Positions 1 through 64,000 of a DNA stretch of 64,000 bases are shown in pieces. The DNA is from a virus. The translations under genes were made by a program, and so were the position numbers. Where the stretch lies: positions 1-64,000 of IMG/VR virus record IMGVR_UViG_3300044846_004119; one strand, given 5' to 3'. Under the pieces are notes generated by a model. That model was given only the letters and a program-made list of their open reading frames with translations. It had not been told where the DNA came from and searched no databases. Positions within the stretch are counted from its first letter, which is position 1. Every line of letters starts with the position of its first letter.

Positions 1-740
1 AACTTCAGGTTCATCAGGTTCAAGTGGAACAAGTGGTTCTTCAGGAACATCAGGTACAAGTGGTTCTTCAGGAACTAGCGGAACAAGAGGAACTTCAGGT
101 TCTTCAGGAACTAGTGGAACATCAGGTACAAGTGGTTCATCAGGTTCAAGTGGAACAAGTGGTTCTTCAGGTACTAGCGGAACTTCAGGTTTAAGTGGAA
201 CTTCAGGAACTAGCGGAACATCAGGTTCAAGTGGTACTTCAGGTACGAGTGGTTCTTCAGGAACTAGTGGAACTTCAGGTTCATCAGGTTCAAGTGGAAC
301 AAGTGGTTCTTCAGGAACATCAGGTACAAGTGGTTCTTCAGGAACTAGCGGAACAAGAGGAACTTCAGGTTCTTCAGGAACTAGTGGAACATCAGGTTCA
401 AGTGGTACTTCAGGTACGAGTGGTTCATCAGGAACATCAGGTACAAGTGGTTCATCAGGTTCAAGTGGAACAAGTGGTTCTTCAGGTACTAGCGGAACTT
501 CAGGTTCAAGTGGAACAAGTGGTTCTTCAGGAACTAGCGGAACTTCAGGTTTAAGTGGAACTTCAGGTACGAGTGGTTCTTCAGGAACTAGCGGAACAAG
601 AGGAACTTCAGGTTCTTCAGGAACTAGTGGAACTTCAGGTTCATCAGGAACTAGTGGAACTTCAGGTTCATCAGGTTCAAGTGGAACAAGTGGTTCTTCA
701 GGTACTAGCGGAACTTCAGGTTTAAGTGGTACTTCAGGAG
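1..740 (+). repeat. Coding tandem repeat of 9-nt GGN-(ACN/TCN)-(TCN/AGY) units with higher-order blocks
   Basis: Gly at every third codon. The block ggaactagcggaacaagaggaacttcaggttcttcaggaactagtggaac recurs near 71, 341 and 584. Confidence 0.95.
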
Positions 741-1483
741 TATCTTTATCTGTTTCAGATGAAGGAACATTAGTAACCGCAGGTGTAACATCAATGAACT
801 TTGTTGGTACAGGTGTTTCAGTTACAGGTACAGGTACTTCAGTTACAGTAACTGTAACAGGTGGAGGAGGTAGTGGAACTTCAGGAACAAGCGGTGGCGG
901 AGGCGGTGGTGGAGGTGGAACTTCAGGAACTAGTGGAACTGGATTTAACACCATTTCAACTCCAAGTGATAATAGAGTATTAACATCCGACGGTACTACA
1001 AATGCTGCCGTCGCTGAAACTTATTTAACTTTTAGTTCAGGTCCGCCTAGTGTTTTTACAATTACCGGTTCAATGGTTAATATTCATAACCCAATTGCTC
1101 AATTATCCGGAACCACTGGTGGTTATGGTGATATTGTGACATTTGGTACTGGAGCAAGTTTAACGGCAGGAAAAGTTTATTATTTAAATACTTCACTTGC
1201 GTGGACTTTAACCGATGCAAACGCGGCATCAGGTGCTACAGGAATGTTAGGGGTTGCTTTAGGTACAACAGTTTCGGATGGACTTGTAGTTAGGGGTTAT
1301 GTTAAAAACGCGGCATTTACCTCAACGGACGGAAAAATACTTTACCTTTCCACAACAACTGGTGATTTAACATCAACCGCCCCTTCAGGAGCTTTAGACA
1401 TTGTAAGGATTGTTGGTTACCAAATAAGTGCATTATATGATATAATTTACTTTAATCCTTCAAATGATTGGGTAGAAATTTAA
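2..1483 (+). CDS. 5'-truncated collagen-like (Gly-X-Ser) fibre protein with C-terminal globular domain
   Basis: Frame 2 reads TSGSSGSSGTSGSSGTSGTS... with no stop from nt 2 into the tracked ORF 794..1483 (same frame; linker LSGTSGVSLSVSDEGTLVTAGVTSM). The C-terminal WTLTDANAASGATGMLGVALG...LYLSTTTGDLTSTAPSG...VRIVG...IYFNPS domain is typical of phage fibre/decoration tips. Confidence 0.85.
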   Translation, partial: TSGSSGSSGTSGSSGTSGTSGSSGTSGTRGTSGSSGTSGTSGTSGSSGSSGTSGSSGTSGTSGLSGTSGTSGTSGSSGTSGTSGSSGTSGTSGSSGSSGTSGSSGTSGTSGSSGTSGTRGTSGSSGTSGTSGSSGTSGTSGSSGTSGTSGSSGSSGTSGSSGTSGTSGSSGTSGSSGTSGTSGLSGTSGTSGSSGTSGTRGTSGSSGTSGTSGSSGTSGTSGSSGSSGTSGSSGTSGTSGLSGTSGVSLSVSDEGTLVTAGVTSMNFVGTGVSVTGTGTSVTVTVTGGGGSGTSGTSGGGGGGGGGTSGTSGTGFNTISTPSDNRVLTSDGTTNAAVAETYLTFSSGPPSVFTITGSMVNIHNPIAQLSGTTGGYGDIVTFGTGASLTAGKVYYLNTSLAWTLTDANAASGATGMLGVALGTTVSDGLVVRGYVKNAAFTSTDGKILYLSTTTGDLTSTAPSGALDIVRIVGYQISALYDIIYFNPSNDWVEI

Positions 1484-1493
1484 TAAATAAACT

Positions 1494-2009
1494 ATGATTA
1501 GAACAGTTGAAGGTCAAACTTATAATCCACCAAAAGAAGGGTTAATGAGTAGCTCAGGTCAAACAATAACTTTTACCGAAGCGGTTATTGATAGTGTTCT
1601 AATACCAGCTAACACATTTGCGCAATATGATATAGTTGATATACTTAATAGAGTGGTAAAAACTGGCACAAATCAAAATGTAATTGTTAAAATCCGTATT
1701 GGCCCATCTATTAATACTTCACAAACTTTAGTTGGTACAAGTTCACAAGCGGGCACAGTTAACGTATTAACACCAATATTTCGAAGATTGTTTATTCAAA
1801 ATGTTAGTAATTCAACATATGTATTAAATGAAGGAACGACTTACACCGGGGTGATAGACCTAAGTCCTTCCATTGCATACAGCAACATCACCACTATAGA
1901 TTGGACTGTAGATAATTATATTATTATTACAATAATTTCGAGTACAGCAGTAACTGTATTTCCTGCAGACGTTGAATGGTCAACATATATTGTAACAAAA
2001 TTAGTTTAA
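1494..2009 (+). CDS. Hypothetical beta-rich structural protein, paralog 1 of 3
   Basis: 171-aa ORF; shares TE.VI.SVLIP.NT...D......R..KTG.N pattern with the next two ORFs. Confidence 0.7.
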   Translation: MIRTVEGQTYNPPKEGLMSSSGQTITFTEAVIDSVLIPANTFAQYDIVDILNRVVKTGTNQNVIVKIRIGPSINTSQTLVGTSSQAGTVNVLTPIFRRLFIQNVSNSTYVLNEGTTYTGVIDLSPSIAYSNITTIDWTVDNYIIITIISSTAVTVFPADVEWSTYIVTKLV

Positions 2010-2010
2010 T

Positions 2011-2502
2011 ATGATAAGAAAACGAAATGGTAAATTATTAAGAATGGCTCAAAATGGGACAATTGGTACCTCTTTTGCTTGTGCAACTGAAACGATTATA
2101 GGTTCAGTTGATTTACCTCCTGATTTTTTAATTTCAGGGGCAATAATTTTAATCAGAGCTAACTTTATAAAAAGTGGGGCAAATAACCAAATAACACTAA
2201 AACTTTATTTTAATACATCGGAAAGTTTATCTGGTGCATTATTATTAGCAACTGGTGGGTCACCATCAACAACTGATTTATCCCCATATATATATAGAGT
2301 TTTTTGTTTTGATAGCTCATCAACCGCAAAGGGTATGTTTTCAACTGCTAACTTCTTTAATGATATAGGTGACTTTGCAACAACTGTGAGTTCATTTTCA
2401 TTTACAGATTGGTTACCAAGAGGTGGTAAGTTTTTTATTACAGGACTTAGAGCATCCGGTACGGATACCATAAAATCATTAGGAATAACAATAGAGGTAT
2501 GA
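2011..2502 (+). CDS. Hypothetical beta-rich structural protein, paralog 2 of 3
   Basis: 163-aa ORF; TETIIGSVDLP...IRANFIKSGANN...LYFNTSESLSGA. Confidence 0.7.
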   Translation: MIRKRNGKLLRMAQNGTIGTSFACATETIIGSVDLPPDFLISGAIILIRANFIKSGANNQITLKLYFNTSESLSGALLLATGGSPSTTDLSPYIYRVFCFDSSSTAKGMFSTANFFNDIGDFATTVSSFSFTDWLPRGGKFFITGLRASGTDTIKSLGITIEV

Positions 2503-3002
2503 ACACAAAAATAAACGGAAAGGGAATGAATAGTATTTACAACACAACTCCCGTAACTTCATCCGGTACGACGAGTCAAGTAATTATGCAATCTTTATTA
2601 GTTCCAGGAGGTACATATACATCAGGAGATTTAATTCAAATAACAAGTTTATTTTCTAAGACTGGTATTGGTGGAACAAACGGTTATACGTTTTTTGTTA
2701 ATACATCAGTATCTGTTTCTGGTGCTAGTCAAATAGCTGTGCGCGGTACCGCAACAGGAAATGGGTTTGCTTTTTTTAGTAGACATTTATTTATTTACGA
2801 ACAAACAGGAACAGGAACAGGTACTCTACAAGGAACAGAAACATTTTCTAGCACATTTCAAATTGCTAGTGAATATGTTAGGGGTCGAAAAACAAATACA
2901 AATATTAATTGGGTAAATGACGTTTATATCTTTGCAACTTGTCAATTAACTAGTGCATCAGATAGTGTTTCTCAAATATATATGAAAATATGGGAATATT
3001 AA
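2499..3002 (+). CDS. Hypothetical beta-rich structural protein, paralog 3 of 3
   Basis: 167-aa ORF, ATGA-coupled to the previous gene; SQVIMQSLLVPGGTY...FSKTGIGG...FFVNTSVSVSGA. Confidence 0.7.
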   Translation: MNTKINGKGMNSIYNTTPVTSSGTTSQVIMQSLLVPGGTYTSGDLIQITSLFSKTGIGGTNGYTFFVNTSVSVSGASQIAVRGTATGNGFAFFSRHLFIYEQTGTGTGTLQGTETFSSTFQIASEYVRGRKTNTNINWVNDVYIFATCQLTSASDSVSQIYMKIWEY

Positions 3003-3026
3003 AATAAAAAAATAAAAAAATAAAAA

Positions 3027-3242
3027 ATGTTAAATGTTATAAAAATAGAAAATGGTCTTAATTGGAATAATGAAGATAGGTTTTTTACAAATGAACATTA
3101 TGAATTTGGTTATCAAATTGCAGATGCAATAAATCTAACAATAGAATTAGATAATCAAATTTATGGTATGTGTGTTGAATCGGCAACAATAGATGGTATT
3201 ACTTATAATACTTCCAATGATTTTGTTAATGCGATTTTTTAA
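3027..3242 (+). CDS. Small hypothetical protein
   Basis: 71-aa ORF with A-rich leader, last gene before the convergent operon. Confidence 0.6.
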   Translation: MLNVIKIENGLNWNNEDRFFTNEHYEFGYQIADAINLTIELDNQIYGMCVESATIDGITYNTSNDFVNAIF

Positions 3243-3244
3243 TA

Positions 3245-3619
3245 TTAACAATAATTTGAATATGATTTTTCCTCAACAAATAAGGAGCCATATTTTAAAT
3301 TAATTTCTTTTTTAATTTCGGCTCTTTTATCATTTGTTGTGTATACCGACCTAGCAAGTTCAATAAATTCAATATCAAATACTTTATCTCGTTCTTTATC
3401 ACGGATATCATCTTCAATCTTCCAAAGACTTTCATTAACTAATAATAAATTATTAAAATCGTCTGATTCAATTTTTAATTGATTAAATACGACATCATAT
3501 AGATAATCGTATTCTGTAATAATATTAAATAGTTTGGACTCTTCGGTAATATTGTTTTTTTTAATGTTTAGAATTGATAATTTATCAACTATTTCTCCAA
3601 TTGAAACTTTAATATTCAT
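3245..3619 (-). CDS. DUF6165-like protein
   Basis: VSIGEIVDKLSIL..K...L..VNESLWKIEDDIR..E....F...FIELARSVY.TNDKRAEIK.EIN..YGS...EEKSY matches the DUF6165 pattern. Confidence 0.75.
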   Translation of the reverse strand: MNIKVSIGEIVDKLSILNIKKNNITEESKLFNIITEYDYLYDVVFNQLKIESDDFNNLLLVNESLWKIEDDIRDKERDKVFDIEFIELARSVYTTNDKRAEIKKEINLKYGSLFVEEKSYSNYC

Positions 3620-6417
3620 TATAATAAATGTTGTATTCTATCAATAACCATTTGAGATGTTATTGATTTATGGCATTCAAACTGTCTTTCAGTTCCTTTA
3701 TGTTCAGGACACCAATTCCAATCACCTTTATCAAATTTAAACATTGGGTTATTCCAACATCCGTTACAAACTGAAGGATTCGTTATTCTTGTACAATTAG
3801 ATGTAAATTCATGGTCAGGTTCCGTAAAGTTAGAAATCATAACAACGTGTTTACCTAACGCCCATGATAACCATGATAAACCACTTGATAGTCCAATAAA
3901 GAATTCACTATGATGAATACAATTCATCGTACTCTCAATTGATGTGTCTTTTAATTTAGTAACACCATCCATACGGTTACTTTCTTTGGATACATTAATT
4001 ACTTTGTAACCTTTTGACGTTAGATAATCAATAAGTTCTCTCCACCCATTTGGGTTATTCCAATACTTAACACCCGCAGTTGATTCATTTGCGATAGTCA
4101 CATACTTCTCAATAAATGGTCGTTTAGATGGGATAAAATCAATTTTTGGTTTAATTTCGTTAAACTCTAAACCAATGATATTTGTTATTGCTTTTTGTAA
4201 TGGGATTGTATTTGGTAATTCGGGTTCTTTATTTGTATCATAGAACCACCCAATAGTATACATAGCAATTAAATCATGAGCTGTAGCACTTGGCTCGACA
4301 AATTCAAGTTCAGGATAAGAGTTTCTAAATAATTTATTCCAAAATGTTGAAACAATTACATGACAATTGTGTTTCTTTTTAAACTCTAAAACATATGGTA
4401 TCCAAGCAACACTATCACCGAGAGAACTAGAATCAAATGAAATGAATACTCTTTTGTTATCGAAATTAGGTTTATAACTATAAATTAACTCATCACCATC
4501 AAAAACTTTAATATCCCAATCAGTATAGTATTGTCTATTAAGTTTAGTCCACATGTTAGGTTTTAATTCGGTATTATAAATTAAATTACCGTTATCGTAA
4601 AACAGTACTTTATATTGTTTAACACCCGTTCCCTTTATTTCAAAAAATGGGTTATTAACAAAATGAACAGTACAATCAATCTTGTCTTCAATCTTAGGTA
4701 CTATCTTTTTGGTGTTGTTAATATTATCAACTAACAACATTTTTGTATCCGTTGAATTATACTCTTTTTTAATTAGTTTAGTTACCTCATACATTTTTAA
4801 CATGCGTTCACAAATAACCGACCAATCAAACTTCTCTCTATTTTTTAAAGTTTGGTCCACGTAGAAATTATAATTACTCATAATTTCTTGTATCCCATTT
4901 GCAACTGAATTAGAACTTAATTCTGAAACAATCATACCTTTAATTTTTTGGGTACCACTATAAGTACCAACAATTGGTATCCCGCAAGAAATCGCTTCAA
5001 GTAATGTTAAATTAGGATGACCCGCCTCTAAACAAGATGGGTGTAGAAAAATTGAATGCGATTTGTATAATTCTAATATCTCATCCTCATTTGGATTTGT
5101 TAATAATAGTGTTAATTTATCGTATTCTAATAAATCTAAATGGTGTTGGAAAAAGTTTTTATTGTTTTCGGGGCCAGCAATTGTAATTGGTAAATCTAAC
5201 ATTTTTGCCGCCTCAATCGCATATCTAAAACCTTTTCTATCATAAGATGCATCACCACCAATACCATTGTTTGCTAAACATAATAATTTATGTTCAGTTC
5301 GGTATGGTTGGTCAACTTTAAAAAAGTTAGTATCAACTCCGTGAGTTAAATAAAATAATTTATCTGTTTCATCAAAATAATCAATAAGAAATTCTGCATG
5401 ACAGAATGAAATTACTGACTTTTGAATGGCTTCTAAATTTTGTTTGTAATTAAATGAGTCTTTACCATTGTATACAACATGATGGTCATGTAATGAAAAG
5501 ATATAAGGTATACCTCTTTCGTAAGCTTCTAACGCTAAGTTAGCGATATGAATATGTATAATATCGGTATTATCAAGGTCAACTTCATTTAGATATTTAA
5601 TCTCAGAAGAATGTCCTAATAAATTTAAATTGTTGTGGTAATTGAAGATAATCTTCTCAACCGCCCCCCATCCATTTGGTGGAATAGGTATTACTCCTGG
5701 TGTTACTTGTGTTATTCTCATTTTAAATTTTTTTATCCCCCATTTTTTTTCGAATACTTTTTCCATTAATTTTGTTTTAAAGTATAGGTCTTCTTTTTTT
5801 ATTAGTCTATTGCTTTCTGAGGTTACATGATAAACCACAGAATTTTTTATTAATGCGTGTTTAATATTGTATTTATGTAATGTTAAACCATAATCATCAT
5901 CTTGACACCAAAAATTAAATCTTTCATCAAAATCACCTATAATGTCAAGAACACTTTTTTTAACTAAAATACACCATCCAAGAAGTTCAACCCCTGTGGT
6001 ATATCCTGTGTAAACATTACCTTCATTAAATAATCCATAATAGTATTTATTAAACCAATCAGGTTCAAATGGTGAGAATGATTTAATATTAGGGTCTGAA
6101 TGGTATTCAACCATTATGTTATCTAACCATTCAGGTGTAAAAACTAAATCATTATTAATTATTAAAACCCAATCATTAGTACAATATTTTAAACCAATAT
6201 TTAAAAATCGGTTATAGTGAAAATCTTGATTTAATTTGATGTAGTCAACATTTGGATAATCATAGATAAATGTTGAGTTGTAATTTGATTCAATTAGTTT
6301 AATGTTAAATTTATAATTACCATTTGTTAATGATAAGGTATCTATGGTTCTTTTAGTTAATTCATAGAATTCGGTATCATTAGTATTTGTTAAACAAATT
6401 ACATCAATATTAATCAT
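3619..6417 (-). CDS. Three-module glycosyltransferase: GT2-like + GT4 + Aah/TibC-type (autotransporter strand-loop-strand) O-heptosyltransferase
   Basis: N-term GT-A (LIINNDLVF, FDERF.FWCQDDD). Middle GT4 (IPPNGWGAVEKII...FLHPSCLEAGHPNLTLLEAISCGIPIVG). C-term SSSLGDSVAWIPY...KYWNNPNGW...FIGLSSGLSWLSWALGKHVVMISNFT...CNGCWN...WCP...FECHKSIT. Confidence 0.85.
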   Translation of the reverse strand: MINIDVICLTNTNDTEFYELTKRTIDTLSLTNGNYKFNIKLIESNYNSTFIYDYPNVDYIKLNQDFHYNRFLNIGLKYCTNDWVLIINNDLVFTPEWLDNIMVEYHSDPNIKSFSPFEPDWFNKYYYGLFNEGNVYTGYTTGVELLGWCILVKKSVLDIIGDFDERFNFWCQDDDYGLTLHKYNIKHALIKNSVVYHVTSESNRLIKKEDLYFKTKLMEKVFEKKWGIKKFKMRITQVTPGVIPIPPNGWGAVEKIIFNYHNNLNLLGHSSEIKYLNEVDLDNTDIIHIHIANLALEAYERGIPYIFSLHDHHVVYNGKDSFNYKQNLEAIQKSVISFCHAEFLIDYFDETDKLFYLTHGVDTNFFKVDQPYRTEHKLLCLANNGIGGDASYDRKGFRYAIEAAKMLDLPITIAGPENNKNFFQHHLDLLEYDKLTLLLTNPNEDEILELYKSHSIFLHPSCLEAGHPNLTLLEAISCGIPIVGTYSGTQKIKGMIVSELSSNSVANGIQEIMSNYNFYVDQTLKNREKFDWSVICERMLKMYEVTKLIKKEYNSTDTKMLLVDNINNTKKIVPKIEDKIDCTVHFVNNPFFEIKGTGVKQYKVLFYDNGNLIYNTELKPNMWTKLNRQYYTDWDIKVFDGDELIYSYKPNFDNKRVFISFDSSSLGDSVAWIPYVLEFKKKHNCHVIVSTFWNKLFRNSYPELEFVEPSATAHDLIAMYTIGWFYDTNKEPELPNTIPLQKAITNIIGLEFNEIKPKIDFIPSKRPFIEKYVTIANESTAGVKYWNNPNGWRELIDYLTSKGYKVINVSKESNRMDGVTKLKDTSIESTMNCIHHSEFFIGLSSGLSWLSWALGKHVVMISNFTEPDHEFTSNCTRITNPSVCNGCWNNPMFKFDKGDWNWCPEHKGTERQFECHKSITSQMVIDRIQHLL

Positions 6418-6418
6418 A

Positions 6419-7108
6419 TTAATAAACTGTTGAGTGTATTTCTAAATCATCTCCATGTTCTGAAGAATAATAATAGGTCGCCAATGATTTTCTATATTCT
6501 CCATCAGGACAATTTAATGGTGTTGGGTGACCATGCCAAGAATCTTTAGAAGTTCCAAAAATAATCATTCTATTAAAAGTTGGGTAAACTTTTTTAACAC
6601 ATACCCCACCGTCACTTGGTTTTTTATCCCATAATTCTAAAGCTCCTTCCCAACTCTCTTCCCAACCCTCATTAAGGTAAAATAAAACATTTAATCTTCT
6701 GAATTTAGAATCATCAAATGGTGCTCTACTAAAATCAATATGTATGTTTAATTTACCACCTTTAGGTATTAAATGAATACCACCACCATTAAAATTTGAG
6801 TCAGAAAATAAATCAGATATCCCTGTTAGTTCACTTAAAAAATTTACAAACTCATCTGAGTTTAAAAATGATAAGACTTGATAAACTTCACCACCTGACT
6901 CATCAATGTGGGAGATACCTGTTTTAATTTCTTTATCGTTTAAAAATGTTGAGACATTACCTTTAATAGATTTTAAATGCTCGGCATTATTAAATTTTTT
7001 AAGTAATTCACTATCAAACAAATCGTCAATGACGTAATGTTCAAACGGTGAATTAAACTTAAAAATTTCCTTATGTTTTAAAACAGTATTTAAATTTTTT
7101 TGTAACAT
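6419..7108 (-). CDS. 2OG-Fe(II) oxygenase, prolyl-hydroxylase-like
   Basis: GGGIHLIPKGGKLNIHIDF (HxD), RRLNVLFYLN..W...W.G.LELW, P.FNRMIIF...SWHGH, RKSLATYYY. Confidence 0.85.
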   Translation of the reverse strand: MLQKNLNTVLKHKEIFKFNSPFEHYVIDDLFDSELLKKFNNAEHLKSIKGNVSTFLNDKEIKTGISHIDESGGEVYQVLSFLNSDEFVNFLSELTGISDLFSDSNFNGGGIHLIPKGGKLNIHIDFSRAPFDDSKFRRLNVLFYLNEGWEESWEGALELWDKKPSDGGVCVKKVYPTFNRMIIFGTSKDSWHGHPTPLNCPDGEYRKSLATYYYSSEHGDDLEIHSTVY

Positions 7109-7120
7109 ATTATTTTTTTT

Positions 7121-7666
7121 TTATTTTTTTATCCCCCAAAAATATAAATCACAGGCACGAGATTCAAATTCAAAATTAAACTCAGTGAATGTGTTATTAA
7201 TATCCATTACCGCTCTAATATCATCTTCTGTTAAATTTTTATAATAATTAGCCCATTTTTCATCGACACCTTCCAAAAACGGTGCATCTGTTGGACTACT
7301 TCTTAAGGTGCCATGTTCAGCTCTACCTGTTGATGCACAAGTAAAAACCAATAACCCACCTGGTCTTAATAATTTAACCATATTTTGTAATGTTCTTGCG
7401 TAGAACATATCATGTTCAAAACATTCTGCAGATGTAACAACATCAAATAGAAATCCTGAATCATATAAGTGACCAGGACAAACAACATCAACGTTATTTC
7501 CCTTACCTAAATCTACACCCACATAATAAAATGGTTGCTCAAATGAATGTTTAATGTTCCCATTGATATCGAGAGACCCAATATCTAATACTTTAACGTC
7601 AGTAAAAAACTTTGGGAGGTGGTCTTTTACTCTTTTAAAAAAATCTTGTTGTAATTCGTGTGACAT
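7121..7666 (-). CDS. Class I SAM-dependent methyltransferase
   Basis: VLDIGSLDING, YVGVDLG.G.NVDVV, FDVVTSAECFEHD, LRPGGLLVFT. Confidence 0.85.
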   Translation of the reverse strand: MSHELQQDFFKRVKDHLPKFFTDVKVLDIGSLDINGNIKHSFEQPFYYVGVDLGKGNNVDVVCPGHLYDSGFLFDVVTSAECFEHDMFYARTLQNMVKLLRPGGLLVFTCASTGRAEHGTLRSSPTDAPFLEGVDEKWANYYKNLTEDDIRAVMDINNTFTEFNFEFESRACDLYFWGIKK

Positions 7667-7667
7667 G

Positions 7668-8645
7668 TTAATTAAATTCTATTAATCCTTTTTCTTTTAT
7701 TTGTTCTAAATTAGACTCGTTTAGTGTCATTTGTTTAACATACTCTAATGTATTACCTTCGTACACCTCAACAACTAATTTATCGTCCCTTAATGATAAG
7801 GGTGTATAAAACCAATGTGTAGGATAAACAATCTTATCCTCAACCAATTTATCATTAACTTTAACAACAACTCGGTAATTATAAGAATTCCTCTCCCCAC
7901 TATGACAATATAATATAGGGGTTGACGGGTCTTTAATGTTATGTAATACCTCAATCATAAAATTTTCAACTCTAAATAAGTTGATATCGCTTTCACTAAA
8001 GTATTCACTTGAGTGTTCATTAATGATTAAAAACTCATGTTCGTAATTGTGTAACTTTTGGAAAAACGCCAATTCTAATGTTAATGGCATTAAATGTTCA
8101 TACCACTCATTTTCATTTACTGGTAATTTTAATATCTCATTAAAGTAGGACGGTGTAATCCCGAATAGTTGTGTCTCATAAACATAAGACCCATTATCTC
8201 TATACTCCTCAGGTTTAAAGAAAATACATTTCTTTTTTTCCTCAACCATAGTATCAACCAATTTATTTAATTTTCTAACATCATTTTCCGAGAATAAATT
8301 ATCATTCTCAATAAAATAAACAAAATCGTATTTTTTTATATCCGCAAATTTAAACGCGTTAAACATATTTTGACAAATCGGTAACGAATGTCTTGAGTTA
8401 TTAACCGTTATGGAAAAAGAGTTAGTTTTAAACCAATAACATAGTGATTTATCTAATGGAGTAAGGGTTTGATTTTTATCATAGATATAATAATCAACCA
8501 TTAACTGTAGTTCAATTGATACAGGATAATGACTAACCAACATAAAATCAAAACCACTATCTTTTAGTGAATTTATTTCATTAATTAACACCTCTTCTTT
8601 TTTTGGTGTGTTTGGGTAAGCCCCTATAACAATTAATTTTTTCAT
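7668..8645 (-). CDS. Putative GT-A-like glycan-modifying protein (domain also present inside the next gene)
   Basis: IVIGAYPNT...LVSHYPVS...MVDYYIYD...YFIENDN closely matches the middle of ORF 8642..11329. Confidence 0.6.
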   Translation of the reverse strand: MKKLIVIGAYPNTPKKEEVLINEINSLKDSGFDFMLVSHYPVSIELQLMVDYYIYDKNQTLTPLDKSLCYWFKTNSFSITVNNSRHSLPICQNMFNAFKFADIKKYDFVYFIENDNLFSENDVRKLNKLVDTMVEEKKKCIFFKPEEYRDNGSYVYETQLFGITPSYFNEILKLPVNENEWYEHLMPLTLELAFFQKLHNYEHEFLIINEHSSEYFSESDINLFRVENFMIEVLHNIKDPSTPILYCHSGERNSYNYRVVVKVNDKLVEDKIVYPTHWFYTPLSLRDDKLVVEVYEGNTLEYVKQMTLNESNLEQIKEKGLIEFN

Positions 8646-11329
8646 TCTTTTATAAATGTTTTATGTCCTTTATCTATAAGTGATACACCATCAGCTTGAG
8701 TTGTAATACGTTTATTTAAGATTCCCATATTTAATGAATTTTCCCCAAAAATAATATTAAAGAATGTGTCGGCACAATCCCATTTATGATTTCTTAATTT
8801 ATCTTTTAAAAATTCTCTACTTTTTGCGGGAAATAAAATACATTGTAACCCAATAATTTTATCACAGATAAACAGTATGTCTTGGTTAGGTATTTCTCTA
8901 ACAACTAATGATTGGTGCCACCCAAAATCTAATGTTTTAATATCCCCAAATGAAAAATACCGAATATCTTCTTGGTTTATAATTTCACAAGATTGTTTCA
9001 CTTTCTCAATAAACTCATTAATCGGCACCTCAATTAAACAATCTCCCTCACAAACCATTAAGAAATCTAAATCATTGTCGAACTCAGATAAAATACCGTT
9101 TTTGAATGAATCAAAACACCCGTAATGTGCTGGTGTTAAAGCGTACCCATATTCAGTGTCCGTTTCGTCATATTGGTCCATTCTAACGTTATGAGGTCTA
9201 ACACAATTATGTGATGGTGGTAATGACGTATACAATTCATTGGTATGTAAAACATACTTGATTCCATAAGGAATTACTTGTTGTACCGACTCTCTGGAAA
9301 GAATTTCTCTTTCATCATTATTAGTTGTTTGTAAATGAACTAATTTGATTTTAGGTAGTTTTTTATATTTGAACCATCCGTTGTTTTTATAACTGATAAC
9401 GGTTTCATTATTTAATACATATGACTCTATTTTATACTGAATACCACCCTCAAAAAAAGTTAGTTTAATTTCAGTGGGATTTCCATCAAAATCAATCTCC
9501 TTTAAGAATTCACGATTATTAAGAATATTAAACGATTTTGAATAAATGGTTTCATTATTTTTATTAATCTCAACATTAACGGTTCTATCATCAATATTAT
9601 ATGTAAAGAAATAAAATACCCATTTATTTTGTGTGTTTAATATTGGTAGTATTGAATAGTATTCTGAGTTAGATGAAACACCTTTACCTGAATTAATTAA
9701 GAACGTGTTTTGTTCATTTGTTATGATATTAACGTTGGTATCATTTATTAATTTTTTATAAAAGAAATCCTCTAAAAAGTTTTGGCAATTATTTATTTCA
9801 CATTCTGATTTATAAATTTCTTTAGTTGTTATATGTGAAAATTTATTTAAAAAGAAATCGGTTTTAAATGTCATTGCGGTAGTTTCAATACCAACATTAG
9901 ATGCTGTAGGTAATGTACACAAGAACGCATCTTTTTCATCCAAAGATTCAAACGATTGATTTACATATTCAATGTCATCATGATGTAATATCACATCGTA
10001 GGTTATATAAAATACTTTATTAAAATTAAAATCTTTAGCGGATTTAAACCCATTAATTAAATTAGTTAAAACAGGTAACGATTGGTTAGTATCTTTTAAT
10101 CCATTAATATTAATCTCAACATCAAACTCTGGTTTATAATTATAAAACTTAGTATAGTAAGAATGTTCAGTTGTTGGGTTATTTGAATCAAAAATATAAT
10201 AGTCCACCATTTTTTGAATCTCATCCGATACTGGATAATGAGAAACCAACATTACTTTTCTACCTAATTTTTTAACTGACTCAATACACTCAACAGTTAA
10301 TTTTTCACGTGATTTAGTGTTTGGGTAAGTACCGACAATGACCAATTCATTGTTATCGTACTTTTCCTTACGCGGATTTAAAATAGATAATAAATTAGAA
10401 ATGTCAGTATCAACATTACCCGTTAAAAAAGTAATATTTTCGTAATTATCATACTTTCCACAATAAACATCAAGATTATACATCATCATAGGAATCCTAT
10501 ACTCTAACGCCTCTTTCAATGCGATTGGATTTAGTTCTTTATTATGTCTATCACCTTTTGATGGGAATAGGAATAAATCTGACGCCTCAATAAACGACGG
10601 TACATCTTTTCTTTCACTCCAGATAACACAGTTATCCGGTTTATTATTAATTAAAGGTTCCCAATAAGATTTAAAATTATCCGCCTGATTACCTAAGAAA
10701 TGAAATTTTATTTTATAATCTTTTAATTTATGAGCAATTTCAAAAATATAAGATTGATTTTTTCTTGATGTAAAAAGGCCAACATTTAATACGTGTTTAT
10801 ATGATGGGTCAAAACCGAGCAAATCTTGGTTTTGTTTTTTATTCTTATCTTTATAGTCGACAGGATATTCAACTATTTCATATGGGATATCATATATCGA
10901 ATACCTAAAGGCATTAAACGCACTAACAAAAATAAATTTATCAGGAAACCATCTTTTAGATGACACAGGAAAACTTGAGTCGTGTGTTGTCTCTAATATA
11001 GTATAGGCTCTACCCTCTCGATATAATTCTTTTGTGACAGAGTCATCCATGAAAAATTCAGGGAATTCTTCCATACTAACAACATCAGGTTTAAACTCAT
11101 TAACAATTCTAATTAACTCGTTTTTATCCTCCCCTAATGAATGAAAATTATTACCTAACAAATTTTGTATTTGATTTCTTTGGACAACGTAAGACCACGC
11201 AACAAATGCGTACTCAACGCACTTAATTTCATATTCATCGTTTATTAATTGTATTTTATTTAAAGTTACTTGAGGCGCACCACCAGTGCTTAAATGAGGG
11301 GAAATTACTAATATTTTTTTCTTTTCCAT
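8642..11329 (-). CDS. Multidomain glycosyltransferase: GT4 + GT-A-like domain + GT25-like C-terminus
   Basis: HLSTGGAPQV, VLNVGLFTSRKNQ, ASDLFLFPS...ELNPIALKEAL (GT4). C-term TPAHYGCFDSF...FLMVCEGD is reminiscent of GT25 GC..SH / EDD motifs. Confidence 0.75.
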   Translation of the reverse strand: MEKKKILVISPHLSTGGAPQVTLNKIQLINDEYEIKCVEYAFVAWSYVVQRNQIQNLLGNNFHSLGEDKNELIRIVNEFKPDVVSMEEFPEFFMDDSVTKELYREGRAYTILETTHDSSFPVSSKRWFPDKFIFVSAFNAFRYSIYDIPYEIVEYPVDYKDKNKKQNQDLLGFDPSYKHVLNVGLFTSRKNQSYIFEIAHKLKDYKIKFHFLGNQADNFKSYWEPLINNKPDNCVIWSERKDVPSFIEASDLFLFPSKGDRHNKELNPIALKEALEYRIPMMMYNLDVYCGKYDNYENITFLTGNVDTDISNLLSILNPRKEKYDNNELVIVGTYPNTKSREKLTVECIESVKKLGRKVMLVSHYPVSDEIQKMVDYYIFDSNNPTTEHSYYTKFYNYKPEFDVEININGLKDTNQSLPVLTNLINGFKSAKDFNFNKVFYITYDVILHHDDIEYVNQSFESLDEKDAFLCTLPTASNVGIETTAMTFKTDFFLNKFSHITTKEIYKSECEINNCQNFLEDFFYKKLINDTNVNIITNEQNTFLINSGKGVSSNSEYYSILPILNTQNKWVFYFFTYNIDDRTVNVEINKNNETIYSKSFNILNNREFLKEIDFDGNPTEIKLTFFEGGIQYKIESYVLNNETVISYKNNGWFKYKKLPKIKLVHLQTTNNDEREILSRESVQQVIPYGIKYVLHTNELYTSLPPSHNCVRPHNVRMDQYDETDTEYGYALTPAHYGCFDSFKNGILSEFDNDLDFLMVCEGDCLIEVPINEFIEKVKQSCEIINQEDIRYFSFGDIKTLDFGWHQSLVVREIPNQDILFICDKIIGLQCILFPAKSREFLKDKLRNHKWDCADTFFNIIFGENSLNMGILNKRITTQADGVSLIDKGHKTFIKE

Positions 11330-11331
11330 TG

Positions 11332-12282
11332 TTATATTAAATTGTTGTTATAAGCGTAGATTAATCCAATATCATTAGACCCAAAAGTGTCTTCAATTAT
11401 AAAGTGGTTTAATTTTAATATTTCAATAACCTCATCATAAATTTCTCTTGAGTGGTATTCCATGGCAATCTTACCAACATTGTTTTGTAAGTATTCTTTA
11501 TTGATAGTACGGAATAAATCTAATTCACCCCCTTCACAGTCGACTTTTAAGAAATCTATTCGAGGAATATCATAATCAGATATTAATTGATTAATGGTGG
11601 TTGTCTCAACAATTTCTTCACCAATAACACTTGATGGGCGAAACCCGTTTTTATTTTTTTGTGAAAAATTATTACCATTAACTTCGGTAATCATAAATTT
11701 TTCAAAACCGTTTTCACTACTAATTGATTTATTAATACAAGTTACATTATATTCTAAAAGATTTTGTTTCATACTCTTAAAGGTTGCTTTTAGAGGTTCA
11801 ACGGCATAAACTTTTTTTGGATTAAACATTTGTGAGTATAATGAGAAAACCCCATAATTAGCTCCAATGTCAACAACAACATCATTAATATTAAGTCTAA
11901 CAAAATCTCTTTCGTATACTTTATCATAAAAGATTTCTGTGACAATTGGGAATAAATCATCCCCCAAATGAGATAATTTAACTTGTTTTGAGTTAATTAC
12001 TAAAAATCTATTTTGACCAAATAGTTTTAATTCCTGAGAATATTGTAGGTCACCATACATAATTGATAAGGTTATGTTTCTAAGTCTTTTCGCGTTAGAT
12101 TCACCAGTTGATATCCACCAATTGGTTCCTTTTTGTAACCCCATGTTTGATTTGTGTACGGTTAACCCCGTATTGTCATCGATAATTGAGACCTCGTATG
12201 TTTCTTTTATGTCATCACCATTAAAGTCAAAATGGATTACGCCATTTTCTTCAATATTAGTTACTGTAAAAATATTATTCAT
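11332..12282 (-). CDS. FkbM-family methyltransferase
   Basis: VVVDIGANYGVFS, VYAVEP, IDFLKVDCEGGE, IAMEYH. Confidence 0.9.
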   Translation of the reverse strand: MNNIFTVTNIEENGVIHFDFNGDDIKETYEVSIIDDNTGLTVHKSNMGLQKGTNWWISTGESNAKRLRNITLSIMYGDLQYSQELKLFGQNRFLVINSKQVKLSHLGDDLFPIVTEIFYDKVYERDFVRLNINDVVVDIGANYGVFSLYSQMFNPKKVYAVEPLKATFKSMKQNLLEYNVTCINKSISSENGFEKFMITEVNGNNFSQKNKNGFRPSSVIGEEIVETTTINQLISDYDIPRIDFLKVDCEGGELDLFRTINKEYLQNNVGKIAMEYHSREIYDEVIEILKLNHFIIEDTFGSNDIGLIYAYNNNLI

Positions 12283-12283
12283 A

Positions 12284-12439
12284 TTATATGTGTATAAATT
12301 CGTTATGGATTATTTGTTTGTTTAATGTCACCTCAACTCTAAATTTTTTGAACTCATTTTTTAAGTTTATCCAAGGACGTAAACACTCATCAATATATTC
12401 TTCGGAGTTGTATACCGAAAGTAATATTCCTATTTTCAT
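12284..12439 (-). pseudogene. 51-aa remnant beginning with a GT2-type N-terminus
   Basis: Hand translation: MKIGILLSVYNSEEYIDECLRPWINLKNEFKKFRVEVTLNKQIIHNEFIHI*. The ATG overlaps the TGA of the GT9 gene; the GT2-like strand-1/YN.E..I.ECL motif stops abruptly. Confidence 0.6.
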
Positions 12440-13377
12440 ATAATTTCTAAAATTTTATTAAACACTTGGTCAACCGATGGATGACATTCAAATGTGGGTT
12501 TATTTTCCAAACAATTAATTAATGGAGGCACTCCTTGAATATCTCCCCATTCCTTCACCCCATATTTCATATCAGAACCGCAGAACAAACTACACCCACC
12601 ACCAACATAATGGTATTTATAATCTTGGGAACCGTTTCGATACGGAGCTCTAAATTCTTTGTTAATTGAGCTACCTAATTGTAAAATATTAGAATCGGTT
12701 GTTCCGGCTAAGTGTAATAAACCCGAATCCATTGTGATAAAACACATTGATTTATCAATCAAATGCCATGACTGACTTAATGTTGTTTTATTCATTAGGT
12801 TAATTCCGTTTTTGATTTCAAAATTAAAGATTGGTTTCTTAACATTAAAAAATCCTACTTCGCTAGATTCTTTTCCTATTGAAACAACACTAATGTTTTG
12901 TTCATTTAATCTTTTAGTTAACTCCATCCATTTAACCGCATCCCATGTTCTACTTGGCCAGTTTTGTACAGGATGAATTAGTACGTATTTATCAGGTAAC
13001 TTATTAATTGGTTCGAAAGTGTCGGGAATATAATCCAACCCCATCTCATCTTTAGTTAACATAAACCCAAGTTTAATTGCGTGATATTGTCTTATGTCTA
13101 TTCTATTATGTTTGAACTCAATACCCTTATTATTTTTTTGACCATTTTCATAAAATGAATTATGAGATATAAAATTTGAATTTATAAAGTCTCGATTAAT
13201 TGAACTTGATTGGTATACCTTTTCAACCAACGGATTATTCTTAAATAACTCAGGAAAATCTGTTACAACAATAATTTTTGAGTTATACGAGTCATATAAT
13301 TTTCTAAGGACAGGTGTGGAACATAAAGTATCCCCAATGGCCTTTGCTTCTGTTAAATCAAGACATATTTTTTTCAT
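12436..13377 (-). CDS. GT9-family (heptosyltransferase-like) glycosyltransferase
   Basis: AIGDTLCSTPVLRKL, YVLIHP...WPSRTW...W, FITMDSGLLHLAGT, Cys-rich C-terminus (CSLFC...NC...FECHP). Confidence 0.85.
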   Translation of the reverse strand: MKKICLDLTEAKAIGDTLCSTPVLRKLYDSYNSKIIVVTDFPELFKNNPLVEKVYQSSSINRDFINSNFISHNSFYENGQKNNKGIEFKHNRIDIRQYHAIKLGFMLTKDEMGLDYIPDTFEPINKLPDKYVLIHPVQNWPSRTWDAVKWMELTKRLNEQNISVVSIGKESSEVGFFNVKKPIFNFEIKNGINLMNKTTLSQSWHLIDKSMCFITMDSGLLHLAGTTDSNILQLGSSINKEFRAPYRNGSQDYKYHYVGGGCSLFCGSDMKYGVKEWGDIQGVPPLINCLENKPTFECHPSVDQVFNKILEII

Positions 13378-13468
13378 ATGTAAAATATAAAATAAAAAGG
13401 GATAAAATACAGATTAAAGTTTGTTTACTTCACTTTAAGGTAAATGAATTTTCATAGTATTTATTGTA
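13378..13468. promoter_or_regulatory. Divergent intergenic control region of the glycosylation island
   Basis: 91 bp between oppositely oriented operons; TATTTAT at 13458-13464, 4 nt before the mucin ATG. Confidence 0.55.
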
Positions 13469-16400
13469 ATGACGAGTCTTGTAATAACTAGTTTGAGTGG
13501 GGTTGGCCCTTTTACCGTAACATTATGCGATATAACTAACACGTATTGTTATATTGTTGCGACTAATGTAACAACCACTCCATTACTAGTTAATATACCA
13601 ATACAGTTAACCAATGTTCAACAAATATTGGTTAATGTTACCGATTCCTATAATTGCGTTGATTTACAATTATATAGTTGCCCTGAACCAACACCAACAT
13701 CAACAATAACCCCAACACCAACACAAACCTTAGGGGGATGTAATTGTATTACATTTACAAACTCAACACTGTTTAACCTTAATTTTGGGTTAGCCGAATG
13801 TAACGGAATTATATTATCGTCAGTAATAAATCCTGGTGTAACTTTGTATTATTGTGGACAATCCCCATATGGGGATGTAGGTGTCGGTATTAATGTTGGT
13901 AATATTTGTATTAATACATGTTATCCACCGACAAATACTCCTACACCAACAAATACACCAACATCTGTAACACCAACACCTACACCAACTAACACACCTA
14001 CACAAACTGAAACTCCAACAAATACGCCAACTAACACCCAAACGCCAACTAACACGCCAACTTCAACTGAAACTCCAACTAATACCCCAACTAATACACC
14101 TACACCAACACCAACTGAAACTCCGACTGAAACTCCGACTGAAACTCCGACAAATACACCAACTGAAACACCAACACCAACTGAAACACCAACACCAACT
14201 GAAACACCATCCCAAACACCTACACAAACACCGACTAACACACCAACAAACACACCAACACCAGGATTATCACCAACCACAACCCCAACTAACACTCAAA
14301 CACCAACAAATACACCAACAAATACAGTAACACCAACTAACACTCCAACTCCAACCCAAACACCGACAAATACACCAACACCAGGATTATCACCAACCAC
14401 AACCCCAACTAACACTCAAACTCCAACCCAAACACCAACAAATACAGTAACACCAACTAACACTTCAAGTCCAACCCAAACACCGACAAATACACCAACA
14501 CCAGGATTATCACCAACCACAACCCCAACTAACACTCCAACACCAACTGAAACACCAACAAATACCCCAACGCCAACTGAAACGCCAACAAATACCCCAA
14601 CTGAAACGCCAACAAATACCCCAACTGAAACGCCAACTGAAACGCCAACTAACACTCCTACCCCAACAAACACACCAACGCCAGGATTATCACCAACCAC
14701 AACCCCAACTAACACTCCAACTCCAACCCAAACACCAACAAATACACCAACAAATACAGTAACACCAACTAACACTCCAACTCCAACCCAAACACCGACA
14801 AATACACCAACAAGTACACCGACGGTAACTCCGACAAATACTCCAACTAAAACTCCGACAAATACTCCTACCCCAACAAATACAGTAACACCAGGATTAT
14901 CACCAACCACAACCCCAACTAACACCCCAACACCTACATCAACCCAAACACCAACAAATACCCCAACCCAAACACCTACCAACACACCAACAAATACCCA
15001 AACTCCAACAAATACCACAACCCAAACACCTACCAACACGCCGACAAATACTCCAACTCAAACACCAACACCAGGATTATCACCAACCACAACCTCAACT
15101 AACACTCCAACACCAACTGAAACTCCAACTAAAACGCCGACAAATACTCCAACAAGTACTCCAACTGAAACTCCAACTAACACACCTACACAAACTCCAA
15201 CAAATACAGTAACACCAACAAATACAGTAACACCAACAAATACTCCTACGACAACAAATACAGTAACACCAACAAATACTGTAACCCCAACAAATACAGT
15301 AACACCAACTAAAACTCCGACAAATACACCAACTAAAACACCAACTAAAACCCCAACTAAAACTCCAACCCAAACTCCAACACCAACTAAAACTCCAACC
15401 CAAACCCAAACTCCAACCCAAACTCCAACTCCTACATCAACGTATATTCCGTCTTGGGACTGTAATGGTATTTATTGTTTTGACCCAGGTGATGGTACAG
15501 GATATTTCTCTACATTTGAAGAGTGTGACAGTATATGTAACACTTATGATTGTGTCGAGGGTAATTGTGAACAAAATTTCACTGGTGAGGGAGAATATGT
15601 TGGTATAATTGAGTGTTTAACTTTTTGTTTACCAACACCAACTCCAACCCAAACACCAACTAATACTCCAACAAATACTCCAACGCCAACTGAAACACCA
15701 ACTAATACTCCAACAAATACTCCAACGCCAACTCAAACACCAACGACAACTGAAACGCCAACCCAAACGCCAACCCAAACGCCAACTAACACTTCAACAC
15801 CAACTAACACTCCAACACCAACTGAAACGCCAACCCAAACGCCAACTAACACTTCAACACCAACTAACACTCCAACACCAACTGAAACACCAACTAATAC
15901 TCCAACAAATACTCCAACGCCAACCCAAACACCAACTAACACTCCAACGCCAACTAACACTCCAACACCAACTGAAACGCCAACCCAAACACCAACAAAC
16001 ACTCCAACACCAACTAATACTCCAACACCAACTGAAACTCCAACCCAAACACCAACAAATACCCCAACACCAACTGAAACGCCAACAAATACCCCAACAC
16101 CAACTGAAACGCCAACAAATACTCCAACTGAAACACCAACTGAAACGCCAACAAATACTCCAACTGAAACACCAACTAACACTCCAACCCAAACTAACAC
16201 ACCAAGTCCAACTGAAACTCCAACAAATACTCCAACTGAAACACCAACAAATACTCCTACCCCAACTGAAACTCCAACAAATACCCCAACTGAAACTCCA
16301 ACAAATACTCCAACTGAAACTCCAACAAATACGCCCACCCCAACTGAAACTCCAACAAATACCCCAACTGAAACTCCAACAAATACTCCAACTGAAACTC

Positions 16401-18733
16401 CGACCCAAACTCCGACCCAAACACCAACTGAAACTCCGACAAATACTCCAACTGAAACTCCAACAAATACGCCCACACCAACTAACACGCCAACACCAAC
16501 AGTTACGCCAACACCAACTAACACTCCAACACCAACTGAAACGCCAACAAATACCCCAACTGAAACACCAACAAATACTCCAACTGAAACACCAACAAAT
16601 ACTCCAACTGAAACGCCAACAAATACTCCAACTGAAACTCCAACAAATACTCCAACTGAAACCCCAACAAATACTCCAACAAATACTCCAACTGAAACTC
16701 CAACTAACACTCCAACCCCAACTGAAACTCCAACAAATACTCCAACTGAAACGCCAACTAACACTCCAACCCAAACTGAAACACCAACAAATACGCCAAC
16801 AAATACTCCAACGCCAACTAACACTCCAACCCCAACTGAAACACCAACAAATACCCCAACTAACACTCCAACACCAACTCAAACGCCTACACCAACTAAC
16901 ACTCCGACACCAACAGTCACACTTGGGTTAACTCCAACACCAACAAATACTTCAACCCCGACAAATACTATAACGCCAACAAATACCCCTACAACAACAA
17001 ATACTCCAACCCAAACACCGACTAACACCCCAACCCCAACAAATACACCAACCCAAACATCAACTAACACCCCAACCCAAACTAACACTCCGACAAATAC
17101 TCCAACTCAAACTCCAACAAATACTCCAACAAATACTCTAACACCAACACCAACAAATACACCAACAAATACAACAACAAATACACCAACAAATACTGTG
17201 ACTCCAACCCAAACACCAACTAACACTCCAACCCAAACACCAACTAACACTCCAACACCAACAAATACACCAACTCAAACACCGACAAATACTCCGACAA
17301 ATACTGTAACTAACACCCAAACACCAACAAATACACCAACAAATACACCAACTCAAACACCAACTGAAACTCCAACAAATACTCCGACAAATACTGTAAC
17401 TAACACCCAAACACCAACAAATACGCCAACAAATACTGTGACTAACACCCCAACTGAAACTCCAACAAATACGCCAACCCAAACTAACACTCCAACTAAT
17501 ACTGTAACACCAACAGTTACACCAACATCACCGCCAGAATTACCAATTTATACTGGTGAAACTGTTTGTGATATTCCATATAACATTAACACAGGGATTA
17601 CAGGTTCTTGGCAGATTACAGTTCAGTTAGGTTCGTATACGGGAACCGTTGCCTGTACTTTTAATGCATATCAGGTACCAGATAAGTTCCAAGTTTTTTG
17701 GGATGGGAATTTGGTTATTGATACAGGGTTTAGGGGTAACGCCATTTTTAATTCACAATTAAATGCCTTAGGATATCCAAGTGTTGTAGGTACAGGTTTT
17801 GTTACTGCTTCTTGGACTAAATTAACAGCGTTTCCTGATTTCGCAACAGTTGTGGTTACCGCTCCTATTGATTCAACTAGATTTTATTTTAAATTGGGTT
17901 GTCCGGCTGTAACACCAACACCAACGGTAACCCCAACCCACACACCAGCACCAACAAATACCCCAACTAATACTCCAACACCTACACCTTTACCGATAAT
18001 ACCACTATGTTCTGTATTAATTAATGGGGGTACTGACGTATCCGCCTATTTTCCATCATCAAATACTAACGTATTGTTAGGTAATTCTTTTACTTTTTCC
18101 CCAGATATTGCACATACAACAACTAAACTATGGTTGTATGATGGGACAATTCTAGAATATGACATAACATTAAGTCCTTGGTCGGCAACGTTCAACAGAA
18201 CTATCGAATACCCTTTAGGTGTTAATTTAGGGAATGGTTTAGGCTCCATTACCAACACTGAGTTAATCTCAACAGACGATACAGTAACACCTAATCAAAT
18301 AATTGTTTTAGATATTACCACAAGTACCGCAGTCTCAACTGTAATTGGAACACTAGGGGTTGGTAGGTATGTTTCGGGTGATATTTTATTAACAACTACA
18401 AATAAAATATTAGTTACTAATGAAGGTAATGATGGAGTATTCCTTAGTCAATATAGTTATCCGTCAGGTACTTTTGAAGTTGAGGTCGATATTACGTCAA
18501 CCACAAGCCAACCGTATGGTTTATTTATTGATAGTGGTAATATATATGTTTGTAACAGTGGTGGTGAAATATATAATGTTGATGTTAACTTCCCATACAC
18601 ACAAACATTATCTAATATCTCAGGATTATTTGTTGGAGGAGCATCTCAAGTACCAAGTTGTTGTGATACTAACCTAAACTTACCACCAACTCCTACACCA
18701 ACAAATACTCCAACACCTACACCAATCGCATAA
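13469..18733 (+). CDS. Mucin-like Thr-Pro repeat protein with interspersed Cys-containing globular domains (probable virion surface fibre)
   Basis: 1754 aa; about 1150 aa of [11 protein letters not shown] repeats; N-terminal Cys-rich domains, a central Cys doublet, a beta-sandwich-like domain and a C-terminal propeller-like domain. Confidence 0.9.
13925..17530 (+). repeat. Thr-Pro coding microsatellite tracts (13925-15440 and 15631-17530)
   Basis: ACN-CCN dinucleotide-codon repeats with AAY/GAA/CAA spacers; the block ccaggattatcaccaaccacaac occurs at 14261, 14381, 14501, 14681, 14891 and 15071. Confidence 0.95.
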
Positions 18734-18821
18734 CCAACAACAGAATTATTCATAAAAAAACTAAAGGGTAATACTTTATTAACAACAAATATTTTTTATA
18801 TTTTATTTAAAAATAAAAACC

Positions 18822-20069
18822 ATGAAAATATTTGTTCAGATAGCCTCTTATCGTGACCCCCAACTTATCCCAACAATCAAATCAATGTTGGAGAATGCCA
18901 AAAACCCAAAAAATTTAGTAATCGGAATTTGTCGTCAATACCATCCTGAGGATGGGTTTGATGATTTATCAGAATATGCTAAAGATAAACGATTTAGAGT
19001 TATTGATGTTTTATATTCTGACGCTAAAGGAGTTTGTTGGGCAAGAAACCAAGTTCAACAATTATATAAAGGCGAAGAATATACCCTACAAATAGACTCC
19101 CATATGAGATTTGAAAAATATTGGGACGACACCTTAATCAAAATGGTTAAACAACTTCAAAAGAAAGGATTTGAGAAACCTTTATTAACAGGATACGTAT
19201 CTTCATTTGACCCGGACAATGACCCGGAAGGCAGAGTTACGGTACCTTGGAGAATGGCTTTTGATAGATTCATTCCTGAAGGGGCGGTATTCTTTTTACC
19301 TGAAACAATTCCTGGATGGGAAACCCTTAAAGAACCGGTTACTTCACGATTTTATTCTGCCCATATGGCATTCACTCTTGGTCAATTTAGTGTTGAAGTT
19401 CAACACGACCCTGAATTTTATTTTCACGGAGAAGAGATATCAATCGCCGTTAGAGCATTCACTCACGGATATGATTTATTCCACCCACATAAAGTTGTGA
19501 TTTGGCACGAATACACCCGTAAAGGTAGAACAAAACAATGGGACGACGATAAAGAGTGGGGAAAGAAAAATGAATTATCCCATAAAAAAAATCGTCAACT
19601 ATTTGGTATGGATGGTGAAGAGGTAACAATGGATTTTAGTTATTATGGATTTGGAACCGAAAGAACTTTAAAAGACTATGAGATTTATTCAGGTCTTAGA
19701 TTTTCAAATAGAGCCGCACAACAATATACTTTAGATAAACATTACGCACCTAATCCAACAATTTATGAAACTGAAGAAGAATGGTTAGCAAGTTACGCCA
19801 CTATTTTTAAACATTGTATTGATGTTGGTTTTACTCAAGTTCCAGAAAATGACTATGATTTTTGGGCGGTAATTTTTGAGGGTAGTAATGGTAATGAGTT
19901 ATATAGGAAAGATGCGGATAAGGAAGAAATTAATCGATTAAAATCTGACAAAGATGGATATTGTAAAATATGGAGAGATTTTCAAACAACTGAGAAACCA
20001 AATAAATGGATTGTATGGCCACATAGTGAGTCTAAAGGTTGGTGTGAGATAATAACAGGTAACTTATAA
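18822..20069 (+). CDS. GT60-family (Skp1 hydroxyproline/polypeptide alpha-GlcNAc transferase-like, Pfam GlcNAc type) glycosyltransferase
   Basis: IFVQIASYRDP, KGVCWARN..Q.LY.GEEYTLQIDSHMRF...WD, FYSAHMAF, HDPEFYFHGEEISIAVRAFTHGYDLFHP...IWHEY. Confidence 0.9.
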   Translation: MKIFVQIASYRDPQLIPTIKSMLENAKNPKNLVIGICRQYHPEDGFDDLSEYAKDKRFRVIDVLYSDAKGVCWARNQVQQLYKGEEYTLQIDSHMRFEKYWDDTLIKMVKQLQKKGFEKPLLTGYVSSFDPDNDPEGRVTVPWRMAFDRFIPEGAVFFLPETIPGWETLKEPVTSRFYSAHMAFTLGQFSVEVQHDPEFYFHGEEISIAVRAFTHGYDLFHPHKVVIWHEYTRKGRTKQWDDDKEWGKKNELSHKKNRQLFGMDGEEVTMDFSYYGFGTERTLKDYEIYSGLRFSNRAAQQYTLDKHYAPNPTIYETEEEWLASYATIFKHCIDVGFTQVPENDYDFWAVIFEGSNGNELYRKDADKEEINRLKSDKDGYCKIWRDFQTTEKPNKWIVWPHSESKGWCEIITGNL

Positions 20070-20071
20070 AA

Positions 20072-20920
20072 ATGGTTAAAATTTACGATGAATATGATTC
20101 ATATTTAGAGGGAGGACATTTTTCATCACCAAGAAAAAATTTGGGGAATAAATTGTTTATATATTCCGCTTGTAGAATAATTAGTGAACTATTAGGGTAT
20201 GAGTTAATATCTCCCGAAAACGCGTTAGTAAGAAGAGAAGATACCGAAAATGGACAATATAAAGAAATCCTATTCCCATTTAAAGGTGTTAAAGGAAATA
20301 TTGTGGATGACCCAATTAAAGTTATTCAAGATGGCGACATCATACAATTAGGTAGTATTGAAAATTTAATACAATCCTACCCAAATCATGGATTTTTAAA
20401 TCAATCATATTTTTCAAAATATGATTACATTAAACCATATAAGACTAAGGTTAAAGAATATTTTAAAAGTATCGTTAAAGATAAAAGGGTTGGTAACGAT
20501 TTAGTAATTATGTTAAGAAGTAGTAATTACGACGGAAGTTTTGTTTTACCCGACAGTTATTACCTTAATATTATATCTCAAGAAACTTTTGATAATTTAT
20601 ATATTTCATTTGACCATATAAACAAACATCAATCATTAATTAATAAATTAGAGAAATATAACCCTAAATTAATTGATGGTGATATACTTGAAGTTTTTTC
20701 AGAAATCACATCATTTAATACAATAATCGCCGCTCAAGGAACATTTTCTTTTTGGGCTTGTTTTTTATCTAACGCCAATAAAATATATTGGCCGATTACC
20801 AATGATGGTCCAAATTCCGGTAAAAACTCAAATAACCCCGTGTTTAACTCATATGTTAATTTAACGGTCGATGATGAACCAAGATATGAATTAATAAACG
20901 TAACAGATATATACAAATGA
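20072..20920 (+). CDS. GT11-like (alpha-1,2-fucosyltransferase-like) glycosyltransferase
   Basis: NLGNKLFIYS (cf. GRLGNQMFQYA), YFSKYDY, VIMLRSSNY, DSYY, IIAAQGTFSFWACFLS (cf. STFSWWAA). Confidence 0.7.
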   Translation: MVKIYDEYDSYLEGGHFSSPRKNLGNKLFIYSACRIISELLGYELISPENALVRREDTENGQYKEILFPFKGVKGNIVDDPIKVIQDGDIIQLGSIENLIQSYPNHGFLNQSYFSKYDYIKPYKTKVKEYFKSIVKDKRVGNDLVIMLRSSNYDGSFVLPDSYYLNIISQETFDNLYISFDHINKHQSLINKLEKYNPKLIDGDILEVFSEITSFNTIIAAQGTFSFWACFLSNANKIYWPITNDGPNSGKNSNNPVFNSYVNLTVDDEPRYELINVTDIYK

Positions 20921-21597
20921 TAAAAACAATCAATTTTAGTCTTTTTGGTACTGAAATGAAGTATTACATGGGAGCCGAAAAAAATGTTATAATTAATAAA
21001 GAATTATTACCAGATTGGACAACCGTAATATATTACCATCCTCAAAACATAATTCAAGGTTATGTCGAAAAACTGTCTTCATTAGGTGCGACAATGGTGG
21101 ATGTGTCAAATATAAAGTTAGGTGATAAAGAATCAATTCACTTCCCATATTTTTGGAGATTTCTTTCATTTTTACAAGACAGTCCCTCAATAGTTAGAGA
21201 TTTGGACAGTAGAATTTCTGAAAGAGAAGTAAAATATATTAGAAAATGGGAAGAAACAAATAAAGATTATTTTATTATCCGAGACCATCCGTGGCATGCA
21301 CCCGTACCAAGTGGGTTATTTGGTATTAAGAAAAAAATAGAAGAGTTTGAAAAACACTTTATTGAGTTTGTTAATATTGATGAGTTACGTTGGGGGTCCG
21401 ACCAAGAAATTTTAAGAATTTATATGGAAAATATTAGTGACGAAAATGTGTTTTATTGTGGTTACGATATTCAAACCAATTATATACATAGAGACGATAA
21501 AACTTTTTTTATTGGAATGCAAATGAATGAAAATGATGAACCAACAGTCCCAAGTGGCGTACAGTGTTTAAATTACCTAAACGAAATAAATTTATAA
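20917..21597 (+). CDS. Putative GT-A fold glycosyltransferase
   Basis: INFSLFG...WRFL...IVRDLDSRIS.RE...W...IIRDHPWH...SGLFG...DQEIL, a conserved pattern in viral and bacterial glycan clusters. Confidence 0.6.
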   Translation: MIKTINFSLFGTEMKYYMGAEKNVIINKELLPDWTTVIYYHPQNIIQGYVEKLSSLGATMVDVSNIKLGDKESIHFPYFWRFLSFLQDSPSIVRDLDSRISEREVKYIRKWEETNKDYFIIRDHPWHAPVPSGLFGIKKKIEEFEKHFIEFVNIDELRWGSDQEILRIYMENISDENVFYCGYDIQTNYIHRDDKTFFIGMQMNENDEPTVPSGVQCLNYLNEINL

Positions 21598-21598
21598 A

Positions 21599-22360
21599 AT
21601 GAAGTATTGTTTTACAACTTTGGCTGTTGGTGAGCCATATGAAGAATTAACCGCAAAGTTATACACAAGTTTAAGAGATAAAACTCAAAACTGTGAATTT
21701 TTTATAACAACAAATAACCCTAACTTCCCTGATTTAGGTGAAAAAATTCACATTAATAGAGAGTCATTACAAAGTCTACACGATTCTAAAGGTGGGTTTA
21801 GTTTTCATTTAAATTATAAGTGTTTATCAATTAAACACGTTTTGTCTAATGAAAAACAAATGTTAGCGTTAGACACAGAATTTAAAAAATTTGATTACGT
21901 AATCTTTACTGACGGTGATTGGATTTTGGAAAGCGGGTTTTCTGAAGAGAAGATTTTAAATATGTTAAATTATATGGAAACCGAAGGATTTGATTTTGCA
22001 TTTGAAAGACCTGCAAGTATCGGTGATGGTAGACGAGACCCTGAAAATAGTTTCTATAGAGATAAAATTTATGATTATGATATATTAGAATATGATAAAT
22101 GGGATGAGGCTCACGTTGTTAATGAACAATGTTTGGTATTTAAAAATAATTATAAATTTAGATTTTTTGCCCAAAGATGGGAACAATTTTTATGGTATTC
22201 AATCCATAATGATATTAGAAACTACCCTGACGGTTTTGAGATTGGGGTATCGGCTTTAGAAGCAGGGATGAAATGGAACTACAATGGAGTGTTTAATCAC
22301 TTTTTACAAGGATGTTTCGGATTTTATACTAAACTTGGTGATTATCACATTAGATTTTAA
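21599..22360 (+). CDS. Putative GT-A fold glycosyltransferase
   Basis: FTTLAVGEPY, K.LSIK, YVIFTDGDW (DxD) in a glyco-operon context. Confidence 0.55.
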   Translation: MKYCFTTLAVGEPYEELTAKLYTSLRDKTQNCEFFITTNNPNFPDLGEKIHINRESLQSLHDSKGGFSFHLNYKCLSIKHVLSNEKQMLALDTEFKKFDYVIFTDGDWILESGFSEEKILNMLNYMETEGFDFAFERPASIGDGRRDPENSFYRDKIYDYDILEYDKWDEAHVVNEQCLVFKNNYKFRFFAQRWEQFLWYSIHNDIRNYPDGFEIGVSALEAGMKWNYNGVFNHFLQGCFGFYTKLGDYHIRF

Positions 22361-22375
22361 TTATATATATATATT

Positions 22376-22912
22376 ATGTCACACAAAGAACAACAAGATT
22401 TCCTAACGTATGTTAGAGACAAATTCCCAAATAAATTTGAGAATTGTAGAGTTTTAGATATCGGCTCATTAGATATCAATGGTAATAACAGGTATTTGTT
22501 TACAAATTACGAATACATCGGACTAGATATTGGTGAAGGAAACAACGTAGATGTTGTATGTAGAGGTCACGAATATAATGATGAAAAATTATTTGACGTA
22601 ATTGTGTCTTCAGAATGTTTTGAACACGATGAATTTTGGGAATTAACAATAAAGAAAGGTATCGATTTACTTAAACCAGATGGCGTGTTTTTATTTACTT
22701 GCGCCACAACAGGTAGACCGGAACACGGAACAAAAAGAACATCACCAAGCGATAGTCCATTTACTTCAAGTTTAGAAAACAATTATTATCGAAATTTAGA
22801 AGAAGATGATATTCGACAATCAATTAATGTTGATGAAATATTTTCAGAATATGAATTTCAAAGTAGACTAAATTGGCCACAAGATTTGTATTTTTGGGGT
22901 ATTAAAAAATAA
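22376..22912 (+). CDS. Class I SAM-dependent methyltransferase, paralog of 7121..7666
   Basis: MSH..QQDF...VLDIGSLDING...SECFEHD...LFTCATTGRPEHGT.R.SP.D.PF...DLYFWGIKK shared with the leftward copy. Confidence 0.85.
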   Translation: MSHKEQQDFLTYVRDKFPNKFENCRVLDIGSLDINGNNRYLFTNYEYIGLDIGEGNNVDVVCRGHEYNDEKLFDVIVSSECFEHDEFWELTIKKGIDLLKPDGVFLFTCATTGRPEHGTKRTSPSDSPFTSSLENNYYRNLEEDDIRQSINVDEIFSEYEFQSRLNWPQDLYFWGIKK

Positions 22913-22915
22913 AAT

Positions 22916-23839
22916 ATGAAATCAAAAATTGTAACGGCTTATTGGATGGATGTTGAGGGGTATCCATTTCAAGGAGTACTTCCAGTTAGAAAAATAAGAT
23001 ATCAAGGTTCTTTAATTTCTCATTGTACTGGTAGTGGACTACCGGTTATTTGCTATACTCATAGTAAAAATTATGACGAACTTAATGATATTAAAGTAAA
23101 GTATAATTTAACTAATTTAGAGTTGAAAATATTAGAATTATCTGATGTAAAATATCACGCTGAAATTGAAATGATTAGAAATAATAATTTTGATACCGAT
23201 TTGGATGGTAGAGGTCCTGAAATAATGTGGGGAAAATTTGATGTGTTAGAAAGAGAACTTGACGGATTTGATAGGGTTTATTGGGTGGATGTTGGTTTAC
23301 AACACCCGGGCATATTCCCTTGGATGTACTCTAAAGTTCACAATGAGAATTCTGAAAATTTAGGCGTACCAACAAATTGGTGGGCTCATTTAGATGTGTT
23401 TAATTTTTCAAAATTAATTGATAGTGAAGTGTATGATAAATTAAATAAAATCTGTGAAAATAAAATAATGTTTGTTTGTTCATATGGTCCTCAAATAAGT
23501 TATCCGTTTTTAAATTATGGAATATTAAACAAATCGTTTGAATCTCCATACCCGGTTGGTGGTATGTTTGGTGGAGATGTTCAAGTATTAAAGAAATATA
23601 TAAATTTATTTTGGGAATTCACTGAGAAAATTTTAGAAAAAAACTTACTTTGTACTGAAGAAGTAATTATGAAACCGTCCTACGATTTAATTGATAACGA
23701 TGAAAAGGTTACACTTATGTTTAACGCGTTTGCGTCTGGGGAACACGATGATTATCACTACACTATGTGGAATGAAGGAAAAAATACACCAAAACCTTTC
23801 TATATGATGTGGCACAATATAAAAAATTTTAAAATATGA
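22916..23839 (+). CDS. HtrL/YibB (WlaTC)-like glycosyltransferase
   Basis: IVTAYW, MWGKF, VYWVDVGL, VGGMFGG, LLCTEEVIM. Confidence 0.6.
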   Translation: MKSKIVTAYWMDVEGYPFQGVLPVRKIRYQGSLISHCTGSGLPVICYTHSKNYDELNDIKVKYNLTNLELKILELSDVKYHAEIEMIRNNNFDTDLDGRGPEIMWGKFDVLERELDGFDRVYWVDVGLQHPGIFPWMYSKVHNENSENLGVPTNWWAHLDVFNFSKLIDSEVYDKLNKICENKIMFVCSYGPQISYPFLNYGILNKSFESPYPVGGMFGGDVQVLKKYINLFWEFTEKILEKNLLCTEEVIMKPSYDLIDNDEKVTLMFNAFASGEHDDYHYTMWNEGKNTPKPFYMMWHNIKNFKI

Positions 23840-25512
23840 ATAAAATAACATTAGTAACCGGTTTATGGGATTTAGGTAGAGATAAACTCACCGAAGGGTG
23901 GTCTCGGACATATCAACATTATTTAGATAAATTTCAACAACTTTTACAAGTTGATGTAAATATGATAATTTTTGGTGATGAGGAATTAGAAAAATTTGTT
24001 TCAGAGAATAGACGTAATGAAAATACACAATTTGTTCGCAGAGAGTTATCTTGGTTTAAAAATAATGATTTTTATGATAAAATACAAAAGATAAGAACCA
24101 ATCCTGATTGGTATAATCAAGTTGGTTGGTTAACAGAGTCAACTCAAGCTAAACTAGAGATGTATAACCCTTTAGTTATGTCTAAAATTTATCTTTTACA
24201 CGACGCAAAAATTTTAGATAAGTTTAATTCAGAATATATGTTTTGGATTGACGCGGGATTAACAAATACAATTCACCCTGGATATTTTACAAGTGATAAG
24301 GTTTTAGATAAACTACCTAAGTTAGTTAAGAATTTCCATTTTGTTTGTTTTCCTTATGAAACAACTAGTGAGATTCACGGATTTAAATATCAAGAGTTAT
24401 GTGAATTAGCAGGAAAACCTGTTAATATGGTTGCAAGAGCAGGATTCTTTGGTGGAAAAAAAGATTTTATTTCTGAAATAAATAGTTTATACTATGGATT
24501 AATGAACGATACATTATCCCAAGGATTGATGGGAACTGAAGAGTCGTTATTTACAATTATGACATACAAATACCCTAATTTAATTACTTATTCTGAAATT
24601 GAAGGTAATGGGTTAATGGGTAAATTTTTTGAGGATTTAAAAGATATGACAGTTGAGGTAAAATCGGAAGTATCAAAAGATGTTGTTGTTAATAATTTGG
24701 ACACATCAAAAGTTGGATTATACGTGATTACTTTTAACTCACCAAAACAATTGGAGGTTCTTATTCAGTCAATGTTAGATTACGATAAAGATTTTGTAGA
24801 GAAACCAAAGAAATTCTTATTAGATAATTCAACTGATTTATCAACAACACCAAGATATCTTGAACTATGTGAACAATATGGTTTTGAACATATTAAAAAA
24901 AATAATATAGGTATTGTTGGTGGTAGAGTATTTGTTGCCGAACATTTTGATGAAACTGATTTGGATTTTTATTATTGGTTTGAAGATGACATGTCATTTT
25001 ATCCTAAAAAGAATGAAGTTTGTAGAAATGGTTTTCCTCGTTTTGTGGGTAACTTATATCAAAAATCATTAGAGATTATTCAAAAAGAAAATTTTGATTT
25101 TTTAAAATTAAATTTTAGTGAATTTTACGGCTCAAACGATATTCAATTCTCATGGTATAATGTGCCCCAAGATTTCAGACAAAAACATTGGCCAAACAAT
25201 CCTAAATTACCTGTACAAGGATTAGACACCAATTCCCCCAAAACAAAATTTGATGAAATACATATTCACAAAGGATTACCATATGTATTGGGTGAGATTT
25301 TTTTATGTAATTGGCCAATTGTATTAACAAAAGAGGGTAATTATAAATGTTATTTAGAGACAAAATGGGCTCACCCTCACGAACAGGTACTAATGAGTTA
25401 TTCTTATCAAGAAACGGTTAAAGGTAATATTAAACCGGGATTACTGTTATTAACACCAACAGAACACAATCGATTTGACCATTATGACGGCTCATTAAGA
25501 AAAGAAAGTTAG
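23836..25512 (+). CDS. HtrL/YibB (WlaTC)-family protein fused to a C-terminal GT-A-like domain
   Basis: TLVTGLWDLGR...RTYQHYL...YNPLVMSK...FWIDAGL...AGFFGG...MGTEESLF; second domain YVITFNSPKQL...LLDNS...YWFEDD. Confidence 0.75.
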   Translation: MNKITLVTGLWDLGRDKLTEGWSRTYQHYLDKFQQLLQVDVNMIIFGDEELEKFVSENRRNENTQFVRRELSWFKNNDFYDKIQKIRTNPDWYNQVGWLTESTQAKLEMYNPLVMSKIYLLHDAKILDKFNSEYMFWIDAGLTNTIHPGYFTSDKVLDKLPKLVKNFHFVCFPYETTSEIHGFKYQELCELAGKPVNMVARAGFFGGKKDFISEINSLYYGLMNDTLSQGLMGTEESLFTIMTYKYPNLITYSEIEGNGLMGKFFEDLKDMTVEVKSEVSKDVVVNNLDTSKVGLYVITFNSPKQLEVLIQSMLDYDKDFVEKPKKFLLDNSTDLSTTPRYLELCEQYGFEHIKKNNIGIVGGRVFVAEHFDETDLDFYYWFEDDMSFYPKKNEVCRNGFPRFVGNLYQKSLEIIQKENFDFLKLNFSEFYGSNDIQFSWYNVPQDFRQKHWPNNPKLPVQGLDTNSPKTKFDEIHIHKGLPYVLGEIFLCNWPIVLTKEGNYKCYLETKWAHPHEQVLMSYSYQETVKGNIKPGLLLLTPTEHNRFDHYDGSLRKES

Positions 25513-25622
25513 TTTAATATTTTATCGTTTTTTTTTAAATTATCTTCAGCCCATAGTGGTTGAAGATTTGTGTAATGACAAAATTTACACATCCCTTCTT
25601 TAGTTTTTGATGATGATGATAA
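25509..25622 (-). pseudogene. C-terminal remnant of an HNH homing endonuclease
   Basis: Hand translation: LSSSSKTKEGMCKFCHYTNLQPLWAEDNLKKNDKILN*, the typical C-terminal ending of phage HNH endonucleases. An in-frame stop lies shortly upstream and the D-H motif is absent. Confidence 0.75.
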
Positions 25623-25669
25623 ATAAAAAATAATTTTGTTTTATCAAGTATTTATAATAAAAACTTTAA

Positions 25670-26332
25670 ATGGATTTCTACATTAAGAAAAACGCAACCT
25701 TACCTGTGATTAAACTCCAAGTGGTGAAGGATGGTCGAAGTGACTATGATAGCTTCATGAAAACTATTGAGTTATCGGCAATATTCTTTTCAATGGTTGA
25801 TTCTGATACAGGTATTCCAAAAATTAGTTCAAGACCGGCAGGATTTGTTGAGAAAACATTCTTAGACCCCAACGCCGAACCAGAATATTACATTTATTAT
25901 CAATTTACCTCAAAAGACACTAATAGAGTTGGTTCATATGAAGGACAATTTATGTTAAGAAACGATGATGGTGTTTTAATATTGCCAATACGTGAAAAAT
26001 TAAACATCAACATCCAAGACTCATTTATTGCGGATGACTTAGTTTATGATAGTTGTTATGTTTCAGAATTCCCTTGTTGTGTTAACGGACCTTTTGTTTC
26101 GACAACAACAACTTCTCCATGTCCAAGTTGTCCAACATGTCCTGAACCAACACCGACACCTCAACCAACAACAACTACTACGACATATAACCCAACAACA
26201 ACAACCACACATTCGCCAACTCCAACACCAACATTAACACCAACGCCAGAACCCGAAATTTTAATCAATCCTATCTTAGTTGGTGAAGACCAATATTTGA
26301 GTGTTGGGGATAATGAATATTTAGAATATTAA
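25670..26332 (+). CDS. Structural protein with BppU-like N-terminal domain and Thr/Pro-rich tail
   Basis: FYIKKNATLP.I.LQV...YYQF...DT...G.YEGQF; then TTTTSPCPSCPTCPEPTPTPQPTTTTTT. Confidence 0.6.
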   Translation: MDFYIKKNATLPVIKLQVVKDGRSDYDSFMKTIELSAIFFSMVDSDTGIPKISSRPAGFVEKTFLDPNAEPEYYIYYQFTSKDTNRVGSYEGQFMLRNDDGVLILPIREKLNINIQDSFIADDLVYDSCYVSEFPCCVNGPFVSTTTTSPCPSCPTCPEPTPTPQPTTTTTTYNPTTTTTHSPTPTPTLTPTPEPEILINPILVGEDQYLSVGDNEYLEY

Positions 26333-26379
26333 TAATCCATCTTTAAAAATTAAACTATTTATAAAATAAAAAACAAATT

Positions 26380-28653
26380 ATGGCATTAACAGGAAAAACA
26401 ATTGGACAACTAACATATCTTTCGGGAGTAACAACGGATACATTATTTCCCGTAGAATTGAGTGGTGATACATACCATATAGCATATTCTGCGTTCACTA
26501 ATTCAAACTATAACGAAGGAACTTACGATAATTTATATTCATTTGCCACAGGTGGCACACTAACCGCTGGAAGTTATTATTTAATGACCAACTTCCAAAC
26601 TTGTTATGACCAACCAAACTACGATAATACCAAAAACCCTATTACTACGGGTAACTATAAAACAGGAACAACAGAGCCAATTTTATTATTGGCAATATCT
26701 ACAACAGGATTTTCTCCTACCGTATATTCAACATTATACCCTAATGATAAAATAACATACGACATAACTTGGAATACCACCGAAATCACGAGTAGTCCTG
26801 CAAAAGGTAGAATCACTGAAAGAATTGATAACTTTAATAATAGAACTGATTATGATAACAGAAGTATTTTATTTAAAAGATATAACGGATATTCATATTA
26901 CGAAAATCTACCATTAAGTGGTCTTGTTGGGATAAGTGGTTTAACAGGAACAACTGCCGTGTTATATGGTAACACGGGTACAACATTTACCTCAAATTTC
27001 TCAACTGGTGACATTGTTTCAGTGCGAAATTTAGACCCTTCATTTTTTGAAGTTATATCTGTTGTAAGTAATTCTTTAGCAATTATATCAGGTGTAACAA
27101 TAAGTGTAACTACTGACTCACCATATTATTTTGGAATTGATGATGGTATAATGAGTTATTACCAACCTAATATAAGACAAGACCAAGTTTTTGAATATAC
27201 AACATTTGGTGATGCCATTGATGAAAGTGGAGCGGTTAATAATTATATTGGTAACTATTCTAACCTACATTTAGAATTTGGTACTGGAAATTTTTTACTC
27301 GCAAATAATGTATTCTTAATAGGTTCAATTAGAAACAACACCATTGGTAACGGTTCATATAATAACACATTTAATGATGATTGTGATAATAATCAAATAG
27401 GTGATGGATTTTATAATAACTCAACGAACAATGATTTTGACGGTAATATAATTGGTGAGAGTTTCAATAATAATTACATTACCTCTAATTTTGACAATAA
27501 TAGAATTGGTAGTGATTTTGACAATAACATTTTAATTGGTGGTTCTTTTTATAGAAACAATATTGGGAACGACTTTAACAATAATGTTTGGACTAATAGT
27601 GACTTTCAAAATAATGAAATAGGAAATCAGTTTAATGATAATAAAATTTATGGTGACTTCTATAATAATGATATTGGTAATGGGTATAATAATAATGAAA
27701 GTTACTCAACTTATAATCGTAATTTAATTGGGAACGGGTATAATGGTAATACGGTATATTCACAATTTTACGAAAATAATATTGAACACGTTTTTCAAAA
27801 TAATACTATTGGAACCAATTTAACTATTGGGACAGATAATTTTAGGGCTAATAGAGTTGGAAACAATTTTGAAGATAATATAATTAAAGTTAATTTTCAA
27901 TACAACAACATTTTAAATAATTTTAATAATAATACCATATATTGGGAGTTTAGAAAAAATTCAATATTAAATGATTTCAACCTAAACACAATTGGTGGAG
28001 TTGATAATTTAGGTCTTCTTTTTGAGAACAACCAAATTATGAATAATTTTAAAGGTAACGACATTCAAGGGGATTTTTGGAGTAACCAAATTAAAACAGA
28101 TTTTAAGGGTAATGATATATTTGAGGAGTTTGGATATAATAATATAGGATTTGGGTGTTCACCTAATTCTTTTAGTGGTGTAACAACACATAACAATATT
28201 GGTGATAATTTTTCATTTAATACTTGTTATGGTTCATTTTCGTACAACACAATAGGAACTGATTTTAACTCTAATGAGGTACAAGATGGATTTGGTTTTG
28301 GTGGGTCGTCTTCTCAAGGAAATAGAATTGGAAATGATTTTACAGATAATACCATCGGTGAATATTTCTACAATAATACTATTCCTGATAACTTTTACAA
28401 TAACACAATTGGTGATTCATTCCAATGGAATATTGTTAATACTGAAGTTAATAATGTTTGTTTAAGTACAGGTATGTTATATAACACAACAACAGTTAAT
28501 GTATTCAAAAATAAAAATGAAGATTATAGATTATCGTATTACGATGAAGTGGATGTTCTAACAATAGAAACATTAACTGAAGCTCCTTGTTTAGGTGGGT
28601 TAAACGTATTAGACATACCAGAAAATGATTTGAATTTCGGATTAATATTATAA
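26380..28653 (+). CDS. Asn-rich beta-solenoid fibre/spike protein
   Basis: 757 aa; long run of ~9-aa x-I-G-x-x-F-x-N-N repeats. Confidence 0.7.
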   Translation: MALTGKTIGQLTYLSGVTTDTLFPVELSGDTYHIAYSAFTNSNYNEGTYDNLYSFATGGTLTAGSYYLMTNFQTCYDQPNYDNTKNPITTGNYKTGTTEPILLLAISTTGFSPTVYSTLYPNDKITYDITWNTTEITSSPAKGRITERIDNFNNRTDYDNRSILFKRYNGYSYYENLPLSGLVGISGLTGTTAVLYGNTGTTFTSNFSTGDIVSVRNLDPSFFEVISVVSNSLAIISGVTISVTTDSPYYFGIDDGIMSYYQPNIRQDQVFEYTTFGDAIDESGAVNNYIGNYSNLHLEFGTGNFLLANNVFLIGSIRNNTIGNGSYNNTFNDDCDNNQIGDGFYNNSTNNDFDGNIIGESFNNNYITSNFDNNRIGSDFDNNILIGGSFYRNNIGNDFNNNVWTNSDFQNNEIGNQFNDNKIYGDFYNNDIGNGYNNNESYSTYNRNLIGNGYNGNTVYSQFYENNIEHVFQNNTIGTNLTIGTDNFRANRVGNNFEDNIIKVNFQYNNILNNFNNNTIYWEFRKNSILNDFNLNTIGGVDNLGLLFENNQIMNNFKGNDIQGDFWSNQIKTDFKGNDIFEEFGYNNIGFGCSPNSFSGVTTHNNIGDNFSFNTCYGSFSYNTIGTDFNSNEVQDGFGFGGSSSQGNRIGNDFTDNTIGEYFYNNTIPDNFYNNTIGDSFQWNIVNTEVNNVCLSTGMLYNTTTVNVFKNKNEDYRLSYYDEVDVLTIETLTEAPCLGGLNVLDIPENDLNFGLIL

Positions 28654-28680
28654 ATAAATAAAATAAAAAAAAACAAAAAA

Positions 28681-29757
28681 ATGATACAAGGAATTAGAAT
28701 AACAAGTACAAATTTATCAGGACTAACGGCAAACGTTACTTTTTTACCCACAACTGGTGGAACTATTAATTTAGGGCCTGAAGTAATACCATTTGATAAT
28801 ATTTCGGATTATCCTTACGGAACATACGAATTAGACGTTCCATTATATGATAGAATATATGAAATAGTTGTACCGGCACCATTAACAGGTCAGAGTGCAT
28901 ATACTGAAACAGTAAGAACTGTTACCGTTGACGGAGGAGTACAACCATTCTCAGGAGCGGTATTATCTGAAGTGTGGGGAACATATACAACAGAATATAT
29001 TACAAATGAAGGAATACCATCAACTGATATTGTTTTAGCTGAAGGTATTTGTTCTGATGACGTTGACGCAGCATACTTACCCGGAAATATCGGTGGATGG
29101 CCAACAAGTATTAATTCTTTCTTAGGACCATTTATGTCCGGTGGATTGGCAGGTTATCCGTTTGTTGGTAGTGTCGGATTTGGAGCGTTTTCAAGTCACG
29201 TAGCTACAACTCTTGACGGAACCTTGTTCGTTACAAGTATGCCACACATTGGTGTTACTGAAGATGGACGTTCAGGTAGAATGTTAAGAAGAGGTAAAGC
29301 AAATAGTTTAACTGATAATACCTGTGGTGCCGTTGCAGGGGCAATTGACCAAGTTGTAAATGTATTAACTAATGCTCCAAATATAGAAAATCCACCATTT
29401 GACAATGGTAATTATTCTTTTTGGAAATTAACTGATATTTTATGGCCGCACAAATATTCATTATCAAATTTTACAGGTACTAGTGAAGAAGTATATAATA
29501 AACAAATGATTTTAGCAACTGAAATAATTAGAGATTCTGCTTATGATTATATTATTGCAAATTTACCTGCAGCAACCGAAGCAAACACTGAGAATGACGT
29601 ATATTTTTTAAGTGGTATTTTTATTAATTCTGATGTTAGTTCCGGTACAACACAATTTGAATCATATGTTGTTGTTGATAAAGTTATGAAATATGTGTTT
29701 GATGACCAGTGGTATGATATAACTGTTGATTATATGGCTGGATTACCTATTGACTAA
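28681..29757 (+). CDS. LCIB/theta-type carbonic anhydrase domain fused to an N-terminal structural-type domain
   Basis: ICSDD (C124, D126), GGLAGYPFVGSVGFGAFSSH, PHIG (H189), G..G...RRG, TCGA (C215): the LCIB-family motif order with all three Zn ligands. Confidence 0.8.
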   Translation: MIQGIRITSTNLSGLTANVTFLPTTGGTINLGPEVIPFDNISDYPYGTYELDVPLYDRIYEIVVPAPLTGQSAYTETVRTVTVDGGVQPFSGAVLSEVWGTYTTEYITNEGIPSTDIVLAEGICSDDVDAAYLPGNIGGWPTSINSFLGPFMSGGLAGYPFVGSVGFGAFSSHVATTLDGTLFVTSMPHIGVTEDGRSGRMLRRGKANSLTDNTCGAVAGAIDQVVNVLTNAPNIENPPFDNGNYSFWKLTDILWPHKYSLSNFTGTSEEVYNKQMILATEIIRDSAYDYIIANLPAATEANTENDVYFLSGIFINSDVSSGTTQFESYVVVDKVMKYVFDDQWYDITVDYMAGLPID

Positions 29758-29777
29758 ATAAATTAAAAAATAAAAAA

Positions 29778-30992
29778 ATGGCAACAAAATATATTGTTAA
29801 TGATTTAACAGGACAAACCATAACGGGTGACCTAACAATCAATGGAAATTTAAATGTTACAGGAACAACAAGTGGTTTATCGACTTACAAAGCACTATTA
29901 ACTCAATTAGGTTCCCAAACAGGTACCACCTTAGGTGGTTTTGGTGGTCTTAATGATGGTTTAATTATAGGTGAAACCTATACAATAACTGATTATGTTA
30001 GTGATGATGATTTTAGTAATATTGCCGATGTAACAAGTGGAGGAATTCTTAATATTGATTATGTTGGTACCGCAACAAATGGTTCTGGAGTCTTTAACGG
30101 TCTTACAGGAACAACAAGTGGTTTGGGTAGTGGGGCATCTTTTGATGTTTATATATGTGGAACGACATATAATTCAATTACCGTTGTAACAAGTGGAGTT
30201 GATTATGTTGTGGGAGACACAATAACAATATTAGGAACTGAACTTAGTGGTAGTACGCCTACAAATGATATAACAATTACAGTTACTGGTTTTAATCCTA
30301 ATCAAACGGGTTGTGTTTTTATTGCAACAGGAGAAATACCAACAAATTGGAGTAACGGTTCTACTTTAGTATCTAGCGGTAATTTAGTGGTAAAAGTATT
30401 AGAAAACAATTTGGGATTTGACATTGAGTGGGATTATGGTATTTTTGACGAAGGAATTTATTTTGGAGTTAATTCAACCACAGGACCATTGTATAATACT
30501 TTTAATAGAAACACAACATTTGTTTTAGGTGGTGGAAATCCAAATCCGTATATCGGTCCTAACCTATTAGAAACTTTTATAGGTCCTATAAGTATATCCG
30601 AGAAAGATGACGCGATTATTGTTGCGGTGTTTGATACGGAGATACTTGAATCAGTTCCTGATAGTTTGTATTATTTTCCTATTGAGATTCAAATTCAACA
30701 AGATACCGACACAACACCAATTGTAATAAGTGGAACTGTAGAAACATCTTTTCCTATTACTCTTACTAGTATTGATTTGCGTTGTAATGGAAATTACATC
30801 CAATCACTTTACGGAGATGGTACAGTAAATGATATGTCAGAACTTATAACTTACTTAAACTCTGAATCAGATATGAGTTATTTAGGTGTATATTCTGATG
30901 ACGGTGATGGAGTTCTTTTAGAAATGTCAACCAATTTAGTAAATCAATTCTGTTCTAGTGGAACATTAACGTTTGAGGTATTCAACGATTAA
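29778..30992 (+). CDS. Probable tail-fibre/structural protein
   Basis: GDLTINGNLNVTG start, G/T-rich, GSGASFDV...SGVDYVVGDTITI module common in phage fibres. Confidence 0.55.
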   Translation: MATKYIVNDLTGQTITGDLTINGNLNVTGTTSGLSTYKALLTQLGSQTGTTLGGFGGLNDGLIIGETYTITDYVSDDDFSNIADVTSGGILNIDYVGTATNGSGVFNGLTGTTSGLGSGASFDVYICGTTYNSITVVTSGVDYVVGDTITILGTELSGSTPTNDITITVTGFNPNQTGCVFIATGEIPTNWSNGSTLVSSGNLVVKVLENNLGFDIEWDYGIFDEGIYFGVNSTTGPLYNTFNRNTTFVLGGGNPNPYIGPNLLETFIGPISISEKDDAIIVAVFDTEILESVPDSLYYFPIEIQIQQDTDTTPIVISGTVETSFPITLTSIDLRCNGNYIQSLYGDGTVNDMSELITYLNSESDMSYLGVYSDDGDGVLLEMSTNLVNQFCSSGTLTFEVFND

Positions 30993-31011
30993 ATTTATAA
31001 AATTTAAAAAA

Positions 31012-31251
31012 ATGATAAAATATATTAAAAGAAAAAGTGATAATAAGTTTCTACAATCTTTAGAAAATGATGTTTGGGTTGATAACTCAAAGGAGGCTTA
31101 TGAAATGACATATAGAGAATGTGAGAATACAAAAACCACATTACTTAACACATATACTTCTGAAGAAATAACTGAAGTTTTTAATATGTTTAAGAGTAAA
31201 CCAATGTCAAGAGAAGAAAAAAAAGAACTACTTAATTTACTAAAAAAATAA
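31012..31251 (+). CDS. Small hypothetical protein
   Basis: ATG at 31012 after an A-rich leader is preferred to the tracked TTG at 30973, which overlaps the upstream gene. Confidence 0.6.
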   Translation: MIKYIKRKSDNKFLQSLENDVWVDNSKEAYEMTYRECENTKTTLLNTYTSEEITEVFNMFKSKPMSREEKKELLNLLKK

Positions 31252-31255
31252 CCCT

Positions 31256-31504
31256 ATGAGAATAAATATTTTAACAGAAAACGATAAGGTAGAACAAGTA
31301 AGAGAAGCTTGGATAAATAAAAATGTTATGAAAATACCTTGTTCATCAACAGGAGAAGAACCTGCAACTCATTGGTTTTGTACAATGGCAGGTTCTGAGG
31401 AAAAAATGAACTCTATTTACGCTAAGAAAAACTTATCTATAATGGAATTAGAAATTGGTCCAAAAGAATTTCTTAATAAATGGAATCTGAAAATTATAAG
31501 ATAG
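31256..31504 (+). CDS. Small hypothetical protein
   Basis: 82-aa ORF tightly packed in the operon. Confidence 0.55.
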   Translation: MRINILTENDKVEQVREAWINKNVMKIPCSSTGEEPATHWFCTMAGSEEKMNSIYAKKNLSIMELEIGPKEFLNKWNLKIIR

Positions 31505-32112
31505 TAAAAAATTTCATCAGTAATGATGAGGTCAAAATAATTGTAGATTGGGTAGATTCATTAAATCCTGAAGACGGTGACCCCAATTACCACTTAAGTG
31601 AAATCTCAAAAACACTAAAGGGAAAATCTTGTGTTATAGACATCTCAAATACCGAACTTACAAACTACATTACAAACTTTCAATCAGTTTCTAAAGTTTC
31701 AAATCAAGAGACACCCCCAATTATCAAAACTATTTTTAAAAGGATATCTGAAAAAAATAACCTACCCCTTGATAATATCTTTATTCAAGCGGTTGATATG
31801 AAAAAAGGTGGTAAAATACAACCCCACTATGATGCGTCGATTGATGGTTACATAAATTATAAGTGTAACATAAGTGTGTTATCAGAAGATTATAAAATTT
31901 TTATAGACGGTTCTTCACCTGTAATAGAACAAAAAGACCTATACTGTTTTGAGGCTTCGTTATACAAACATTGGACAGAAGAGTTTAACTCAAGAAGAGT
32001 TTTTTTAAGTTTTGGGTTTATAGTTCCATATCATGTTTTGGGTAGAACTCATGACGACCCAAGAGTTAGATTAAGTCAAAGAATTGAAAAATATTTTCAA
32101 AAACTTAGTTGA
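31480..32112 (+). CDS. 2OG-Fe(II) oxygenase-like protein
   Basis: GGKIQPHYD (HxD), YKCNISVL, distal H in YKHW, RRVFLSFGF. Confidence 0.7.
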   Translation: MESENYKIVKNFISNDEVKIIVDWVDSLNPEDGDPNYHLSEISKTLKGKSCVIDISNTELTNYITNFQSVSKVSNQETPPIIKTIFKRISEKNNLPLDNIFIQAVDMKKGGKIQPHYDASIDGYINYKCNISVLSEDYKIFIDGSSPVIEQKDLYCFEASLYKHWTEEFNSRRVFLSFGFIVPYHVLGRTHDDPRVRLSQRIEKYFQKLS

Positions 32113-32140
32113 TATAAAACAAAACAAAACCTATATTTAT
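32109..32140 (+). promoter_or_regulatory. sigma70-like promoter for DNA polymerase
   Basis: TTGATA(32109)-N17-TATATT(32132), overlapping a TATTTAT box at 32134. Confidence 0.5.
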
Positions 32141-32199
32141 TTACGAAGGTAAATGCCGACCTTATTCGGTAGCTAATACACCAACTAAAATAATTTATA

Positions 32200-34986
32200 G
32201 TGATAAGTCAAGAAGAAATTAAGTCGTTTCTTGAAGGGAGCGACCCTGAAGAACATATTGTGGCCATAGAGTTTGATTATGTCACAGATTCTATATACAA
32301 AATTAAAGAAATACCTGGTCAAGGTAAAATAATCAAAAAAGATACTTTCACGGCATTTGCTTGGGTTGGTGACTTAAGAGGTTTGAATTTTTATTCATCT
32401 TCTAAGGACCAACAGAAAGCGGCAATGACCAAATATGGTATTGTTATAGATAAGTTAGAAACTGAAGGTAATGAAAGATTAGAACAAGGACTTAAGTTCA
32501 TGGTCAAATCTTTAAAAGGATACCGAACATTAATACAATTTTTTAGGGACGGTGGGTTAGACCCATGGTCAGAACGAGCTAAAAATTTAATCTTAGTTCT
32601 TCCTCCTGTAGAACAATATCTAATCTCAAGGGAGAAGAGGTTATTCAAAGGGTACGAGGAATATAATGACATCACGAGACTCGGATTCGACTTAGAGACG
32701 ACCTCTCTTGAACCTAAAGACGGTCGTATATTCATGATAGGAATCAAAACCAATAAAGGATTCCAAAGAGTTATTGAATGTGCTGACGAAGACCAAGAAA
32801 GAAGAGGTATTGTAGAATTTTTTAGAATTATAGATGAATTAAAACCATCAATTATTGGTGGATATAACTCTTTTAACTTTGACTGGTTTTGGATATTCGA
32901 AAGATGTAAGGCTCTAAATTTAGACATTAAAAAGATATCAAAATCACTAAACCCATCAAGGCCAATCTCTCAAAAGGATGGTATGTTAAAACTTGCTAAC
33001 GAGGTTGAGAGATTTGTTCAAACAGGGTTATGGGGGTATAACATCATCGACATCATTCACTCTGTCCGTAGAGCTCAAGCAATTAACTCAAGTATTAAAT
33101 CAGCGGGTTTGAAATATATAACTCAATACATTAACGCTGAAGCGCCTGACCGTGTATACATCCCCCATGAAGAAATTGGTTCTATGTATGCCAATAAAGA
33201 AGAGTTTTGGTTAAACGTAACTAATGGGAAATACAAGAGGGCGGATAAACCTGAGTTTAATAATTTAGACACTCGTTTTCCTGGCACCTACATTAAAGTT
33301 ACAGGTGATAATATAGTTGAGCGTTATCTTGACGATGACTTAGAGGAAACGTTAACTGTCGATGATGAGTTCAATCAGGGAACGTTTCTATTAGCATCAA
33401 TGGTACCTACAACATATGAAAGAGTATCAACAATGGGTACCGCAACATTATGGAAAATGTTGATGTTAGCTTGGTCTCATAAATACAAATTAGCAATCCC
33501 AAAAAAACAAGAAAAGACAGAATTTGTTGGTGGTTTATCAAGACTACTTAAAGTAGGGTATTCAAGAAACGTATTAAAACTTGACTACTCTTCTCTATAT
33601 CCATCAATTCAGTTAGTACATGACGTATTCCCTGAATGTGATGTTAGAGGGGCGATGAAAGGAATGTTATCTTATTTCCGTAATGCTCGTATTATGTATA
33701 AAAACTTGGCGTCAGAATTTTATGATGTGGATAAAAAGAAATCATTATCTTATGACCGTAAACAATTACCGATTAAGATTTTTATTAACTCAATGTTTGG
33801 CGCGTTATCCGCACCTCAAGTATTTGCGTGGGGTGATATGTATATGGGGGAACAAATTACCTGTACAGGTAGACAATATCTTCGTCAGATGATTAAGTTT
33901 TTTATTAAAAAAGGTTATACTCCACTTGTAATGGATACTGACGGTGTCAACTTTGCTAAACCTGAGGGGTGGGAAAATAGACGTTATATTGGTAAAGGTC
34001 TTAACTGGAAAGTTAAAGAAGGTAAGGAATACACTGGTGATGATTCGGACGTTGCAGAATTTAACGATTTATTCATGAGAGGTGAAATGGCTTTAGATAC
34101 TGATGGTACTTGGCCGTCATGTATTAACTTGGCTCGTAAGAACTATGCTGTTATGGAGTCAAGCGGTAAAGTTAAATTAACTGGTAATACAATTAAATCT
34201 AAAAAATTACCACTATACATTGAGGACTTTTTAGATAAAGGGGTTAAACAATTACTTGAGGGTAAAGGTCAAGAATTTGTTGAGTGGTACTACGAGTATG
34301 TTCAGAAAATATTTAATTTAGAAATTCCTTTAATGAAAATTGCCCAAAGAGCTAAAGTTAAATTATCTTTAGATGATTATAAAAAACGTTGTACTCAAAA
34401 AACCAAAGCCGGCTCATTAATGAGTAGAATGGCTCATATGGAGTTAGCCATCAAACATAATCTAAACATTCAGTTAGGTGATGTTATTTATTATGTAAAT
34501 AACGGATTAAGAGCTTCTCATGGTGATGTTCAAAAAATTACTAAAGCTAACTATACTAAAAAAGAATTAGATTTATTTTCCCAAGAAAATGGTAAAGAAC
34601 CTGAGAATAAAAGTACCTCAATAATACAACTTAATTGTTATATGTTAGAACCAACTGAGATTGAGAATAATCCAAACATGAAAGGTGAATATAACATACA
34701 AAGAGCCATAACAACCTTTAATAAAAGAATTGCTCCCCTATTAGTAGTATTCAAAGAAGAAGTTAGAAACGGATTAATTGTAAACAATCCTGAAGACCGT
34801 GGTTTTTTTACTAAGGGACAATGTGAATTAATTAATGGAGTACCATTTAAAGAGGGTGACCAAGATACCTTAGAGGAAGTGTTAACTTTATCTGATGGTG
34901 AAGTTAAATATTGGGATAAAAGAGGAATGAGCCCTGATTATATATATGAATTAGCTTCTGAAGGATGGGAAAAGTTTATAAATTAA
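32200..34986 (+). CDS. polB: Family B DNA polymerase with 3'-5' exonuclease
   Basis: GFDLETT (ExoI), GYNSFNFD (ExoII), DYSSLYPSI (motif A), KIFINSMFG (motif B), MDTDG (motif C), RKNYA; GTG start. Confidence 0.95.
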   Translation: MISQEEIKSFLEGSDPEEHIVAIEFDYVTDSIYKIKEIPGQGKIIKKDTFTAFAWVGDLRGLNFYSSSKDQQKAAMTKYGIVIDKLETEGNERLEQGLKFMVKSLKGYRTLIQFFRDGGLDPWSERAKNLILVLPPVEQYLISREKRLFKGYEEYNDITRLGFDLETTSLEPKDGRIFMIGIKTNKGFQRVIECADEDQERRGIVEFFRIIDELKPSIIGGYNSFNFDWFWIFERCKALNLDIKKISKSLNPSRPISQKDGMLKLANEVERFVQTGLWGYNIIDIIHSVRRAQAINSSIKSAGLKYITQYINAEAPDRVYIPHEEIGSMYANKEEFWLNVTNGKYKRADKPEFNNLDTRFPGTYIKVTGDNIVERYLDDDLEETLTVDDEFNQGTFLLASMVPTTYERVSTMGTATLWKMLMLAWSHKYKLAIPKKQEKTEFVGGLSRLLKVGYSRNVLKLDYSSLYPSIQLVHDVFPECDVRGAMKGMLSYFRNARIMYKNLASEFYDVDKKKSLSYDRKQLPIKIFINSMFGALSAPQVFAWGDMYMGEQITCTGRQYLRQMIKFFIKKGYTPLVMDTDGVNFAKPEGWENRRYIGKGLNWKVKEGKEYTGDDSDVAEFNDLFMRGEMALDTDGTWPSCINLARKNYAVMESSGKVKLTGNTIKSKKLPLYIEDFLDKGVKQLLEGKGQEFVEWYYEYVQKIFNLEIPLMKIAQRAKVKLSLDDYKKRCTQKTKAGSLMSRMAHMELAIKHNLNIQLGDVIYYVNNGLRASHGDVQKITKANYTKKELDLFSQENGKEPENKSTSIIQLNCYMLEPTEIENNPNMKGEYNIQRAITTFNKRIAPLLVVFKEEVRNGLIVNNPEDRGFFTKGQCELINGVPFKEGDQDTLEEVLTLSDGEVKYWDKRGMSPDYIYELASEGWEKFIN

Positions 34987-35357
34987 CTTAACTTTAATCC
35001 ATCAGAGGATATAATGTACCAAACATCGTCCATCATAAGAAATTCAACACAAGCACCTTTATCGATTAAAATTTCGTCATAGTACTCGTCAATTTTATTT
35101 TTACTAGGAACAATTAATACTTTTGTTAATGTTTTAATAACAATATATTCTGTAGTGTCTGAGTTTAAAGTTATTTTTGATTGTTCAACATCTTTAACTA
35201 ATATAAACTCTTCACCATTAGTACTATAATTAGGTTCTCTGACAACTAATCTAAGTTCGGGGTTTTGAGACATACTAACGGGCGGTTGAGTTTCTCTACC
35301 CCCAACAAATATTTTATCCCCAATTTGTTTTCTACCAAAATTTTTTCTTATTGTCAT
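34983..35357 (-). CDS. Hypothetical protein
   Basis: 124-aa ORF 1 nt downstream of the neck gene. Confidence 0.65.
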   Translation of the reverse strand: MTIRKNFGRKQIGDKIFVGGRETQPPVSMSQNPELRLVVREPNYSTNGEEFILVKDVEQSKITLNSDTTEYIVIKTLTKVLIVPSKNKIDEYYDEILIDKGACVEFLMMDDVWYIISSDGLKLS

Positions 35358-35358
35358 A

Positions 35359-36480
35359 TTAGATTACATATATTTGTCTTGGCATTGCTCTAAACTTAAG
35401 TGATTTGTTTAAATTCTCCGCCAAAAGAGCTTCACGCTCCATTACTTTATCAGGTTTTAATCTGGCTAAAGTACCCTCAACACCAATTAATTCCTCTACT
35501 AATTTAAGTTTTTCGTCTTTACCTTCAGTTAATAAACTAGTATAATCCATTGTTAATTCACTATCAGGTGTTTTAATGTTACCACTAAATTTACCTCTAA
35601 CTCTACCTAAAGTTTCTTTACAAGTTGCGATGAAATATCTTCTAACCCATTGTTTTGCGGGGTTATTTAATTCGGGCCAAGAGAACTTATCTAAAGGAAC
35701 ATCTGAAGGCATTTTAATAATGTCAGGATTATTTTTTAAACATTTGTCTCTATCTTCAGGACCAACATCATAATACCAATACCATACTTTACCCCTATTT
35801 AAATTTCTATTACCAAAATCAAATTTACCACCAGGTGTATTCATTAAATGAATTGCTTTTTTACCTTCAGGTAACGCGGTTATTGTATAGGTTAAATCTC
35901 CTGATATAATTCTTCTTTGAATATTAATTTCTTGCATTCTTAATAACATATCAAATGCTGGCATCATAAAATATGACCCCGTATTACCCATTTGTGAAAA
36001 ACCACCAGGTCCACCAATTCCACCACCGCCTAAACCTCCAAATGAAAAAGCATCAAAATATACACCATTTAAGTCTGATGGTGTAAACCATAATAACTCG
36101 TTAATCTCTCTATGTGCGGGTATTTCGTAAATTTGTTGATTAGGTTCTAATTGTATATAGTCTTTTTTAAGGACCCAATCACCACCAGCTTGTAATCCAA
36201 CAATTTTAGAATAGGCGTAAGTATATCTTGTTTCAAAGTCTAATGTCTTTGTAACAAAGGCTCTTGATAAAGATTGTGTGTCTAAGTTTAATCCCCATAG
36301 ATTTGACCACTGAGATTCAATTAACCAATTTTGTACGTATTGAGAATAGTCGTCAATTGCGAATTCCAATAACGTATCCATTTGTTCGTCCTCTAATTCA
36401 ACCGAACGTAGAGGTGCCCCAAGTAAATGTCTTACTTTAGTATATAATGGGCTTCTTTCATTTTCTGGTATTATTGCCAT
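35359..36480 (-). CDS. Neck/head-tail adaptor protein (T4 gp13-like)
   Basis: VRHLLGAP...VEL...Q.D.....AIDDY N-terminus; WVRRYF.A..KE.LG..RGKF.G.I. Confidence 0.7.
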   Translation of the reverse strand: MAIIPENERSPLYTKVRHLLGAPLRSVELEDEQMDTLLEFAIDDYSQYVQNWLIESQWSNLWGLNLDTQSLSRAFVTKTLDFETRYTYAYSKIVGLQAGGDWVLKKDYIQLEPNQQIYEIPAHREINELLWFTPSDLNGVYFDAFSFGGLGGGGIGGPGGFSQMGNTGSYFMMPAFDMLLRMQEINIQRRIISGDLTYTITALPEGKKAIHLMNTPGGKFDFGNRNLNRGKVWYWYYDVGPEDRDKCLKNNPDIIKMPSDVPLDKFSWPELNNPAKQWVRRYFIATCKETLGRVRGKFSGNIKTPDSELTMDYTSLLTEGKDEKLKLVEELIGVEGTLARLKPDKVMEREALLAENLNKSLKFRAMPRQIYVI

Positions 36481-36502
36481 GTTTTTCGTTTCTATATAAA
36501 TA

Positions 36503-38041
36503 TCAATTTAGTCGGTAAATTAAATTAGATTCCGGGAAAACATATTGACCCCCGATTATCTTAGTATTTTTATTACTAAAAACTAACACTTCTTTATTAT
36601 TTTTTGTAAATATTAACCAATCAGTTGAATATTTTTTAACATTTGCGGAACCTGAGACATGAATTTCACCATCAACATTTTTTATATAGGTGAACGGTTT
36701 AACCTGACTTGTTAATTTAACGCCATCAACTATGATTTCACAGTCAATACCATCAATCATATCTTCTTTACTTCCTAATTTACCAACAGAAATAACGTTA
36801 TCATCACCAAATTTTTTCTTAAGAATCTTAACTGTTTCATCCTCTCTTTTTTGTCCCCAACTATTAGTTTGAGTTAAAATTTTCATTAAGTTTTGAAATG
36901 TTGAGGAATTTTGAGAAAAAATTCTGAACTTATAATCATCTAGTACTTTAACAAGTTTTTTAACTTCACTAATTTGTTCAGATGGTGTTAGGCCAATCAT
37001 TTTAATTTCAGGTTTATCTTGTTTTTTAAGTACTTGGTTAATATCGTTTAGTAGAACACAGAAACAACTATAATTTGTGTTTAATTTGTTAATTACTGAA
37101 CGTCCGTCACTTTCTAAATTATAAACTCCTGACATCTCACCAGGGGCAAATTCGTTATTTTCATAAAAGTTTTCAGGAAAGACTTCTTTCATCATTTTAT
37201 TAACACTCATTTTAAAGATTTCTTTAACTTTTGGGTTGATATTAAATATAAATCTAATCGCCTCGTTAGTATCTCTACCACATCTTTCAGATTTACCTTC
37301 AGAGATAACTGTTTTTAACATAAGACTTTCATTTAATTTAGATTCAACCTTTAATTGGTAAAGTTTGTTTACAAATTCCCAATTAACACATTTCCAAAAG
37401 TTTTTAATATAGTCATCTTTTTTGTTTCTATATTTCAAATAGTAAGCATGTTCCCATAAATCTAATCCAAGTATTGGATAACCACCATCTTCAACAACGT
37501 TCATTAAAGGATTGTCTTGATTTGCTGTGGACACAATTTTTAATTTATTAGTCTTTGTTAAAACTAACCAAACCCATCCCGAACCAAATCGTTCTTTTGC
37601 AACTTCCTCAAATTTAATTCTAAATGAATTATAACTTTTGAAGTCTTTATTAATTTGAGTTAAAACTTCACCGTGAGGTTTTTGAGTTTCAGGAGTTAAC
37701 ATTTTCCAAAATAACGCGTGGTTAAAAGCACCACCTGCGTTATTTCTAATGTTTTTATCAAATCTACTTATTGATTTTATAATTTCTTCTAACTCTAAAT
37801 CCCCATATTTTTTTTTACTAAGAGCAGAATTTAATTTATCAACATAACCTTTATAATGTTTATTATAATGGTAGTTCATAGTTTCTGAGTCAATAAATTG
37901 TTTCAGGGCTGAGTAGGCGTATGGTAATCGTTCGATTCCAATTCTTTTCATTTCGTTTAAGAAAAGTTTTTGATTCTCATTTTTTTCAACCGTTTTAATT
38001 TTTTCGGTTATGAGGTCAATTTTTTTTTCAATATTTTTCAT
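36503..38041 (-). CDS. sod: Mn/Fe superoxide dismutase fused to a C-terminal PD-(D/E)xK-like domain
   Basis: LPYAYSAL, TMNYHYNKHY.GYV, NNAGGAFNHALFW, FGSGWVWL, NQDNP, DLWEHAYY (all four metal ligands). Start placed at ATG 38041, downstream of a TATTTATA box. C-term E..G..RE...DMIDGIDCEI...SQVKP. Confidence 0.85.
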   Translation of the reverse strand: MKNIEKKIDLITEKIKTVEKNENQKLFLNEMKRIGIERLPYAYSALKQFIDSETMNYHYNKHYKGYVDKLNSALSKKKYGDLELEEIIKSISRFDKNIRNNAGGAFNHALFWKMLTPETQKPHGEVLTQINKDFKSYNSFRIKFEEVAKERFGSGWVWLVLTKTNKLKIVSTANQDNPLMNVVEDGGYPILGLDLWEHAYYLKYRNKKDDYIKNFWKCVNWEFVNKLYQLKVESKLNESLMLKTVISEGKSERCGRDTNEAIRFIFNINPKVKEIFKMSVNKMMKEVFPENFYENNEFAPGEMSGVYNLESDGRSVINKLNTNYSCFCVLLNDINQVLKKQDKPEIKMIGLTPSEQISEVKKLVKVLDDYKFRIFSQNSSTFQNLMKILTQTNSWGQKREDETVKILKKKFGDDNVISVGKLGSKEDMIDGIDCEIIVDGVKLTSQVKPFTYIKNVDGEIHVSGSANVKKYSTDWLIFTKNNKEVLVFSNKNTKIIGGQYVFPESNLIYRLN

Positions 38042-38081
38042 AAGGCTTATTTTATTATTATAAATAAGCGGAAGTTTCAAA

Positions 38082-39851
38082 TTATCTGCGATTGTTTATT
38101 CTATTCATCACTTCTTCAATAAAGTCGGCTTTATCTAAATTGTCACCCATAACGGTTTCAAATATATTTTTCTTCTTTATTAAAATGTCATAAATTGCTC
38201 CCTCAATAGTATTTTCAAATATTGGGTAATAAACTGATACATTAGATTTTTGACCGTATCTGTACGCTCTATCTTCCGCTTGTGTGTGGTCTGATGGAAC
38301 AAAAGATAAATCATTCATGATTACGGCCTCAGCGGCGGTTAAGGTTAACCCAACACCTGCGGCTTTTAAGTTACCAACAAAAACTGTAATCTTTTCATTA
38401 TCCTGAAATTGGTCAACTGCGTGTTGTCTCATAGATTTAGAGGTTGACCCATCTAATCTAACCGCCTGTTTACCAAAATGGTCGGCAATTTTATTTAATG
38501 TATTTGTGAAATTAGTAAAAATAATAACCTTTTTTCCTTGGTCAATTATATTCTGAACTAATTCAATCGTATCGTTAATTTTTTCTTCCGCAATGACTTG
38601 TCTAACTTTCATTAACTTACTAAATTGTACCGTTAACGATGAAGATTCGTCTGTTTTATTTTCATACCAATCATAGTACTCTCCCATTAAGCCTTCATAT
38701 AATTTAGATTTAAGTCTTAGGTAGACTGGCGATATTATTTTGTCAGGTAAATCAAGTACCTCAGTTTTTAAACGTCGTAATACTTGTCTTGAGGTTCGGT
38801 CTCTTAATTCCTCTAAGTTAGATGCCCCCGTAACATTCCAAACTTTTCTATTTCCCGCTTTAAATTGGTAACCTTGACAATACCTAATGGCATATGCCAT
38901 CCAATTCTGAGCTACGGGACTCTCAATGAGTGATAACAAGTTAAAATAATTCATTGGTCTTGATGTCATTGGTGTTCCCGTTAACAACCAAAGTTTATCA
39001 ACACTTTTAACAAAACTATTAACTAATTTAGTTCTTTGTGCTTGACCGTTTTGTAAATAATGGGCCTCATCAATAATGATTATACCAAAATTACTTTTAT
39101 ATATTTCAGATTTTTCTTTATCTTTTAAATCGTAAAAATTTTTAAGAATATCGTAATTAACAATTACAAAATCGTGTTCTTGGGAGAAGTTTTTACCTTC
39201 GGCAATATAAACACTCCTATCTGTGTAGTTTTCAATCTCTCTTAGCCAATTTATTTTTAAAGAAGCGGGACAAATAATTAATATTTTCTTAACACCTGTT
39301 TCTAAAGCGGCAATAATGGTGGAAGTTGTTTTACCTAAACCCATATCATCTGCGAGAATAAATCTTTTAGCCCCGGCAAGTTTCTCAATGGCAATTTTTT
39401 GATGTTCTAATGGAGGTCTGTGAGAGTACTTTGAATAATCCACCTCAACATTTTTAATTGTGTGTGTCTTAATTAAAGCTCCTTTAGGTAACCAAAACTC
39501 GTGTATAGTTTCCCCCGATAACACTTTTCCCCAAACATGATAGGCTTTCTCTTTCTCAACCAATAACTTCTCAACCCAAACTTGTTCAGGTATTGTAGTT
39601 AATAATTTTTCGTCAGCAATTTTTTTGGCAAAGTAAGGGTCAAGGTCAACCCATTTTTTTCCAACTTTAGGTGTTACATCGTAATAATTAATAATATAAT
39701 CAGATTGGGCTCTTGTGGGATAAAATTTCTTATTAGATTCTTTTTGAGTTTTTAATTTTAGGATATAGTTATTTGCACCTGAATAAGTTTCAAGTAACTC
39801 TAATGCTCTTCTCTCTAATAGAGGTTTGTTATTTTCTATATTATTTTCCAA
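38082..39851 (-). CDS. SNF2-family (HARP/SMARCAL1-like) helicase
   Basis: ILADDMGLGKT, IICPASLKINW, IIDEAHY, LLTGTP, GVGLTL, QAEDRAYRYGQ. Confidence 0.92.
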   Translation of the reverse strand: MENNIENNKPLLERRALELLETYSGANNYILKLKTQKESNKKFYPTRAQSDYIINYYDVTPKVGKKWVDLDPYFAKKIADEKLLTTIPEQVWVEKLLVEKEKAYHVWGKVLSGETIHEFWLPKGALIKTHTIKNVEVDYSKYSHRPPLEHQKIAIEKLAGAKRFILADDMGLGKTTSTIIAALETGVKKILIICPASLKINWLREIENYTDRSVYIAEGKNFSQEHDFVIVNYDILKNFYDLKDKEKSEIYKSNFGIIIIDEAHYLQNGQAQRTKLVNSFVKSVDKLWLLTGTPMTSRPMNYFNLLSLIESPVAQNWMAYAIRYCQGYQFKAGNRKVWNVTGASNLEELRDRTSRQVLRRLKTEVLDLPDKIISPVYLRLKSKLYEGLMGEYYDWYENKTDESSSLTVQFSKLMKVRQVIAEEKINDTIELVQNIIDQGKKVIIFTNFTNTLNKIADHFGKQAVRLDGSTSKSMRQHAVDQFQDNEKITVFVGNLKAAGVGLTLTAAEAVIMNDLSFVPSDHTQAEDRAYRYGQKSNVSVYYPIFENTIEGAIYDILIKKKNIFETVMGDNLDKADFIEEVMNRINNRR

Positions 39852-39899
39852 AAGATTTGGTTTGAGTTAAAAATAAGTAATCTTTTAATATTTATCAAT

Positions 39900-40415
39900 A
39901 TGTCAACTAATAAAGTACCAATTACTCGAATAGGGAAATTCTTTGGAGATGAAGATTTCAATTTAGACCTTTCAATAGGGGAGGAATGGTTATATGGTGA
40001 TATGAACTTCACATTAGTTCTTTATCGTATTGATAGACTGAAAACAAAAACCGATGATGTTTATGGTGAAACTGTTAGTGATGGTATTAAATTTTTACCA
40101 CCAATAGAGTTTAAAGGGTATGTTCAAATTATGGCACCTGAAAATAAATATTTAGGTAATTCAAAAATAGAACAATTTGAGCCGGGTAATATTAAAGTGT
40201 CAGTTTACCAAAGACAATTGGATGAGTTAGGTGTTGATATTAGTTATGGTGACTATATTGGTTACTATGAAACAGAAGATAGAGTTAGATATTATACCGT
40301 AAATAATGACGGAAGAGTCATCTCAGATAATAAACACACGTATGCAGGGTTTAAACCGTTTTATAGAACTATTATGGCGTCAGCGGTTACTAATAACGAA
40401 TTTAGAGGTTTATAA
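39900..40415 (+). CDS. Head-closure/neck protein (T4 gp14-like)
   Basis: LYRIDR.KT..DDVYGE......F.PP.E....V; G.I..SVY...L.ELG.DI..GD; position before the terminator and sheath genes. Confidence 0.6.
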   Translation: MSTNKVPITRIGKFFGDEDFNLDLSIGEEWLYGDMNFTLVLYRIDRLKTKTDDVYGETVSDGIKFLPPIEFKGYVQIMAPENKYLGNSKIEQFEPGNIKVSVYQRQLDELGVDISYGDYIGYYETEDRVRYYTVNNDGRVISDNKHTYAGFKPFYRTIMASAVTNNEFRGL

Positions 40416-40711
40416 TGAAAATAATAATAACAGAATCTCAAGTGGCATTAATAAGAAGGTTAACTGAGTTAGAACACTATCTTGATATGGCTATTAAAGA
40501 ATTAAATGAGGATATAAAAAGTGGAAGTCCAGGTAATAGACCTGATAATTTTGGTGTTTACGAAGGGTGGGTAATGAATAGAACTAAACGGTATTTTGAA
40601 AATAATAATCCAAATCTTGAATGGCTAAGTCACGATTTTAAGATGTTAGTATCAGGACAATTTAATAATAAAATTAGAAAAGGTTTTAATCAAGTTAAAA
40701 ATAGAAGATGA
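40415..40711 (+). CDS. Hypothetical protein with MKIIITESQ leader
   Basis: 98-aa ORF, translationally coupled. Confidence 0.65.
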   Translation: MKIIITESQVALIRRLTELEHYLDMAIKELNEDIKSGSPGNRPDNFGVYEGWVMNRTKRYFENNNPNLEWLSHDFKMLVSGQFNNKIRKGFNQVKNRR

Positions 40712-41145
40712 AAATACTAATTACAGAAACACAGGACCATGATAATTCTGAGGATAAGTTTAAAGGTGAAAGAGTTATGGTTTATTATAATTTACACAAA
40801 CATACTTTTTCTGTGTCGTATAAATCAAAAGTTATTTTACATGCCGATTACGTTAAATTAAAAGATGTTGAGTTTAGAGTTAGAAAGGCTGGTAAAGAAC
40901 GAGTTAGACGTGAAATGGTAAAAAATGTTCACGCATTTGTTATTGGTGATTTAGTTGATTATTGTCAGTCGCCATGTAAAAATATTCCTAAAGAACCAAC
41001 GGATAATGTAATAACGTATAACCCTTACAAGTATGATAGTTTTGTATATAAATCGAATAAAAACCCAATATACAAAACAAAAGAAATTGATATGATTAAT
41101 TTAAAAAACAAATTATTCGTAATAAAAAAAATAAAAAAACATTAA
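40708..41145 (+). CDS. Conserved phage hypothetical protein with MKILITETQ leader
   Basis: VYYNLHK..FSV...F.V...G.ERVRRE..KNVHAFV.G...ITYNPYKY.SFV pattern. Confidence 0.65.
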   Translation: MKILITETQDHDNSEDKFKGERVMVYYNLHKHTFSVSYKSKVILHADYVKLKDVEFRVRKAGKERVRREMVKNVHAFVIGDLVDYCQSPCKNIPKEPTDNVITYNPYKYDSFVYKSNKNPIYKTKEIDMINLKNKLFVIKKIKKH

Positions 41146-41146
41146 A

Positions 41147-42181
41147 ATGCCATTACCTAAAATTAAAAAAAACATTCCTTTGACACAGTCAAAAACTCTT
41201 TTACCTAGAAGACAGGAATTGGTTGATAAGATTAATAGGGATGGTACCTATCTCCCTAAATCAATATTACATGCCGACTTGGACGGTGGGTTTTTAAATT
41301 TTGTTAAAACAGATTTAAAAACTGTTGTTGACGGAAAGGTAATACCTATGGTTGATATTTTAGTTACAACTCAGAATTGGTCTCAATTCACGGAAACTTG
41401 GAACATTCAAAATATTGATAAAAATGTCGAGCCCCCATTCATAACAGTTGTTCGTATTCCTGAAGTTAAGTTTGGAACTAATCCCGCAACACTATACAAT
41501 ATTCCTAATAGAAAACAATATTTCTACGCACAAGTACCTACTTGGGACGGACAAAGACACGGAGCGGACATTTATAAAATACCACAACCTGTACCTGTTG
41601 ATATAACATATAATGTTAAGATAGTATGTAATAGAATGAGAGAACTAAACAGTTTCAATAAAAATGTAATTGAGATGTTTGCGTCAAAACAAGCCTATAC
41701 TGTGATTAAAGGACATTATATTCCAATAGTAATGGGTAATATTAGTGATGAATCGGTATTTGATTTGGAAAAAAGAAAATATTATGTACAAAGTTATGAA
41801 TTTATATTACTTGGTTTTTTAATTGATGAAGATGAGTTTGAAGTTTCTCCAGCAATTTCAAGAGTATTACAAGTTGTTGAGTTTGAAACACAGACAACAA
41901 GAAAACAACCAAAAAAACTTTCAAACCCCGCAAGTACAACTTTAGATGTTTTATTTGTCGTTGGAAATAATATTATTACACAAATTTTTGATTATACTGT
42001 TGACCTAAATTTAGGTGAAACCGATAATGTTGAATCGTTTGAGGTGTACATTAATAACGACTATTATGGCTCTGATATTGAACAAATTCAAATAAACACT
42101 AACGACACTCTTAAATTAATTATTGTTAAAAATGATGACACAAAAGACAGTATAATTAAGCTCAATAATCTATTGGTTTAA
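41147..42181 (+). CDS. Tail terminator/completion protein (T4 gp15-like)
   Basis: PPFITVVR, PQPVPVDITYNVKI, position immediately before the sheath. Confidence 0.6.
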   Translation: MPLPKIKKNIPLTQSKTLLPRRQELVDKINRDGTYLPKSILHADLDGGFLNFVKTDLKTVVDGKVIPMVDILVTTQNWSQFTETWNIQNIDKNVEPPFITVVRIPEVKFGTNPATLYNIPNRKQYFYAQVPTWDGQRHGADIYKIPQPVPVDITYNVKIVCNRMRELNSFNKNVIEMFASKQAYTVIKGHYIPIVMGNISDESVFDLEKRKYYVQSYEFILLGFLIDEDEFEVSPAISRVLQVVEFETQTTRKQPKKLSNPASTTLDVLFVVGNNIITQIFDYTVDLNLGETDNVESFEVYINNDYYGSDIEQIQINTNDTLKLIIVKNDDTKDSIIKLNNLLV

Positions 42182-42342
42182 TTCTCTCCGTATATATCGG
42201 GTTTTCCTTTACATTTCTCAACAATAAGTCTTTCTAAGAAACGATACATCTTTATCCCTCTTTTTTCACAATAGGTCTTTAAGATATCATGAGCTTCAAT
42301 CGATATCTTTAAATTCTTTATTTTTTTTTCGTTGTTATCCAT
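42178..42342 (-). CDS. 54-aa ribbon-helix-helix-like DNA-binding protein
   Basis: Hand translation: MDNNEKKIKNLKISIEAHDILKTYCEKRGIKMYRFLERLIVEKCKGKPDIYGEN*; below the ORF-track cutoff; TATTTAT box upstream on the minus strand (42377-42383). Confidence 0.7.
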   Translation of the reverse strand: MDNNEKKIKNLKISIEAHDILKTYCEKRGIKMYRFLERLIVEKCKGKPDIYGEN

Positions 42343-42390
42343 GGTAGAAAAAAGGCAGAATTTATTCTCCCTAATAATAAATACTTATAG

Positions 42391-42427
42391 GAAAGTAAAG
42401 TGTTTTGGTTTTTTTTATAATATTTAT
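42391..42427 (+). promoter_or_regulatory. Bipartite motif upstream of the sheath gene
   Basis: GAAAGTAAAG-N20-TATTTAT. Confidence 0.55.
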
Positions 42428-42462
42428 CAATAAAATAAATTAATTAAGAAAACACAAGACTA

Positions 42463-45400
42463 ATGGCAACAAACAGTAAAGTATTTGTATCACCTGGAGT
42501 GTATACTTCTGAAGTCGATTTAAGTTTCGTAGCACAGAGTGTAGGGGTTACTACACTAGGTATTGTAGGGGAGACATTAAAAGGTCCAGCCTTCGAACCT
42601 ATTTTTATTACAAACTTCGACGAATTCTCAACTTACTTTGGGGGAAGTTCTCCCGAAAAATTCATAAATACTCAAATACCAAAATATGAAGCGGCGTATA
42701 TCGCTAAATCTTATTTACAACAATCTAACCAATTGTTTGTTACAAGAATATTAGGTTTATCAGGGTATGATGCGGGTCCATCATGGACAATAACAACTAA
42801 AGCAAACGTAGACCCAGCAACAGTAGATTTCTATTGTGAAAGTGCTACTACGGTTAACTGTATTGACACATGTGTTGATTATAAAGTAGTTGACTTTGCA
42901 ATTGATTTCTCAGGTTGTAATAACAGTTTTGGTTCAATATCATTTATTAACCCAACACAAATTCCGGCAGAAATTGCTGAAAAATTAGACATTCCTTACG
43001 AATTGTTTGATGGAAGTTTATCAACTGTTCGTACAAACATGACTAACCAAATTTTTGATATTCTAAACGAACCGTCTTCAGAAAACACCTCTATTTATTA
43101 TTACGGACCAATTTCAGGAGAAACTTACGAAGCGTTTAGTCCTATCTTTACTGCAGAAACAAATGTATATGGTGTTAATAATGTTGACGCTAACCTTATT
43201 GATTACGCGGCACCAGAAAATGACCCTTGGTATTATAGTTTATTTGATAATCTTGGTAGTGCGGCATATAGTGGATATTCATTTTGGTCTATTGTCACAG
43301 GTTTGACTTTAACACCACCTGTTATAACAACGACAACAACATTACCAGGAACAACAACAACAACAACAACAAATCCTTGTATTACACCAACCCCAATATC
43401 AACAACAACTACAACAACTGCTGCACCTGTTAATTGTTATACAGGAACTTTAATTGGTAGAATTTATGTGTTTTCAGGAACTGCGTTTACTGATTATGAT
43501 GATTTAGTAATTGCAACACTTCGTTCAAGAGGTTTGGCGACATACTCAACAGATGATGGACCTGTTTATGAGGTTAGCGGATTAACAGATGTTACTATGG
43601 ATTGTTTAGGTGCATATTCAGGTGTAACTAAAAATCCATACGCAACATTTGGTATTAATATTACAAATAAAGATGGTAACACGTATTTCTTTGAAACATC
43701 ATTCCAAAATTCTGACCCTAAGTATTTACCAAAAGTATTTGGTTCATCTAACTTTGCAAAACCAAGAACAGTAGTTCCTTTATTTGTTGAAGAAAGATTC
43801 CAAGCTTTATTAAACTACGGATGGAGAAAAGGGTTTATTAGAGGTTTAAGTTGTAACTTAACAGCTTTACCTAACGCAAGACAAGGTTCTGACCCTACAT
43901 CAATCGCTTGGTATTTAGAACAATATCAATCACCAACATCACCGTGGGTAGTATCGGAATTAAGAGGTAACAAAGTTTACAACTTATTTAAATTTACAAC
44001 AATTGCTGATGGTGAGGCGGCTAACACGGAGGTTAAAATTTCAATAGCAAATATTTCATTTAACAATGGAACATTTGACGTATTAGTTAGAGATTTCTTT
44101 GATTCGGACTCAAGTCCAGTTGTTATTGAAAAATTCACTAACTGTAATATGGACCCTAATGATAATGCGTTCATTGCGAAGAAAATTGGCACTATTGACG
44201 GTGAGTATGAATTGAATTCTAAATACGTTATGATTGAACTTAATGAAGACGCACCAATTGACGCATTACCTTGTGGATTCTTAGGATTTAATTTTAGAGA
44301 ATATGCGGGTGTTAGACCTCCATTCCCAATTATTAAACAAAAATATGATTTTCCAGGTGAGGTAGTATATAATCCACCATTTGGTTTATCTTCAGGAGCT
44401 GACGATATTACAAGAAGTAATGGTGATAATGTACGTAGAACTTATTTAGGTATTTCTGATACTATAGGTATTGACGTTGATTACTACTATTACAAAGGTA
44501 AACAACTTCCTTTAGATATTTGTAGTGATTCTACGGGTGAAGATTGGAACTTTAGAAGTAGAGGATTCCATATGGATATTGATGCAAGTGGTATTACTAT
44601 AGCTAATGCATTTGTAACAAGTGGAACCCCAGCATTCTATTGTGGTAGTGCACCGTTTACTAAAGACCCTGATACAGAAGCTAACCCTTACTACAGAATT
44701 TTTGCTCGTAAGTTCTCATTCTTAGTACAAGGAGGATTTGACGGATGGGATATCTATAGAGAACATAGAACAAACAGTGATAGATTCGTATTAGGTAGAA
44801 ATGGATACTTAAAAGGTTCATGTCCATCAATCAAATATCCTACGGCGACAGGTTGGGGAGCATTTAAACAAATTACGGTTGGAGATAACACACAAGGTTA
44901 CGCTAACACCGATTACTACGCTTACTTATTAGGACAAAAAACTTTTGTTAATCCTGAAGCGGTTAATATTAATTTATTTGTTACACCTGGTGTCGATTAT
45001 GTAAATCATTCTGACTTAGTTGGAAGTGCGGTTGATATGATTGAAAATGATAGAGCTGACTCACTTTATGTTTGTACAACTCCTGACTTCAACATGTTTG
45101 TTCCAACAACAACTAATACGCAGGATTTAATTTATCCACAAGAAGCTGTTGATAATTTAGACACTGCAGGAATAGACTCTAACTATACCGCAACTTACTA
45201 CCCATGGGTATTAACAAGAGATACTGTAAACAACACACAAATCTATCTACCTGCAACTGCTGAGGTTACAAGAAACTTAGCTTTAACAGATAACATAGCA
45301 TTCCCTTGGTTTGCCGCGGCGGGTTACACAAGAGGTATTGTAAATGCTATTAAAGCACGTAAGAAGTTAACACAAGAAGATAGAGATACTTTATATCAAG

Positions 45401-45798
45401 GTCGTCTTAACCCAATTGCAACCTTCTCTGATGTTGGAACTGTAATTTGGGGTAATAAAACACTACAAGTTAGACAATCAGCTCTTGATAGAATTAACGT
45501 AAGAAGATTATTACTTCAAGCTCGTAAATTAATTTCTGCGGTGTCTGTAAGATTACTGTTTGAACAAAACGACCAAAAAGTAAGACAAGATTTCTTAGAT
45601 GCGGTTAACCCTATATTAGACGCAATCAGAAGAGACAGAGGTTTATACGATTTCCGTGTAACAGTTTCTTCAGATGCTGCTGACTTAGATAGAAACCAAA
45701 TGACGGGTAAAATCTACGTTAAACCTACAAAGTCGTTAGAATTTATAGACATTACGTTCTATATTACTCCAACAGGTGCATCTTTTGAGAACATCTAA
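42463..45798 (+). CDS. Contractile tail sheath protein (gp18-like) with large insertions
   Basis: VSPGVYTSEVDLS, GETLKGPAFEP, YTATYYPWV, PWFAAAGYTRG, LYQGRLNPI, VIWGNKTLQ..SALDRINVRRLL, LFEQND, KPTKSLEFI. Confidence 0.95.
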   Translation: MATNSKVFVSPGVYTSEVDLSFVAQSVGVTTLGIVGETLKGPAFEPIFITNFDEFSTYFGGSSPEKFINTQIPKYEAAYIAKSYLQQSNQLFVTRILGLSGYDAGPSWTITTKANVDPATVDFYCESATTVNCIDTCVDYKVVDFAIDFSGCNNSFGSISFINPTQIPAEIAEKLDIPYELFDGSLSTVRTNMTNQIFDILNEPSSENTSIYYYGPISGETYEAFSPIFTAETNVYGVNNVDANLIDYAAPENDPWYYSLFDNLGSAAYSGYSFWSIVTGLTLTPPVITTTTTLPGTTTTTTTNPCITPTPISTTTTTTAAPVNCYTGTLIGRIYVFSGTAFTDYDDLVIATLRSRGLATYSTDDGPVYEVSGLTDVTMDCLGAYSGVTKNPYATFGINITNKDGNTYFFETSFQNSDPKYLPKVFGSSNFAKPRTVVPLFVEERFQALLNYGWRKGFIRGLSCNLTALPNARQGSDPTSIAWYLEQYQSPTSPWVVSELRGNKVYNLFKFTTIADGEAANTEVKISIANISFNNGTFDVLVRDFFDSDSSPVVIEKFTNCNMDPNDNAFIAKKIGTIDGEYELNSKYVMIELNEDAPIDALPCGFLGFNFREYAGVRPPFPIIKQKYDFPGEVVYNPPFGLSSGADDITRSNGDNVRRTYLGISDTIGIDVDYYYYKGKQLPLDICSDSTGEDWNFRSRGFHMDIDASGITIANAFVTSGTPAFYCGSAPFTKDPDTEANPYYRIFARKFSFLVQGGFDGWDIYREHRTNSDRFVLGRNGYLKGSCPSIKYPTATGWGAFKQITVGDNTQGYANTDYYAYLLGQKTFVNPEAVNINLFVTPGVDYVNHSDLVGSAVDMIENDRADSLYVCTTPDFNMFVPTTTNTQDLIYPQEAVDNLDTAGIDSNYTATYYPWVLTRDTVNNTQIYLPATAEVTRNLALTDNIAFPWFAAAGYTRGIVNAIKARKKLTQEDRDTLYQGRLNPIATFSDVGTVIWGNKTLQVRQSALDRINVRRLLLQARKLISAVSVRLLFEQNDQKVRQDFLDAVNPILDAIRRDRGLYDFRVTVSSDAADLDRNQMTGKIYVKPTKSLEFIDITFYITPTGASFENI

Positions 45799-45809
45799 AA
45801 TAAAATAAC

Positions 45810-45840
45810 AAACAAGTCGACATAAAACCTCGGCTTGTTT
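45810..45840. terminator. Stem-loop after the sheath gene (terminator or processing/stability hairpin)
   Basis: AAACAAGTCGA-cataaaacc-TCGGCTTGTTT; no clear U-tract after it on the plus strand. Confidence 0.45.
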
Positions 45841-45855
45841 AGCCAAATAGTGAAA

Positions 45856-46677
45856 ATGATAAATAGAAAAAGAATAGTAGAAGGTATTGATGAAGAGGGA
45901 ACACCTGACATGAAATACTATTCATTTGATTGGGATGACAACATACTGATAATGCCAACTAAGATTATCTTAAAAGATGAGGACGGTAATAATTTTGGTA
46001 TGTCAACTGAGGATTTTGCGGAATATAGAACAGACATAGGTGAGGAACCGTTTGAATATGAAGGACATACTATTGTAGGGTTTAGTGATGAACCATTTAA
46101 ATATTTTGGGGTTGATGGAGATAAACAATTTATTGTTGACTCAATGTTAGCTAAACAAGGTCCTGCTTGGCCTGATTTTGTGGAGGCGTTAAATAACGGG
46201 TCTATTTTTTCTATCGTTACCGCTAGAGGTCACACCCCTTCGGTAATTAAAGAGGCGGTATACAACCTAATTGTTTCAAATAAAAATGGAATTAACTCAG
46301 ACGAGTTAGTTAAGAACTTAGAAAAATTTCGACACATTGCCGATGAGGGTGATTTAAATAAACGTGAAATAATTCGTGAATATTTAGACCTTTGTAGATT
46401 TTATCCTGTGAGTTATGGAGAAGGCTCGGCAACAAATCCCGAAGAAGGAAAAATTAAAGCTTTAAAAGAATTTGTTCAGTATATTAAAGAAGTTTCTGAA
46501 CAAATTAAGAAGAAAGCGTATTTAAAGAATAAAATAACTAATAACTTTTTACCTATAATTGGTTTTTCAGATGATGATTTAAGAAATGTGGAAAAAGTTA
46601 AAAGTCATTTTGAAAATGAGCCAGATAATATAATTAAGACTTATTCTACTGCAGGAGGAATTAAAAAAGAATATTAA
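45856..46677 (+). CDS. HAD-superfamily phosphatase-like protein
   Basis: FDWDDN (motif I), IVTARG (motif II), K in EGKIK, GFSDDD (motif IV); ATG at 45856 preferred to TTG 45835. Confidence 0.7.
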   Translation: MINRKRIVEGIDEEGTPDMKYYSFDWDDNILIMPTKIILKDEDGNNFGMSTEDFAEYRTDIGEEPFEYEGHTIVGFSDEPFKYFGVDGDKQFIVDSMLAKQGPAWPDFVEALNNGSIFSIVTARGHTPSVIKEAVYNLIVSNKNGINSDELVKNLEKFRHIADEGDLNKREIIREYLDLCRFYPVSYGEGSATNPEEGKIKALKEFVQYIKEVSEQIKKKAYLKNKITNNFLPIIGFSDDDLRNVEKVKSHFENEPDNIIKTYSTAGGIKKEY

Positions 46678-46724
46678 TAAATAAAACTAGATACTTATAT
46701 GCTAAGAATAATTTTTTAAATCTT

Positions 46725-46762
46725 GAAAGTAAAGATAAAAAATTTATTTGGAGATATTTATA
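46725..46762 (+). promoter_or_regulatory. Bipartite motif upstream of the tube gene
   Basis: GAAAGTAAAG-N20-TATTTATA, identical spacing to the sheath motif. Confidence 0.55.
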
Positions 46763-46802
46763 GAAAACAAAATAAACACAAAATAACAAAAAAAGAAAGA
46801 AA

Positions 46803-47291
46803 ATGGCTGATTTATTGATGAAAATGCCGATACCGTATGAACCAAAAAGACAAAACAGGTTCATTCTTCGGTTCCCAACAACATTGGGTATTAACGAATG
46901 GTTCGTTGAATCTACGTCAAGACCACATATAACTATAAACCCTGTTGAGATTCCCTTCTTAAACACTTCAACCTATGTTGCAGGTCGTTTTACTTGGGGA
47001 ACTCTTAACGTTAAATTCCGTGACCCTATTGGTCCGTCTGCGTCTCAAGCTCTTATGGAGTGGGTACGTCTATGTGCTGAATCAGTGACAGGTCGTATGG
47101 GTTATGCCGCAGGATACAAAAAGAACGTCGATTTAGAAATGTTAGACCCAACTGGTGTTGTTGTTGAGAAATGGATTTTAGAGGGAACATTCTTATCGGA
47201 TGTTAACTTTGACTCATTGGCTTATAATACAGACGCTTTAGCAAGTATCACAGCTACAATGCGAATGGACCGTTGTATATTAGTTTATTGA
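46803..47291 (+). CDS. Tail tube protein (gp19-like)
   Basis: YEPKRQNRF, RP.I....VEIPFLN...YVAGRFTW, F.DPI, W, YKK...L.MLDPTG..VEKW.L.G.F...VNF..L.Y. Confidence 0.92.
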   Translation: MADLLMKMPIPYEPKRQNRFILRFPTTLGINEWFVESTSRPHITINPVEIPFLNTSTYVAGRFTWGTLNVKFRDPIGPSASQALMEWVRLCAESVTGRMGYAAGYKKNVDLEMLDPTGVVVEKWILEGTFLSDVNFDSLAYNTDALASITATMRMDRCILVY

Positions 47292-47328
47292 TTTTTAACT
47301 ATTAAAATATTTCAGTCAAAATATATTT

Positions 47329-47360
47329 AAATCCACATGCTTAGGTATGTGGATTTTTTT
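47329..47360 (+). terminator. Rho-independent terminator
   Basis: AAATCCACATGC-TTAG-GTATGTGGATTT followed by T-run, 38 nt after the tube stop. Confidence 0.8.
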
Positions 47361-47416
47361 GTTTCTATTTAAAAAAAAAGAAATTACTGTATATTTTATT
47401 ATAAAAGACAAACAAT

Positions 47417-48175
47417 ATGGACCAAAGTATCATTGACGCAGGAACGGAGAGTTTTAACTTACCTCACGATATAGTACAACTACCTTCAGGTGGTGTATTT
47501 TATAAATCAAAAAAGAAATCAATTAAAGTCGGTTACTTGACCGCAAATGACGAAAACGCTTTGATGGGGGCAACACAAATGAGTAATGATAATATCATTA
47601 TGACTTTATTACGTAGTAAAATTTATGAACACGATTTAAGACCTGAAGAATTATTGGACGGTGATATTGAGGCTATTCTTATTTTCTTACGTAACACTTC
47701 ATTTGGCCCTGAATATAAAATATCTGTAACTGACCCCAAAACAAGTAAACCTTTTTCACATACAGTAGTATTGGATGAGTTAAACATTAAAAAAACACAA
47801 CACCAACCTGACGAAAATGGTGTTTTTACAACAACATTACCGAAATCAGGAGTTTCGGTTAAATTAAAACCATTAAGTTTTGCTGAAACAACTGAAATCA
47901 GTAAAATGGCTGACCAATATCCTGTAGGACGAACGGCGCCAGTCATTACTTGGAGACTAGCAAAACAAATTATTGAAATTAACGGGAATGATTCCAAGGA
48001 ACAAATTTCAAATTTCGTTAACTCAATGCCAATTATGGATTCTAAGTATATCCGTAATTTTATTAGAGAAAATCAACCTTCATTAGATTTAGTAAAATCA
48101 GTAAAAGCCCCTTCAGGAGACTTGGTATCTTTCGAGATTACCTTTGGGGTGGAGTTTTTTCGGCCTTTCTTCTAA
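47417..48175 (+). CDS. Tail assembly chaperone / baseplate hub assembly protein (T4 gp26-like)
   Basis: LPSGG.FY, YLTA.DE..L, D..AILIFLR..SFG..Y, D...IR.FI.E.QP.LD; lies between tube and tape measure. Confidence 0.7.
   Translation: MDQSIIDAGTESFNLPHDIVQLPSGGVFYKSKKKSIKVGYLTANDENALMGATQMSNDNIIMTLLRSKIYEHDLRPEELLDGDIEAILIFLRNTSFGPEYKISVTDPKTSKPFSHTVVLDELNIKKTQHQPDENGVFTTTLPKSGVSVKLKPLSFAETTEISKMADQYPVGRTAPVITWRLAKQIIEINGNDSKEQISNFVNSMPIMDSKYIRNFIRENQPSLDLVKSVKAPSGDLVSFEITFGVEFFRPFF
48151..48163 (+). promoter_or_regulatory. Candidate programmed +1 ribosomal frameshift site GGAG-TTT-TTT-CGG
   Basis: P-site UUU can re-pair on UUC; the A-site CGG is expected to be rare in this AT-rich genome; SD-like GGAG ends 3 nt upstream of the P-site codon. 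Confidence 0.6.
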
Positions 48176-48320
48176 TCACAAACAATTTTTAATTGAGGAG
48201 TATTATTTTTTGGCGAGATTTATAAGATTATCTTATACTGAATTTCACATTATGCCAACTTATATGCGAAAGTACCTAATCGATAGAATTATTGAGGACA
48301 ATACACCTAAAAACGGTTAG
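48162..48320 (+). CDS. gp51-like chaperone extension in the +1 frame (no good start codon of its own)
   Basis: GLSSNHKQFLIEEYYFLARFIRLSYTEFHIMPTYMRKYLIDRIIEDNTPKNG*; the Y..L......S.......MP...R.Y....I pattern resembles T4-like gp51/TAC C-terminal segments. Confidence 0.65.
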   Translation, partial: GLSSNHKQFLIEEYYFLARFIRLSYTEFHIMPTYMRKYLIDRIIEDNTPKNG

Positions 48321-48364
48321 TAAAATTGTTTTTGGTGTATTTATACATATATAATATTTAAACT

Positions 48365-50302
48365 ATGGCAGGACCTGAAGATAACGAACTTGGCGGTGAC
48401 TTTTTAAGTAAAGTCCAAGGAGCCCTCGAACAGAGTGTTGGTAGAATTACCGACGCTTTGGCAACTAATTTACGTGCTGGTGATATTGCGAAACAAATTC
48501 AAGAAATTGATGATAAAGCGACAACCATTGTTAAATCTTTTGGTCAAGGTCGTGAAAACATTGTTAATTTAAAGGCCGCTATGGCCGATGCGGCCTCTGA
48601 AGTTGAACGAATGGGGGGTAGTTTTGATAATATTGTCACTATCCAAAAAGACGTTGCCGAAGCATTAGGCAGAAATTTAATACTAACATCAAGTTCTTAT
48701 AAAGATTTATATGCAACTGCCGAAGTTACAGGTGAATCCGCAAAAACCCTTGTCACTAATTTTAAAGCTGCGGGTATGTCCGTATACCAAGTGGCGGGTG
48801 AAATGAATAAAGTTGTTAATGTTGCTAGAGAGTCAGGTGTTAACGCTCAGGCGGTTAGTAAAGAGGTTCTTTCAAACATGACCGCATTAAATCAATTTAA
48901 TTTTGCGGGTGGTGTTACAGGTTTGGCTAAGATGGCGGCCCAAGCGTCGTTATTAAGAGTTGATATGAATAGGACTCTTACATTGGCGGATGACTTATTT
49001 AGTCCTGATAAGGCAATTGAATTAGCGGCATCTATGCAAAGATTAGGTGTTGCAAATTCTGAATTATTAGACCCTTTACGTTTAATGGATATGGCTCAGA
49101 ATGACCCCGCTGAACTTCAAAACCAAATCTCAAAAATGAGTGAACAGTTTGTTCAATTGGGTGAGGACGGTAAGTTTGAAATTATGCCAGGTGCTAAAAG
49201 ACAATTAATGGAGGTTGAAAAGTCTTTGGGTATGAATAAAGGTGAATTAGCTAAAATGGCGTTAGCAAGTGCTGAGGTTGCGGATAAAATGCAAAAAATT
49301 AAATTCCCGTCAAGTTTTACTGAAGAAGAAAAAGGGTTAATTGCGGGTATGGCCGAAATGGGTGCTGGTGGAGAGTATAAAATTCAATTAGGTGACGAAG
49401 AATTAGGTATTAATGAAGCAATTGAAAAACTACAAAAAGACCCTGACCAAATGAAGGCTCTTAAAGAAATGGCTCAACCAAAAACTATGGAGGATTTAGC
49501 CAAAGACCAACTAACAATTTCAAAATCTATGGATAAGTCGTTAGAGTCTATTGCCAATAGAACAGGACGAGCATTGGCTGGTAGTAAAATTGCTAATCAA
49601 GCCTTAGAAGCTCCAAAACTATTATACGATGCGGGAGCTGAAGCCTTATCTGGGGATAAATTAAGTAGTAGAAATATTAGAAGTGGTTTAGGTTCAGGGG
49701 CAGAAGAAGTTTTAGGTTCAATTAACAAGATATTTAAAGGTGAAGGTTCTTTAAGTGATACTTTTAATGTGGTTAAAGATAGTATGTCAACTAGTGCCAA
49801 ATTTGTAGACGGAGCTTGGTCTCAGGCATTAGATAAGGGGGCCGCAGCGGCATCAAATTTGGCAAAAGAACAAAACATTTTTCTTGAAATGTTACAAAAT
49901 GGTAGTAAAAAATTAGGTAATGCTTTTATGACTTCCGAAAATATACCCACAACAACTGCGAAAGATATGTTAAAGTTACCTGGTCAAAATGTTGAATTTT
50001 TACCTGAAGATACCTTAGCGTCGTTCACTAAAGGTAAGGATGTTTTATCTGCGTTAATGGGTTCTAATAATAGAAACGAACCCCCAACACAAAGAATGAC
50101 CGATTCAGGGCCTGTTAATATTAATTTAAACATAACCGCACCTTCAAATATTGATACTTCTCAACTTATGTTAGCCTTTGAAAATTCAGGAGTTAAAGAA
50201 GCCATGGTTACTGCGGTTACTAAAGGTCGATATAATAATGGATTAACCGCCCCAACATCTAATCAAACACAATTGATGGAAATGGCAAGTATGAGAGTCT
50301 AA
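48365..50302 (+). CDS. Tape measure protein
   Basis: 645 aa, Ala/Gln/Met-rich helical sequence, downstream of tube and chaperone. Confidence 0.8.
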   Translation: MAGPEDNELGGDFLSKVQGALEQSVGRITDALATNLRAGDIAKQIQEIDDKATTIVKSFGQGRENIVNLKAAMADAASEVERMGGSFDNIVTIQKDVAEALGRNLILTSSSYKDLYATAEVTGESAKTLVTNFKAAGMSVYQVAGEMNKVVNVARESGVNAQAVSKEVLSNMTALNQFNFAGGVTGLAKMAAQASLLRVDMNRTLTLADDLFSPDKAIELAASMQRLGVANSELLDPLRLMDMAQNDPAELQNQISKMSEQFVQLGEDGKFEIMPGAKRQLMEVEKSLGMNKGELAKMALASAEVADKMQKIKFPSSFTEEEKGLIAGMAEMGAGGEYKIQLGDEELGINEAIEKLQKDPDQMKALKEMAQPKTMEDLAKDQLTISKSMDKSLESIANRTGRALAGSKIANQALEAPKLLYDAGAEALSGDKLSSRNIRSGLGSGAEEVLGSINKIFKGEGSLSDTFNVVKDSMSTSAKFVDGAWSQALDKGAAAASNLAKEQNIFLEMLQNGSKKLGNAFMTSENIPTTTAKDMLKLPGQNVEFLPEDTLASFTKGKDVLSALMGSNNRNEPPTQRMTDSGPVNINLNITAPSNIDTSQLMLAFENSGVKEAMVTAVTKGRYNNGLTAPTSNQTQLMEMASMRV

Positions 50303-50341
50303 AAATAAACATAATGTCTATTTATAATAAAATTATAGAAA

Positions 50342-53300
50342 ATGCCTGATAGTACATTATCGTTTGTTAACAGTTCTTCATTTAGAAATGCGTTATTAGC
50401 CACAAATTTGGAGCCATATGATGTACCTGGTGTTTACACACCACCCTCAGGACCTATTGCCTATGAAATACAACAAACAGTAAGTAATGTTATTGATTCA
50501 CCCGATGGTTTAATTGCTAATGACCCATTTGCAGCGATATTATATCCATTAAATGAATACGGACCTAATGGTGGTTTTAATACAACTATCACATACAATG
50601 GACCTCCATTACCCGTTAACCCTAATCAAGGGGAGTACAGTCCAACAGATACGGTATTAGACTTAGTTAATGAGTTTTATATCGACGCCGCATATATTGA
50701 AAACATATATGGACCTTCTGGTGGGTTTAATGATATGGTAGTTATTACGGATATCCAAAACAATAATAAAATTTATCAACCTTATTGGAATCCACCAACA
50801 TTTGTACCGTCTTCTTATACACCATATAGTATATTATTTTCAGATAACCCAAATGGAACTGACGGTTCATTATCTCAGGATTCTTATATTGCTAAAATTG
50901 GGGCGGAACAACTTAATTACTTATTCCAACAAAGAATTGCCGCTGAGATATTTCAAAATACTGTTGGTCAAGTTAACTTAGATTCTTTAAGTGACCCTTT
51001 TGAGGCTGCCTTAATTGCAACAGGACAAGAACCATTAATTTATAAAAACTATAGAATTACTGTCCCTGAAAATCCTATTGTTGCGGCGTTTGATTTGGCA
51101 ACTAGATTAGCAAGTGCTTATTGGCCTGTTTCTATGATTCCTGGTGATTACTTCACACAACAACACAAGCCAGGGTTTTTATCACAACAAACATCAAACG
51201 CTTTAAATGTTATCAATCAACTAACGGGAGGGTTTTTAGGTCCAATTCTAAACACATCTAGAAGTGCATCTGAATTATTTTTGGCCAATACGGGTAACGG
51301 TCAAAGGTCAGTTTTATTTCGTAATATTGATTATAACAGATATCAACCTGATTATAAAAATCAATATGGTGGATTATTAGGCGTTGCTCAAGGTTTGGTT
51401 AATTTAGCTGTTAATTTAATTAATCCTAATAATGGAACTTTAGTTGGTGGTTATTATGTTGGCAGTAGAAATGCGGAACCATCAACAATAACATCACCAG
51501 CAAATCAAATACCAGTTAATGTCTTTGGACAACAGGACCCTGCGCCTGTTTATGGACCTTCAGAACTTGCAATATTATATGAAGGTAATAATGAAGTGTT
51601 AAAATTTGGTCTTGCGGCAAAACCATTAAGTGATGGTGGTGGTATTGACGGACAATTTGTTTGGACTTCACCTAAATATAAAGGTAATGCTGGTTTTAAT
51701 GCAACACCTGGTGGAGGTACAGGTAGTTTAGACCCTGAGTTTAACCAAGTTAGTAGTTACTATACAAGAGATGAGTCAACTAATATAACATTCAAAGAGA
51801 CTTCAATTTTAGACCAAACTCAAAGATTAATTGAGTCTGCGGATAATGTTACGGGTATTTCTCGTTTAAAACATGTTGGTAATGCAATTAACCAAGTTAG
51901 TAAGGTATTCCATGATGGATATAAAGAAATAACTAAAGGTTCTCAAGTATTATCGTACACTGATTTTACTACGGGGGCAGAAAAAGGAATTGAGTATTGT
52001 CGTGTATTCACTAAGGACACACCTTACTACACTTACGCCGATTTACAAAAAACTGATGGTATTACTACTTCGGGTAGACGTTTTAGTAATTCTGTATTTG
52101 ATAACACATACAACTTAAACATAGCCCCACTTAAAAACCCTGGTTCAACAAATATTCAAATGAATAACCAAGGTAAATTAGTCGCTAAAAAATATATGTT
52201 TTCCATTGAGAATTTAGCTTGGAGAACTTCAAGTAGACCAGGATTTACATATGATGAATTACCTACATGTGAGAAAGGGCCTAATGGGGGTAGAGTTATG
52301 TGGTTCCCACCTTATGATTTAAAATTCTCAGACCAAAGTTCTGCGAATTGGAATTCACAATCATTTTTAGGTAGACCTGAACCAATTTACACTTATAAAG
52401 ATACAAGTAGAACAGGAACACTTTCTTGGAAAATTATTGTTGACCACCCTTCTGTTATGAATGTTATTGTTGAAAAACAATTAAAGGGTCAAAGTAAAGA
52501 AAAATTAAATTCAATCATTGATTCGTTCTTTGCGGGTTGTGTGAAGTATGATATCTATCAATTAGGACTTAAATTTAATACGATACCGACTAAGGATTTG
52601 TATACCTACCAAGAGATATTAAATAACCCTAGAATAACTAAAGAAGAGTTACAAGGTATTAATCAATCTATTCCTAAAGATAATTCGGGTGGGTTGGTGA
52701 CTAACACTGTTGCAACTCCCGCAAATAATACTAATAAGGCGGACACACCTGACAATTCAGGCGTTGAATTTGAAAACGAATTTAACGAATTATCGTTCTA
52801 TTTTTACAACGATATTCCCGACCCTAACACAAATAAAATAGTTTCGTCAGTACCTTATCAAGTAACCTATGGAAGTTATACCGCGTCATCATTCATTAGT
52901 AATTATGTAGATAAAGCCAATGCAGTATTTGCACCAAATTTAAGTTATTGTACAACAAACTCATCATATTGTGATACTAATAAAAAAGTTAAAGAGTTTT
53001 ATGATACGGTAATTATCGACAACTTTAATACAATTGACAATGCGGATAACGGTTTTATTAAAAAGGCGTTTAATTTATTAAAAGAAAAAAACGCAACAAT
53101 TAATTTAACTTTAGTTGGTTCGGCTTCAGCACCTGCCTCAGTACCATATAACATAAATCTTTCTAAAAGAAGAAATGATTCTGTTTTACAATATCTTAAA
53201 ATTAGAGGTAAAGAAATTGGGTGTGATATAACACCGTTTATTGATAGTAAAAAATTTATTTTAAATGAATCCGCTTCAGGTGAAACAGAAACTGTGGTGA

Positions 53301-55423
53301 TACCAAAATCGATATCTGGAGGTGCGGGGGCGTCGGTTAATTGTACGACTGATATTAAAAATGGTTCGGGCGTTGTTACATCTAATTCACAAATTTATTC
53401 GGTTGATGCTATGGCTTGTAGACGTGTTAAAATTGTGTCTAAAGTAGTTTTACCGCCAGGGGAAAGTAAAAAAGATACACCGGCCAGCACTACAGAAACC
53501 TCAACACAACCTAAAACTATTGACATAACAGTTAAACCTATTACCCCAAAACCAACGGTTAGCATTGAGACAAAACTTAAAGAAGGTATTGGTAAACGAA
53601 TATTAAGACAGTTACTTTCTGAATGTGATTATTTCCAAGTAATTGAGGAAAATGTTCCGATGTTATATGACTCAATAAAAGAAAAAATTAAGTATTTTAA
53701 TCCTGCGTTTCACTCTATGACACCTGAAGGATTGAATGCTCGTTTAACCTTCTTAAATCAATGTGTTAGACCTGGTGAAACAATCCCAACAATTGGTCCT
53801 GATGGTAAACCAAAATATAATGACGCTGTTAATACGTCATTTGGAGCACCACCAGTATTAATATTACGTATTGGTGACTTTTATAATACAAAAATTATTC
53901 CTAAGAGTGTTTCATTCACATATGAACCATTGTTATTTGATATGAACCCTGAGGGTATTGGTATCCAACCAATGATTGCCAATGTTACGATGAATTTTGA
54001 TTTTATTGGGGGTATGGGTCTTGCTAAACCTGTAGAACAATTACAAAACGCATTATCGTTTAACTATTATGCAAATACTGAGATTTATGATGAGAGGTCG
54101 GTATGGACTGAAGATACCTCAGCATTAGATAAAACTTTAATGGAATCCATATTACAAAGTCAACCTGTTGAAACTGTTGACAATGTTGATAACCAAATTC
54201 AAAATGATTTCGGTAATACAATAGGTGACATCGTTAATTTCAACAGAGTTGTTGGAGGTGAAACTGGTGAAATTAGTTATGGTGTTATTATGGATAAGAT
54301 GTTGTCTGAGACAACTTCATATTTTAATTCTTTATATAATCAATTGGAAAGTATTGTGTTACAAACTAATTATGGTGTGTTACAATTAGTTAATCAATAC
54401 AGAGATTATCAAGATGGTCCTTTAACGGTAGGAACTGTTAGTTACCCAACTAAGATTTATGGTAAACCGTTAATTTCAAAAACATCGGGTAATGACAAAG
54501 TTAATTTATTCCAAGAATTGTTGGATAAATGCATTGTTGACATTGAGAATGGACTTAATCCAATAATTGCTGAATTAGATACTAACAACTATCCGGATAT
54601 ACTCCCTAATGAATTTAGTGTCATAAAAACTAATATGATATCTTATTTAAAACAGGTTTATTTAACTTTACCTAATAGTACACAAAAAATTGTTACTGAT
54701 TTAACAGTTAAAGAACAAAACTATGTACAAGTAATTAGAAAATTAATTGTTGTCAATGATAAGACTGATGGTAAAAAATTAGAAAACGGAACACCATTAG
54801 TATATAGTATTAGTGGTACTTCAAAAGTTAGTGAAAGTACTAAACAATCGGACCCTTTAATTGGGGATACCTATGATGAGTTTACAACTGACTGTGGTAA
54901 AATATACAAAGCACTTAATGATTTTTTAGATGTGTTAAATGCTAAAGAAATTATCACAAACACATATGAAAATACGGGGGATTTTAAAACTGCGGACAAT
55001 TCTTTCTTTACCGATGTTTATAAGAAAGAGTTCTTCATGATGGTTGGTAGAAACTTTAGTGATAAAAATAAATTACAGGAGTTTAAAACATTTATATTAA
55101 CCGCAAACATTTCATCAAATAAAAAGTTAACGAAGAAGTTTGATGATGTTACTGATGATTTAGCTAAAGAATATAGTAAAGAAATTAAAAAAGAAGAAAA
55201 AATATTTTCAGATTTTAGAAAAAGTTCTGAATATAAAACATATATTGAAAGTCCTGATGATATTTTATATCCCGCAGGAAAAACAAGGGTTTTTGATTAT
55301 ACAACAGTACCTGACCCAGCAACAGAGGCGGCTCAAAAGAAATTATTAACTGATTTATTTACGACAGTAAACTTAGAACCTGCTAATACTACAATCTTTA
55401 CAGGTAAAATTAAATTTGATTAA
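50342..55423 (+). CDS. Large baseplate/tube-initiator protein with inserted OmpA-like domain
   Basis: Tube-like halves WFPPYDLKFSDQSSANW....FLGRPEPIYTY..TSR.G.LSW and APPVLILRIGDFY...SVSFTY...QPMIANVTMNF flank LVGSAS...YNINLSKRR.DSV..YL...RRVKI. Confidence 0.65.
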   Translation: MPDSTLSFVNSSSFRNALLATNLEPYDVPGVYTPPSGPIAYEIQQTVSNVIDSPDGLIANDPFAAILYPLNEYGPNGGFNTTITYNGPPLPVNPNQGEYSPTDTVLDLVNEFYIDAAYIENIYGPSGGFNDMVVITDIQNNNKIYQPYWNPPTFVPSSYTPYSILFSDNPNGTDGSLSQDSYIAKIGAEQLNYLFQQRIAAEIFQNTVGQVNLDSLSDPFEAALIATGQEPLIYKNYRITVPENPIVAAFDLATRLASAYWPVSMIPGDYFTQQHKPGFLSQQTSNALNVINQLTGGFLGPILNTSRSASELFLANTGNGQRSVLFRNIDYNRYQPDYKNQYGGLLGVAQGLVNLAVNLINPNNGTLVGGYYVGSRNAEPSTITSPANQIPVNVFGQQDPAPVYGPSELAILYEGNNEVLKFGLAAKPLSDGGGIDGQFVWTSPKYKGNAGFNATPGGGTGSLDPEFNQVSSYYTRDESTNITFKETSILDQTQRLIESADNVTGISRLKHVGNAINQVSKVFHDGYKEITKGSQVLSYTDFTTGAEKGIEYCRVFTKDTPYYTYADLQKTDGITTSGRRFSNSVFDNTYNLNIAPLKNPGSTNIQMNNQGKLVAKKYMFSIENLAWRTSSRPGFTYDELPTCEKGPNGGRVMWFPPYDLKFSDQSSANWNSQSFLGRPEPIYTYKDTSRTGTLSWKIIVDHPSVMNVIVEKQLKGQSKEKLNSIIDSFFAGCVKYDIYQLGLKFNTIPTKDLYTYQEILNNPRITKEELQGINQSIPKDNSGGLVTNTVATPANNTNKADTPDNSGVEFENEFNELSFYFYNDIPDPNTNKIVSSVPYQVTYGSYTASSFISNYVDKANAVFAPNLSYCTTNSSYCDTNKKVKEFYDTVIIDNFNTIDNADNGFIKKAFNLLKEKNATINLTLVGSASAPASVPYNINLSKRRNDSVLQYLKIRGKEIGCDITPFIDSKKFILNESASGETETVVIPKSISGGAGASVNCTTDIKNGSGVVTSNSQIYSVDAMACRRVKIVSKVVLPPGESKKDTPASTTETSTQPKTIDITVKPITPKPTVSIETKLKEGIGKRILRQLLSECDYFQVIEENVPMLYDSIKEKIKYFNPAFHSMTPEGLNARLTFLNQCVRPGETIPTIGPDGKPKYNDAVNTSFGAPPVLILRIGDFYNTKIIPKSVSFTYEPLLFDMNPEGIGIQPMIANVTMNFDFIGGMGLAKPVEQLQNALSFNYYANTEIYDERSVWTEDTSALDKTLMESILQSQPVETVDNVDNQIQNDFGNTIGDIVNFNRVVGGETGEISYGVIMDKMLSETTSYFNSLYNQLESIVLQTNYGVLQLVNQYRDYQDGPLTVGTVSYPTKIYGKPLISKTSGNDKVNLFQELLDKCIVDIENGLNPIIAELDTNNYPDILPNEFSVIKTNMISYLKQVYLTLPNSTQKIVTDLTVKEQNYVQVIRKLIVVNDKTDGKKLENGTPLVYSISGTSKVSESTKQSDPLIGDTYDEFTTDCGKIYKALNDFLDVLNAKEIITNTYENTGDFKTADNSFFTDVYKKEFFMMVGRNFSDKNKLQEFKTFILTANISSNKKLTKKFDDVTDDLAKEYSKEIKKEEKIFSDFRKSSEYKTYIESPDDILYPAGKTRVFDYTTVPDPATEAAQKKLLTDLFTTVNLEPANTTIFTGKIKFD

Positions 55424-55425
55424 TT

Positions 55426-55752
55426 ATGGCGTCAAAACAATATTATAATAGATATAATGACTTTATTTTAAATGGACAACAGACTGTTGTTCCTTATATT
55501 ACGTTGCCAAGTAAAAGTACCGATAAACGATACATTTATAAGGCAGGACAGTCTAGATTAGATAAAATGTCGCAACAGTATTATGGTTCACCATTCTTTG
55601 GTTGGGTAATAATGCAGGCAAATCCAATTTATGGAGGACAAGAGTGGAACATTAGTGACGGTTCTATCTTGACAATTCCATTTCCTTTAGTAGCTTCTTT
55701 ACAGGATTATAAAAATCAATTGGATAATCATTTCTTTTATTATGGTAGGTGA
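55426..55752 (+). CDS. LysM/gp53-like baseplate wedge protein
   Basis: YIYKAGQSRLDKMSQQYYGSP..GWVIMQANP...I.DG..L.IP. Confidence 0.75.
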   Translation: MASKQYYNRYNDFILNGQQTVVPYITLPSKSTDKRYIYKAGQSRLDKMSQQYYGSPFFGWVIMQANPIYGGQEWNISDGSILTIPFPLVASLQDYKNQLDNHFFYYGR

Positions 55753-58700
55753 CACAGAAAATATTTTAGTCGAATTTGACTATAACAACATAACAATCGT
55801 AGACCCAAACAAAGTTATCGATATAAATGGTAACGCGAAAGAACGATTTATTAAACAAGAAGATTTAGTTTTTTATGCTAACTTGGAGTGTAAAGTTTTA
55901 CCAAGAACTAAACTAGCCGTTGGTGTTGCAAATAACGACCAAATTCAAACAGTTTCTATTGCAACAATCAATTTCTTAAAACCTGGTGATAAGACATTTT
56001 TAGATAATAGTTATACTGACGAAATTACAGGTAAAAATAGTGTTACGGGTGAAGGGGTTAATCAACCTAAAAAAAATTCAATTAGTAATCCTAACAAACC
56101 TGCGGATTTTTTCTTAAGACAAAGTATTAATTCTGGTGGAAAACCAGGGGCGACCGATAACGGACTACTTGGTATAACATCAATTAATATTCGACAAGGA
56201 TTGGATTTTTTACCAACAATCAATGTGCAACTTGAAGACGTAAAAGGTAAAGCGTTATTTGAATCAGGAGATAATTCACCTTATGCTGCGTTCTTTAATT
56301 TACCTTACCCACTTTTCCATTTAACGATTAAAGGTTATTATGGCAAGGCAATTAAATTAGGACTTATGTTACAATCTTTTAGTTCAAGATATGACACATA
56401 TAGTGGAAATTTTAAAATTGATTTAAAGTTTTATACTTACAAATATACAATCTTAAGTGAGATTACTATGGCCGCATTGACAGCGACCCCTCACATGTAT
56501 AAATCAAGAATTAAGGTTCAAACAACACAAGGAAGTACTGATAGTAAATTTGTTAAAGTTGAGGATGGTGTTGTTGAAGGTGGGTATCAAAAAGTTAAAG
56601 AAATGTATAGTGAATATAAATCAAAAGGTATGATACCTGATGATTTTCCCGAAATCACTTTGGTTCAAATGCAAGAAAGAATTGAGAATTTTATTAAAAA
56701 TGTGTTGGATAGTTTTACTAAACAAAATTTGGACCCATTAACTAATTTAGATGTTTATCAAAAAACTCTTAATGATTATTCCGGTAATGTTTATTATTTT
56801 AATGGTTCATCATGGTTTGAAAAGTATATGGATAAGAACACTGCTTTTGTATTAACCAATGGTAATAAAGTTTACACTTTTAAACCTGAAATTAGTTTAC
56901 AAAATAGAGTTACCGCAAAGGCAGAATTAGATGGATATGTAAAAAAATATAATGAGTTATTAGATGGTAATGAAACTGTGGGAGCAAATGGTTCATATAA
57001 GATTAATAATAAAACAACTAAAATAACAATACCTAATGGTATTAAATCACCAGACACTTTTATCCCAAAACCTGAGATTACAGAAAAAGATATTGATTTA
57101 GTTCAAAGTTATCGATTAGTTAAAGGTGTAAAAACTACACCAACCGACACACAACTTGCGGCATACCAAGCCGAATTGATTAAAAATAAAGTGTTTAATA
57201 CCCCTGTTATTAAAAACGCGGACGGTAATATTGAACTAATAAAAGATTATTACATTTTTGAAGGTACAAACACATTTATTGATAATATTGATAAAATGGG
57301 TAAAAAATTAAAAGTTTTTAGAGAACAAATACAAGAAGAACTTACAAAGGCTCTTTCAGAATTGTTACAAAGTAAGGATAATGGTATTGGGTTTGTACCT
57401 AACATTAGAAATGTTCTTGCCGTTGTTTTTGCCAATGGAGAGGCGTTCTTAAGATTAATGGACGATGTTCACACGAAAGCTTGGGATAAGAGAGATTCTA
57501 CAATTAGAAAAAACTCTATCTTTAATAGTCAAACCGCTGGTGCGTCACAAGACAATTTAAGTAGTGGTAATAACAAGGAACAACCTATATATCCTTGGCC
57601 ACAAATGATTAAAGAAACCTCAGGAACAGACGGGCACGAAAAGTTTGAGATTGTTTATCCTGGTGATTCTTCAGTGATTACTCAGACAAAAGGATTTTTA
57701 GCGGATGAATGGCCTGAAGTTGAATTTGTTGAAGAATTTATTCGAGGTTATGTGGAGAGAACTTCACCTCCGTCAGATAGTACCGCATCTCCAAATGAGT
57801 TAACGGAACCTCAAAGAATTTCGGTGGACGCTATTGAATTTCCAATTAAAAATGACGTTTATGGTAATAAAGAAGAAGTTAAGTTTTTTTATGAAATATA
57901 TGAGAGAGTTTTATTAACAACCTTTTATTCAAGACTTGGTAGATGTAACGACTTTATATCTGATTCGGATAAAGTTACAACTATTATTGCTGATGCTGAG
58001 AATATTAACATACTTAAAAGTTTATCAAATGATAATCCATTTATAATTCAAAAACTTAAAGAATATGCCTATACTGGTGAAAATTTTGAGACTGTCCTTA
58101 GACATATTTCAAATGAAGGTTTGGGGGAAAGTTGGCAAAATTTTATTAGAGGTATTTTTAATACAAAATATATTAAAAACTTAGTTAATAATTCTAGTTT
58201 TGAATTTATTAATGAACAAATCCTTAAGAATAGTTTATCACAACCAATGGTTTCATTACCAAGTGAAACTCAATTTGCAGAATATATTAATGACTCAACA
58301 ACATCCAACGAATATGATTTTGCCGATACATACCCTTTTACAAATAAAAATTGGGTTAAAAAATATTTGGCAAATAGTAACACAGTGTTAGATGAAAAAT
58401 CGGCTTTTGATACAACACAAATATTAACGTACACTTCGGATAATAAAATTATTACGAATATTGCATCTTATGATTCAGGCAAAAAACCATTTACTAACTT
58501 TATTTCAGAAATAACAGTGACTCCCACAGAGTATAGTACAACTGTTGGTATGAAAGCGTTTTATGAGACAAGAAAAAACGATTATAAAAATCAATTATTT
58601 ACTGAAGGTAATTTAAAGTACAATAATTATAATGGTCTTGTAACTAGTGAACAAACAGTGTCTATGTTTAATACACCGTATTTTATTAATGCAATTCAAC

Positions 58701-61700
58701 AAGGTGTAAGTAATTTTAGAAATTTTAGTGAGACACCATATACTGAAGCCGCGTACCTTTTCTTAAATAGTTTACCATTGTCTACTCTACGAGAAAAGTA
58801 TAAAACAAAAAATGAGTCTGATGATTTAAATTATATTTTTGCAACACTGAATAAATTTGGTGGAGTACATAAAATACCATATTCTTGGGTTTTAAAATAC
58901 GGTTCAATATGGCACCGTTATAAAAAGTATGTTGAAACTGGCGTTGATATTATAGGGGTTTCTTGGGCTAATTTTGATTATCTTAATAACTATGACCCTG
59001 TTAATAGTTTACCATCAACAATGTATACATTTAGTGCTAGTACTCAAATTGGTATTGTTGATATTGTTTTAGAGAATAATGTAACAATTGGTGGGGAAGT
59101 ATCTACAACAATTAACACAGGATTTTATCCTAAATTAATTAATGATTTTAATGTCTTTTACCAAGGATTTGAAATTTTCTCGGCGTACACTAGTACCGCA
59201 ATTCAAGAAGGAATTAAATCAGGGTTTACGTTAAATTATGTTGATAAAGCCATTATTAGCAAATCAGAAGGTTTTGACACTTCAATACCTAATAGAGATT
59301 TAAGAATATTTCCTTGGACAGTATCTGTAAATACTTTAGATAATATATCTTCATTTATATTCCCATCCCAAGGTTCATTAGTTAATCAAACAAACAATGA
59401 ATGTTTTGACGCAAATACAGGAGAAATAAAATTTGAAGTTATGGGTAATAAGTCAATGTATGATGGTTCAGTTAGAACTTTTTGGACAGCACCCAATTAC
59501 GGATATTTTGATGATAGTAAAATAGTTAAGGTTAATCCGGACCAATACCTAAAAGAAATTTTTTCAGGAAAAAGTTTTCAAGAAAATTATTCATTAAATG
59601 GCGTAATTACTCAATATTCAAATATTAGTGAAATGTTTTCTGTTTTCGAAAAGGATGTTTTAGATTTATTTGAAGTTGAGTTTTTAAATTTTTCAAAATC
59701 AAAATATGATTATAGTTCGGAAGGTGTCGGTGCAAATGATTCCAATACCGCTAAATTGTTTAAGAACTTTCAAGTTTTAATGATTGAGTTGATGAAGCAA
59801 CCTAAAATAACAGGGTCAACAGGTGAAGATTATGTAAGAAATGCTCAATCTGCACAACTTACAAATATTACTAATCTATTAACTAGATTTATTAATAATG
59901 ATGTTGTATTTAAAAACGGAAATCCGTCTAACTACGATAAAAAATTATTTTATACGTTCTCAAACTATGATATTACCGACCCATATATTTTGGACAAATA
60001 CACACTATTAACGCCAAACGCAGTTCCTGTAAATGGTGGAACAACTACATTATCTTCATCAAAAAGTTTATACCCTAATGAGTGGACTACATTAGAAACT
60101 TATGTTGGTTTTTCAGAAATCCCGCAATTAGTTTATGGAAATAACGGTTCATACATTACTGACTTTTTTGTTGACTTAAACATTTCTTTTACGGTTAATA
60201 ATATAATTAATTTTTCACCAATAATTAAAATTTATGCGACTCAGAAATTAAAAGAGTCCACGATGAATAAAAAAAAATTCATTGGTTTAATGGATGAGTA
60301 TTTGAAAAAGTCTTTAGATTTTAAAAATAAAATATTTAATAATTTAATTATTAAACTACAAAAAGCTTTACCCGATGTTAATAACACAGTACAAACGACA
60401 ATTGATTCTGTTTTAGAGGGACCACAAACAAAGGTTGAATTATGGGAATCATTTAAGGCAATAAATGATAAATGGATTTCAGGTAATGATTTTAAAACTA
60501 AAACATTATTTGAGGATGTTTTATTGTTAGATAGAGCGAGTAGAAATATTGGTGATAAGATATTGGTTGATGTTTTTAAATTAAAAAACAGATTAATTAA
60601 TATAAACCCTAAAGCGACAATGCTTAGTTTTGTACAATCAATATTAGTTGAAAATAACTTTGTTGTAATGAATTTACCGTCATATGTTAATTTCTATAAT
60701 GTACAAGATGCGGTTAAAAACCCAAAACCAAAGGTTGAAGGAACATTAGAGTTTGCTAATACACTATTTGGAACTTTCATGAACGTTGATTATAGAGAAT
60801 CAAGTGCTAAAATGGTTTGTTTCTTTGGTGGTAAACCAAGTGAACAATTAGATTTAAAAAACAATGTTGATTTTAGATATAGAAATGACGCGTTTGATTT
60901 AAGAAGAGCTAGTGATAATCCGTTAGTTGAAGATTTAACTAATAAGAATGATTGGGATAAATCAAATAAAGTTGTAGGGTTTAATGTTGATATTGGACCT
61001 CAAAATCAGTCTATGTTTTATGGGTTTACTGTTTCCCAAGATGCTGGTCAAGCCACTGCAGAATCTCTTGAAGTGTTAAATCAAATGGCCAATCAAGGTG
61101 GTAATAGGGGAGGTGCAACACAAAGTAACTCATTATATAACCTATACAAAAATAGAAGTTATTCTTGTAATGTATCCATGATGGGTAATGCTATGATACA
61201 ACCAACAATGTACTTTAATTTAAGATACGTCCCAATGTTTAGTGGGCCTTATATGATTACAAGTGTTAATCATAGTATATCACCAGGTAGTTTTGAAACA
61301 ATTATTGAAGGTATTAGACAACCAACCGCATCATTACCTAAAATTGATAATTATTTACAAACATTAAAAACTAATTTATTACAATCTATTATTGAAAAGA
61401 ATAAACTTGATACTCAGAAAAAAAATGCGGAAACAAAAGTTAATAGTACTAATGTAATTGGTCAGTCAACTGAGGTTAATAACCAAGCAACACAACAAGA
61501 TAGCACCACAGCAAATGATACTATTCAGGAAACTTGTCAACCAAACTCTAAATATGCTCAATGGACACCATTAACAGGGCCGTCAATAACAACATTAAAT
61601 TATAAAAGTGTTATTGGTACTATTGTTAGTCTAACGAATGATGTTAAATTACAAAAAGTTATTTTTTCCTCAATTTATATATCGTCAAATAATAATAACA

Positions 61701-62482
61701 CCTTAACAACTTATGAGAATAACTTTGCGGGTATAACTATAGACCAAGATTGGGGTCAATCATCTACTTATTTTGTTGATAAATATTTTTATTGTTCAAG
61801 CCAAAATGTACCTAACGCCACATTCTCAGACTCAACTCAATCAGTCAAATTTTTAGTTGAAAGATGGTCACAAAGAATGAGTTTATTATCCAATGACAGT
61901 GCATCGGAAATTGCTAAATTTTGGATATTAAATGCTAACACATCTGTTACTGATAAAAAATTAAATCCTGTTAATGTTTACGACCAAATGTCGTCAATAG
62001 ATAAAGGAAATATTGAAACTAAAGTACAATCGGCGATTAATGAGTTTAATACTCAAACGGGACAACTTAATGTGGGGTCAACACCACCAGTAACACCACC
62101 ATTAATTGATACATACACTTACGCAGTAACAACACCACCATTATTTGAAAATTTAAAGGTTATTGTGGACCCATCGGTCGATGGACTAAGAAATATATTT
62201 CAAATAGAGTATGGTTATAATATTACTGCGGAGTGTCATGAGGGTAGTGGTTCAGGACAACAATTTGGGACTAATTATGTTTCAACAAATAAACAAAAAT
62301 TTGAAATTGATTTACAAGGGTTATTAACAGAATCTGGTTGTAATAATGTGTCGAAAAGTGAGTATACAGGAACTTATAAATACCAAATAACGGTATTTAC
62401 TAAACCTGTTAAACCTGATGGGTCACTTGATACGTCAAGAAACGATTTTTACAAAAGTTATCCTGTAACTTTCACTTTGTAA
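55742..62482 (+). CDS. Giant baseplate hub protein (gp27/gp44-like core with large insertions)
   Basis: LGITSINI...P.I.V.LEDV.G N-terminal hub barrel; Y.C.V.MMGN..IQP..YF.L...PMF.G.Y.I..V.H.I....FET...G.R C-terminal hub motif. Confidence 0.7.
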   Translation: MVGDTENILVEFDYNNITIVDPNKVIDINGNAKERFIKQEDLVFYANLECKVLPRTKLAVGVANNDQIQTVSIATINFLKPGDKTFLDNSYTDEITGKNSVTGEGVNQPKKNSISNPNKPADFFLRQSINSGGKPGATDNGLLGITSINIRQGLDFLPTINVQLEDVKGKALFESGDNSPYAAFFNLPYPLFHLTIKGYYGKAIKLGLMLQSFSSRYDTYSGNFKIDLKFYTYKYTILSEITMAALTATPHMYKSRIKVQTTQGSTDSKFVKVEDGVVEGGYQKVKEMYSEYKSKGMIPDDFPEITLVQMQERIENFIKNVLDSFTKQNLDPLTNLDVYQKTLNDYSGNVYYFNGSSWFEKYMDKNTAFVLTNGNKVYTFKPEISLQNRVTAKAELDGYVKKYNELLDGNETVGANGSYKINNKTTKITIPNGIKSPDTFIPKPEITEKDIDLVQSYRLVKGVKTTPTDTQLAAYQAELIKNKVFNTPVIKNADGNIELIKDYYIFEGTNTFIDNIDKMGKKLKVFREQIQEELTKALSELLQSKDNGIGFVPNIRNVLAVVFANGEAFLRLMDDVHTKAWDKRDSTIRKNSIFNSQTAGASQDNLSSGNNKEQPIYPWPQMIKETSGTDGHEKFEIVYPGDSSVITQTKGFLADEWPEVEFVEEFIRGYVERTSPPSDSTASPNELTEPQRISVDAIEFPIKNDVYGNKEEVKFFYEIYERVLLTTFYSRLGRCNDFISDSDKVTTIIADAENINILKSLSNDNPFIIQKLKEYAYTGENFETVLRHISNEGLGESWQNFIRGIFNTKYIKNLVNNSSFEFINEQILKNSLSQPMVSLPSETQFAEYINDSTTSNEYDFADTYPFTNKNWVKKYLANSNTVLDEKSAFDTTQILTYTSDNKIITNIASYDSGKKPFTNFISEITVTPTEYSTTVGMKAFYETRKNDYKNQLFTEGNLKYNNYNGLVTSEQTVSMFNTPYFINAIQQGVSNFRNFSETPYTEAAYLFLNSLPLSTLREKYKTKNESDDLNYIFATLNKFGGVHKIPYSWVLKYGSIWHRYKKYVETGVDIIGVSWANFDYLNNYDPVNSLPSTMYTFSASTQIGIVDIVLENNVTIGGEVSTTINTGFYPKLINDFNVFYQGFEIFSAYTSTAIQEGIKSGFTLNYVDKAIISKSEGFDTSIPNRDLRIFPWTVSVNTLDNISSFIFPSQGSLVNQTNNECFDANTGEIKFEVMGNKSMYDGSVRTFWTAPNYGYFDDSKIVKVNPDQYLKEIFSGKSFQENYSLNGVITQYSNISEMFSVFEKDVLDLFEVEFLNFSKSKYDYSSEGVGANDSNTAKLFKNFQVLMIELMKQPKITGSTGEDYVRNAQSAQLTNITNLLTRFINNDVVFKNGNPSNYDKKLFYTFSNYDITDPYILDKYTLLTPNAVPVNGGTTTLSSSKSLYPNEWTTLETYVGFSEIPQLVYGNNGSYITDFFVDLNISFTVNNIINFSPIIKIYATQKLKESTMNKKKFIGLMDEYLKKSLDFKNKIFNNLIIKLQKALPDVNNTVQTTIDSVLEGPQTKVELWESFKAINDKWISGNDFKTKTLFEDVLLLDRASRNIGDKILVDVFKLKNRLININPKATMLSFVQSILVENNFVVMNLPSYVNFYNVQDAVKNPKPKVEGTLEFANTLFGTFMNVDYRESSAKMVCFFGGKPSEQLDLKNNVDFRYRNDAFDLRRASDNPLVEDLTNKNDWDKSNKVVGFNVDIGPQNQSMFYGFTVSQDAGQATAESLEVLNQMANQGGNRGGATQSNSLYNLYKNRSYSCNVSMMGNAMIQPTMYFNLRYVPMFSGPYMITSVNHSISPGSFETIIEGIRQPTASLPKIDNYLQTLKTNLLQSIIEKNKLDTQKKNAETKVNSTNVIGQSTEVNNQATQQDSTTANDTIQETCQPNSKYAQWTPLTGPSITTLNYKSVIGTIVSLTNDVKLQKVIFSSIYISSNNNNTLTTYENNFAGITIDQDWGQSSTYFVDKYFYCSSQNVPNATFSDSTQSVKFLVERWSQRMSLLSNDSASEIAKFWILNANTSVTDKKLNPVNVYDQMSSIDKGNIETKVQSAINEFNTQTGQLNVGSTPPVTPPLIDTYTYAVTTPPLFENLKVIVDPSVDGLRNIFQIEYGYNITAECHEGSGSGQQFGTNYVSTNKQKFEIDLQGLLTESGCNNVSKSEYTGTYKYQITVFTKPVKPDGSLDTSRNDFYKSYPVTFTL

Positions 62483-62521
62483 TTTTCTAATAATAAACGA
62501 TATTTATATATAAACACTATT

Positions 62522-62746
62522 ATGGACACAAAATTAATATTAGACAACTATTTAGGTAAAAACACCAGAAGCACTGAGAAAGACTTGGGTAATGGTTCTA
62601 AACAAGTTTGCGATTTAGACACAGGAGATTGTTATACTATCAGAATGAAGGATGGTTTAATTGAAAGAGTTGACAATACAATGACAAAAAATAAAAAAAT
62701 TCAGGTTGAAACTCTAACAGGAGTGAAACAACTTTTAAACGGGTAA
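62522..62746 (+). CDS. Small conserved hypothetical protein
   Basis: 74 aa, CDLDTGDC motif; TATTTATA box at 62501. Confidence 0.65.
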   Translation: MDTKLILDNYLGKNTRSTEKDLGNGSKQVCDLDTGDCYTIRMKDGLIERVDNTMTKNKKIQVETLTGVKQLLNG

Positions 62747-62750
62747 TCAA

Positions 62751-63437
62751 ATGAAAAGAGTAGACAACAGAATTATTGAGGAAATCTCAAGATATAAATC
62801 AATTAACGATTATATTTTTGAACAAGAGGCAACATTACCTCCACCACCTGAAGAAGGTATTTTACCTCCTGCAGACCCAAGTGCGTTACCACCACCTCCT
62901 GCTGATGCGGGGGCATTACCACCACCTCCTGGCATTGAACCACCTGCGGCACCTGGTGCAGTACCAACCCCTGTTGATGTTGCAACTGACCCTGATGTTG
63001 AAAAAGTTGGTGAAGAAAAAGGTAAGACTGAGGAACTTGATATTAGTGACTTAGTTAATTCCCAAAAACAAGTAGAAAAAAAACAAGAAGAATATTTTGA
63101 TAATTTATTCAAACATCTTACAGACTTAGAAGGTAAATTAGGTGAAATGGATAATATCATGAATAAGTTGAATGACTTAGAAATGAAAGTTGAGAAATAT
63201 AGAGAAAAAACACCTCAAGAGAAATTAGAACTTAGAAGTTTAGATTCTGGTCCATTTAATCAAAAATTATCAGATTTCTTTGAAGATAAAGAAGAAGATA
63301 TGGAAAAGTCGGGAAAAAATGAATATATTTTAACCCAAGATGAGGTTGAGGATTACTCACCAGTAGATATCAAAAAAACTTTTAGAAATTTTGAAGATTT
63401 GGATAATCAAATCGATTCTTTCAAACAAGTCAAGTAA
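62751..63437 (+). CDS. Acidic Pro-rich/coiled-coil protein, possible prohead core or internal protein
   Basis: RIIEEISRY..I N-terminus, PPP-rich linker, heptad region LTDLEGKLGEMDNIMNKLNDLE. Confidence 0.55.
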   Translation: MKRVDNRIIEEISRYKSINDYIFEQEATLPPPPEEGILPPADPSALPPPPADAGALPPPPGIEPPAAPGAVPTPVDVATDPDVEKVGEEKGKTEELDISDLVNSQKQVEKKQEEYFDNLFKHLTDLEGKLGEMDNIMNKLNDLEMKVEKYREKTPQEKLELRSLDSGPFNQKLSDFFEDKEEDMEKSGKNEYILTQDEVEDYSPVDIKKTFRNFEDLDNQIDSFKQVK

Positions 63438-63442
63438 AATAT

Positions 63443-63465
63443 AAAACGGTCTTCGGACCGTTTTT
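63443..63465 (+). terminator. Rho-independent terminator with C(UUCG)G tetraloop
   Basis: AAAACGGTC-TTCG-GACCGTTTTT right after the stop at 63437. Confidence 0.9.
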
Positions 63466-63479
63466 AGTTTAAAATTTAT

Positions 63480-63508
63480 TTGACAAATACTCAGATTGTA
63501 CTTATACT
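63480..63508 (+). promoter_or_regulatory. sigma70-type promoter for SSB
   Basis: TTGACA-N17-TATACT. Confidence 0.75.
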
Positions 63509-63543
63509 TATGATAATATAAATCATTAAATACTTTAACAACT

Positions 63544-64000
63544 ATGGCGACAAATTCATTAGACGCAGTTTTGGCTCAATACGAGCAGGCAAAACAAGGT
63601 GGTTCTTCTAACACCTCAAAATTTACACAAGAAGAAAGAATGAAAAAATACTTTGCAGCTATCCTTAAAGATACTGAAAAACAAGGGCAACGAAGACTAC
63701 GTATTTTACCAACACCCGATGGTTCTTCACCATTTAAAGAAGTTTGGTATCACGAAATTCAAGTTGACGGTAAATTTCAAAAATTTTATGACCCGGGTAA
63801 GAATGACAACGAGCGTTCACCATTGAATGAAGTTTATGAAGAACTACGCTCAACAGGAAAAGAGTCTGACAAAGAATTGGCAAAACAATATTTATCTCGT
63901 AAATTTTACATTGTTAAAGTTATGGACCGTGATAACGAGTCTGATGGGGTTAAGTTTTGGAGATTCAAACACAACTACAAAAATGAGGGGATTTTAGATA
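63544..64000 (+). CDS. Single-stranded DNA-binding protein (gp32-like), 3'-truncated
   Basis: Hand translation: MATNSLDAVLAQYE...RRLRILP...PFKEVWYH...YDPG....SPL.E....L...K.LA......KFYIVKV.DRD....GVKFWRF; open to the window end. Confidence 0.75.
   Translation, partial: MATNSLDAVLAQYEQAKQGGSSNTSKFTQEERMKKYFAAILKDTEKQGQRRLRILPTPDGSSPFKEVWYHEIQVDGKFQKFYDPGKNDNERSPLNEVYEELRSTGKESDKELAKQYLSRKFYIVKVMDRDNESDGVKFWRFKHNYKNEGILD

Follow-up and report, generated by a model that had tools for sequence, protein, structure and literature searches.

A candidate phage-encoded protein O-glycosylation system with two enzyme/acceptor modules in a large lake myovirus

Virion proteins of the cultured jumbo phage XacN1 are periodate-Schiff-positive (PMC5852040). 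Lipooligosaccharide core loci are known to contain HtrL-family genes (PMC4172580), so membership of this family is by itself no pointer to protein acceptors. An uncultured large lake myovirus carries the same GT60/HtrL module as XacN1. The window analysed here comprises 64,000 nucleotides (positions 1–64,000 of IMG/VR record IMGVR_UViG_3300044846_004119). The contig is 177 kb long and about 60% complete, and its tail sheath, T4 baseplate, gp32 and PolB genes confirmed its phage identity. The glycosylation island occupies positions 2–26332 of the window (∼26 kb), about 6 kb from PolB, and contains two divergent operons, one leftward (3245–13377, minus strand) and one rightward (13469–25512, plus strand). 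Several adjoining genes overlap by 4 nt, at 8642/8645, 20917/20920 and 23836/23839. The elements of a preliminary description made from the sequence alone (operons, mucin, glycosyltransferases, methyltransferases, 2OG oxygenase and repeat gene) were all found where it had placed them. That description followed the rightward operon correctly to 25512, but a third acceptor-like gene, at 25670–26332, belongs to the unit, which therefore ends at 26332. The features are as follows.

2–1483, plus: collagen-like gene, 5' end lost at the contig start (PF01391, 9.3e-29)
1494–3002, plus: three small ORFs (171, 163 and 167 aa), paralogous to one another, 3' of the collagen-like gene
3245–3619, minus: DUF6165 small protein (PF19662, 2.5e-7), last gene of the leftward operon
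3619–6417, minus: 932-aa triple fusion of GT2-like (1–230), GT4 (∼233–560) and Aah/TibC-type protein O-heptosyltransferase (602–930) domains
6419–7108, minus: 2OG-Fe(II) oxygenase of the P4H/OGFOD-like superfamily (2OG-FeII_Oxy_3; PF13640, 4e-16)
7121–7666, minus: Methyltransf_23 SAM methyltransferase (PF13489, 9.5e-8)
7668–8645, minus: 325-aa protein without assigned family, a paralogue of the central part of the 895-aa protein
8642–11329, minus: 895-aa protein with an N-terminal GT4 domain (PF00534, 1e-10), a middle part like the 325-aa protein and a C-terminal third without assigned family
11332–12282, minus: FkbM methyltransferase (PF05050, 6.9e-18; TIGR01444, 90.9 bits)
12436–13377, minus: 313-aa GT9 heptosyltransferase-like enzyme (PF01075, 4e-15), first gene of the leftward operon
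13469–18733, plus: 1754-aa mucin-like 'beads on a string' protein (37% Thr, 19% Pro; phrog_15511)
18822–20069, plus: GT60-family (PF11397 'GlcNAc') glycosyltransferase (2.3e-70, 238 bits against a cut-off of 21)
20072–22360, plus: variable cassette encoding 282-aa (weakly GT11-like), 226-aa and 253-aa (GT8-like lead) proteins
22376–22912, plus: second Methyltransf_23 methyltransferase (PF13489, 5.5e-8)
22916–23839, plus: 307-aa HtrL-like GT-A domain protein (hhalign against the profile of the 558-aa enzyme's N-domain)
23836–25512, plus: 558-aa dual GT-A enzyme with an HtrL_YibB N-domain (PF09612, 5e-17) and a GT2-like C-domain
25670–26332, plus: 220-aa protein; its N-domain (140 aa) is conserved and its tail is rich in Cys, Thr and Pro

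We conclude that the island probably encodes a cytoplasmic protein O-glycosylation system composed of two enzyme/acceptor modules. Each protein-directed enzyme stands beside its own class of repeat protein and this pairing recurs in hundreds of relatives among phages and, for GT60, also in bacterial chromosomes, hence the phage very probably adds a sugar coat to fibre-like proteins of its own.

The 1754-aa protein has a Thr fraction of 0.37, whereas the median for the genome is 0.054. It starts with two small Cys-containing beta-sandwich domains separated by a conserved TPTPTPT linker, and continues with long (T-P-T-x)n tracts, whose basic repeat is 12 nt, and a Cys-rich module; globular domains make up its C-terminal ∼500 aa. 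Across 32 relatives the N-terminal 150 aa are 32–53% identical and the linker Thr residues are invariant; modelling (pLDDT 81) gave Ig/FnIII-like domains resembling adhesin extender modules. The GT60 enzyme has an invariant D92-S-H94 motif, 356 relatives in IMG/VR and homologues in the jumbo phages XacN1, Xoo-sp13, CM1 and RAS14; the family was not found in 14 control genomes. We propose that the enzyme is an initiating polypeptide GlcNAc-transferase, with the Thr-Pro protein as its candidate acceptor.

In the 932-aa fusion, the first two domains matched PF00535 (1e-7, GT2-like) and PF00534 (1e-10, GT4). The third scored 293.7 bits against TIGR04414 (NCBIfam equivalog cut-off 200) and aligned to the TibC structure 4rb4 (E 5e-52) with all four finger cysteines present; C884, C887, C903 and C915 are kept in 98–100% of 48 dereplicated phage homologues. 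With the PF11397 match of the GT60 enzyme, these scores bear out the earlier naming of GT60 and Aah/TibC as protein-directed families. Convergent to the TibC-type gene, the collagen-like gene encodes more than 240 residues of proline-free G-T/S-S triplets, followed by a linker rich in Gly and a C-terminal domain of 190 aa; its tandem repeats are 9–36 nt long, and its matches to tail-fibre PHROGs run through the repeats, that is, through composition. The equivalent protein in relatives reaches 3195 aa and 920 triplets. It is a candidate acceptor for the TibC-type enzyme. Fold and sequence searches with the globular parts of both candidate acceptors returned no virion anchor or fibre match.

Independent assortment of transferase genes and Thr/Ser-rich genes in relatives would have refuted the preliminary description by its own account; instead, across dereplicated relatives one class of acceptor-like gene goes with GT60 and another with the TibC-type enzyme. 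The gene immediately 5' of GT60 varies in length and is Thr-rich in most of the 22 lineages left after dereplication. Its Thr fraction has a median of 0.21, compared with 0.055 for other ORFs (Mann-Whitney p 2.5e-12); in several lineages it is only moderately Thr-rich (8–12%). When dereplicated lineages with near-full 6-kb flanks were compared, G-[ST]-[ST] collagen-like ORFs lay within 6 kb of the TibC-type enzyme in 23 of 30 lineages and of GT60 in 0 of 16, whereas Thr-Pro-rich ORFs accompanied GT60 in 12 of 16 and TibC in 5 of 30 (Fisher p ∼4e-6 for each contrast). Common ancestry, or a plastic region in which fibre and accessory genes gather, could account in part for the conserved gene order among phages.

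The conserved core consists of GT60, the two-domain HtrL-type transferase and the second, Thr/Pro-tailed protein. As the constant companion of GT60, the 558-aa enzyme was present in 72 of 80 phage loci and also in XacN1. Its model (pLDDT 86.9) had Mimivirus R699, LH3, LARGE1 and K4CP as top Foldseek matches, with VIA Z values of 15.2 (C half) and 13.0 (N half); judged from this model, it is closest in fold to collagen- and protein-glycan transferases. The 307-aa protein, which has a homologue within the XacN1 module, matched the profile of the 558-aa enzyme's N-domain (probability 86%, E 5e-6) and has the W-x-D-x-G and GG-x-FGG motifs in common with it. The protein encoded at 25670–26332 was present in 76 of 80 loci (median identity 83%), with a tail of variable length, up to ∼600 aa, and gave an Atlas lead to BppU_N at a score of just 0.88. 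As the last product of the rightward unit, it is a second candidate acceptor. Its gene is preceded, at a distance of 14 nt, by an exact TATTTATA box; the same box is found at the sheath and baseplate genes, and upstream of fibre-like genes beyond 26332.

Inside the conserved core lies a hypervariable cassette, which comprised 84 gene families and differed in content between close relatives. Matches were obtained to 27 Pfam families, and all 25 that were listed are sugar-modifying. The 282-, 226- and 253-aa genes were each present in just 5–8 of 80 related loci; the 282-aa protein matched weakly (PF01531, 0.0056; phrog_2644, 1.3e-4), and the GT8 lead for the 253-aa protein came from Atlas. In the leftward operon, the 325-aa protein, which had no match in Pfam, NCBIfam or PHROG, is similar to residues 328–542 of the 895-aa protein (phmmer E 1e-20), itself without family match over residues 300–895; the 325-aa protein is a possible GT-A enzyme. 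The 313-aa GT9 protein is a distant relative of the TibC domain (BLAST E 2e-7; TIGR04414 E 1e-6, under the cut-off), and the two Methyltransf_23 copies are paralogues with 50% identity. Nine glycosyltransferase domains were thus supported by HMM, fold or profile comparison, which makes the previously estimated 14 or so an upper bound; beyond the nine there are one weak HMM match (GT11-like), one Atlas lead (GT8-like) and four domains without assignment.

The trio of a Thr/Ser/Pro-rich gene, GT60 and HtrL also occurs in Bacteroidota and Gemmatimonadota chromosomes. Of the 80 loci kept from bacteria or MAGs, 23 had HtrL alongside GT60, and these 23 were all among the 40 closest; a Thr/Ser/Pro-rich gene adjoined GT60 in 10 of the 15 such loci that had GT60, HtrL and enough flank. 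Chromosomal contigs with the pairing include those of Jiulongibacter, Arcticibacterium, Lewinellaceae and Gemmatimonadaceae (GC 38–70%). More distant GT60-like genes (35–47% identity) had such a neighbour in 0 of 57 cases. The bacterial counterparts of the acceptors have Tat-like leaders, a weak T9SS-type tail or a PqqD domain, and therefore resemble cellular proteins that are exported or processed in some other way.

In the first, rightward module, whose core is conserved, GT60 would begin a glycan, probably with GlcNAc, on Thr (or Ser) of the Thr-Pro mucin and of the Thr/Pro-tailed protein. The two-domain HtrL-type transferase would lengthen it, and transferases, methyltransferases and other sugar-modifying enzymes of the cassette would complete a lineage-specific glycan. 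In the second, leftward and variable, module, the TibC-type heptosyltransferase would act on Ser/Thr of the Gly-Thr/Ser-Ser collagen-like fibre, whose glycan the nearby GT4, GT9 and methyltransferase genes would elaborate. Sugar attachment, the identities of donor and linkage and a place for the acceptors on the virion surface are what we infer from this arrangement; a 'methylated, branched glycan' with mucus-binding or shielding roles, as put forward earlier, is conjecture.

The transferases might instead alter a glycan of the host envelope (LPS, capsule or S-layer glycoprotein) at infection, for example in superinfection exclusion, with the repeat genes being neighbouring fibres with flexible linkers. 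GT4, GT9, GT2, GT25, HtrL and FkbM are typical of LPS and polysaccharide loci (for HtrL, lipooligosaccharide core loci; PMC4172580), serotype conversion by phage transferases is well known (PMC12619734), and the variation of the cassette resembles that of O-antigen loci. However, no flippase, polymerase, ligase or polyprenol-linked enzyme was found in the island and no membrane span was predicted in any of its enzymes. Characterised members of both anchor-enzyme families act on polypeptides, each is paired here with a different repeat-protein class, and the GT60 trio persists in bacterial chromosomes; we regard host-glycan remodelling as unlikely. Glycosylated Thr-Pro and collagen-like proteins that stay outside the virion, released at lysis or kept inside the cell as decoy, matrix or aggregate adhesin, would suit the searches that gave no virion anchor, the extender-like N-terminal domains and the cellular look of the bacterial counterparts. 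This is decidedly unlikely given that the tailed protein and later fibre-like genes share their upstream box with sheath and baseplate genes, that in XacN1, whose virions contain glycoproteins, a giant protein with Thr-Pro linkers comes after the baseplate wedge genes, and that the collagen-like repeats match tail-fibre families, albeit by composition.

The proposal that the 2OG oxygenase belongs to the system did not hold, although the protein-directed families and the pairing of transferase with acceptor did. The oxygenase was absent from all 80 related GT60 loci and from all 80 TibC loci; L060 and L061, among the former, retain the remaining leftward operon without it. It is a sporadic accessory gene of this genome, outside the conserved system. 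This makes highly improbable a Skp1-like route, in which the oxygenase would hydroxylate Pro in the Thr-Pro tracts and GT60 would place GlcNAc on hydroxyproline. The GT60 family does include the Skp1 hydroxyproline GlcNAc-transferase (cf. PMC8724618). PF13640 is the prolyl-hydroxylase superfamily and the acceptor is 19% Pro, yet the only PDB match of the oxygenase, and thus its nearest solved relative, was OGFOD1 at an E of just 0.05. Glycosylation of hypermodified phage DNA by these transferases, with the repeat proteins unrelated, is barely credible. Phage transferases frequently decorate DNA with diverse glycans, according to work cited in PMC12619734, and PolB is close to the island. However, a thymidylate-synthase-like hydroxymethylase was not found on the 60%-complete contig, and DNA as the target leaves the repeat-protein pairing without explanation. 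To our knowledge, the GT60, TibC-type and HtrL families have no DNA-acting member.

For protein glycosylation, donors had been expected from the host or from elsewhere in the genome. No GmhA-type (SIS_2) gene for ADP-heptose was found on the 60%-complete contig; RmlB-like (139658–140554) and RmlC-like (140813–141334) genes lie on it outside the island, covering only part of the donor supply. The three small ORFs at 1494–3002 are related to one another (phmmer E 1e-9 to 4e-7) and had no match in Pfam or PHROG. Of 45 dereplicated TibC lineages, 13 have DUF6165 in their locus, and in some of these it lies directly 3' of TibC.

The 64-kb window opens a 177,135-bp IMG/VR contig of 31% GC, which is classed as linear and is ~60% complete. 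Genes for a tail sheath, a T4-type baseplate protein, gp32, a family-B DNA polymerase (PolB) and an SNF2 helicase are among those in the window, and the source is therefore a large myovirus. Near-identical DNA was present in at least 19 lake-water metagenome runs. IMG/VR contigs carrying relatives of the window's GT60 gene reach 322 kb, so the lineage is probably jumbo-sized; it may overlap with the Bacteroidota 'moraphages' (PMC12619734). Family searches and translations recovered every element of the island (2-26332) listed in the preliminary description, namely two divergent operons, a mucin-like gene and a repeat fibre gene:

2-1483, plus strand: collagen-like gene (the repeat fibre gene)
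3245-13377, minus strand: leftward operon, encoding DUF6165, a 932-aa fusion protein (3619-6417), a 2OG-Fe(II) oxygenase (6419-7108), Methyltransf_23, a 325-aa protein without a family, an 895-aa protein with an N-terminal GT4 domain, an FkbM methyltransferase and GT9
13469-25512, plus strand: rightward operon, encoding the 1754-aa 'mucin' (13469-18733), GT60 (18822-20069), a weak GT11-like protein, two unknowns, a second Methyltransf_23, a 307-aa protein (22916-23839) and a 558-aa HtrL_YibB protein, HtrL558 (23836-25512)
25670-26332, plus strand: 220-aa candidate acceptor with a Thr/Pro tail, added to the island by the present analysis

The mucin is 37% Thr and 19% Pro, with an underlying unit of 12 nt (T-P-T-x), and the GT60 protein matches PF11397 at 2.3e-70. 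Several adjacent genes of the island overlap by four bases, which suggests translational coupling, and no membrane spans were predicted in the island enzymes. A sediment metatranscriptome yielded short contigs only, 90–95% alike, over GT60, HtrL558 and 25670-26332, so expression of the window phage was not inferred from them. Taken together, the evidence presented here makes it probable that the island serves to glycosylate repeat proteins of the phage itself.

The island had been credited with about 14 glycosyltransferase (GT) domains. Nine of these are supported; the remainder consists of two leads and four pieces without a family, which makes the original figure an upper estimate. The supported domains and the leads are as follows:

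Fusion protein: GT2-like, GT4 and TibC-type domains, by family models
895-aa protein, GT9 enzyme and GT60 protein: one domain each (GT4, GT9 and GT60, respectively)
HtrL558: two GT-A domains; model pLDDT 86.9; VIA Z 15.2 (residues 287-546) and Z 13.0 (residues 1-264)
307-aa protein: one domain homologous to the HtrL N-domain; hhalign probability 86%, E 5e-6
GT11-like protein: lead, from a weak HMM match
253-aa protein: lead, from an Atlas lead to GT8 alone

The pieces without a family are the 226-aa and 325-aa proteins and, within the 895-aa protein, a paralogous copy of the 325-aa one and the final 300 residues. Searches of Pfam, NCBIfam and PHROGs at E values up to 10 gave no family for the 325-, 226- and 253-aa proteins, for residues 300-895 of the 895-aa protein or for the C-terminal half of HtrL558, the domain of which was later identified by its fold. 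Comparison with the HtrL558 profile by hhalign was negative for the 226-, 253- and 325-aa proteins. The 313-aa GT9 enzyme (12436-13377) ends in a Cys-rich stretch (C-S-L-F-C ... C-L-E-N ... F-E-C-H) resembling the TibC finger, and may be a second, divergent member of the Aah/TibC heptosyltransferase (BAHT) type.

The GT60 assignment is strong. The protein scored 238.2 bits against PF11397 (gathering cut-off 21), a six-frame search with this model gave 196.5 and 40.9 bits, and the family was found in none of 14 control prokaryote genomes. D92, S93 and H94 are invariant across 13 homologues, including that of phage XacN1; D-x-H is the metal-binding motif of the GT27/GT60 GT-A fold. Characterized protist members initiate mucin-type O-glycans on Thr-rich tracts (PMC8724618), in agreement with the earlier designation of GT60 as a protein O-glycosyltransferase family. 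The window enzyme would use UDP-GlcNAc to place GlcNAc on Thr/Ser or Hyp of a polypeptide, a prediction on which the genomic pairing with Thr-rich genes bears.

The comparison of phage loci covered the closest 80 of 356 IMG/VR relatives of GT60 (73–100% identity). In 69 of the 80, Thr was the commonest residue in the product of the same-strand gene directly upstream, whose length ranged from 174 to >3300 aa. The median Thr fraction of this ORF was 0.21, as against 0.055 for other ORFs of the same loci (22 dereplicated lineages; Mann-Whitney p 2.5e-12) and a genome median of 0.054. Orthology of the upstream genes was established through a conserved N-terminus of ~140 aa, predicted to fold as two small Cys-containing beta-sandwich domains with a TPTPTPT linker; the linker Thr residues are invariant although the homologues are just 32–53% identical to the window copy. 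The rightward core order is Thr-rich gene, GT60 (80/80), a variable stretch, the dual GT-A enzyme HtrL558 (72/80), a homologue of 25670-26332 (76/80) and PolB. Homologues of 25670-26332 combine a conserved N-domain with a Thr/Pro tail of variable length. In the window (13469-13918) and its relatives in the alignment of mucin N-termini, the small domains carry eight conserved Cys in a protein made in the cytoplasm; their disulfides would have to form after lysis. The '...D-S-x-G-C-E' closing the first mucin domain is reminiscent of the SprB/PKD-type adhesin repeats of Bacteroidota.

The second enzyme of interest is the C-terminal domain of the fusion protein, which passed the equivalog cut-off of TIGR04414 (293.7 bits, cut-off 200; residues 607-930). 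It aligned with TibC structures 4rb4 and 4rap at E 5e-52, residues 602-925 corresponding to chain residues 43-380, the whole catalytic domain. The four iron-finger Cys aligned to those of TibC, and C884, C887, C903 and C915 were 98–100% conserved in 48 dereplicated phage homologues. The membership of an Aah/TibC protein O-glycosyltransferase family, as originally put forward, is thus borne out. The triple fusion is unusual, most TibC-type relatives being stand-alone or GT4-fused. No autotransporter acceptor was found in the window, the neighbour being a collagen-like G-[S/T]-[S/T] gene, as in 23 of 30 lineages; nor was a GmhA-type (SIS_2) gene for ADP-heptose found on the ~60%-complete contig.

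TibC-type relatives were found on 219 IMG/VR contigs (51–91% identity), and 80 loci were kept, 50 of which have a convergent collagen-like ORF just 3' of the TibC-type gene. Related collagen-like ORFs reach 920 triplets and 3195 aa, and Ser plus Thr account for about 70–100% of X + Y in most of the repeat runs listed. The window gene at 2-1483 (PF01391, 9.3e-29) encodes >240 residues of G-T/S-S triplets (>80 triplets). Its 5' end is cut off by the start of the contig and is not recovered at the contig's other end; the N-terminus of the protein is therefore missing. Collagen triple helices are stabilized by Pro/Hyp or charged residues at X/Y. Pro makes up 1% of the window protein and, with X and Y mostly Ser and Thr in its relatives, such stabilizing residues are not a feature of these repeats. 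Directly after the collagen-like gene, three tandem paralogous ORFs of ~165 aa (1494-3002) gave no database match and, except for one match to the third, were not found in related loci; they could encode fibre accessory or assembly proteins.

The neighbourhoods of the two enzymes were contrasted after dereplication at 90% identity, with near-full 6-kb flanks required. A G-[ST]-[ST] collagen-like ORF lay within 6 kb in 23 of 30 TibC lineages as against 0 of 16 GT60 lineages; for Thr-Pro-rich ORFs the corresponding counts were 5 of 30 and 12 of 16. Fisher p was about 4e-6 for each contrast over all clusters, values that overstate independence since the loci are related. Independent assortment of transferase and Thr/Ser-rich genes, which the preliminary description had named as an outcome that would count against its proposal, was therefore not what synteny revealed: in dereplicated relatives, GT60 and TibC-type genes each track their own class of repeat gene.

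GT60 homologues were present in 230 of 185,579 species genomes scanned, and 80 loci were kept. The closest belong to Bacteroidota (Saprospiraceae, Lewinellaceae and Cytophagales; 57–81% identity), followed by Gemmatimonadota (50–53%). An HtrL558 homologue adjoins GT60 in 23 of the 80, all within the 40 closest. A Thr/Ser/Pro-rich ORF lies directly beside GT60 in 10 of the 15 GT60+HtrL loci whose upstream flank spans 3.6 kb or more, as counted with a relaxed Thr/Ser/Pro filter and ORF inspection; a strict Thr-Pro filter gave almost none. Distant GT60-like genes (35–47% identity, ~300 aa) had an HtrL partner or a Thr/Ser/Pro-rich neighbour in 0 of 57 cases, and the pairing is therefore a property of the window-type GT60 subfamily.

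The bacterial trio of Thr/Ser/Pro-rich, GT60 and HtrL-type genes was located in Cytophagales, Lewinellaceae and Gemmatimonadaceae (loci L182:5945-13142, L195:6648-12468, L174:6000-10884 and L185:7314-10969). The contigs are chromosomal and of native GC: Jiulongibacter, 1.3 Mb, 42%; Arcticibacterium, 667 kb, 38%; Lewinellaceae, 611 kb, 62%; Gemmatimonadaceae, 1.2 Mb, 68%. Family matches for the bacterial loci come from a search run on ten chosen proteins. A Tat-like RR leader was read in the acceptor-like proteins of Arcticibacterium and Lewinellaceae, the latter also having a weak T9SS sorting tail, and the Gemmatimonadaceae protein has an N-terminal PqqD domain (1.1e-7). Jiulongibacter additionally has a carbamoyltransferase, an FkbM-HtrL fusion and a second GT60, the gene set also present in phage XacN1. 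From its gene content, the trio looks like an undescribed cytoplasmic module for mucin-type O-glycosylation. Its presence in bacteria argues against the adjacency in phages being a mere accident of a plastic fibre region. Two 'Saprospiraceae MAG' contigs (L171, CALJOK010000014.1, 230 kb, 34% GC; and L175) have low GC and carry GT60 at 67–69% identity; contigs of this type may come from jumbo phages and have been sorted into bacterial MAGs during binning, in which case they would hint at the host group.

The genes around this conserved core vary. Other window enzymes each occur in just 4–21 of the 80 GT60 loci, and the stretch from GT60 to the dual GT-A gene holds 236 ORFs in 84 families at 50% identity. 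All 25 listed Pfam families of this cassette (27 matched) are sugar-modifying. They include FkbM and other methyltransferases, GT25, GT10, GT34, GT2, GT11, GT7 and a PLOD-type GT domain, as well as a rhamnosyl O-methyltransferase, carbamoyltransferase, DegT aminotransferase, nucleotidyltransferase, epimerase, GNAT and HAD enzymes. Such variation is the pattern of what appears to be a lineage-specific glycan-building locus.

PF09612 (HtrL_YibB) matched residues 3-255 of the 558-aa protein at 62.8 bits (gathering cut-off 24.1), with a GT-A fold in the model. The best Foldseek matches of the whole protein are two-domain transferases: Mimivirus R699 (top match, E 1.8e-12), human LH3 and COLGALT1, and three polymerases, LARGE1, K4CP and PmHS2. 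Its N-half resembles the PBCV-1 capsid glycosyltransferase A64R (Z 11.1), at the fold level only. R699 is a collagen glucosyltransferase (PMC9546862). By analogy with such folds, the dual GT-A enzyme would add two successive sugars, or a repeating disaccharide, onto the GT60 primer. Members of the HtrL family are also known from lipooligosaccharide core loci (PMC4172580), and membership alone is therefore no guide to the acceptor. A hydroxymethylase of the kind used in DNA glycosylation (PF00303, thymidylate-synthase fold) was not found on the ~60%-complete contig.

Sugar donors had been expected from the host or from elsewhere in the genome, and genes of the latter kind were found outside the window, at 139658-141334 of the whole contig (G000:C1; loci L162 and L163). 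They encode an RmlB-like dTDP-glucose 4,6-dehydratase (TIGR01181, 321 bits, just below the equivalog cut-off of 365) and an RmlC-like 3,5-epimerase, and stand alone without RmlA or RmlD; no nucleotidyltransferase gene was found on the contig. NTP-transferase, DegT and epimerase genes sit inside the cassette of relatives. Donor supply is thus partly phage-encoded, and the RmlB-/RmlC-like pair may supply 6-deoxyhexose donors.

The 2OG oxygenase, which had been counted as part of the system, did not hold its place in it. It is absent from all 80 GT60 loci and all 80 TibC loci, including L060 and L061, where the leftward operon is otherwise preserved in its order. The best solved relative was OGFOD1, at E 0.05 only. 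The gene is accessory to the window genome. A Skp1-like route, with a prolyl hydroxylase acting alongside GT60, was rejected as a general mechanism because the oxygenase is missing from all 160 related loci. A relationship between the oxygenase and a 210-aa ORF at 31480-32112 was also rejected, none being detectable.

As to where the candidate acceptors reside, the balance tips modestly towards exposure of the repeat proteins on the virion. The mucin N-terminus (pLDDT 81) is Ig/FnIII-like in the model and matched just uncharacterized Caudovirales proteins and generic Ig/FnIII tandems (E >0.09), with no virion anchor among them. The N-domain of 25670-26332 gave an Atlas lead to BppU_N at 0.88 only. 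PDB sequence searches returned no useful match for GT60, the HtrL558 profile, the 25670-26332 N-domain profile, the C-terminal 517 aa of the mucin or the C-terminal 194 aa of the collagen-like protein. Collagen repeats match tail-fibre PHROGs, through composition. An exact TATTTATA box precedes 25670, 26380 and the sheath and baseplate genes by 14–30 nt, which hints weakly at co-regulation of a late or structural type. Overall, the TATTTATM box shows no enrichment (19 matches, 23 expected) and is notable only by its position before structural-type genes, and the mucin gene has a one-base variant; it therefore carries little weight.

Viruses that glycosylate their own structural proteins with enzymes they encode are already known, namely giant viruses, mycobacteriophages and, from staining only, XacN1. 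In mycobacteriophages, phage transferases O-glycosylate C-terminal tails of capsid and tail-tube proteins, as found by mass spectrometry according to PMC12619734, which cites Freeman et al. 2023 (PMC10527164). There as here, phage-encoded transferases would decorate the phage's own structural proteins, but the candidate acceptors in the window are dedicated giant repeat proteins and the enzymes are of other families. Like Mimivirus R699/L230 and PBCV-1 A64R, the island enzymes would act in the cytoplasm on fibre or collagen-like proteins that the virus itself encodes; the likeness of the enzymes is at fold level only (11–13% identity). Mimivirus modifies hydroxylysine in collagen containing Pro and Lys; the collagen-like repeats of the window have neither. 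In BclA of the Bacillus anthracis exosporium and in Riftia cuticle collagen, O-glycosylated Thr in G-X-Thr repeats forms or stabilizes a hair-like nap; these repeats contain proline, and the enzymes are of families unrelated to those of the window.

The Xanthomonas jumbo phage XacN1 (AP018399) shares with the window GT60 (ORF334, 48% identity), a relative of the 307-aa protein, an HtrL558-like protein (41%), GT9 and Thr-Pro-rich proteins, the last being ORF350 and the linkers of the 3313-aa ORF325, which follows baseplate wedge genes. Its module, in which ORF330 is HtrL-like, differs in including a carbamoyltransferase, as in Jiulongibacter. Purified XacN1 virions gave two Schiff-positive bands, for which ORF328 and ORF334 were proposed to be responsible; glycoproteins and enzyme/acceptor pairs were not named (PMC5852040).

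The TibC-type domain shares with E. coli Aah/TibC full-length catalytic homology, the four iron-finger Cys and an adjoining repetitive Ser-rich candidate acceptor gene. It differs in being phage-encoded and fused to GT2-like and GT4 domains (stand-alone in most relatives), and in having as neighbour a proline-free collagen-like G-[S/T]-[S/T] protein rather than an autotransporter beta-helix. With protist GT60 enzymes (those of Dictyostelium and Trypanosoma cruzi mucins, and the Skp1 Hyp-GlcNAc transferase Gnt1) the window enzyme has in common a strong PF11397 match and the invariant D-S-H; the dense Thr(-Pro) mucin-like tract, as candidate acceptor, parallels the mucin-type acceptors of T. cruzi and Dictyostelium (PMC8724618). 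Unlike them, it is prokaryotic/viral and soluble, with an extra C-terminal region of ~100 aa and an HtrL-type dual GT-A partner, and, in contrast to the Skp1 route, a prolyl hydroxylase partner is not conserved.

In the literature searched, glycosylation of tailed-phage particles by phage enzymes was demonstrated for mycobacteriophages only, with a stain-level hint for XacN1. The same search found neither enzyme/acceptor pair, nor a BAHT enzyme outside autotransporters, nor GT60 joined by a conserved HtrL-type partner in phages and bacteria, nor proline-free giant collagen-like acceptors or the hypervariable cassette. We tentatively propose, with rather less than even confidence, that these elements together form a widespread, undescribed prokaryotic and viral toolkit for protein glycosylation. 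One part would unite a Thr/Ser/Pro-rich acceptor with GT60 as the initiator and an HtrL-type dual transferase; common to Bacteroidota, Gemmatimonadota and jumbo phages, it would be the bacterial and phage equivalent of mucin-type O-glycosylation in eukaryotes. In the other part, Aah/TibC-type enzymes, having departed from autotransporters, would heptosylate giant proline-free Gly-Ser/Thr collagen-like phage fibres, in which sugars might replace proline as the helix stabilizer. Through the cassette, every phage lineage would come to have a virion 'glycotype' of its own, with diversifying selection acting on it as on O-antigens.

The analysis yields two concrete enzyme/acceptor hypotheses, and the enzyme families concerned occur on 356 (GT60) and 219 (TibC type) environmental phage contigs in IMG/VR. 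If they are true, mucin-type O-glycosylation would extend to bacteria and their viruses, the BAHT family would have a wider known substrate range and the folding of giant proline-free collagen-like fibres would be explained. The hypervariable 'glycan coat' locus would then be likely to bear on phage adsorption, stability, grazing or host range in lakes, and the enzymes would be useful for cytoplasmic glyco-engineering.

Other genes of the contig were observed in passing. A phage homologue of SmpB, the tmRNA partner protein, is encoded at 137293-137727 of the whole contig (G000:C1; L163:5294-5728; PF01668, 1.7e-45). Further Thr-rich ORFs lie 23 kb past the window on the contig. Just past the island, 26380-28653 encodes a 757-aa protein with long Asn-rich short repeats (N-N-x-I-G-x-x-F-like) and a late-type upstream box, probably a beta-helical fibre. 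The LCIB-type carbonic anhydrase gene that follows (28681-29757) begins with a segment of ~60 aa that also starts other ORFs upstream of GT60 in relatives (L038-L042, L062, L064 and L068, at about 5.3–6.3 kb), a recurrence that fits a putative adaptor domain common to many cargo proteins.

Follow-up and report, generated by a model that had tools for sequence, protein, structure and literature searches.

The DNA analysed here (the window) spans the initial 64 kb of an IMG/VR virus contig that is 177 kb long and has an estimated completeness of 60%. The contig carries tail sheath, DNA polymerase and helicase genes, which identifies the virus as a jumbo myophage. Within the window, a gene for a giant Thr-Pro (TP) repeat protein is followed by a gene for a predicted polypeptide glycosyltransferase of family GT60 (Table 1). 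Mucin-type O-glycosylation that starts with a polypeptide HexNAc-transferase is considered a trait of eukaryotes; to our knowledge, all characterised GT60s are from protists. The locus poses the question of whether a phage encodes such a system and, if so, which residues of which proteins it modifies.

Table 1 Features of the glycosylation island and its surroundings (window coordinates).
Feature	Coordinates	Strand	Evidence
Collagen-like tail-fibre protein, truncated by the window start	2..1483	+	Pfam Collagen; PHROG tail fibre families
GT2 + GT4 + Aah/TibC-type protein O-heptosyltransferase fusion, 932 aa	3619..6417	-	Profile match TIGR04414
PF13640 2OG-Fe(II) oxygenase, OGFOD1/Tpa1/PHD-like fold	6419..7108	-	PF13640, 60 bits
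Divergent operon: methyltransferase, 325-aa ORF, 895-aa GT4-containing protein, FkbM methyltransferase, GT9-like 313-aa protein	7121..13377	-	Profile matches
Mucin-like Thr-Pro repeat protein, 1,754 aa, proposed acceptor	13469..18733	+	Stop-free translation
N1 (residues 1-82) and N2 (90-154), Cys-containing, short TP linker between	13469..13930	+	31-55% identity in about 55 loci
TP tract A (155-657), (T-P-T-x)n, punctuated by six PGLSPTTT	13931..15439	+	
MID (658-722), Cys-rich 65-aa bead separating the tracts	15440..15634	+	
TP tract B (723-1358)	15635..17542	+	
C1 (1359-1478) and C2 (1511-1736), globular modules	17543..18676	+	
GT60 (PF11397), predicted polypeptide HexNAc-transferase, 415 aa	18822..20069	+	Profile, fold and conserved residues
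Distant GT11-like glycosyltransferase, strain-specific cassette gene	20072..20920	+	Sub-threshold Pfam match
Variable cassette: two ORFs, class-I methyltransferase (22376-22912), 307-aa ORF	20917..23839	+	Profile matches; comparison of loci
HtrL/YibB-domain protein, 558 aa	23836..25512	+	Kept alongside GT60 in 72/80 loci
220-aa protein, conserved N-terminal domain and C-terminal Thr/Pro tract (141-198)	25670..26332	+	

A GT60 enzyme with the fold of polypeptide transferases

An earlier note on this DNA had read the gene that starts 88 bp past the stop codon of the repeat-protein gene as a GT60. Both the spacing and the motifs on which that reading was based were borne out (IASYRDP, residues 7-13; QIDSHMRF, residues 90-97; GEEI, residues 203-206), and a profile search places the ORF well inside the family: PF11397 matches it with 238.2 bits against a cut-off of 21 (E = 2.3e-70). 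The match was seen again in a search of the genome, and PF11397 is found in 100% of the members among the Atlas structural neighbours of the protein.

The AF2 model of the enzyme (pLDDT 96) contains a GT-A catalytic domain (approximately residues 1-325) and a β-rich C-terminal domain (approximately residues 325-415). In this model the first Rossmann strand is located right at the N-terminus and there is no membrane anchor. By fold, GT27 polypeptide GalNAc-transferases make up the whole of the best 29 PDB entries (Z 19.5-22.8, rmsd 3.2-3.8 Å over 260-282 residues), whereas generic GT-A enzymes score 18 or less. A search of the PDB by sequence gave only chance matches to T7 RNA polymerase and no GT60 structure. 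Residues D92 and H94 of a D-x-H motif and H229 are invariant in 45 homologues, as are E204 and E205; the former three fit the DxH plus His metal site of the GT27 type. Profile and predicted structure together support the assignment of this ORF as a true GT60 enzyme with a polypeptide-transferase-type fold.

The Thr-Pro repeat protein

The N-terminal module of the protein encoded upstream is conserved and its C-terminal modules vary, with two long TP tracts in between. About 1,140-1,180 of its 1,754 residues belong to a (T-P-T-x)n repeat that runs between small globular domains. The two tracts (1,139 residues counted) comprise 562 Thr, 286 Pro, 130 Asn, 50 Glu and 45 Gln, and their most frequent units are TPTNTP (93), TPTETP (44) and TPTQTP (27). 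This gene is not an assembly artefact because independent assemblies from other samples (loci L006-L008) carry it at a similar length; the L006 version is 91% identical and differs by indels of 2-20 residues.

A comparison of N1/N2, MID, C1 and C2 with Pfam, PHROGs and a phage database returned nothing beyond one weak PHROG match, and N1/N2 had no match in any of the three. The C2 module also occurs in a SprB-repeat protein encoded elsewhere in the phage genome, and an Atlas feature search gave a weak lead towards a β-propeller-like fold for it. The architecture of the repeat protein suggests that N1 and N2 form a virion-attachment module.

The enzyme and Thr-Pro tracts recur together in phages and bacteria

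We found 356 related loci in IMG/VR and kept 80 for comparison, which contain 63 distinct versions of the gene located directly upstream of the GT60 gene on the same strand. N1/N2 homology is present in this gene in about 55 of the 80 loci. A TP tract of 18-1,215 residues is carried by 53 of the 63 distinct versions. As the remaining 10 lack a tract, and as three loci (L066, L068 and L072) retain the GT60 with a TP tract in neither flanking gene, the adjacent gene is not the sole acceptor. The 220-aa protein encoded further downstream is a second candidate on the strength of its own tract: it has a homologue in 76 of the 80 loci, and 27 of its 48 complete distinct versions contain a TP tract. 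At least five TP-tract proteins are encoded by the phage genome, three of them, besides the two just described, outside the window.

Full-length GT60 relatives are present in more than 565 bacterial species. In a set of 80 bacterial loci, half of the TP/SP-tract ORFs (15 of 30) are no more than 1 kb from the GT60 gene, in a zone making up 19% of the flank (binomial p = 1.2e-4). A Thr/Ser-Pro-tract gene is found within this distance at 14 loci, and the other 66 have no such ORF with 50 or more tract residues. According to the record titles, the 14 paired loci belong to Bacteroidota, Gemmatimonadota, Acidobacteriota, Verrucomicrobiota, Actinomycetota and Pseudomonadota, plus one MAG contig labelled as Planctomycetota. 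The pair also occurs in a cultured bacterium, Tepidamorphus sp. 3E244 (locus L117), in which the neighbour is a Ser/Pro-rich protein. We also counted (TP)n-coding matches in six bacterial genomes, picked because an adjacent TP gene was present. Such matches are rare genome-wide, and in five of the six genomes half to all of them lie in the GT60-adjacent gene or within about 3 kb of it. The adjacent gene accounts for 26 of 27, 5 of 5, 3 of 3 and 1 of 2 matches in four of these genomes; in the fifth it contains 2 of 6, with 2 more about 3 kb away. The proposal of the earlier note that the Thr-Pro protein is the likely GT60 substrate is thus backed by a gene neighbourhood that recurs independently in phages and in several bacterial phyla.

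A protist-like origin of the pathway is not supported by the distribution of the family in bacteria. In a tree built from phage and bacterial rows only, the phage GT60 clade nests among Bacteroidota. Full-length homologues with 44-50% identity to the phage enzyme are also encoded by the Xanthomonas jumbo phage XacN1 (ORF334; a cultured phage, 48% identity), Xoo-sp13 and the Stenotrophomonas phages CM1 and RAS14. These cluster with Betaproteobacteria, and monophyly of the phage sequences is rejected (p-AU = 8e-15). The GT60 genes of this group are located in a glycosylation cluster close to genes for baseplate and fibre proteins, but no giant mucin adjoins them, and a nearby 3,313-aa protein has short TP linkers only. 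XacN1 virions contain at least two glycoproteins (PMC5852040).

Hydroxyproline as an alternative acceptor

The island encodes a further enzyme that bears on the choice of the acceptor residue. The HxD...H oxygenase pointed out in the earlier note is present on the minus strand and matches PF13640, and a two-step route can be envisaged that parallels the modification of Skp1 by PhyA and Gnt1: the oxygenase would hydroxylate Pro of the TP tracts, and GlcNAc would be added to the hydroxyproline by the GT60. Gnt1 is itself a GT60 that depends on PhyA (PMC6939170). The oxygenase has the HxD...H...RxS set in a double-stranded β-helix; the iron triad (H123, D125, H192) and the 2OG-binding R206 are invariant among 36 homologues. 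Its model (pLDDT 96.6) is closest in fold to prolyl hydroxylases (OGFOD1, Z 22.2; Tpa1, 20.4; Dictyostelium PhyA, 17.9; PHD2, 17.1), but the sugar-nucleoside oxygenases PolD (20.1) and PasI (19.0) fit almost equally well.

The gene context argues against this route. The oxygenase gene is 11.7 kb from the GT60 gene and on the opposite strand. A search that detected it in the phage's own genome, as a positive control, found it in none of the 80 related phage loci and in none of four large relatives that have 87-89% identical GT60s, two of these relatives being 91% and 100% complete. Searches with an HMM of the 36 homologues and, by phmmer, with the fused oxygenase domains described below found no member of these subfamilies within 6-10 kb of 160 phage and bacterial GT60 loci. 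Fusions of PF11397 and PF13640 domains do occur in many alphaproteobacterial proteins of about 2,000 aa and in one chlorophyte (green-algal) cluster, so that the oxygenase may cooperate with the GT60 in this one phage; its identity to the fused oxygenase domains is only 24%. Taken together, a PhyA/Gnt1-type route has a precedent in fused proteins but lacks co-occurrence, and we consider it unlikely.

Proteins of the phage itself as the probable targets

The island is surrounded by fibre and tail genes. Residues 607-930 of the 932-aa fusion protein match TIGR04414 with 293.7 bits, above the curated equivalog cut-off of 200, and the presence of an Aah/TibC-type O-heptosyltransferase marks the locus as a protein-glycosylation island. 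This match points to protein targets rather than polysaccharide or DNA; the heptosyltransferase might act on the collagen-like tail-fibre protein. Intergenic scans for promoters, terminators and motifs gave no useful information in this AT-rich DNA.

The targets might nevertheless be proteins or glycans of the host, such as Thr-Pro-rich surface adhesins, modified for superinfection exclusion or host takeover, with the mucin-like gene being a mere neighbouring fibre gene. Host proteins of this type exist, as exported proteins with TP tails adjoin the bacterial GT60 homologues; furthermore, PHROGs classes the GT60 family with moron and auxiliary genes, and a few relatives retain the GT60 without flanking TP tracts. 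Considering, however, that (i) the GT60 is paired with a TP-bearing phage gene across most of the lineage, (ii) the TP-tract proteins of the phage itself number at least five, and (iii) the genes around the island encode fibre and tail proteins, a host target is quite improbable.

A non-protein acceptor, i.e. a polysaccharide or lipid-linked glycan that is extended or a modified DNA base that is glycosylated, is very improbable: phage glycosyltransferases often modify DNA (10.1101/2023.12.21.572611), the GT2, GT4 and GT9 enzymes of the island are typical of polysaccharide synthesis and generic GT-A polysaccharide enzymes match the GT60 fold at Z 16-18, but polypeptide transferases account for every one of the top fold matches, each GT60 characterised so far has a polypeptide acceptor, the GT60 family goes unmentioned in the DNA-glycosylation paper, and the TP genes beside the bacterial homologues would be left unexplained.

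A proposed model of phage mucin-type glycosylation

The explanation that best accounts for these findings is that a soluble cytoplasmic GT60 directly O-glycosylates Thr (and Ser) in the TP tracts of phage proteins, with the upstream protein as its main acceptor. We assign this reading a probability of roughly 0.6. Characterised eukaryotic GT60s transfer GlcNAc onto Thr of mucin-type repeats (PMC8724618). The phage enzyme would add a HexNAc, most likely α-GlcNAc from UDP-GlcNAc, straight onto Thr (and Ser) of the TP tracts during infection. The main acceptor would be the product of the gene 88 bp upstream, with about 560 Thr in its (T-P-T-x)n repeats, and the shorter TP linkers of modular phage proteins (the 220-aa protein and the three encoded outside the window) could serve as further ones.

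The HexNAc may then be extended and capped by other glycosyltransferases and methyltransferases of the island. The earlier note had ascribed extension to the GT11-like enzyme encoded next to the GT60, for which the case is weak: PF01531 matches this ORF with 16.4 bits, below the cut-off of 23.9, and over 42 residues only, and the gene is present in just 5 of the 80 loci. The ORF is only distantly GT11-like because PF01531 is found in no more than 16-31% of the members among its Atlas feature neighbours. The product of the pathway would be a long, stiff, protease-resistant 'bottle-brush' fibre, anchored to the virion by the conserved N-terminal module and touching the host or the environment with its variable C-terminal modules. 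Of the earlier interpretation, the true GT60 and the TP tract as acceptor are thus retained, a protist-like origin is not supported, and the hydroxyproline route and the GT11-like extension carry little weight.

Relation to known glycosylation systems

The polypeptide α-GlcNAc-transferases of Dictyostelium and Trypanosoma cruzi belong to the same Pfam and CAZy family as the phage enzyme, act on Thr in mucin-like Thr/Pro-rich repeats and, like it, are structural relatives of GT27 enzymes. They are Golgi membrane proteins, whereas the phage GT60 is predicted to be soluble in the bacterial cytoplasm, belongs to the Bacteroidota branch and has an extra β-rich C-terminal domain of about 90 aa in common with its bacterial relatives. 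The animal GT27 polypeptide GalNAc-transferases, which initiate dense O-glycans on Thr/Pro-rich mucin domains, are its best structural match and have the DxH metal motif in common with it; however, they form a different CAZy family (12-15% identity) and carry a ricin-type lectin domain where the phage enzyme has its small β domain.

The Skp1 pathway resembles the phage locus in that a cytoplasmic GT60 and a PHD-type oxygenase are encoded in one genome and in that their domain families are fused in some organisms. It modifies one hydroxyproline in one protein, in contrast to the hundreds of repeats in the phage, whose relatives have not kept the oxygenase with the GT60. In mycobacteriophage virions and in the capsid of chlorovirus PBCV-1, virus-encoded glycosyltransferases likewise decorate the virus's own structural proteins, but these enzymes are of other families and their acceptors differ. 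We know of no description of a GT60 or a mucin-like repeat protein in either system.

In our search of the literature on GT60/PF11397 in bacteria or phages, GT60 appeared solely in a list of viral auxiliary genes. As the same pairing of enzyme and repeat protein is found in bacteria of six phyla, it probably represents a form of mucin-type protein glycosylation in prokaryotes and phages that has not been described before. A broader reading, which we advance tentatively and at somewhat less than even odds, is that cytoplasmic mucin-type O-glycosylation by a GT60 and adjacent Thr-Pro repeat proteins is widespread in bacteria of at least six phyla and was captured at least twice from hosts by jumbo phages. 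In the phage lineage described here, the system would yield glycosylated fibres with TP tracts reaching about 1,200 residues (an extended length of roughly 300 nm), and slippage of the repeats would make the length change rapidly.

If the proposed model is true, this locus pairs a prokaryotic or phage GT60 with a candidate substrate for the first time, and it assigns a role to a gene family present on thousands of environmental phage contigs as well as in the bacterial species noted above. Alongside the mycobacteriophages, there would be another example of phages that glycosylate their virions with enzymes of their own, and a very different one: the sugars would be attached to a giant repeat protein that evolves fast and may influence adsorption, stability or protection against proteases.

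Fold and family of the GT60 enzyme

The earlier note's observation of a GT60 gene adjoining that of a Thr-Pro (TP) repeat protein is borne out. The GT60 product scores 238 bits against PF11397, and its match to PHROG 24687 spans the whole protein. In its AF2 model (pLDDT 96, alignment of 45 sequences), GT27 polypeptide GalNAc-transferases are the top structural matches by both Foldseek and VIA-align: 29 GT27 entries give Z scores of 19.5–22.8 and an rmsd of about 3.5 Å over 260–282 residues, with generic GT-A enzymes ranking next (Z ≤ 18). D92-x-H94, E204, E205 and H229 are invariant in the alignment, and D92-x-H94 with H229 fit the metal site typical of the GT27/GT60 group, a DxH motif plus a His. 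As the chain opens with the first β strand, the enzyme is predicted to lack a membrane anchor; residues 325–415 form a β-rich domain in the model that the structure searches hardly covered. Other phages encode proteins of about 800 residues in which GT7-type galactosyltransferase domains are joined to a GT60 domain (an Atlas cluster), which suggests a two-step enzyme that would initiate and extend.

The phage and its glycosylation island

Genes for a DNA polymerase, a helicase and a contractile tail sheath lie in the window, which covers the first 64 kb of a 177-kb IMG/VR contig (completeness estimate 60%). The nearest cultured relative of the sheath, that of Microcystis phage Mel-JY01, is only 32% identical. 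These features mark the virus as a jumbo myophage of a poorly sampled lineage. Its glycosylation island consists of a minus-strand operon and a plus-strand series that are transcribed divergently. The C-terminal third of the 932-residue fusion protein scores as an Aah/TibC protein O-heptosyltransferase (293.7 bits, curated cut-off 200), a putative second protein-directed initiating enzyme, which argues for protein glycosylation as the purpose of the island. A collagen-like fibre is a possible acceptor for this enzyme. The GT11-like ORF, to which the earlier note had assigned extension of the glycan, has a weak family call and occurs in only 5 of 80 related loci; it is part of a strain-specific cassette rather than a fixed partner of GT60. 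Elsewhere in the genome, RmlB-like (321 bits, cut-off 365) and RmlC-like (117 bits, cut-off 156) genes may provide a phage-made deoxy-sugar donor.

Features of the phage genome and of bacterial GT60 loci (L172 and L173, further stretches of the phage genome; L096–L151, bacterial loci)
Feature	Position	Strand
Collagen-like fibre	window 2–1483	
Glycosylation island	window 3245–26332	
DUF6165 protein		−
GT2+GT4+Aah/TibC-type fusion	window 3619–6417	−
PF13640 oxygenase	window 6419–7108	−
Methyltransferase; unknown ORF		−
GT4-containing 895-residue protein		−
FkbM methyltransferase; GT9-like protein		−
Repeat protein	window 13469–18733	+
N1; N2; MID; C1; C2 modules	residues 1–82; 90–154; 658–722; 1359–1478; 1511–1736	
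GT60	window 18822–20069	+
GT11-like ORF	window 20072–20920	+
Two unknown ORFs; methyltransferase; unknown ORF		+
HtrL/YibB-domain protein		+
220-residue protein with Thr/Pro tail		+
Thr-rich insert of tail sheath	window 43312–43430	
SprB-repeat protein	L172:3516–6803 (genome 87512–90799)	
Second mucin-like protein	L172:12664–16158 (genome 96666–100157)	−
RmlB-like dTDP-glucose 4,6-dehydratase	L173:1489–2385 (pair at genome about 139.6–141.3 kb)	
RmlC-like 3,5-epimerase	L173:2644–3165	
Small bacterial TP-tail proteins	L136:7479–8240; L146:7491–8126; L149:2792–3454; L151:2748–3473	
Bacterial Ser/Thr/Pro-repeat proteins	L096:4507–5688; L098:4000–5769	

The repeat protein comprises 1,754 residues, 1,139 of them in two tracts that set its five non-repeat modules apart. 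Thr makes up 49% of the tracts, at almost every other residue, and Pro 25%; the most frequent units are TPTNTP, TPTETP and TPTQTP. The tract DNA is a degenerate array with a unit-to-unit match of 60–90%. Because the same gene was found in assemblies of three other samples, and because the copy in phage locus L006 (91% identity) differs by 18 indels of 2–20 residues, the gene is real and its length changes through gain and loss of repeats. At least four further proteins of the phage carry TP tracts. The second mucin-like protein (1,164 residues, next to a DNA primase gene) has about 540 residues of TPTN-type repeat, as in the first, and several Cys-rich beads. In the SprB-repeat protein (1,095 residues, PF13573 at 69.6 bits) the C2 module recurs alongside a TP linker. 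The Thr-rich insert of the tail sheath (1,111 residues), with a few Pro and below the TP-tract threshold, could be a further glycosylation site on each sheath subunit.

Gene neighbourhoods and the likely acceptor

From 356 IMG/VR loci of the phage lineage with GT60 relatives, 80 were kept for neighbourhood comparison. The gene directly upstream is co-oriented with GT60, and its product has N1/N2 in common in about 55 of the 80 loci. Beyond N1/N2 this protein is variable (175 to >3,300 residues); TP tracts of 18–1,215 residues are present in 53 of its 63 distinct versions. The conserved core order is N1N2 protein, GT60, variable cassette, HtrL/YibB-domain protein (72 of 80 loci) and 220-residue protein (76 of 80). 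Of the 48 complete versions of this last protein, 27 have a TP tract.

Full-length GT60 relatives occur in more than 565 bacterial species. When 80 bacterial loci were scanned for ORFs that contain 50 or more residues of Thr/Ser-Pro tract, 15 of the 30 found lay within 1 kb of GT60, a zone that makes up 19% of the flank (binomial p = 1.2 × 10−4). The 14 loci with an adjoining tract gene are titled Bacteroidota, Gemmatimonadota, Acidobacteriota, Verrucomicrobiota, Actinomycetota and Pseudomonadota, and include one MAG contig labelled Planctomycetota. Several tract neighbours resemble exported proteins: a signal-like N-terminus with Arg-Arg precedes a TP tail. The small TP-tail proteins have this Arg-Arg start and a long tail, to which Halieaceae versions add a C-terminal membrane anchor; in the Gemmatimonadota (L104, L106) another conserved domain stands at the N-terminus. 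The closest bacterial relatives of the phage enzyme, on Saprospiraceae/Lewinellaceae MAG contigs L096 and L098, have a Ser/Thr/Pro-repeat protein just upstream on the opposite strand, the C-terminal part of which resembles a secretion-sorting domain; L096 (33% GC, 230 kb) might be phage DNA binned into a MAG.

Six genomes of 3.3–6 Mb, all picked for having the pair, were scanned for DNA coding for (TP)5–6. In four of them the gene adjoining GT60 held 26 of 27, 5 of 5, 3 of 3 and 1 of 2 of all matches; in a fifth it held 2 of 6, with 2 more about 3 kb away, and in the sixth the adjoining tract, which is Ser-rich, gave no match. TP-coding tracts are thus scarce elsewhere in these genomes, and chance adjacency to GT60 is very unlikely. 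As phage loci, bacterial loci and tract scarcity agree, the repeat protein is the likely acceptor, and to that extent the acceptor proposed earlier stands.

The oxygenase and the proposed hydroxyproline route

The earlier note had also placed a prolyl-hydroxylase-like enzyme in the pathway. The oxygenase has the HxD...H...R set and a confident structure model, best matched by the ribosomal prolyl hydroxylases OGFOD1 (Z 22.2) and Tpa1 (20.4), then by the sugar-nucleoside oxygenases PolD (20.1) and PasI (19.0), and then by Dictyostelium PhyA (17.9), a bacterial EF-Tu prolyl hydroxylase (17.4) and PHD2 (17.1). Its predicted fold is prolyl-hydroxylase-like, with the sugar-nucleoside enzymes close in score. 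The gene is absent from all 80 related phage loci and was not found in four large relatives, including genomes 91% and 100% complete, in a search for which the phage's own genome, as positive control, gave the match. Since the GT60s of the latter two are 87–89% identical to that of the window and would be expected to retain its acceptor, a strict requirement for hydroxyproline is unlikely.

Among the 120 longest GT60 relatives, about 40 come from Alphaproteobacteria; these proteins, each about 2,000 residues long, join several GT60 domains to PF13640 oxygenase domains and a peroxiredoxin domain (verified by hmmscan in two), and a green-algal Atlas cluster has the same GT60–PF13640 fusion. Judged by these fusions, the two families clearly cooperate in some lineages, and hydroxylation might therefore play a side role in this one phage, to which we give a small chance. 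Two proteins from Alphaproteobacteria/Rickettsiales MAGs, P0432 and P0443 (about 2,000 residues), with about four GT60 and two PF13640 domains (plus peroxiredoxin in P0432), look like single-chain hydroxylate-then-glycosylate machines. Beyond its own phage lineage, the closest homologues of the oxygenase (54–58% identity) lie on contigs with giant-virus markers (L087–L091; DUF5772, DUF5891, DUF5832, TFIIS zinc ribbon, GT90, PIF1), and the gene family is common to phages and giant viruses of eukaryotes.

Origin of the enzyme

In a tree of 81 phage and bacterial GT60s, the window enzyme and its IMG/VR relatives nest within a Bacteroidota-dominated clade (support 97), and XacN1-type phage enzymes cluster with Betaproteobacteria (support 100). 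Constraining all phage rows, a group named after the first tree was seen, to one clade lowers the log-likelihood by 163 units (p-AU 8 × 10−15). The phylogeny that the earlier note had called for does not indicate a protist source; together with the SprB repeats, it suggests a Bacteroidota host and gene capture from bacteria. As the pairing of GT60 with a tract gene appears on separate branches, it is not a single inherited gene order.

Discussion

The GT60s characterised so far are protist enzymes (PMC8724618, PMC6939170), and our literature search found no paper on bacterial or phage GT60s or on their pairing with Thr-Pro proteins. In the XacN1 paper (PMC5852040), a GT60 homologue is listed as a glycosyltransferase and virions are reported to contain at least two glycoproteins, with no connection drawn between these findings. 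Glycosylation of virions by phage enzymes is established in mycobacteriophages. The best-supported reading, to which we give a probability of about 0.6, is direct glycosylation: GT60 would place O-HexNAc on Thr in the TP tracts of the adjoining repeat protein, and the other TP-linker proteins of the phage would be further acceptors.

What the first reader, a model, noticed from the sequence alone, without database searches (positions are those of the whole stretch)
28681..29757. Theta/LCIB-type carbonic anhydrase embedded among virion fibre genes
Seen: C124-S-D126, GGLAGYPF.G..GFGA..SH, PH189IG and TC215GA in the order and spacing I recognise from algal LCIB/diatom theta-CA. The ~70-aa N-terminal segment (ITSTNLSGLTANVTFLPTTGGTINLG) looks like a structural docking domain, and the gene lies between two fibre-like genes. 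Established: LCIB proteins bind Zn through Cys-His-Cys and belong to algal CO2-concentrating mechanisms. Inference: a phage-borne, possibly virion-displayed CA or repurposed Zn fold. I know of no described case but cannot verify novelty.
Basis: partly seen in the sequence, partly recalled or inferred. Interest (0 to 1): 0.85.

Follow-up and report, generated by a model that had tools for sequence, protein, structure and literature searches.

The report
Phage carbonic anhydrase on adaptor domain
An uncultured large tailed phage encodes a complete algal-type (LCIB/theta) zinc carbonic anhydrase joined to a small adaptor domain that related phages put on many other proteins, so the enzyme may ride on the virus particle, though neither this nor its activity has been shown.

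Summary
ORF 28681-29757 (+, 358 aa) hits Pfam LCIB_C_CA at E 3e-29 (102 bits, cut-off 25). Its model (pLDDT 90.9) matches solved LCIB structures best (6kfs, PtLCIB4, TM about 0.81).

Alignment to PtLCIB4 maps its Zn-site and mutated residues onto C124, S125, D126, H173, H189 and C215. All complete viral copies keep the catalytic positions.

Residues 1-66 form a separate Ig-like beta-sandwich. It heads many unrelated proteins of related phages (83-910 aa), often before a Pro/Thr linker.

At least 138 IMG/VR loci encode LCIB relatives. The viral copies form one well-supported clade, separate from the Bacteroidota genome copies. In two other phage lineages the gene lies inside the structural module, beside the tail sheath or after the major head protein. 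In this window it lies between a glycosyltransferase island and the replication genes. The 'fibre' nature of its neighbours is unverified.

The host is probably Bacteroidota.

Best reading: a late-expressed, probably virion-mounted, active carbonic anhydrase. Enzyme activity and virion location are both inferred. The main rival is a cytoplasmic metabolic gene.

I found no description in the searched literature, GenBank phage records or BFVD. This scan reached the same reading earlier on other genomes.

The parts
28681..29757 (+). Two-domain gene (358 aa plus stop): N-terminal adaptor domain plus LCIB/theta-type carbonic anhydrase domain
   Evidence: ORF. Pfam PF18599 at E 3e-29. More than 100 clusters of 78-99% identical proteins of 355-362 aa in metagenomes. 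dN/dS about 0.2.
28681..28878 (+). Residues 1-66: Ig/FnIII-like six-strand beta-sandwich, the shared N-terminal adaptor module
   Evidence: AF2 strands 3-7, 16-23, 29-35, 38-42, 47-53 and 58-64, pLDDT 83.5. The same module sits at the N-terminus of unrelated proteins of 83-910 aa. Only generic sandwich matches, best Z 6.0.
28879..28947 (+). Residues 67-89: connecting segment with one short helix (71-79); related proteins carry Pro/Thr linkers here
   Evidence: Secondary structure. PT linkers follow the module in P0184, P0188, P0196 and P0260.
28948..29754 (+). Residues 90-358: LCIB_C_CA domain (beta-CA-like fold)
   Evidence: Foldseek: 6kfs E 5e-16, TM 0.81; PtLCIB4 TM 0.80-0.82; CrLCIB 0.73; ordinary beta-CAs only about 1e-4. 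Profile against PDB: PtLCIB4 at 7e-38 over the whole domain.
29050..29058 (+). C124-S125-D126: first Zn ligand, Ser at the PtLCIB4 residue-47 position, and the Asp next to the first ligand
   Evidence: The PtLCIB4 S47R mutant sequence reads C-R-D where the wild type reads C-S-D, opposite these columns. C124 and D126 are kept in 62 of 62 complete viral copies.
29197..29199 (+). H173, equivalent of PtLCIB4 His88
   Evidence: The H88A mutant sequence has Ala opposite this column. Kept in 66 of 66 viral copies.
29245..29247 (+). H189, second Zn ligand (PtLCIB4 His102)
   Evidence: Alignment and residue counting from H88. Kept in 66 of 66.
29287..29289 (+). R203 of the RRG motif, an invariant Arg shared with PtLCIB4 and 6kfs
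29323..29325 (+). C215, third Zn ligand (PtLCIB4 Cys126)
   Evidence: Kept in 66 of 66.
26356..26362 (+). TATTTAT motif 24 nt before the upstream gene; probable promoter of the unit 26380-30992 that includes the LCIB gene
   Evidence: The motif lies within -60..-1 of 42 of 171 genes, against 9.3 +/- 2.9 in shuffles. It also precedes the sheath and tube genes. The LCIB gene has none of its own and starts 27 nt after the upstream stop.
26380..28653 (+). Upstream neighbour (757 aa, 17% Asn, repetitive). An optional cassette present in only part of the clade
   Evidence: No Pfam or PHROG match at significance. Cluster c7 is present in 20 loci and absent from the simpler gene order.
29778..30992 (+). 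Downstream neighbour (404 aa). Its C-terminal ~85 aa recur as a C-terminal extension of an LCIB protein in another phage
   Evidence: BLASTP 33% identity, E 8e-8, against L054 LCIB-399. Weaker match to P0122. No family hit.
25670..26332 (+). Conserved upstream partner (220 aa: globular N-part, Pro/Thr linker, short C-terminal peptide) with its own TATTTAT at -21
   Evidence: Cluster c3 directly precedes LCIB in the simplest gene order c4-c3-LCIB-PolB. Motif.

Best explanation
The gene encodes a zinc carbonic anhydrase of the LCIB/theta type, a structural subgroup of beta-CAs. Its active site is complete and resembles the constitutively active diatom enzyme PtLCIB4. The enzyme domain is carried on a 66-residue Ig-like N-terminal adaptor. 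It belongs to a phage-specific branch of the family. That branch has been moved between at least three lineages of tailed phages and repeatedly joined to lineage-specific anchor modules. The most likely working model has three steps. First, the gene is transcribed with the TATTTAT-class (probably late) genes. Second, the adaptor fixes the protein to a virion component. Third, the enzyme interconverts CO2 and bicarbonate plus a proton at or in the host cell envelope at infection. Shown here: family membership, fold, intact ligands, purifying selection, modular adaptor, and structural-module position in two other lineages. Inferred: Zn binding, catalysis, timing of expression, virion attachment, and the benefit to the phage. 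My sub-probabilities are: genuine LCIB-family fold with intact site 0.95; catalytically active 0.6-0.7; virion-associated about 0.5.
For: Family and fold: Pfam PF18599 at 102 bits. AF2 pLDDT 90.9. The best PDB matches are all LCIB proteins, with TM up to 0.82. A profile of the phage proteins hits PtLCIB4 at 7e-38. Active site: C124, H189 and C215 match PtLCIB4 C46, H102 and C126. S125 matches S47, D126 matches D48 and H173 matches H88, mapped through the mutant sequences in PDB. These residues plus R203, N316 and D318 are invariant in every viral copy that covers them: 62 of 62 for C124, D126 and D127 (four ORFs are cut at contig ends), 66 of 66 for the rest. dN/dS is 0.19 for the enzyme domain and 0.24 for the adaptor. 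PtLCIB3 and PtLCIB4 are reported as constitutively active (PMC9614477). Modularity: the adaptor heads unrelated proteins, often before PT linkers, and also occurs alone as proteins of 86-87 aa. In a sister phage the slot just downstream of the same long (1332-1351-aa) gene holds a 691-aa adaptor protein rather than the 802-aa gene plus LCIB. In lineage B an LCIB protein carries the first 61 aa of the neighbouring non-LCIB gene at 81-87% identity. Other LCIBs carry the C-terminal module of this window's downstream gene, or are embedded in a 776-aa protein. Structural context: lineage B has LCIB two genes upstream of the tail sheath, followed by tube and baseplate hub. Lineage C has portal, major head protein, LCIB, then a virion structural protein. 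Expression class: the gene starts 27 nt after a gene headed by TATTTAT, the motif that also precedes the sheath and tube genes. There is no signal peptide or membrane segment by eye, so export other than on the particle is unlikely (sequence).
Against: No PHROG or Pfam structural family matches the protein, its adaptor, or any adaptor-bearing protein. The adaptor fold is a generic sandwich, Z at most 6. In this window and its clade the conserved neighbours are a glycosyltransferase and the DNA polymerase, not head or tail genes. L054 likewise lies between a carbamoyltransferase and a polymerase. This 177-kb record holds only one adaptor-bearing gene. Chlamydomonas LCIB keeps all its ligands yet has no measured activity in vitro (PMC9614477). 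There are no expression, proteome or biochemical data. No clear benefit of a virion-borne carbonic anhydrase is known.
Confidence: 0.5

Rival explanations
1. Cytoplasmic auxiliary metabolic gene. The enzyme stays in the infected cell and speeds CO2/bicarbonate equilibration. This would feed bicarbonate-dependent steps (carbamoyl phosphate, purine, fatty-acid and anaplerotic carboxylations) during replication of a roughly 300-kb genome. The N-terminal domain would serve another purpose, such as assembly into a complex or localisation.
For: About 14% of sampled genomes of the Flavobacterium phylum carry a single-domain LCIB_C_CA gene (28 of 201), so the likely host phylum uses this family. In the window clade the gene abuts replication genes (PolB, helicase) and sugar-modifying enzymes. 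The intact active site and purifying selection fit any enzymatic role. Established knowledge, from memory: E. coli needs its beta-CA Can to grow in air.
Against: This reading does not explain the fusions to exchangeable anchor modules in several lineages. It also does not explain the position inside head and tail modules in lineages B and C. No carbamoyltransferase or ATP-grasp carboxylase was found in this 177-kb record. The viral clade sits on a long stem apart from the Bacteroidota genes, so this is not a recent host capture.
Confidence: 0.27
2. Repurposed zinc fold. The LCIB domain no longer acts as an enzyme. It serves as a stable Zn-stabilised binding or structural knob on a virion appendage, comparable to the inactive carbonic-anhydrase-like attachment protein D8 of vaccinia virus (from memory).
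For: The domain is shuffled like a receptor-binding module, with variable anchors and variable cassettes around it. Chlamydomonas LCIB shows that intact ligands do not guarantee activity.
Against: Beyond the three ligands, D126, D127, H173, R203, N316 and D318 are invariant down to about 35% identity. A purely structural Zn site would not require that. Position 125 is Ser or Ala, not the Arg of the PtLCIB4 S47R mutant.
Confidence: 0.12
3. Cyanophage weapon against the host CO2-concentrating mechanism. If the host is a cyanobacterium, a cytosolic carbonic anhydrase would dissipate the accumulated bicarbonate pool and shut down carbon fixation.
For: The nearest cultured relatives by tail sheath and PolB include Microcystis phage Mel-JY01 (32% identity) and Nostoc, Anabaena and Dolichospermum phages.
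Against: These identities are low (22-32%), and Salinibacter phages score equally well. Gene starts lack Shine-Dalgarno sequences and have A at -3 in 65% of cases. The motif TAnnTTTG is enriched upstream of genes. Both are Bacteroidota-like traits (established knowledge, from memory). The cellular LCIB homologues recovered were almost all Bacteroidota, though the search pattern may bias this. Mel-JY01 and all other GenBank phages lack the gene.
Confidence: 0.05
4. Same fold, different chemistry. The domain hydrates or hydrolyses another small molecule, as the beta-CA-derived COS and CS2 hydrolases do (from memory).
For: The viral clade is divergent: 102 bits against the Pfam model, compared with 256 bits for a Flavobacterium homologue. 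It sits on a long stem branch.
Against: All residues shared with active PtLCIB4 are kept. Nothing in the sequence points to another substrate.
Confidence: 0.04

Closest known systems
PtLCIB4 / PtLCIB3 of Phaeodactylum tricornutum (LCIB family, theta-type CA; PDB 5b5y)
   Same: Same Pfam family and fold (TM 0.80-0.82). Same Cys-His-Cys ligands, the Asp next to the first ligand, Ser at residue 47, His88 and the RRG arginine.
   Different: About 20% sequence identity. The phage protein has an added N-terminal Ig-like domain. It is encoded by a tailed phage whose host is probably a heterotroph, and it is not part of an algal CO2-concentrating mechanism. Activity is untested.
Chlamydomonas LCIB/LCIC (PDB 5k5w, 5b5x)
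   Same: Same family and fold (TM 0.68-0.73).
   Different: More distant (profile E about 1e-13). The algal proteins form a large hetero-complex around the pyrenoid and lack measurable activity in vitro (PMC9614477).
Single-domain LCIB_C_CA proteins of Bacteroidota (e.g. the 251-aa protein of Flavobacterium sp. SLB02, L128:3869-4624)
   Same: Same family. They occur in the probable host phylum: 28 of 201 sampled genomes and 341 matching stretches in the genome collection.
   Different: 30-36% identity. They fit the Pfam model much better (256 bits). They have no adaptor domain and form a clade separate from all viral copies. Their function is also uncharacterised.
Carbonic anhydrases annotated in giant viruses (Pandoravirus celtis, Harvfovirus) and in a temperate Nitrosospira phage
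   Same: Virus-encoded carbonic anhydrases exist.
   Different: The giant-virus BFVD entries (Pandoravirus celtis, Harvfovirus) match the model only weakly (E 4e-3 to 1e-2, TM under 0.45). The papers treat such genes as auxiliary metabolic or moron genes. None is reported as fused to a structural-type adaptor or placed in a head or tail module.
Vaccinia virus D8 envelope protein (from memory)
   Same: A carbonic-anhydrase-fold protein displayed on a virus particle.
   Different: D8 has an alpha-CA fold that has lost its zinc ligands, and it acts as a glycosaminoglycan-binding attachment protein. Here the fold is beta/LCIB and every catalytic residue is kept.
Modular phage appendage proteins with a conserved N-terminal anchor and exchangeable C-terminal domain, such as tail fibres and Ig-like decoration proteins like T4 Hoc (general knowledge)
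   Same: A short conserved N-terminal module, then a linker, then a highly variable C-terminal domain, in variable cassettes between relatives.
   Different: No sequence or specific structural match to any known anchor or decoration domain. The cargo here is a metabolic-type enzyme.

Membership tests
LCIB / theta-type carbonic anhydrase (Pfam PF18599 LCIB_C_CA) | Profile match above the curated threshold over most of the domain | tested here: met
   102.4 bits against a cut-off of 25, profile positions 11-218 of 223. 103.3 bits in the genome search.
LCIB / theta-type carbonic anhydrase (Pfam PF18599 LCIB_C_CA) | Zn ligand triad Cys-His-Cys (PtLCIB4 C46, H102, C126) in register | tested here: met
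   C124, H189 and C215 align to the PtLCIB4 residues. Numbering was checked through the S47R and H88A mutant sequences. Invariant in all complete viral copies.
LCIB / theta-type carbonic anhydrase (Pfam PF18599 LCIB_C_CA) | Second-shell residues of the active enzyme: Asp two residues after the first Cys, Ser (not Arg) between them, the His88 equivalent, and the conserved Arg of RRG | tested here: met
   D126, S125, H173 and R203.
LCIB / theta-type carbonic anhydrase (Pfam PF18599 LCIB_C_CA) | LCIB variant of the beta-CA fold | tested here: met
   AF2 pLDDT 90.9. The top eight Foldseek hits are all LCIB-family entries, E 5e-16 to 3e-8. Classical beta-CAs follow at about 1e-4.
LCIB / theta-type carbonic anhydrase (Pfam PF18599 LCIB_C_CA) | Bound zinc and CO2 hydration activity | not testable with these tools
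   Needs metal analysis and an enzyme assay of recombinant protein.
LCIB / theta-type carbonic anhydrase (Pfam PF18599 LCIB_C_CA) | Homo-oligomer (a dimer as the basic unit) | not tested
LCIB / theta-type carbonic anhydrase (Pfam PF18599 LCIB_C_CA) | Role in a photosynthetic CO2-concentrating mechanism | tested here: inconclusive
   The host is unknown. Translation and promoter signals and the cellular homologues point to heterotrophic Bacteroidota. The nearest cultured phages include cyanophages at low identity.
Classical beta-carbonic anhydrase (Pfam Pro_CA type) | C-x-D-x-R motif and H-x-x-C ligand pair | tested here: not met
   No Pro_CA hit at E up to 0.1. The sequence reads C124-S-D-D-V, and H189 and C215 are 26 residues apart. 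Only remote fold similarity, TM 0.25-0.5.
Phage virion (tail-fibre or decoration type) protein | Similarity to a known structural protein family | tested here: inconclusive
   No PHROG hit for the protein or for other adaptor-bearing proteins. The adaptor gives only generic sandwich matches, Z at most 6.
Phage virion (tail-fibre or decoration type) protein | Gene located in the morphogenesis module | tested here: inconclusive
   Not in this window, where the gene lies between a glycosyltransferase island and PolB/helicase. It does in lineage B (next to sheath, tube and hub) and lineage C (between the major head protein and a virion structural protein).
Phage virion (tail-fibre or decoration type) protein | Conserved N-terminal anchor with exchangeable distal domain | tested here: met
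Phage virion (tail-fibre or decoration type) protein | Presence in purified particles | not testable with these tools
   No cultured relative. No match in GenBank phages.

The most novel reading that the evidence does not exclude
A phage-specific branch of theta/LCIB carbonic anhydrases is a catalytically active component of the virion itself. It would be mounted through exchangeable anchor domains on heads or tails of several lineages of large aquatic phages. It would work outside the cytoplasm at the host surface, for instance by turning CO2 respired by a living cell into bicarbonate and protons next to the adsorbed particle. That could act as a local pH cue or an aid to envelope penetration. 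This would be the first inorganic-carbon enzyme known to be carried on a phage particle.
Probability: 0.3. Interest if true: 0.85.

Novelty: new variant of a known kind. Interest (0 to 1): 0.7.

Why it matters
LCIB/theta carbonic anhydrases are known as parts of algal and diatom CO2-concentrating mechanisms. Their bacterial relatives are uncharacterised. Here a whole phage-borne branch of the family appears, with at least 138 loci in IMG/VR and hundreds of protein clusters in metagenomes. Its catalytic site is strictly conserved, and its gene behaves like a swappable virion module.

If the enzyme is active and on the particle, it opens a new class of virion-associated enzymes. It would also link phage infection to local CO2, bicarbonate and pH chemistry. 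If the enzyme is cytoplasmic, it would be a widespread and so far overlooked auxiliary metabolic gene for inorganic carbon in phages of probable heterotrophs.

Either way the proteins are small and soluble-looking. They can be tested directly with standard carbonic anhydrase assays and by complementing an E. coli can-deletion strain.

Tried and rejected
- tblastn of the protein against 50,697 GenBank phage records: no match.
- BFVD fold search: no LCIB-like viral structure, only weak giant-virus beta-CAs.
- Literature searches found nothing on a phage LCIB. Terms tried: LCIB + phage; theta carbonic anhydrase + virus; LCIB + viral genome. The Jin et al. 2016 paper could not be retrieved. Ligand numbering was therefore derived from the PDB mutant sequences instead.
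- Fold searches of the adaptor alone gave only generic Ig/FnIII-like sandwiches. Hits included an usher middle domain and several type-IX-secretion C-terminal domains at Z 5-6. This is not discriminating, so no family is claimed.
- ESM Atlas feature searches of the adaptor and of the downstream gene gave no usable hit. The atlas fold library was not available.
- Type-IX secretion sorting domains (PF18962, PF13585) were not found in the 177-kb record.
- Bicarbonate-using enzymes were not found in the record: carbamoyltransferase PF02543 and ATP-grasp carboxylase PF02786.
- Search for longer fused forms carrying a named structural domain found only the 776-aa type, which has no other Pfam domain.
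- HMM search for further adaptor-bearing genes in this genome found only the LCIB gene itself.
- Complex prediction (planned: homodimer of the LCIB domain) was not available.
- The first attempts at search for related loci with broad alignments failed for lack of a conserved stretch.
- Helicase and tube/hub searches gave no host clue.
Full report
**What is in the sequence.** The ORF 28681..29757 (+) is real and encodes 358 aa.
- C124-S125-D126
- GGLAGYPF at 154-161, followed by GFGAFSSH ending in H173
- P188-H189-I190-G191
- T214-C215-G216-A217

Pfam LCIB_C_CA (PF18599) matches residues 103-334 at E 3e-29. The score is 102 bits against a cut-off of 25, over positions 11-218 of the 223-position profile. 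Sequence search of PDB finds only LCIB-family chains at significant E-values.

**Genome setting.** The window is the first 64 kb of a 177,135-bp IMG/VR virus record that CheckV rates about 60% complete. Close relatives lie on contigs up to 320 kb. The phage is contractile-tailed. Annotated genes include:
- tail sheath at 42463-45798
- tail tube at 46803-47291 and baseplate hub at 47417-48175
- family-B DNA polymerase at 32200-34986
- helicase at 38082-39851
- a large glycosyltransferase island in the first 25 kb

**Fold and active site.** An AlphaFold2 model built on 65 aligned sequences has mean pLDDT 90.9. Its best PDB matches by Foldseek are 6kfs (E 5e-16, TM 0.81), PtLCIB4 (TM 0.80-0.82) and Chlamydomonas LCIB/LCIC (TM 0.68-0.73). 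Classical beta-CAs follow only at E about 1e-4.

A profile of the phage-type domains aligns to PtLCIB4 along the whole domain at E 7e-38. PDB also holds the S47R and H88A mutants of PtLCIB4. Their sequences fix the register:

| PtLCIB4 | This protein | Role |
|---|---|---|
| C46 | C124 | Zn ligand |
| S47 | S125 | Ser, not the Arg of the S47R mutant |
| D48 | D126 | Asp next to the first ligand |
| H88 | H173 | conserved His |
| H102 | H189 | Zn ligand |
| C126 | C215 | Zn ligand |

That C46, H102 and C126 are the zinc ligands is from my memory of the LCIB structure paper, which I could not retrieve. The residue correspondence itself is a tool result.

In 66 distinct viral LCIB ORFs, C124, D126 and D127 are kept in 62 of 62 copies that cover them. 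H173, H189, R203, C215, N316 and D318 are kept in 66 of 66. Among 24 close relatives the median dN/dS is 0.19 for the enzyme domain and 0.24 for the N-terminal domain.

A review states that LCIB homologues are a beta-CA subgroup. It also states that Chlamydomonas LCIB has no quantified activity in vitro, and that PtLCIB3 and PtLCIB4 appear constitutively active (PMC9614477). The phage protein has the PtLCIB4-like residue set. Activity is therefore likely but not assured.

**The N-terminal domain.** An exhaustive HMMER search of 1.84 billion representatives gave 792 hits of two kinds. One kind covers residues about 88-355 (the LCIB domain). The other covers only residues about 2-80, always at the extreme N-terminus of proteins of 83-702 aa with unrelated remainders.

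Examples include a DUF5122 beta-propeller protein (P0196) and several 400-700-aa proteins of no known family. A Pro/Thr-rich linker often follows the module. The module also occurs on its own as 86-87-aa proteins and on 127-910-aa proteins in related phage loci.

Modelled alone (pLDDT 83.5) it is a six-strand Ig/FnIII-like sandwich. Structure searches give only generic sandwich matches, with best Z 6.0. I therefore call it an adaptor by behaviour, not by homology. In this 177-kb record the LCIB gene is the only one that carries it.

**Distribution and evolution.** IMG/VR holds at least 138 loci with an LCIB relative at 38-93% identity. A FastTree phylogeny of 136 domain sequences places every viral copy, plus 21 metagenome representatives, in one clade. 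That clade has support 99 and a stem length of 0.88. The 23 Bacteroidota genome sequences (support 99) and a large clade of mostly longer multi-domain proteins fall outside it. The tree is unrooted in effect and was built with the quick method, so donor and direction are not established.

Cellular homologues recovered from one genome per species were almost all Bacteroidota, at 30-36% identity. The search pattern may favour them. The family is present in 28 of 201 sampled genomes of that phylum. A Flavobacterium example is a 251-aa single-domain protein scoring 256 bits.

**Gene context.** I clustered the genes of 80 viral loci and found three contexts.

- **Lineage A (this window; adaptor + LCIB; 46-93% identity).** The simplest order is HtrL-like glycosyltransferase, then a 220-aa PT-linker protein, then LCIB, then PolB. 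The window's 757-aa and 404-aa neighbours are optional insertions found in part of the clade. In other members the gene follows a 1130-1351-aa protein with a C-terminal peptidase-like domain. In a sister phage the slot just downstream of the same long (1332-1351-aa) gene holds a 691-aa adaptor protein rather than the 802-aa gene plus LCIB.
- **Lineage B (LCIB of 308 or 374 aa).** The gene lies two genes upstream of the tail sheath, followed by tube and baseplate hub.
- **Lineage C (315 aa).** The gene lies between portal and major head protein on one side and a virion structural protein on the other.

Domain shuffling is frequent:
- A lineage-B LCIB carries the first 61 aa of the neighbouring non-LCIB gene at 81-87% identity.
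- L054 and P0122 carry, after the LCIB domain, the C-terminal module of this window's downstream gene (33% identity, E 8e-8).
- A 776-aa form has LCIB between two other parts.
- Some phages have two LCIB genes in tandem.

This is the behaviour expected of exchangeable virion appendage modules. It remains circumstantial.

**Expression signals and host.** TATTTAT lies within 60 nt upstream of 42 of 171 genes, against 9.3 +/- 2.9 in shuffles. These include the sheath, the tube, the 220-aa gene and the 757-aa gene. The LCIB gene has no copy of its own and starts 27 nt after the 757-aa gene, so co-transcription is likely.

Gene starts lack Shine-Dalgarno sequences: 8 of 171 have one, against 5.4 by chance. 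A occupies position -3 in 65% of genes. TAnnTTTG is enriched upstream (16 genes against 6.8 +/- 2.4). From memory, these are traits of Bacteroidota.

The nearest cultured phages by sheath and polymerase are a Microcystis phage (32%) and Salinibacter and Nostoc/Anabaena phages (22-31%). These are too distant to decide the host. A recent paper describes large freshwater phages with predicted Bacteroidota hosts and core glycosyltransferases ('moraphages'). It does not mention a carbonic anhydrase (PMC12619734). I did not test whether this phage belongs to that lineage.

**Interpretation.** I commit to the following reading at about 0.5. This is an active LCIB-type carbonic anhydrase that is expressed with the TATTTAT-class genes. 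It is fixed to the particle by its adaptor and acts on CO2/bicarbonate at or in the host envelope at infection.

The main rival, at about 0.27, is a cytoplasmic metabolic gene that supplies bicarbonate for biosynthesis. This fits the position next to replication genes in lineage A. It does not explain the anchor swapping or the head and tail positions in lineages B and C.

Less likely rivals are a non-catalytic binding knob (0.12), a cyanophage tool against the host CO2-concentrating mechanism (0.05), and altered chemistry (0.04).

**Novelty.** I found no phage LCIB in any of these sources:
- 50,697 GenBank phage records
- BFVD
- the searchable literature

The viral carbonic anhydrases I did find are weak BFVD matches in two giant viruses and genes that two papers report as auxiliary or moron genes.

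The scan's own records show the same gene family was noted and followed up on other genomes, with the same reading. My additions are:
- the single viral clade
- the structural-module positions in two further lineages
- the second kind of anchor swap
- the ligand mapping through the PDB mutants
- the host signals

Complex prediction, read mapping and the atlas fold library were unavailable.

Noticed in passing
window 13469-18733 (+): A 1754-aa ORF with no Pfam hit lies in a stretch of extreme strand skew (GC skew -0.63 to -0.70, AT skew +0.43 to +0.53, GC 42-43% against about 30% elsewhere). It is followed 88 nt later by a eukaryote-type GT60 GlcNAc transferase (PF11397, E 2e-70) at 18822-20069.
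   Followed up: partly
whole 177-kb record; in the window e.g. 13458, 25649, 26356, 39889, 42421, 48338, 50319: TATTTAT on the coding strand lies within 60 nt upstream of 42 of 171 genes (9.3 expected). It is probably a phage-specific (late?) promoter element. Total counts in the window are not above chance; only the placement is.
   Followed up: yes
whole 177-kb record: Gene starts lack Shine-Dalgarno sequences (8 of 171 against 5.4 by chance). Leaders are A-rich, with A at -3 in 65% and about 58% at -10 to -13. TAnnTTTG is enriched upstream (16 against 6.8). This is a Bacteroidota-like initiation pattern.
   Followed up: yes
window 25670-26332, C-terminal end (about 26260-26329); also P0192, P0260, L003:11991-12254: A short peptide, roughly NP-I-L-V-x-E-D-x-Y-L-S-V-G-D-N-E-Y-L, ends the 220-aa PT-linker protein. 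Similar peptides follow the adaptor domain or a PT linker in other proteins, and end the stand-alone 86-87-aa adaptor proteins. It may be a second docking element.
   Followed up: no
window 42463-45798: The tail sheath is unusually long (1111 aa). Only the last ~300 residues match the Pfam sheath domains. The nearest cultured relative is Microcystis phage Mel-JY01 (32% over 65%).
   Followed up: partly
L071, L081, L083 (e.g. L081:7581-8786 and 8790-9647): Some phages carry two diverged LCIB genes in tandem (about 401 and 285 aa). This recalls the paired LCIB/LCIC of Chlamydomonas.
   Followed up: no
L060:7662-8786 compared with L062:6869-7792: An LCIB protein has acquired the first 61 aa of the neighbouring 307-aa gene of sibling phages (81-87% identity), directly upstream of the tail sheath module.
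   Followed up: partly
L087 (1.6-kb contig of a 'bacterium' MAG) and L164 (Limnohabitans MAG contig): L087 carries a phage-type LCIB (46% identity) and is probably a phage fragment binned into a MAG. The L164 LCIB nests inside Saprospiraceae sequences in the tree and may be a mis-binned Bacteroidota contig.
   Followed up: no
L054:4589-7861: In one phage a 1090-aa NodU/Nol-like carbamoyltransferase lies directly upstream of the LCIB gene, and a DNA polymerase directly downstream. Carbamoyl phosphate synthesis needs bicarbonate. No such gene was found in this window's genome.
   Followed up: partly
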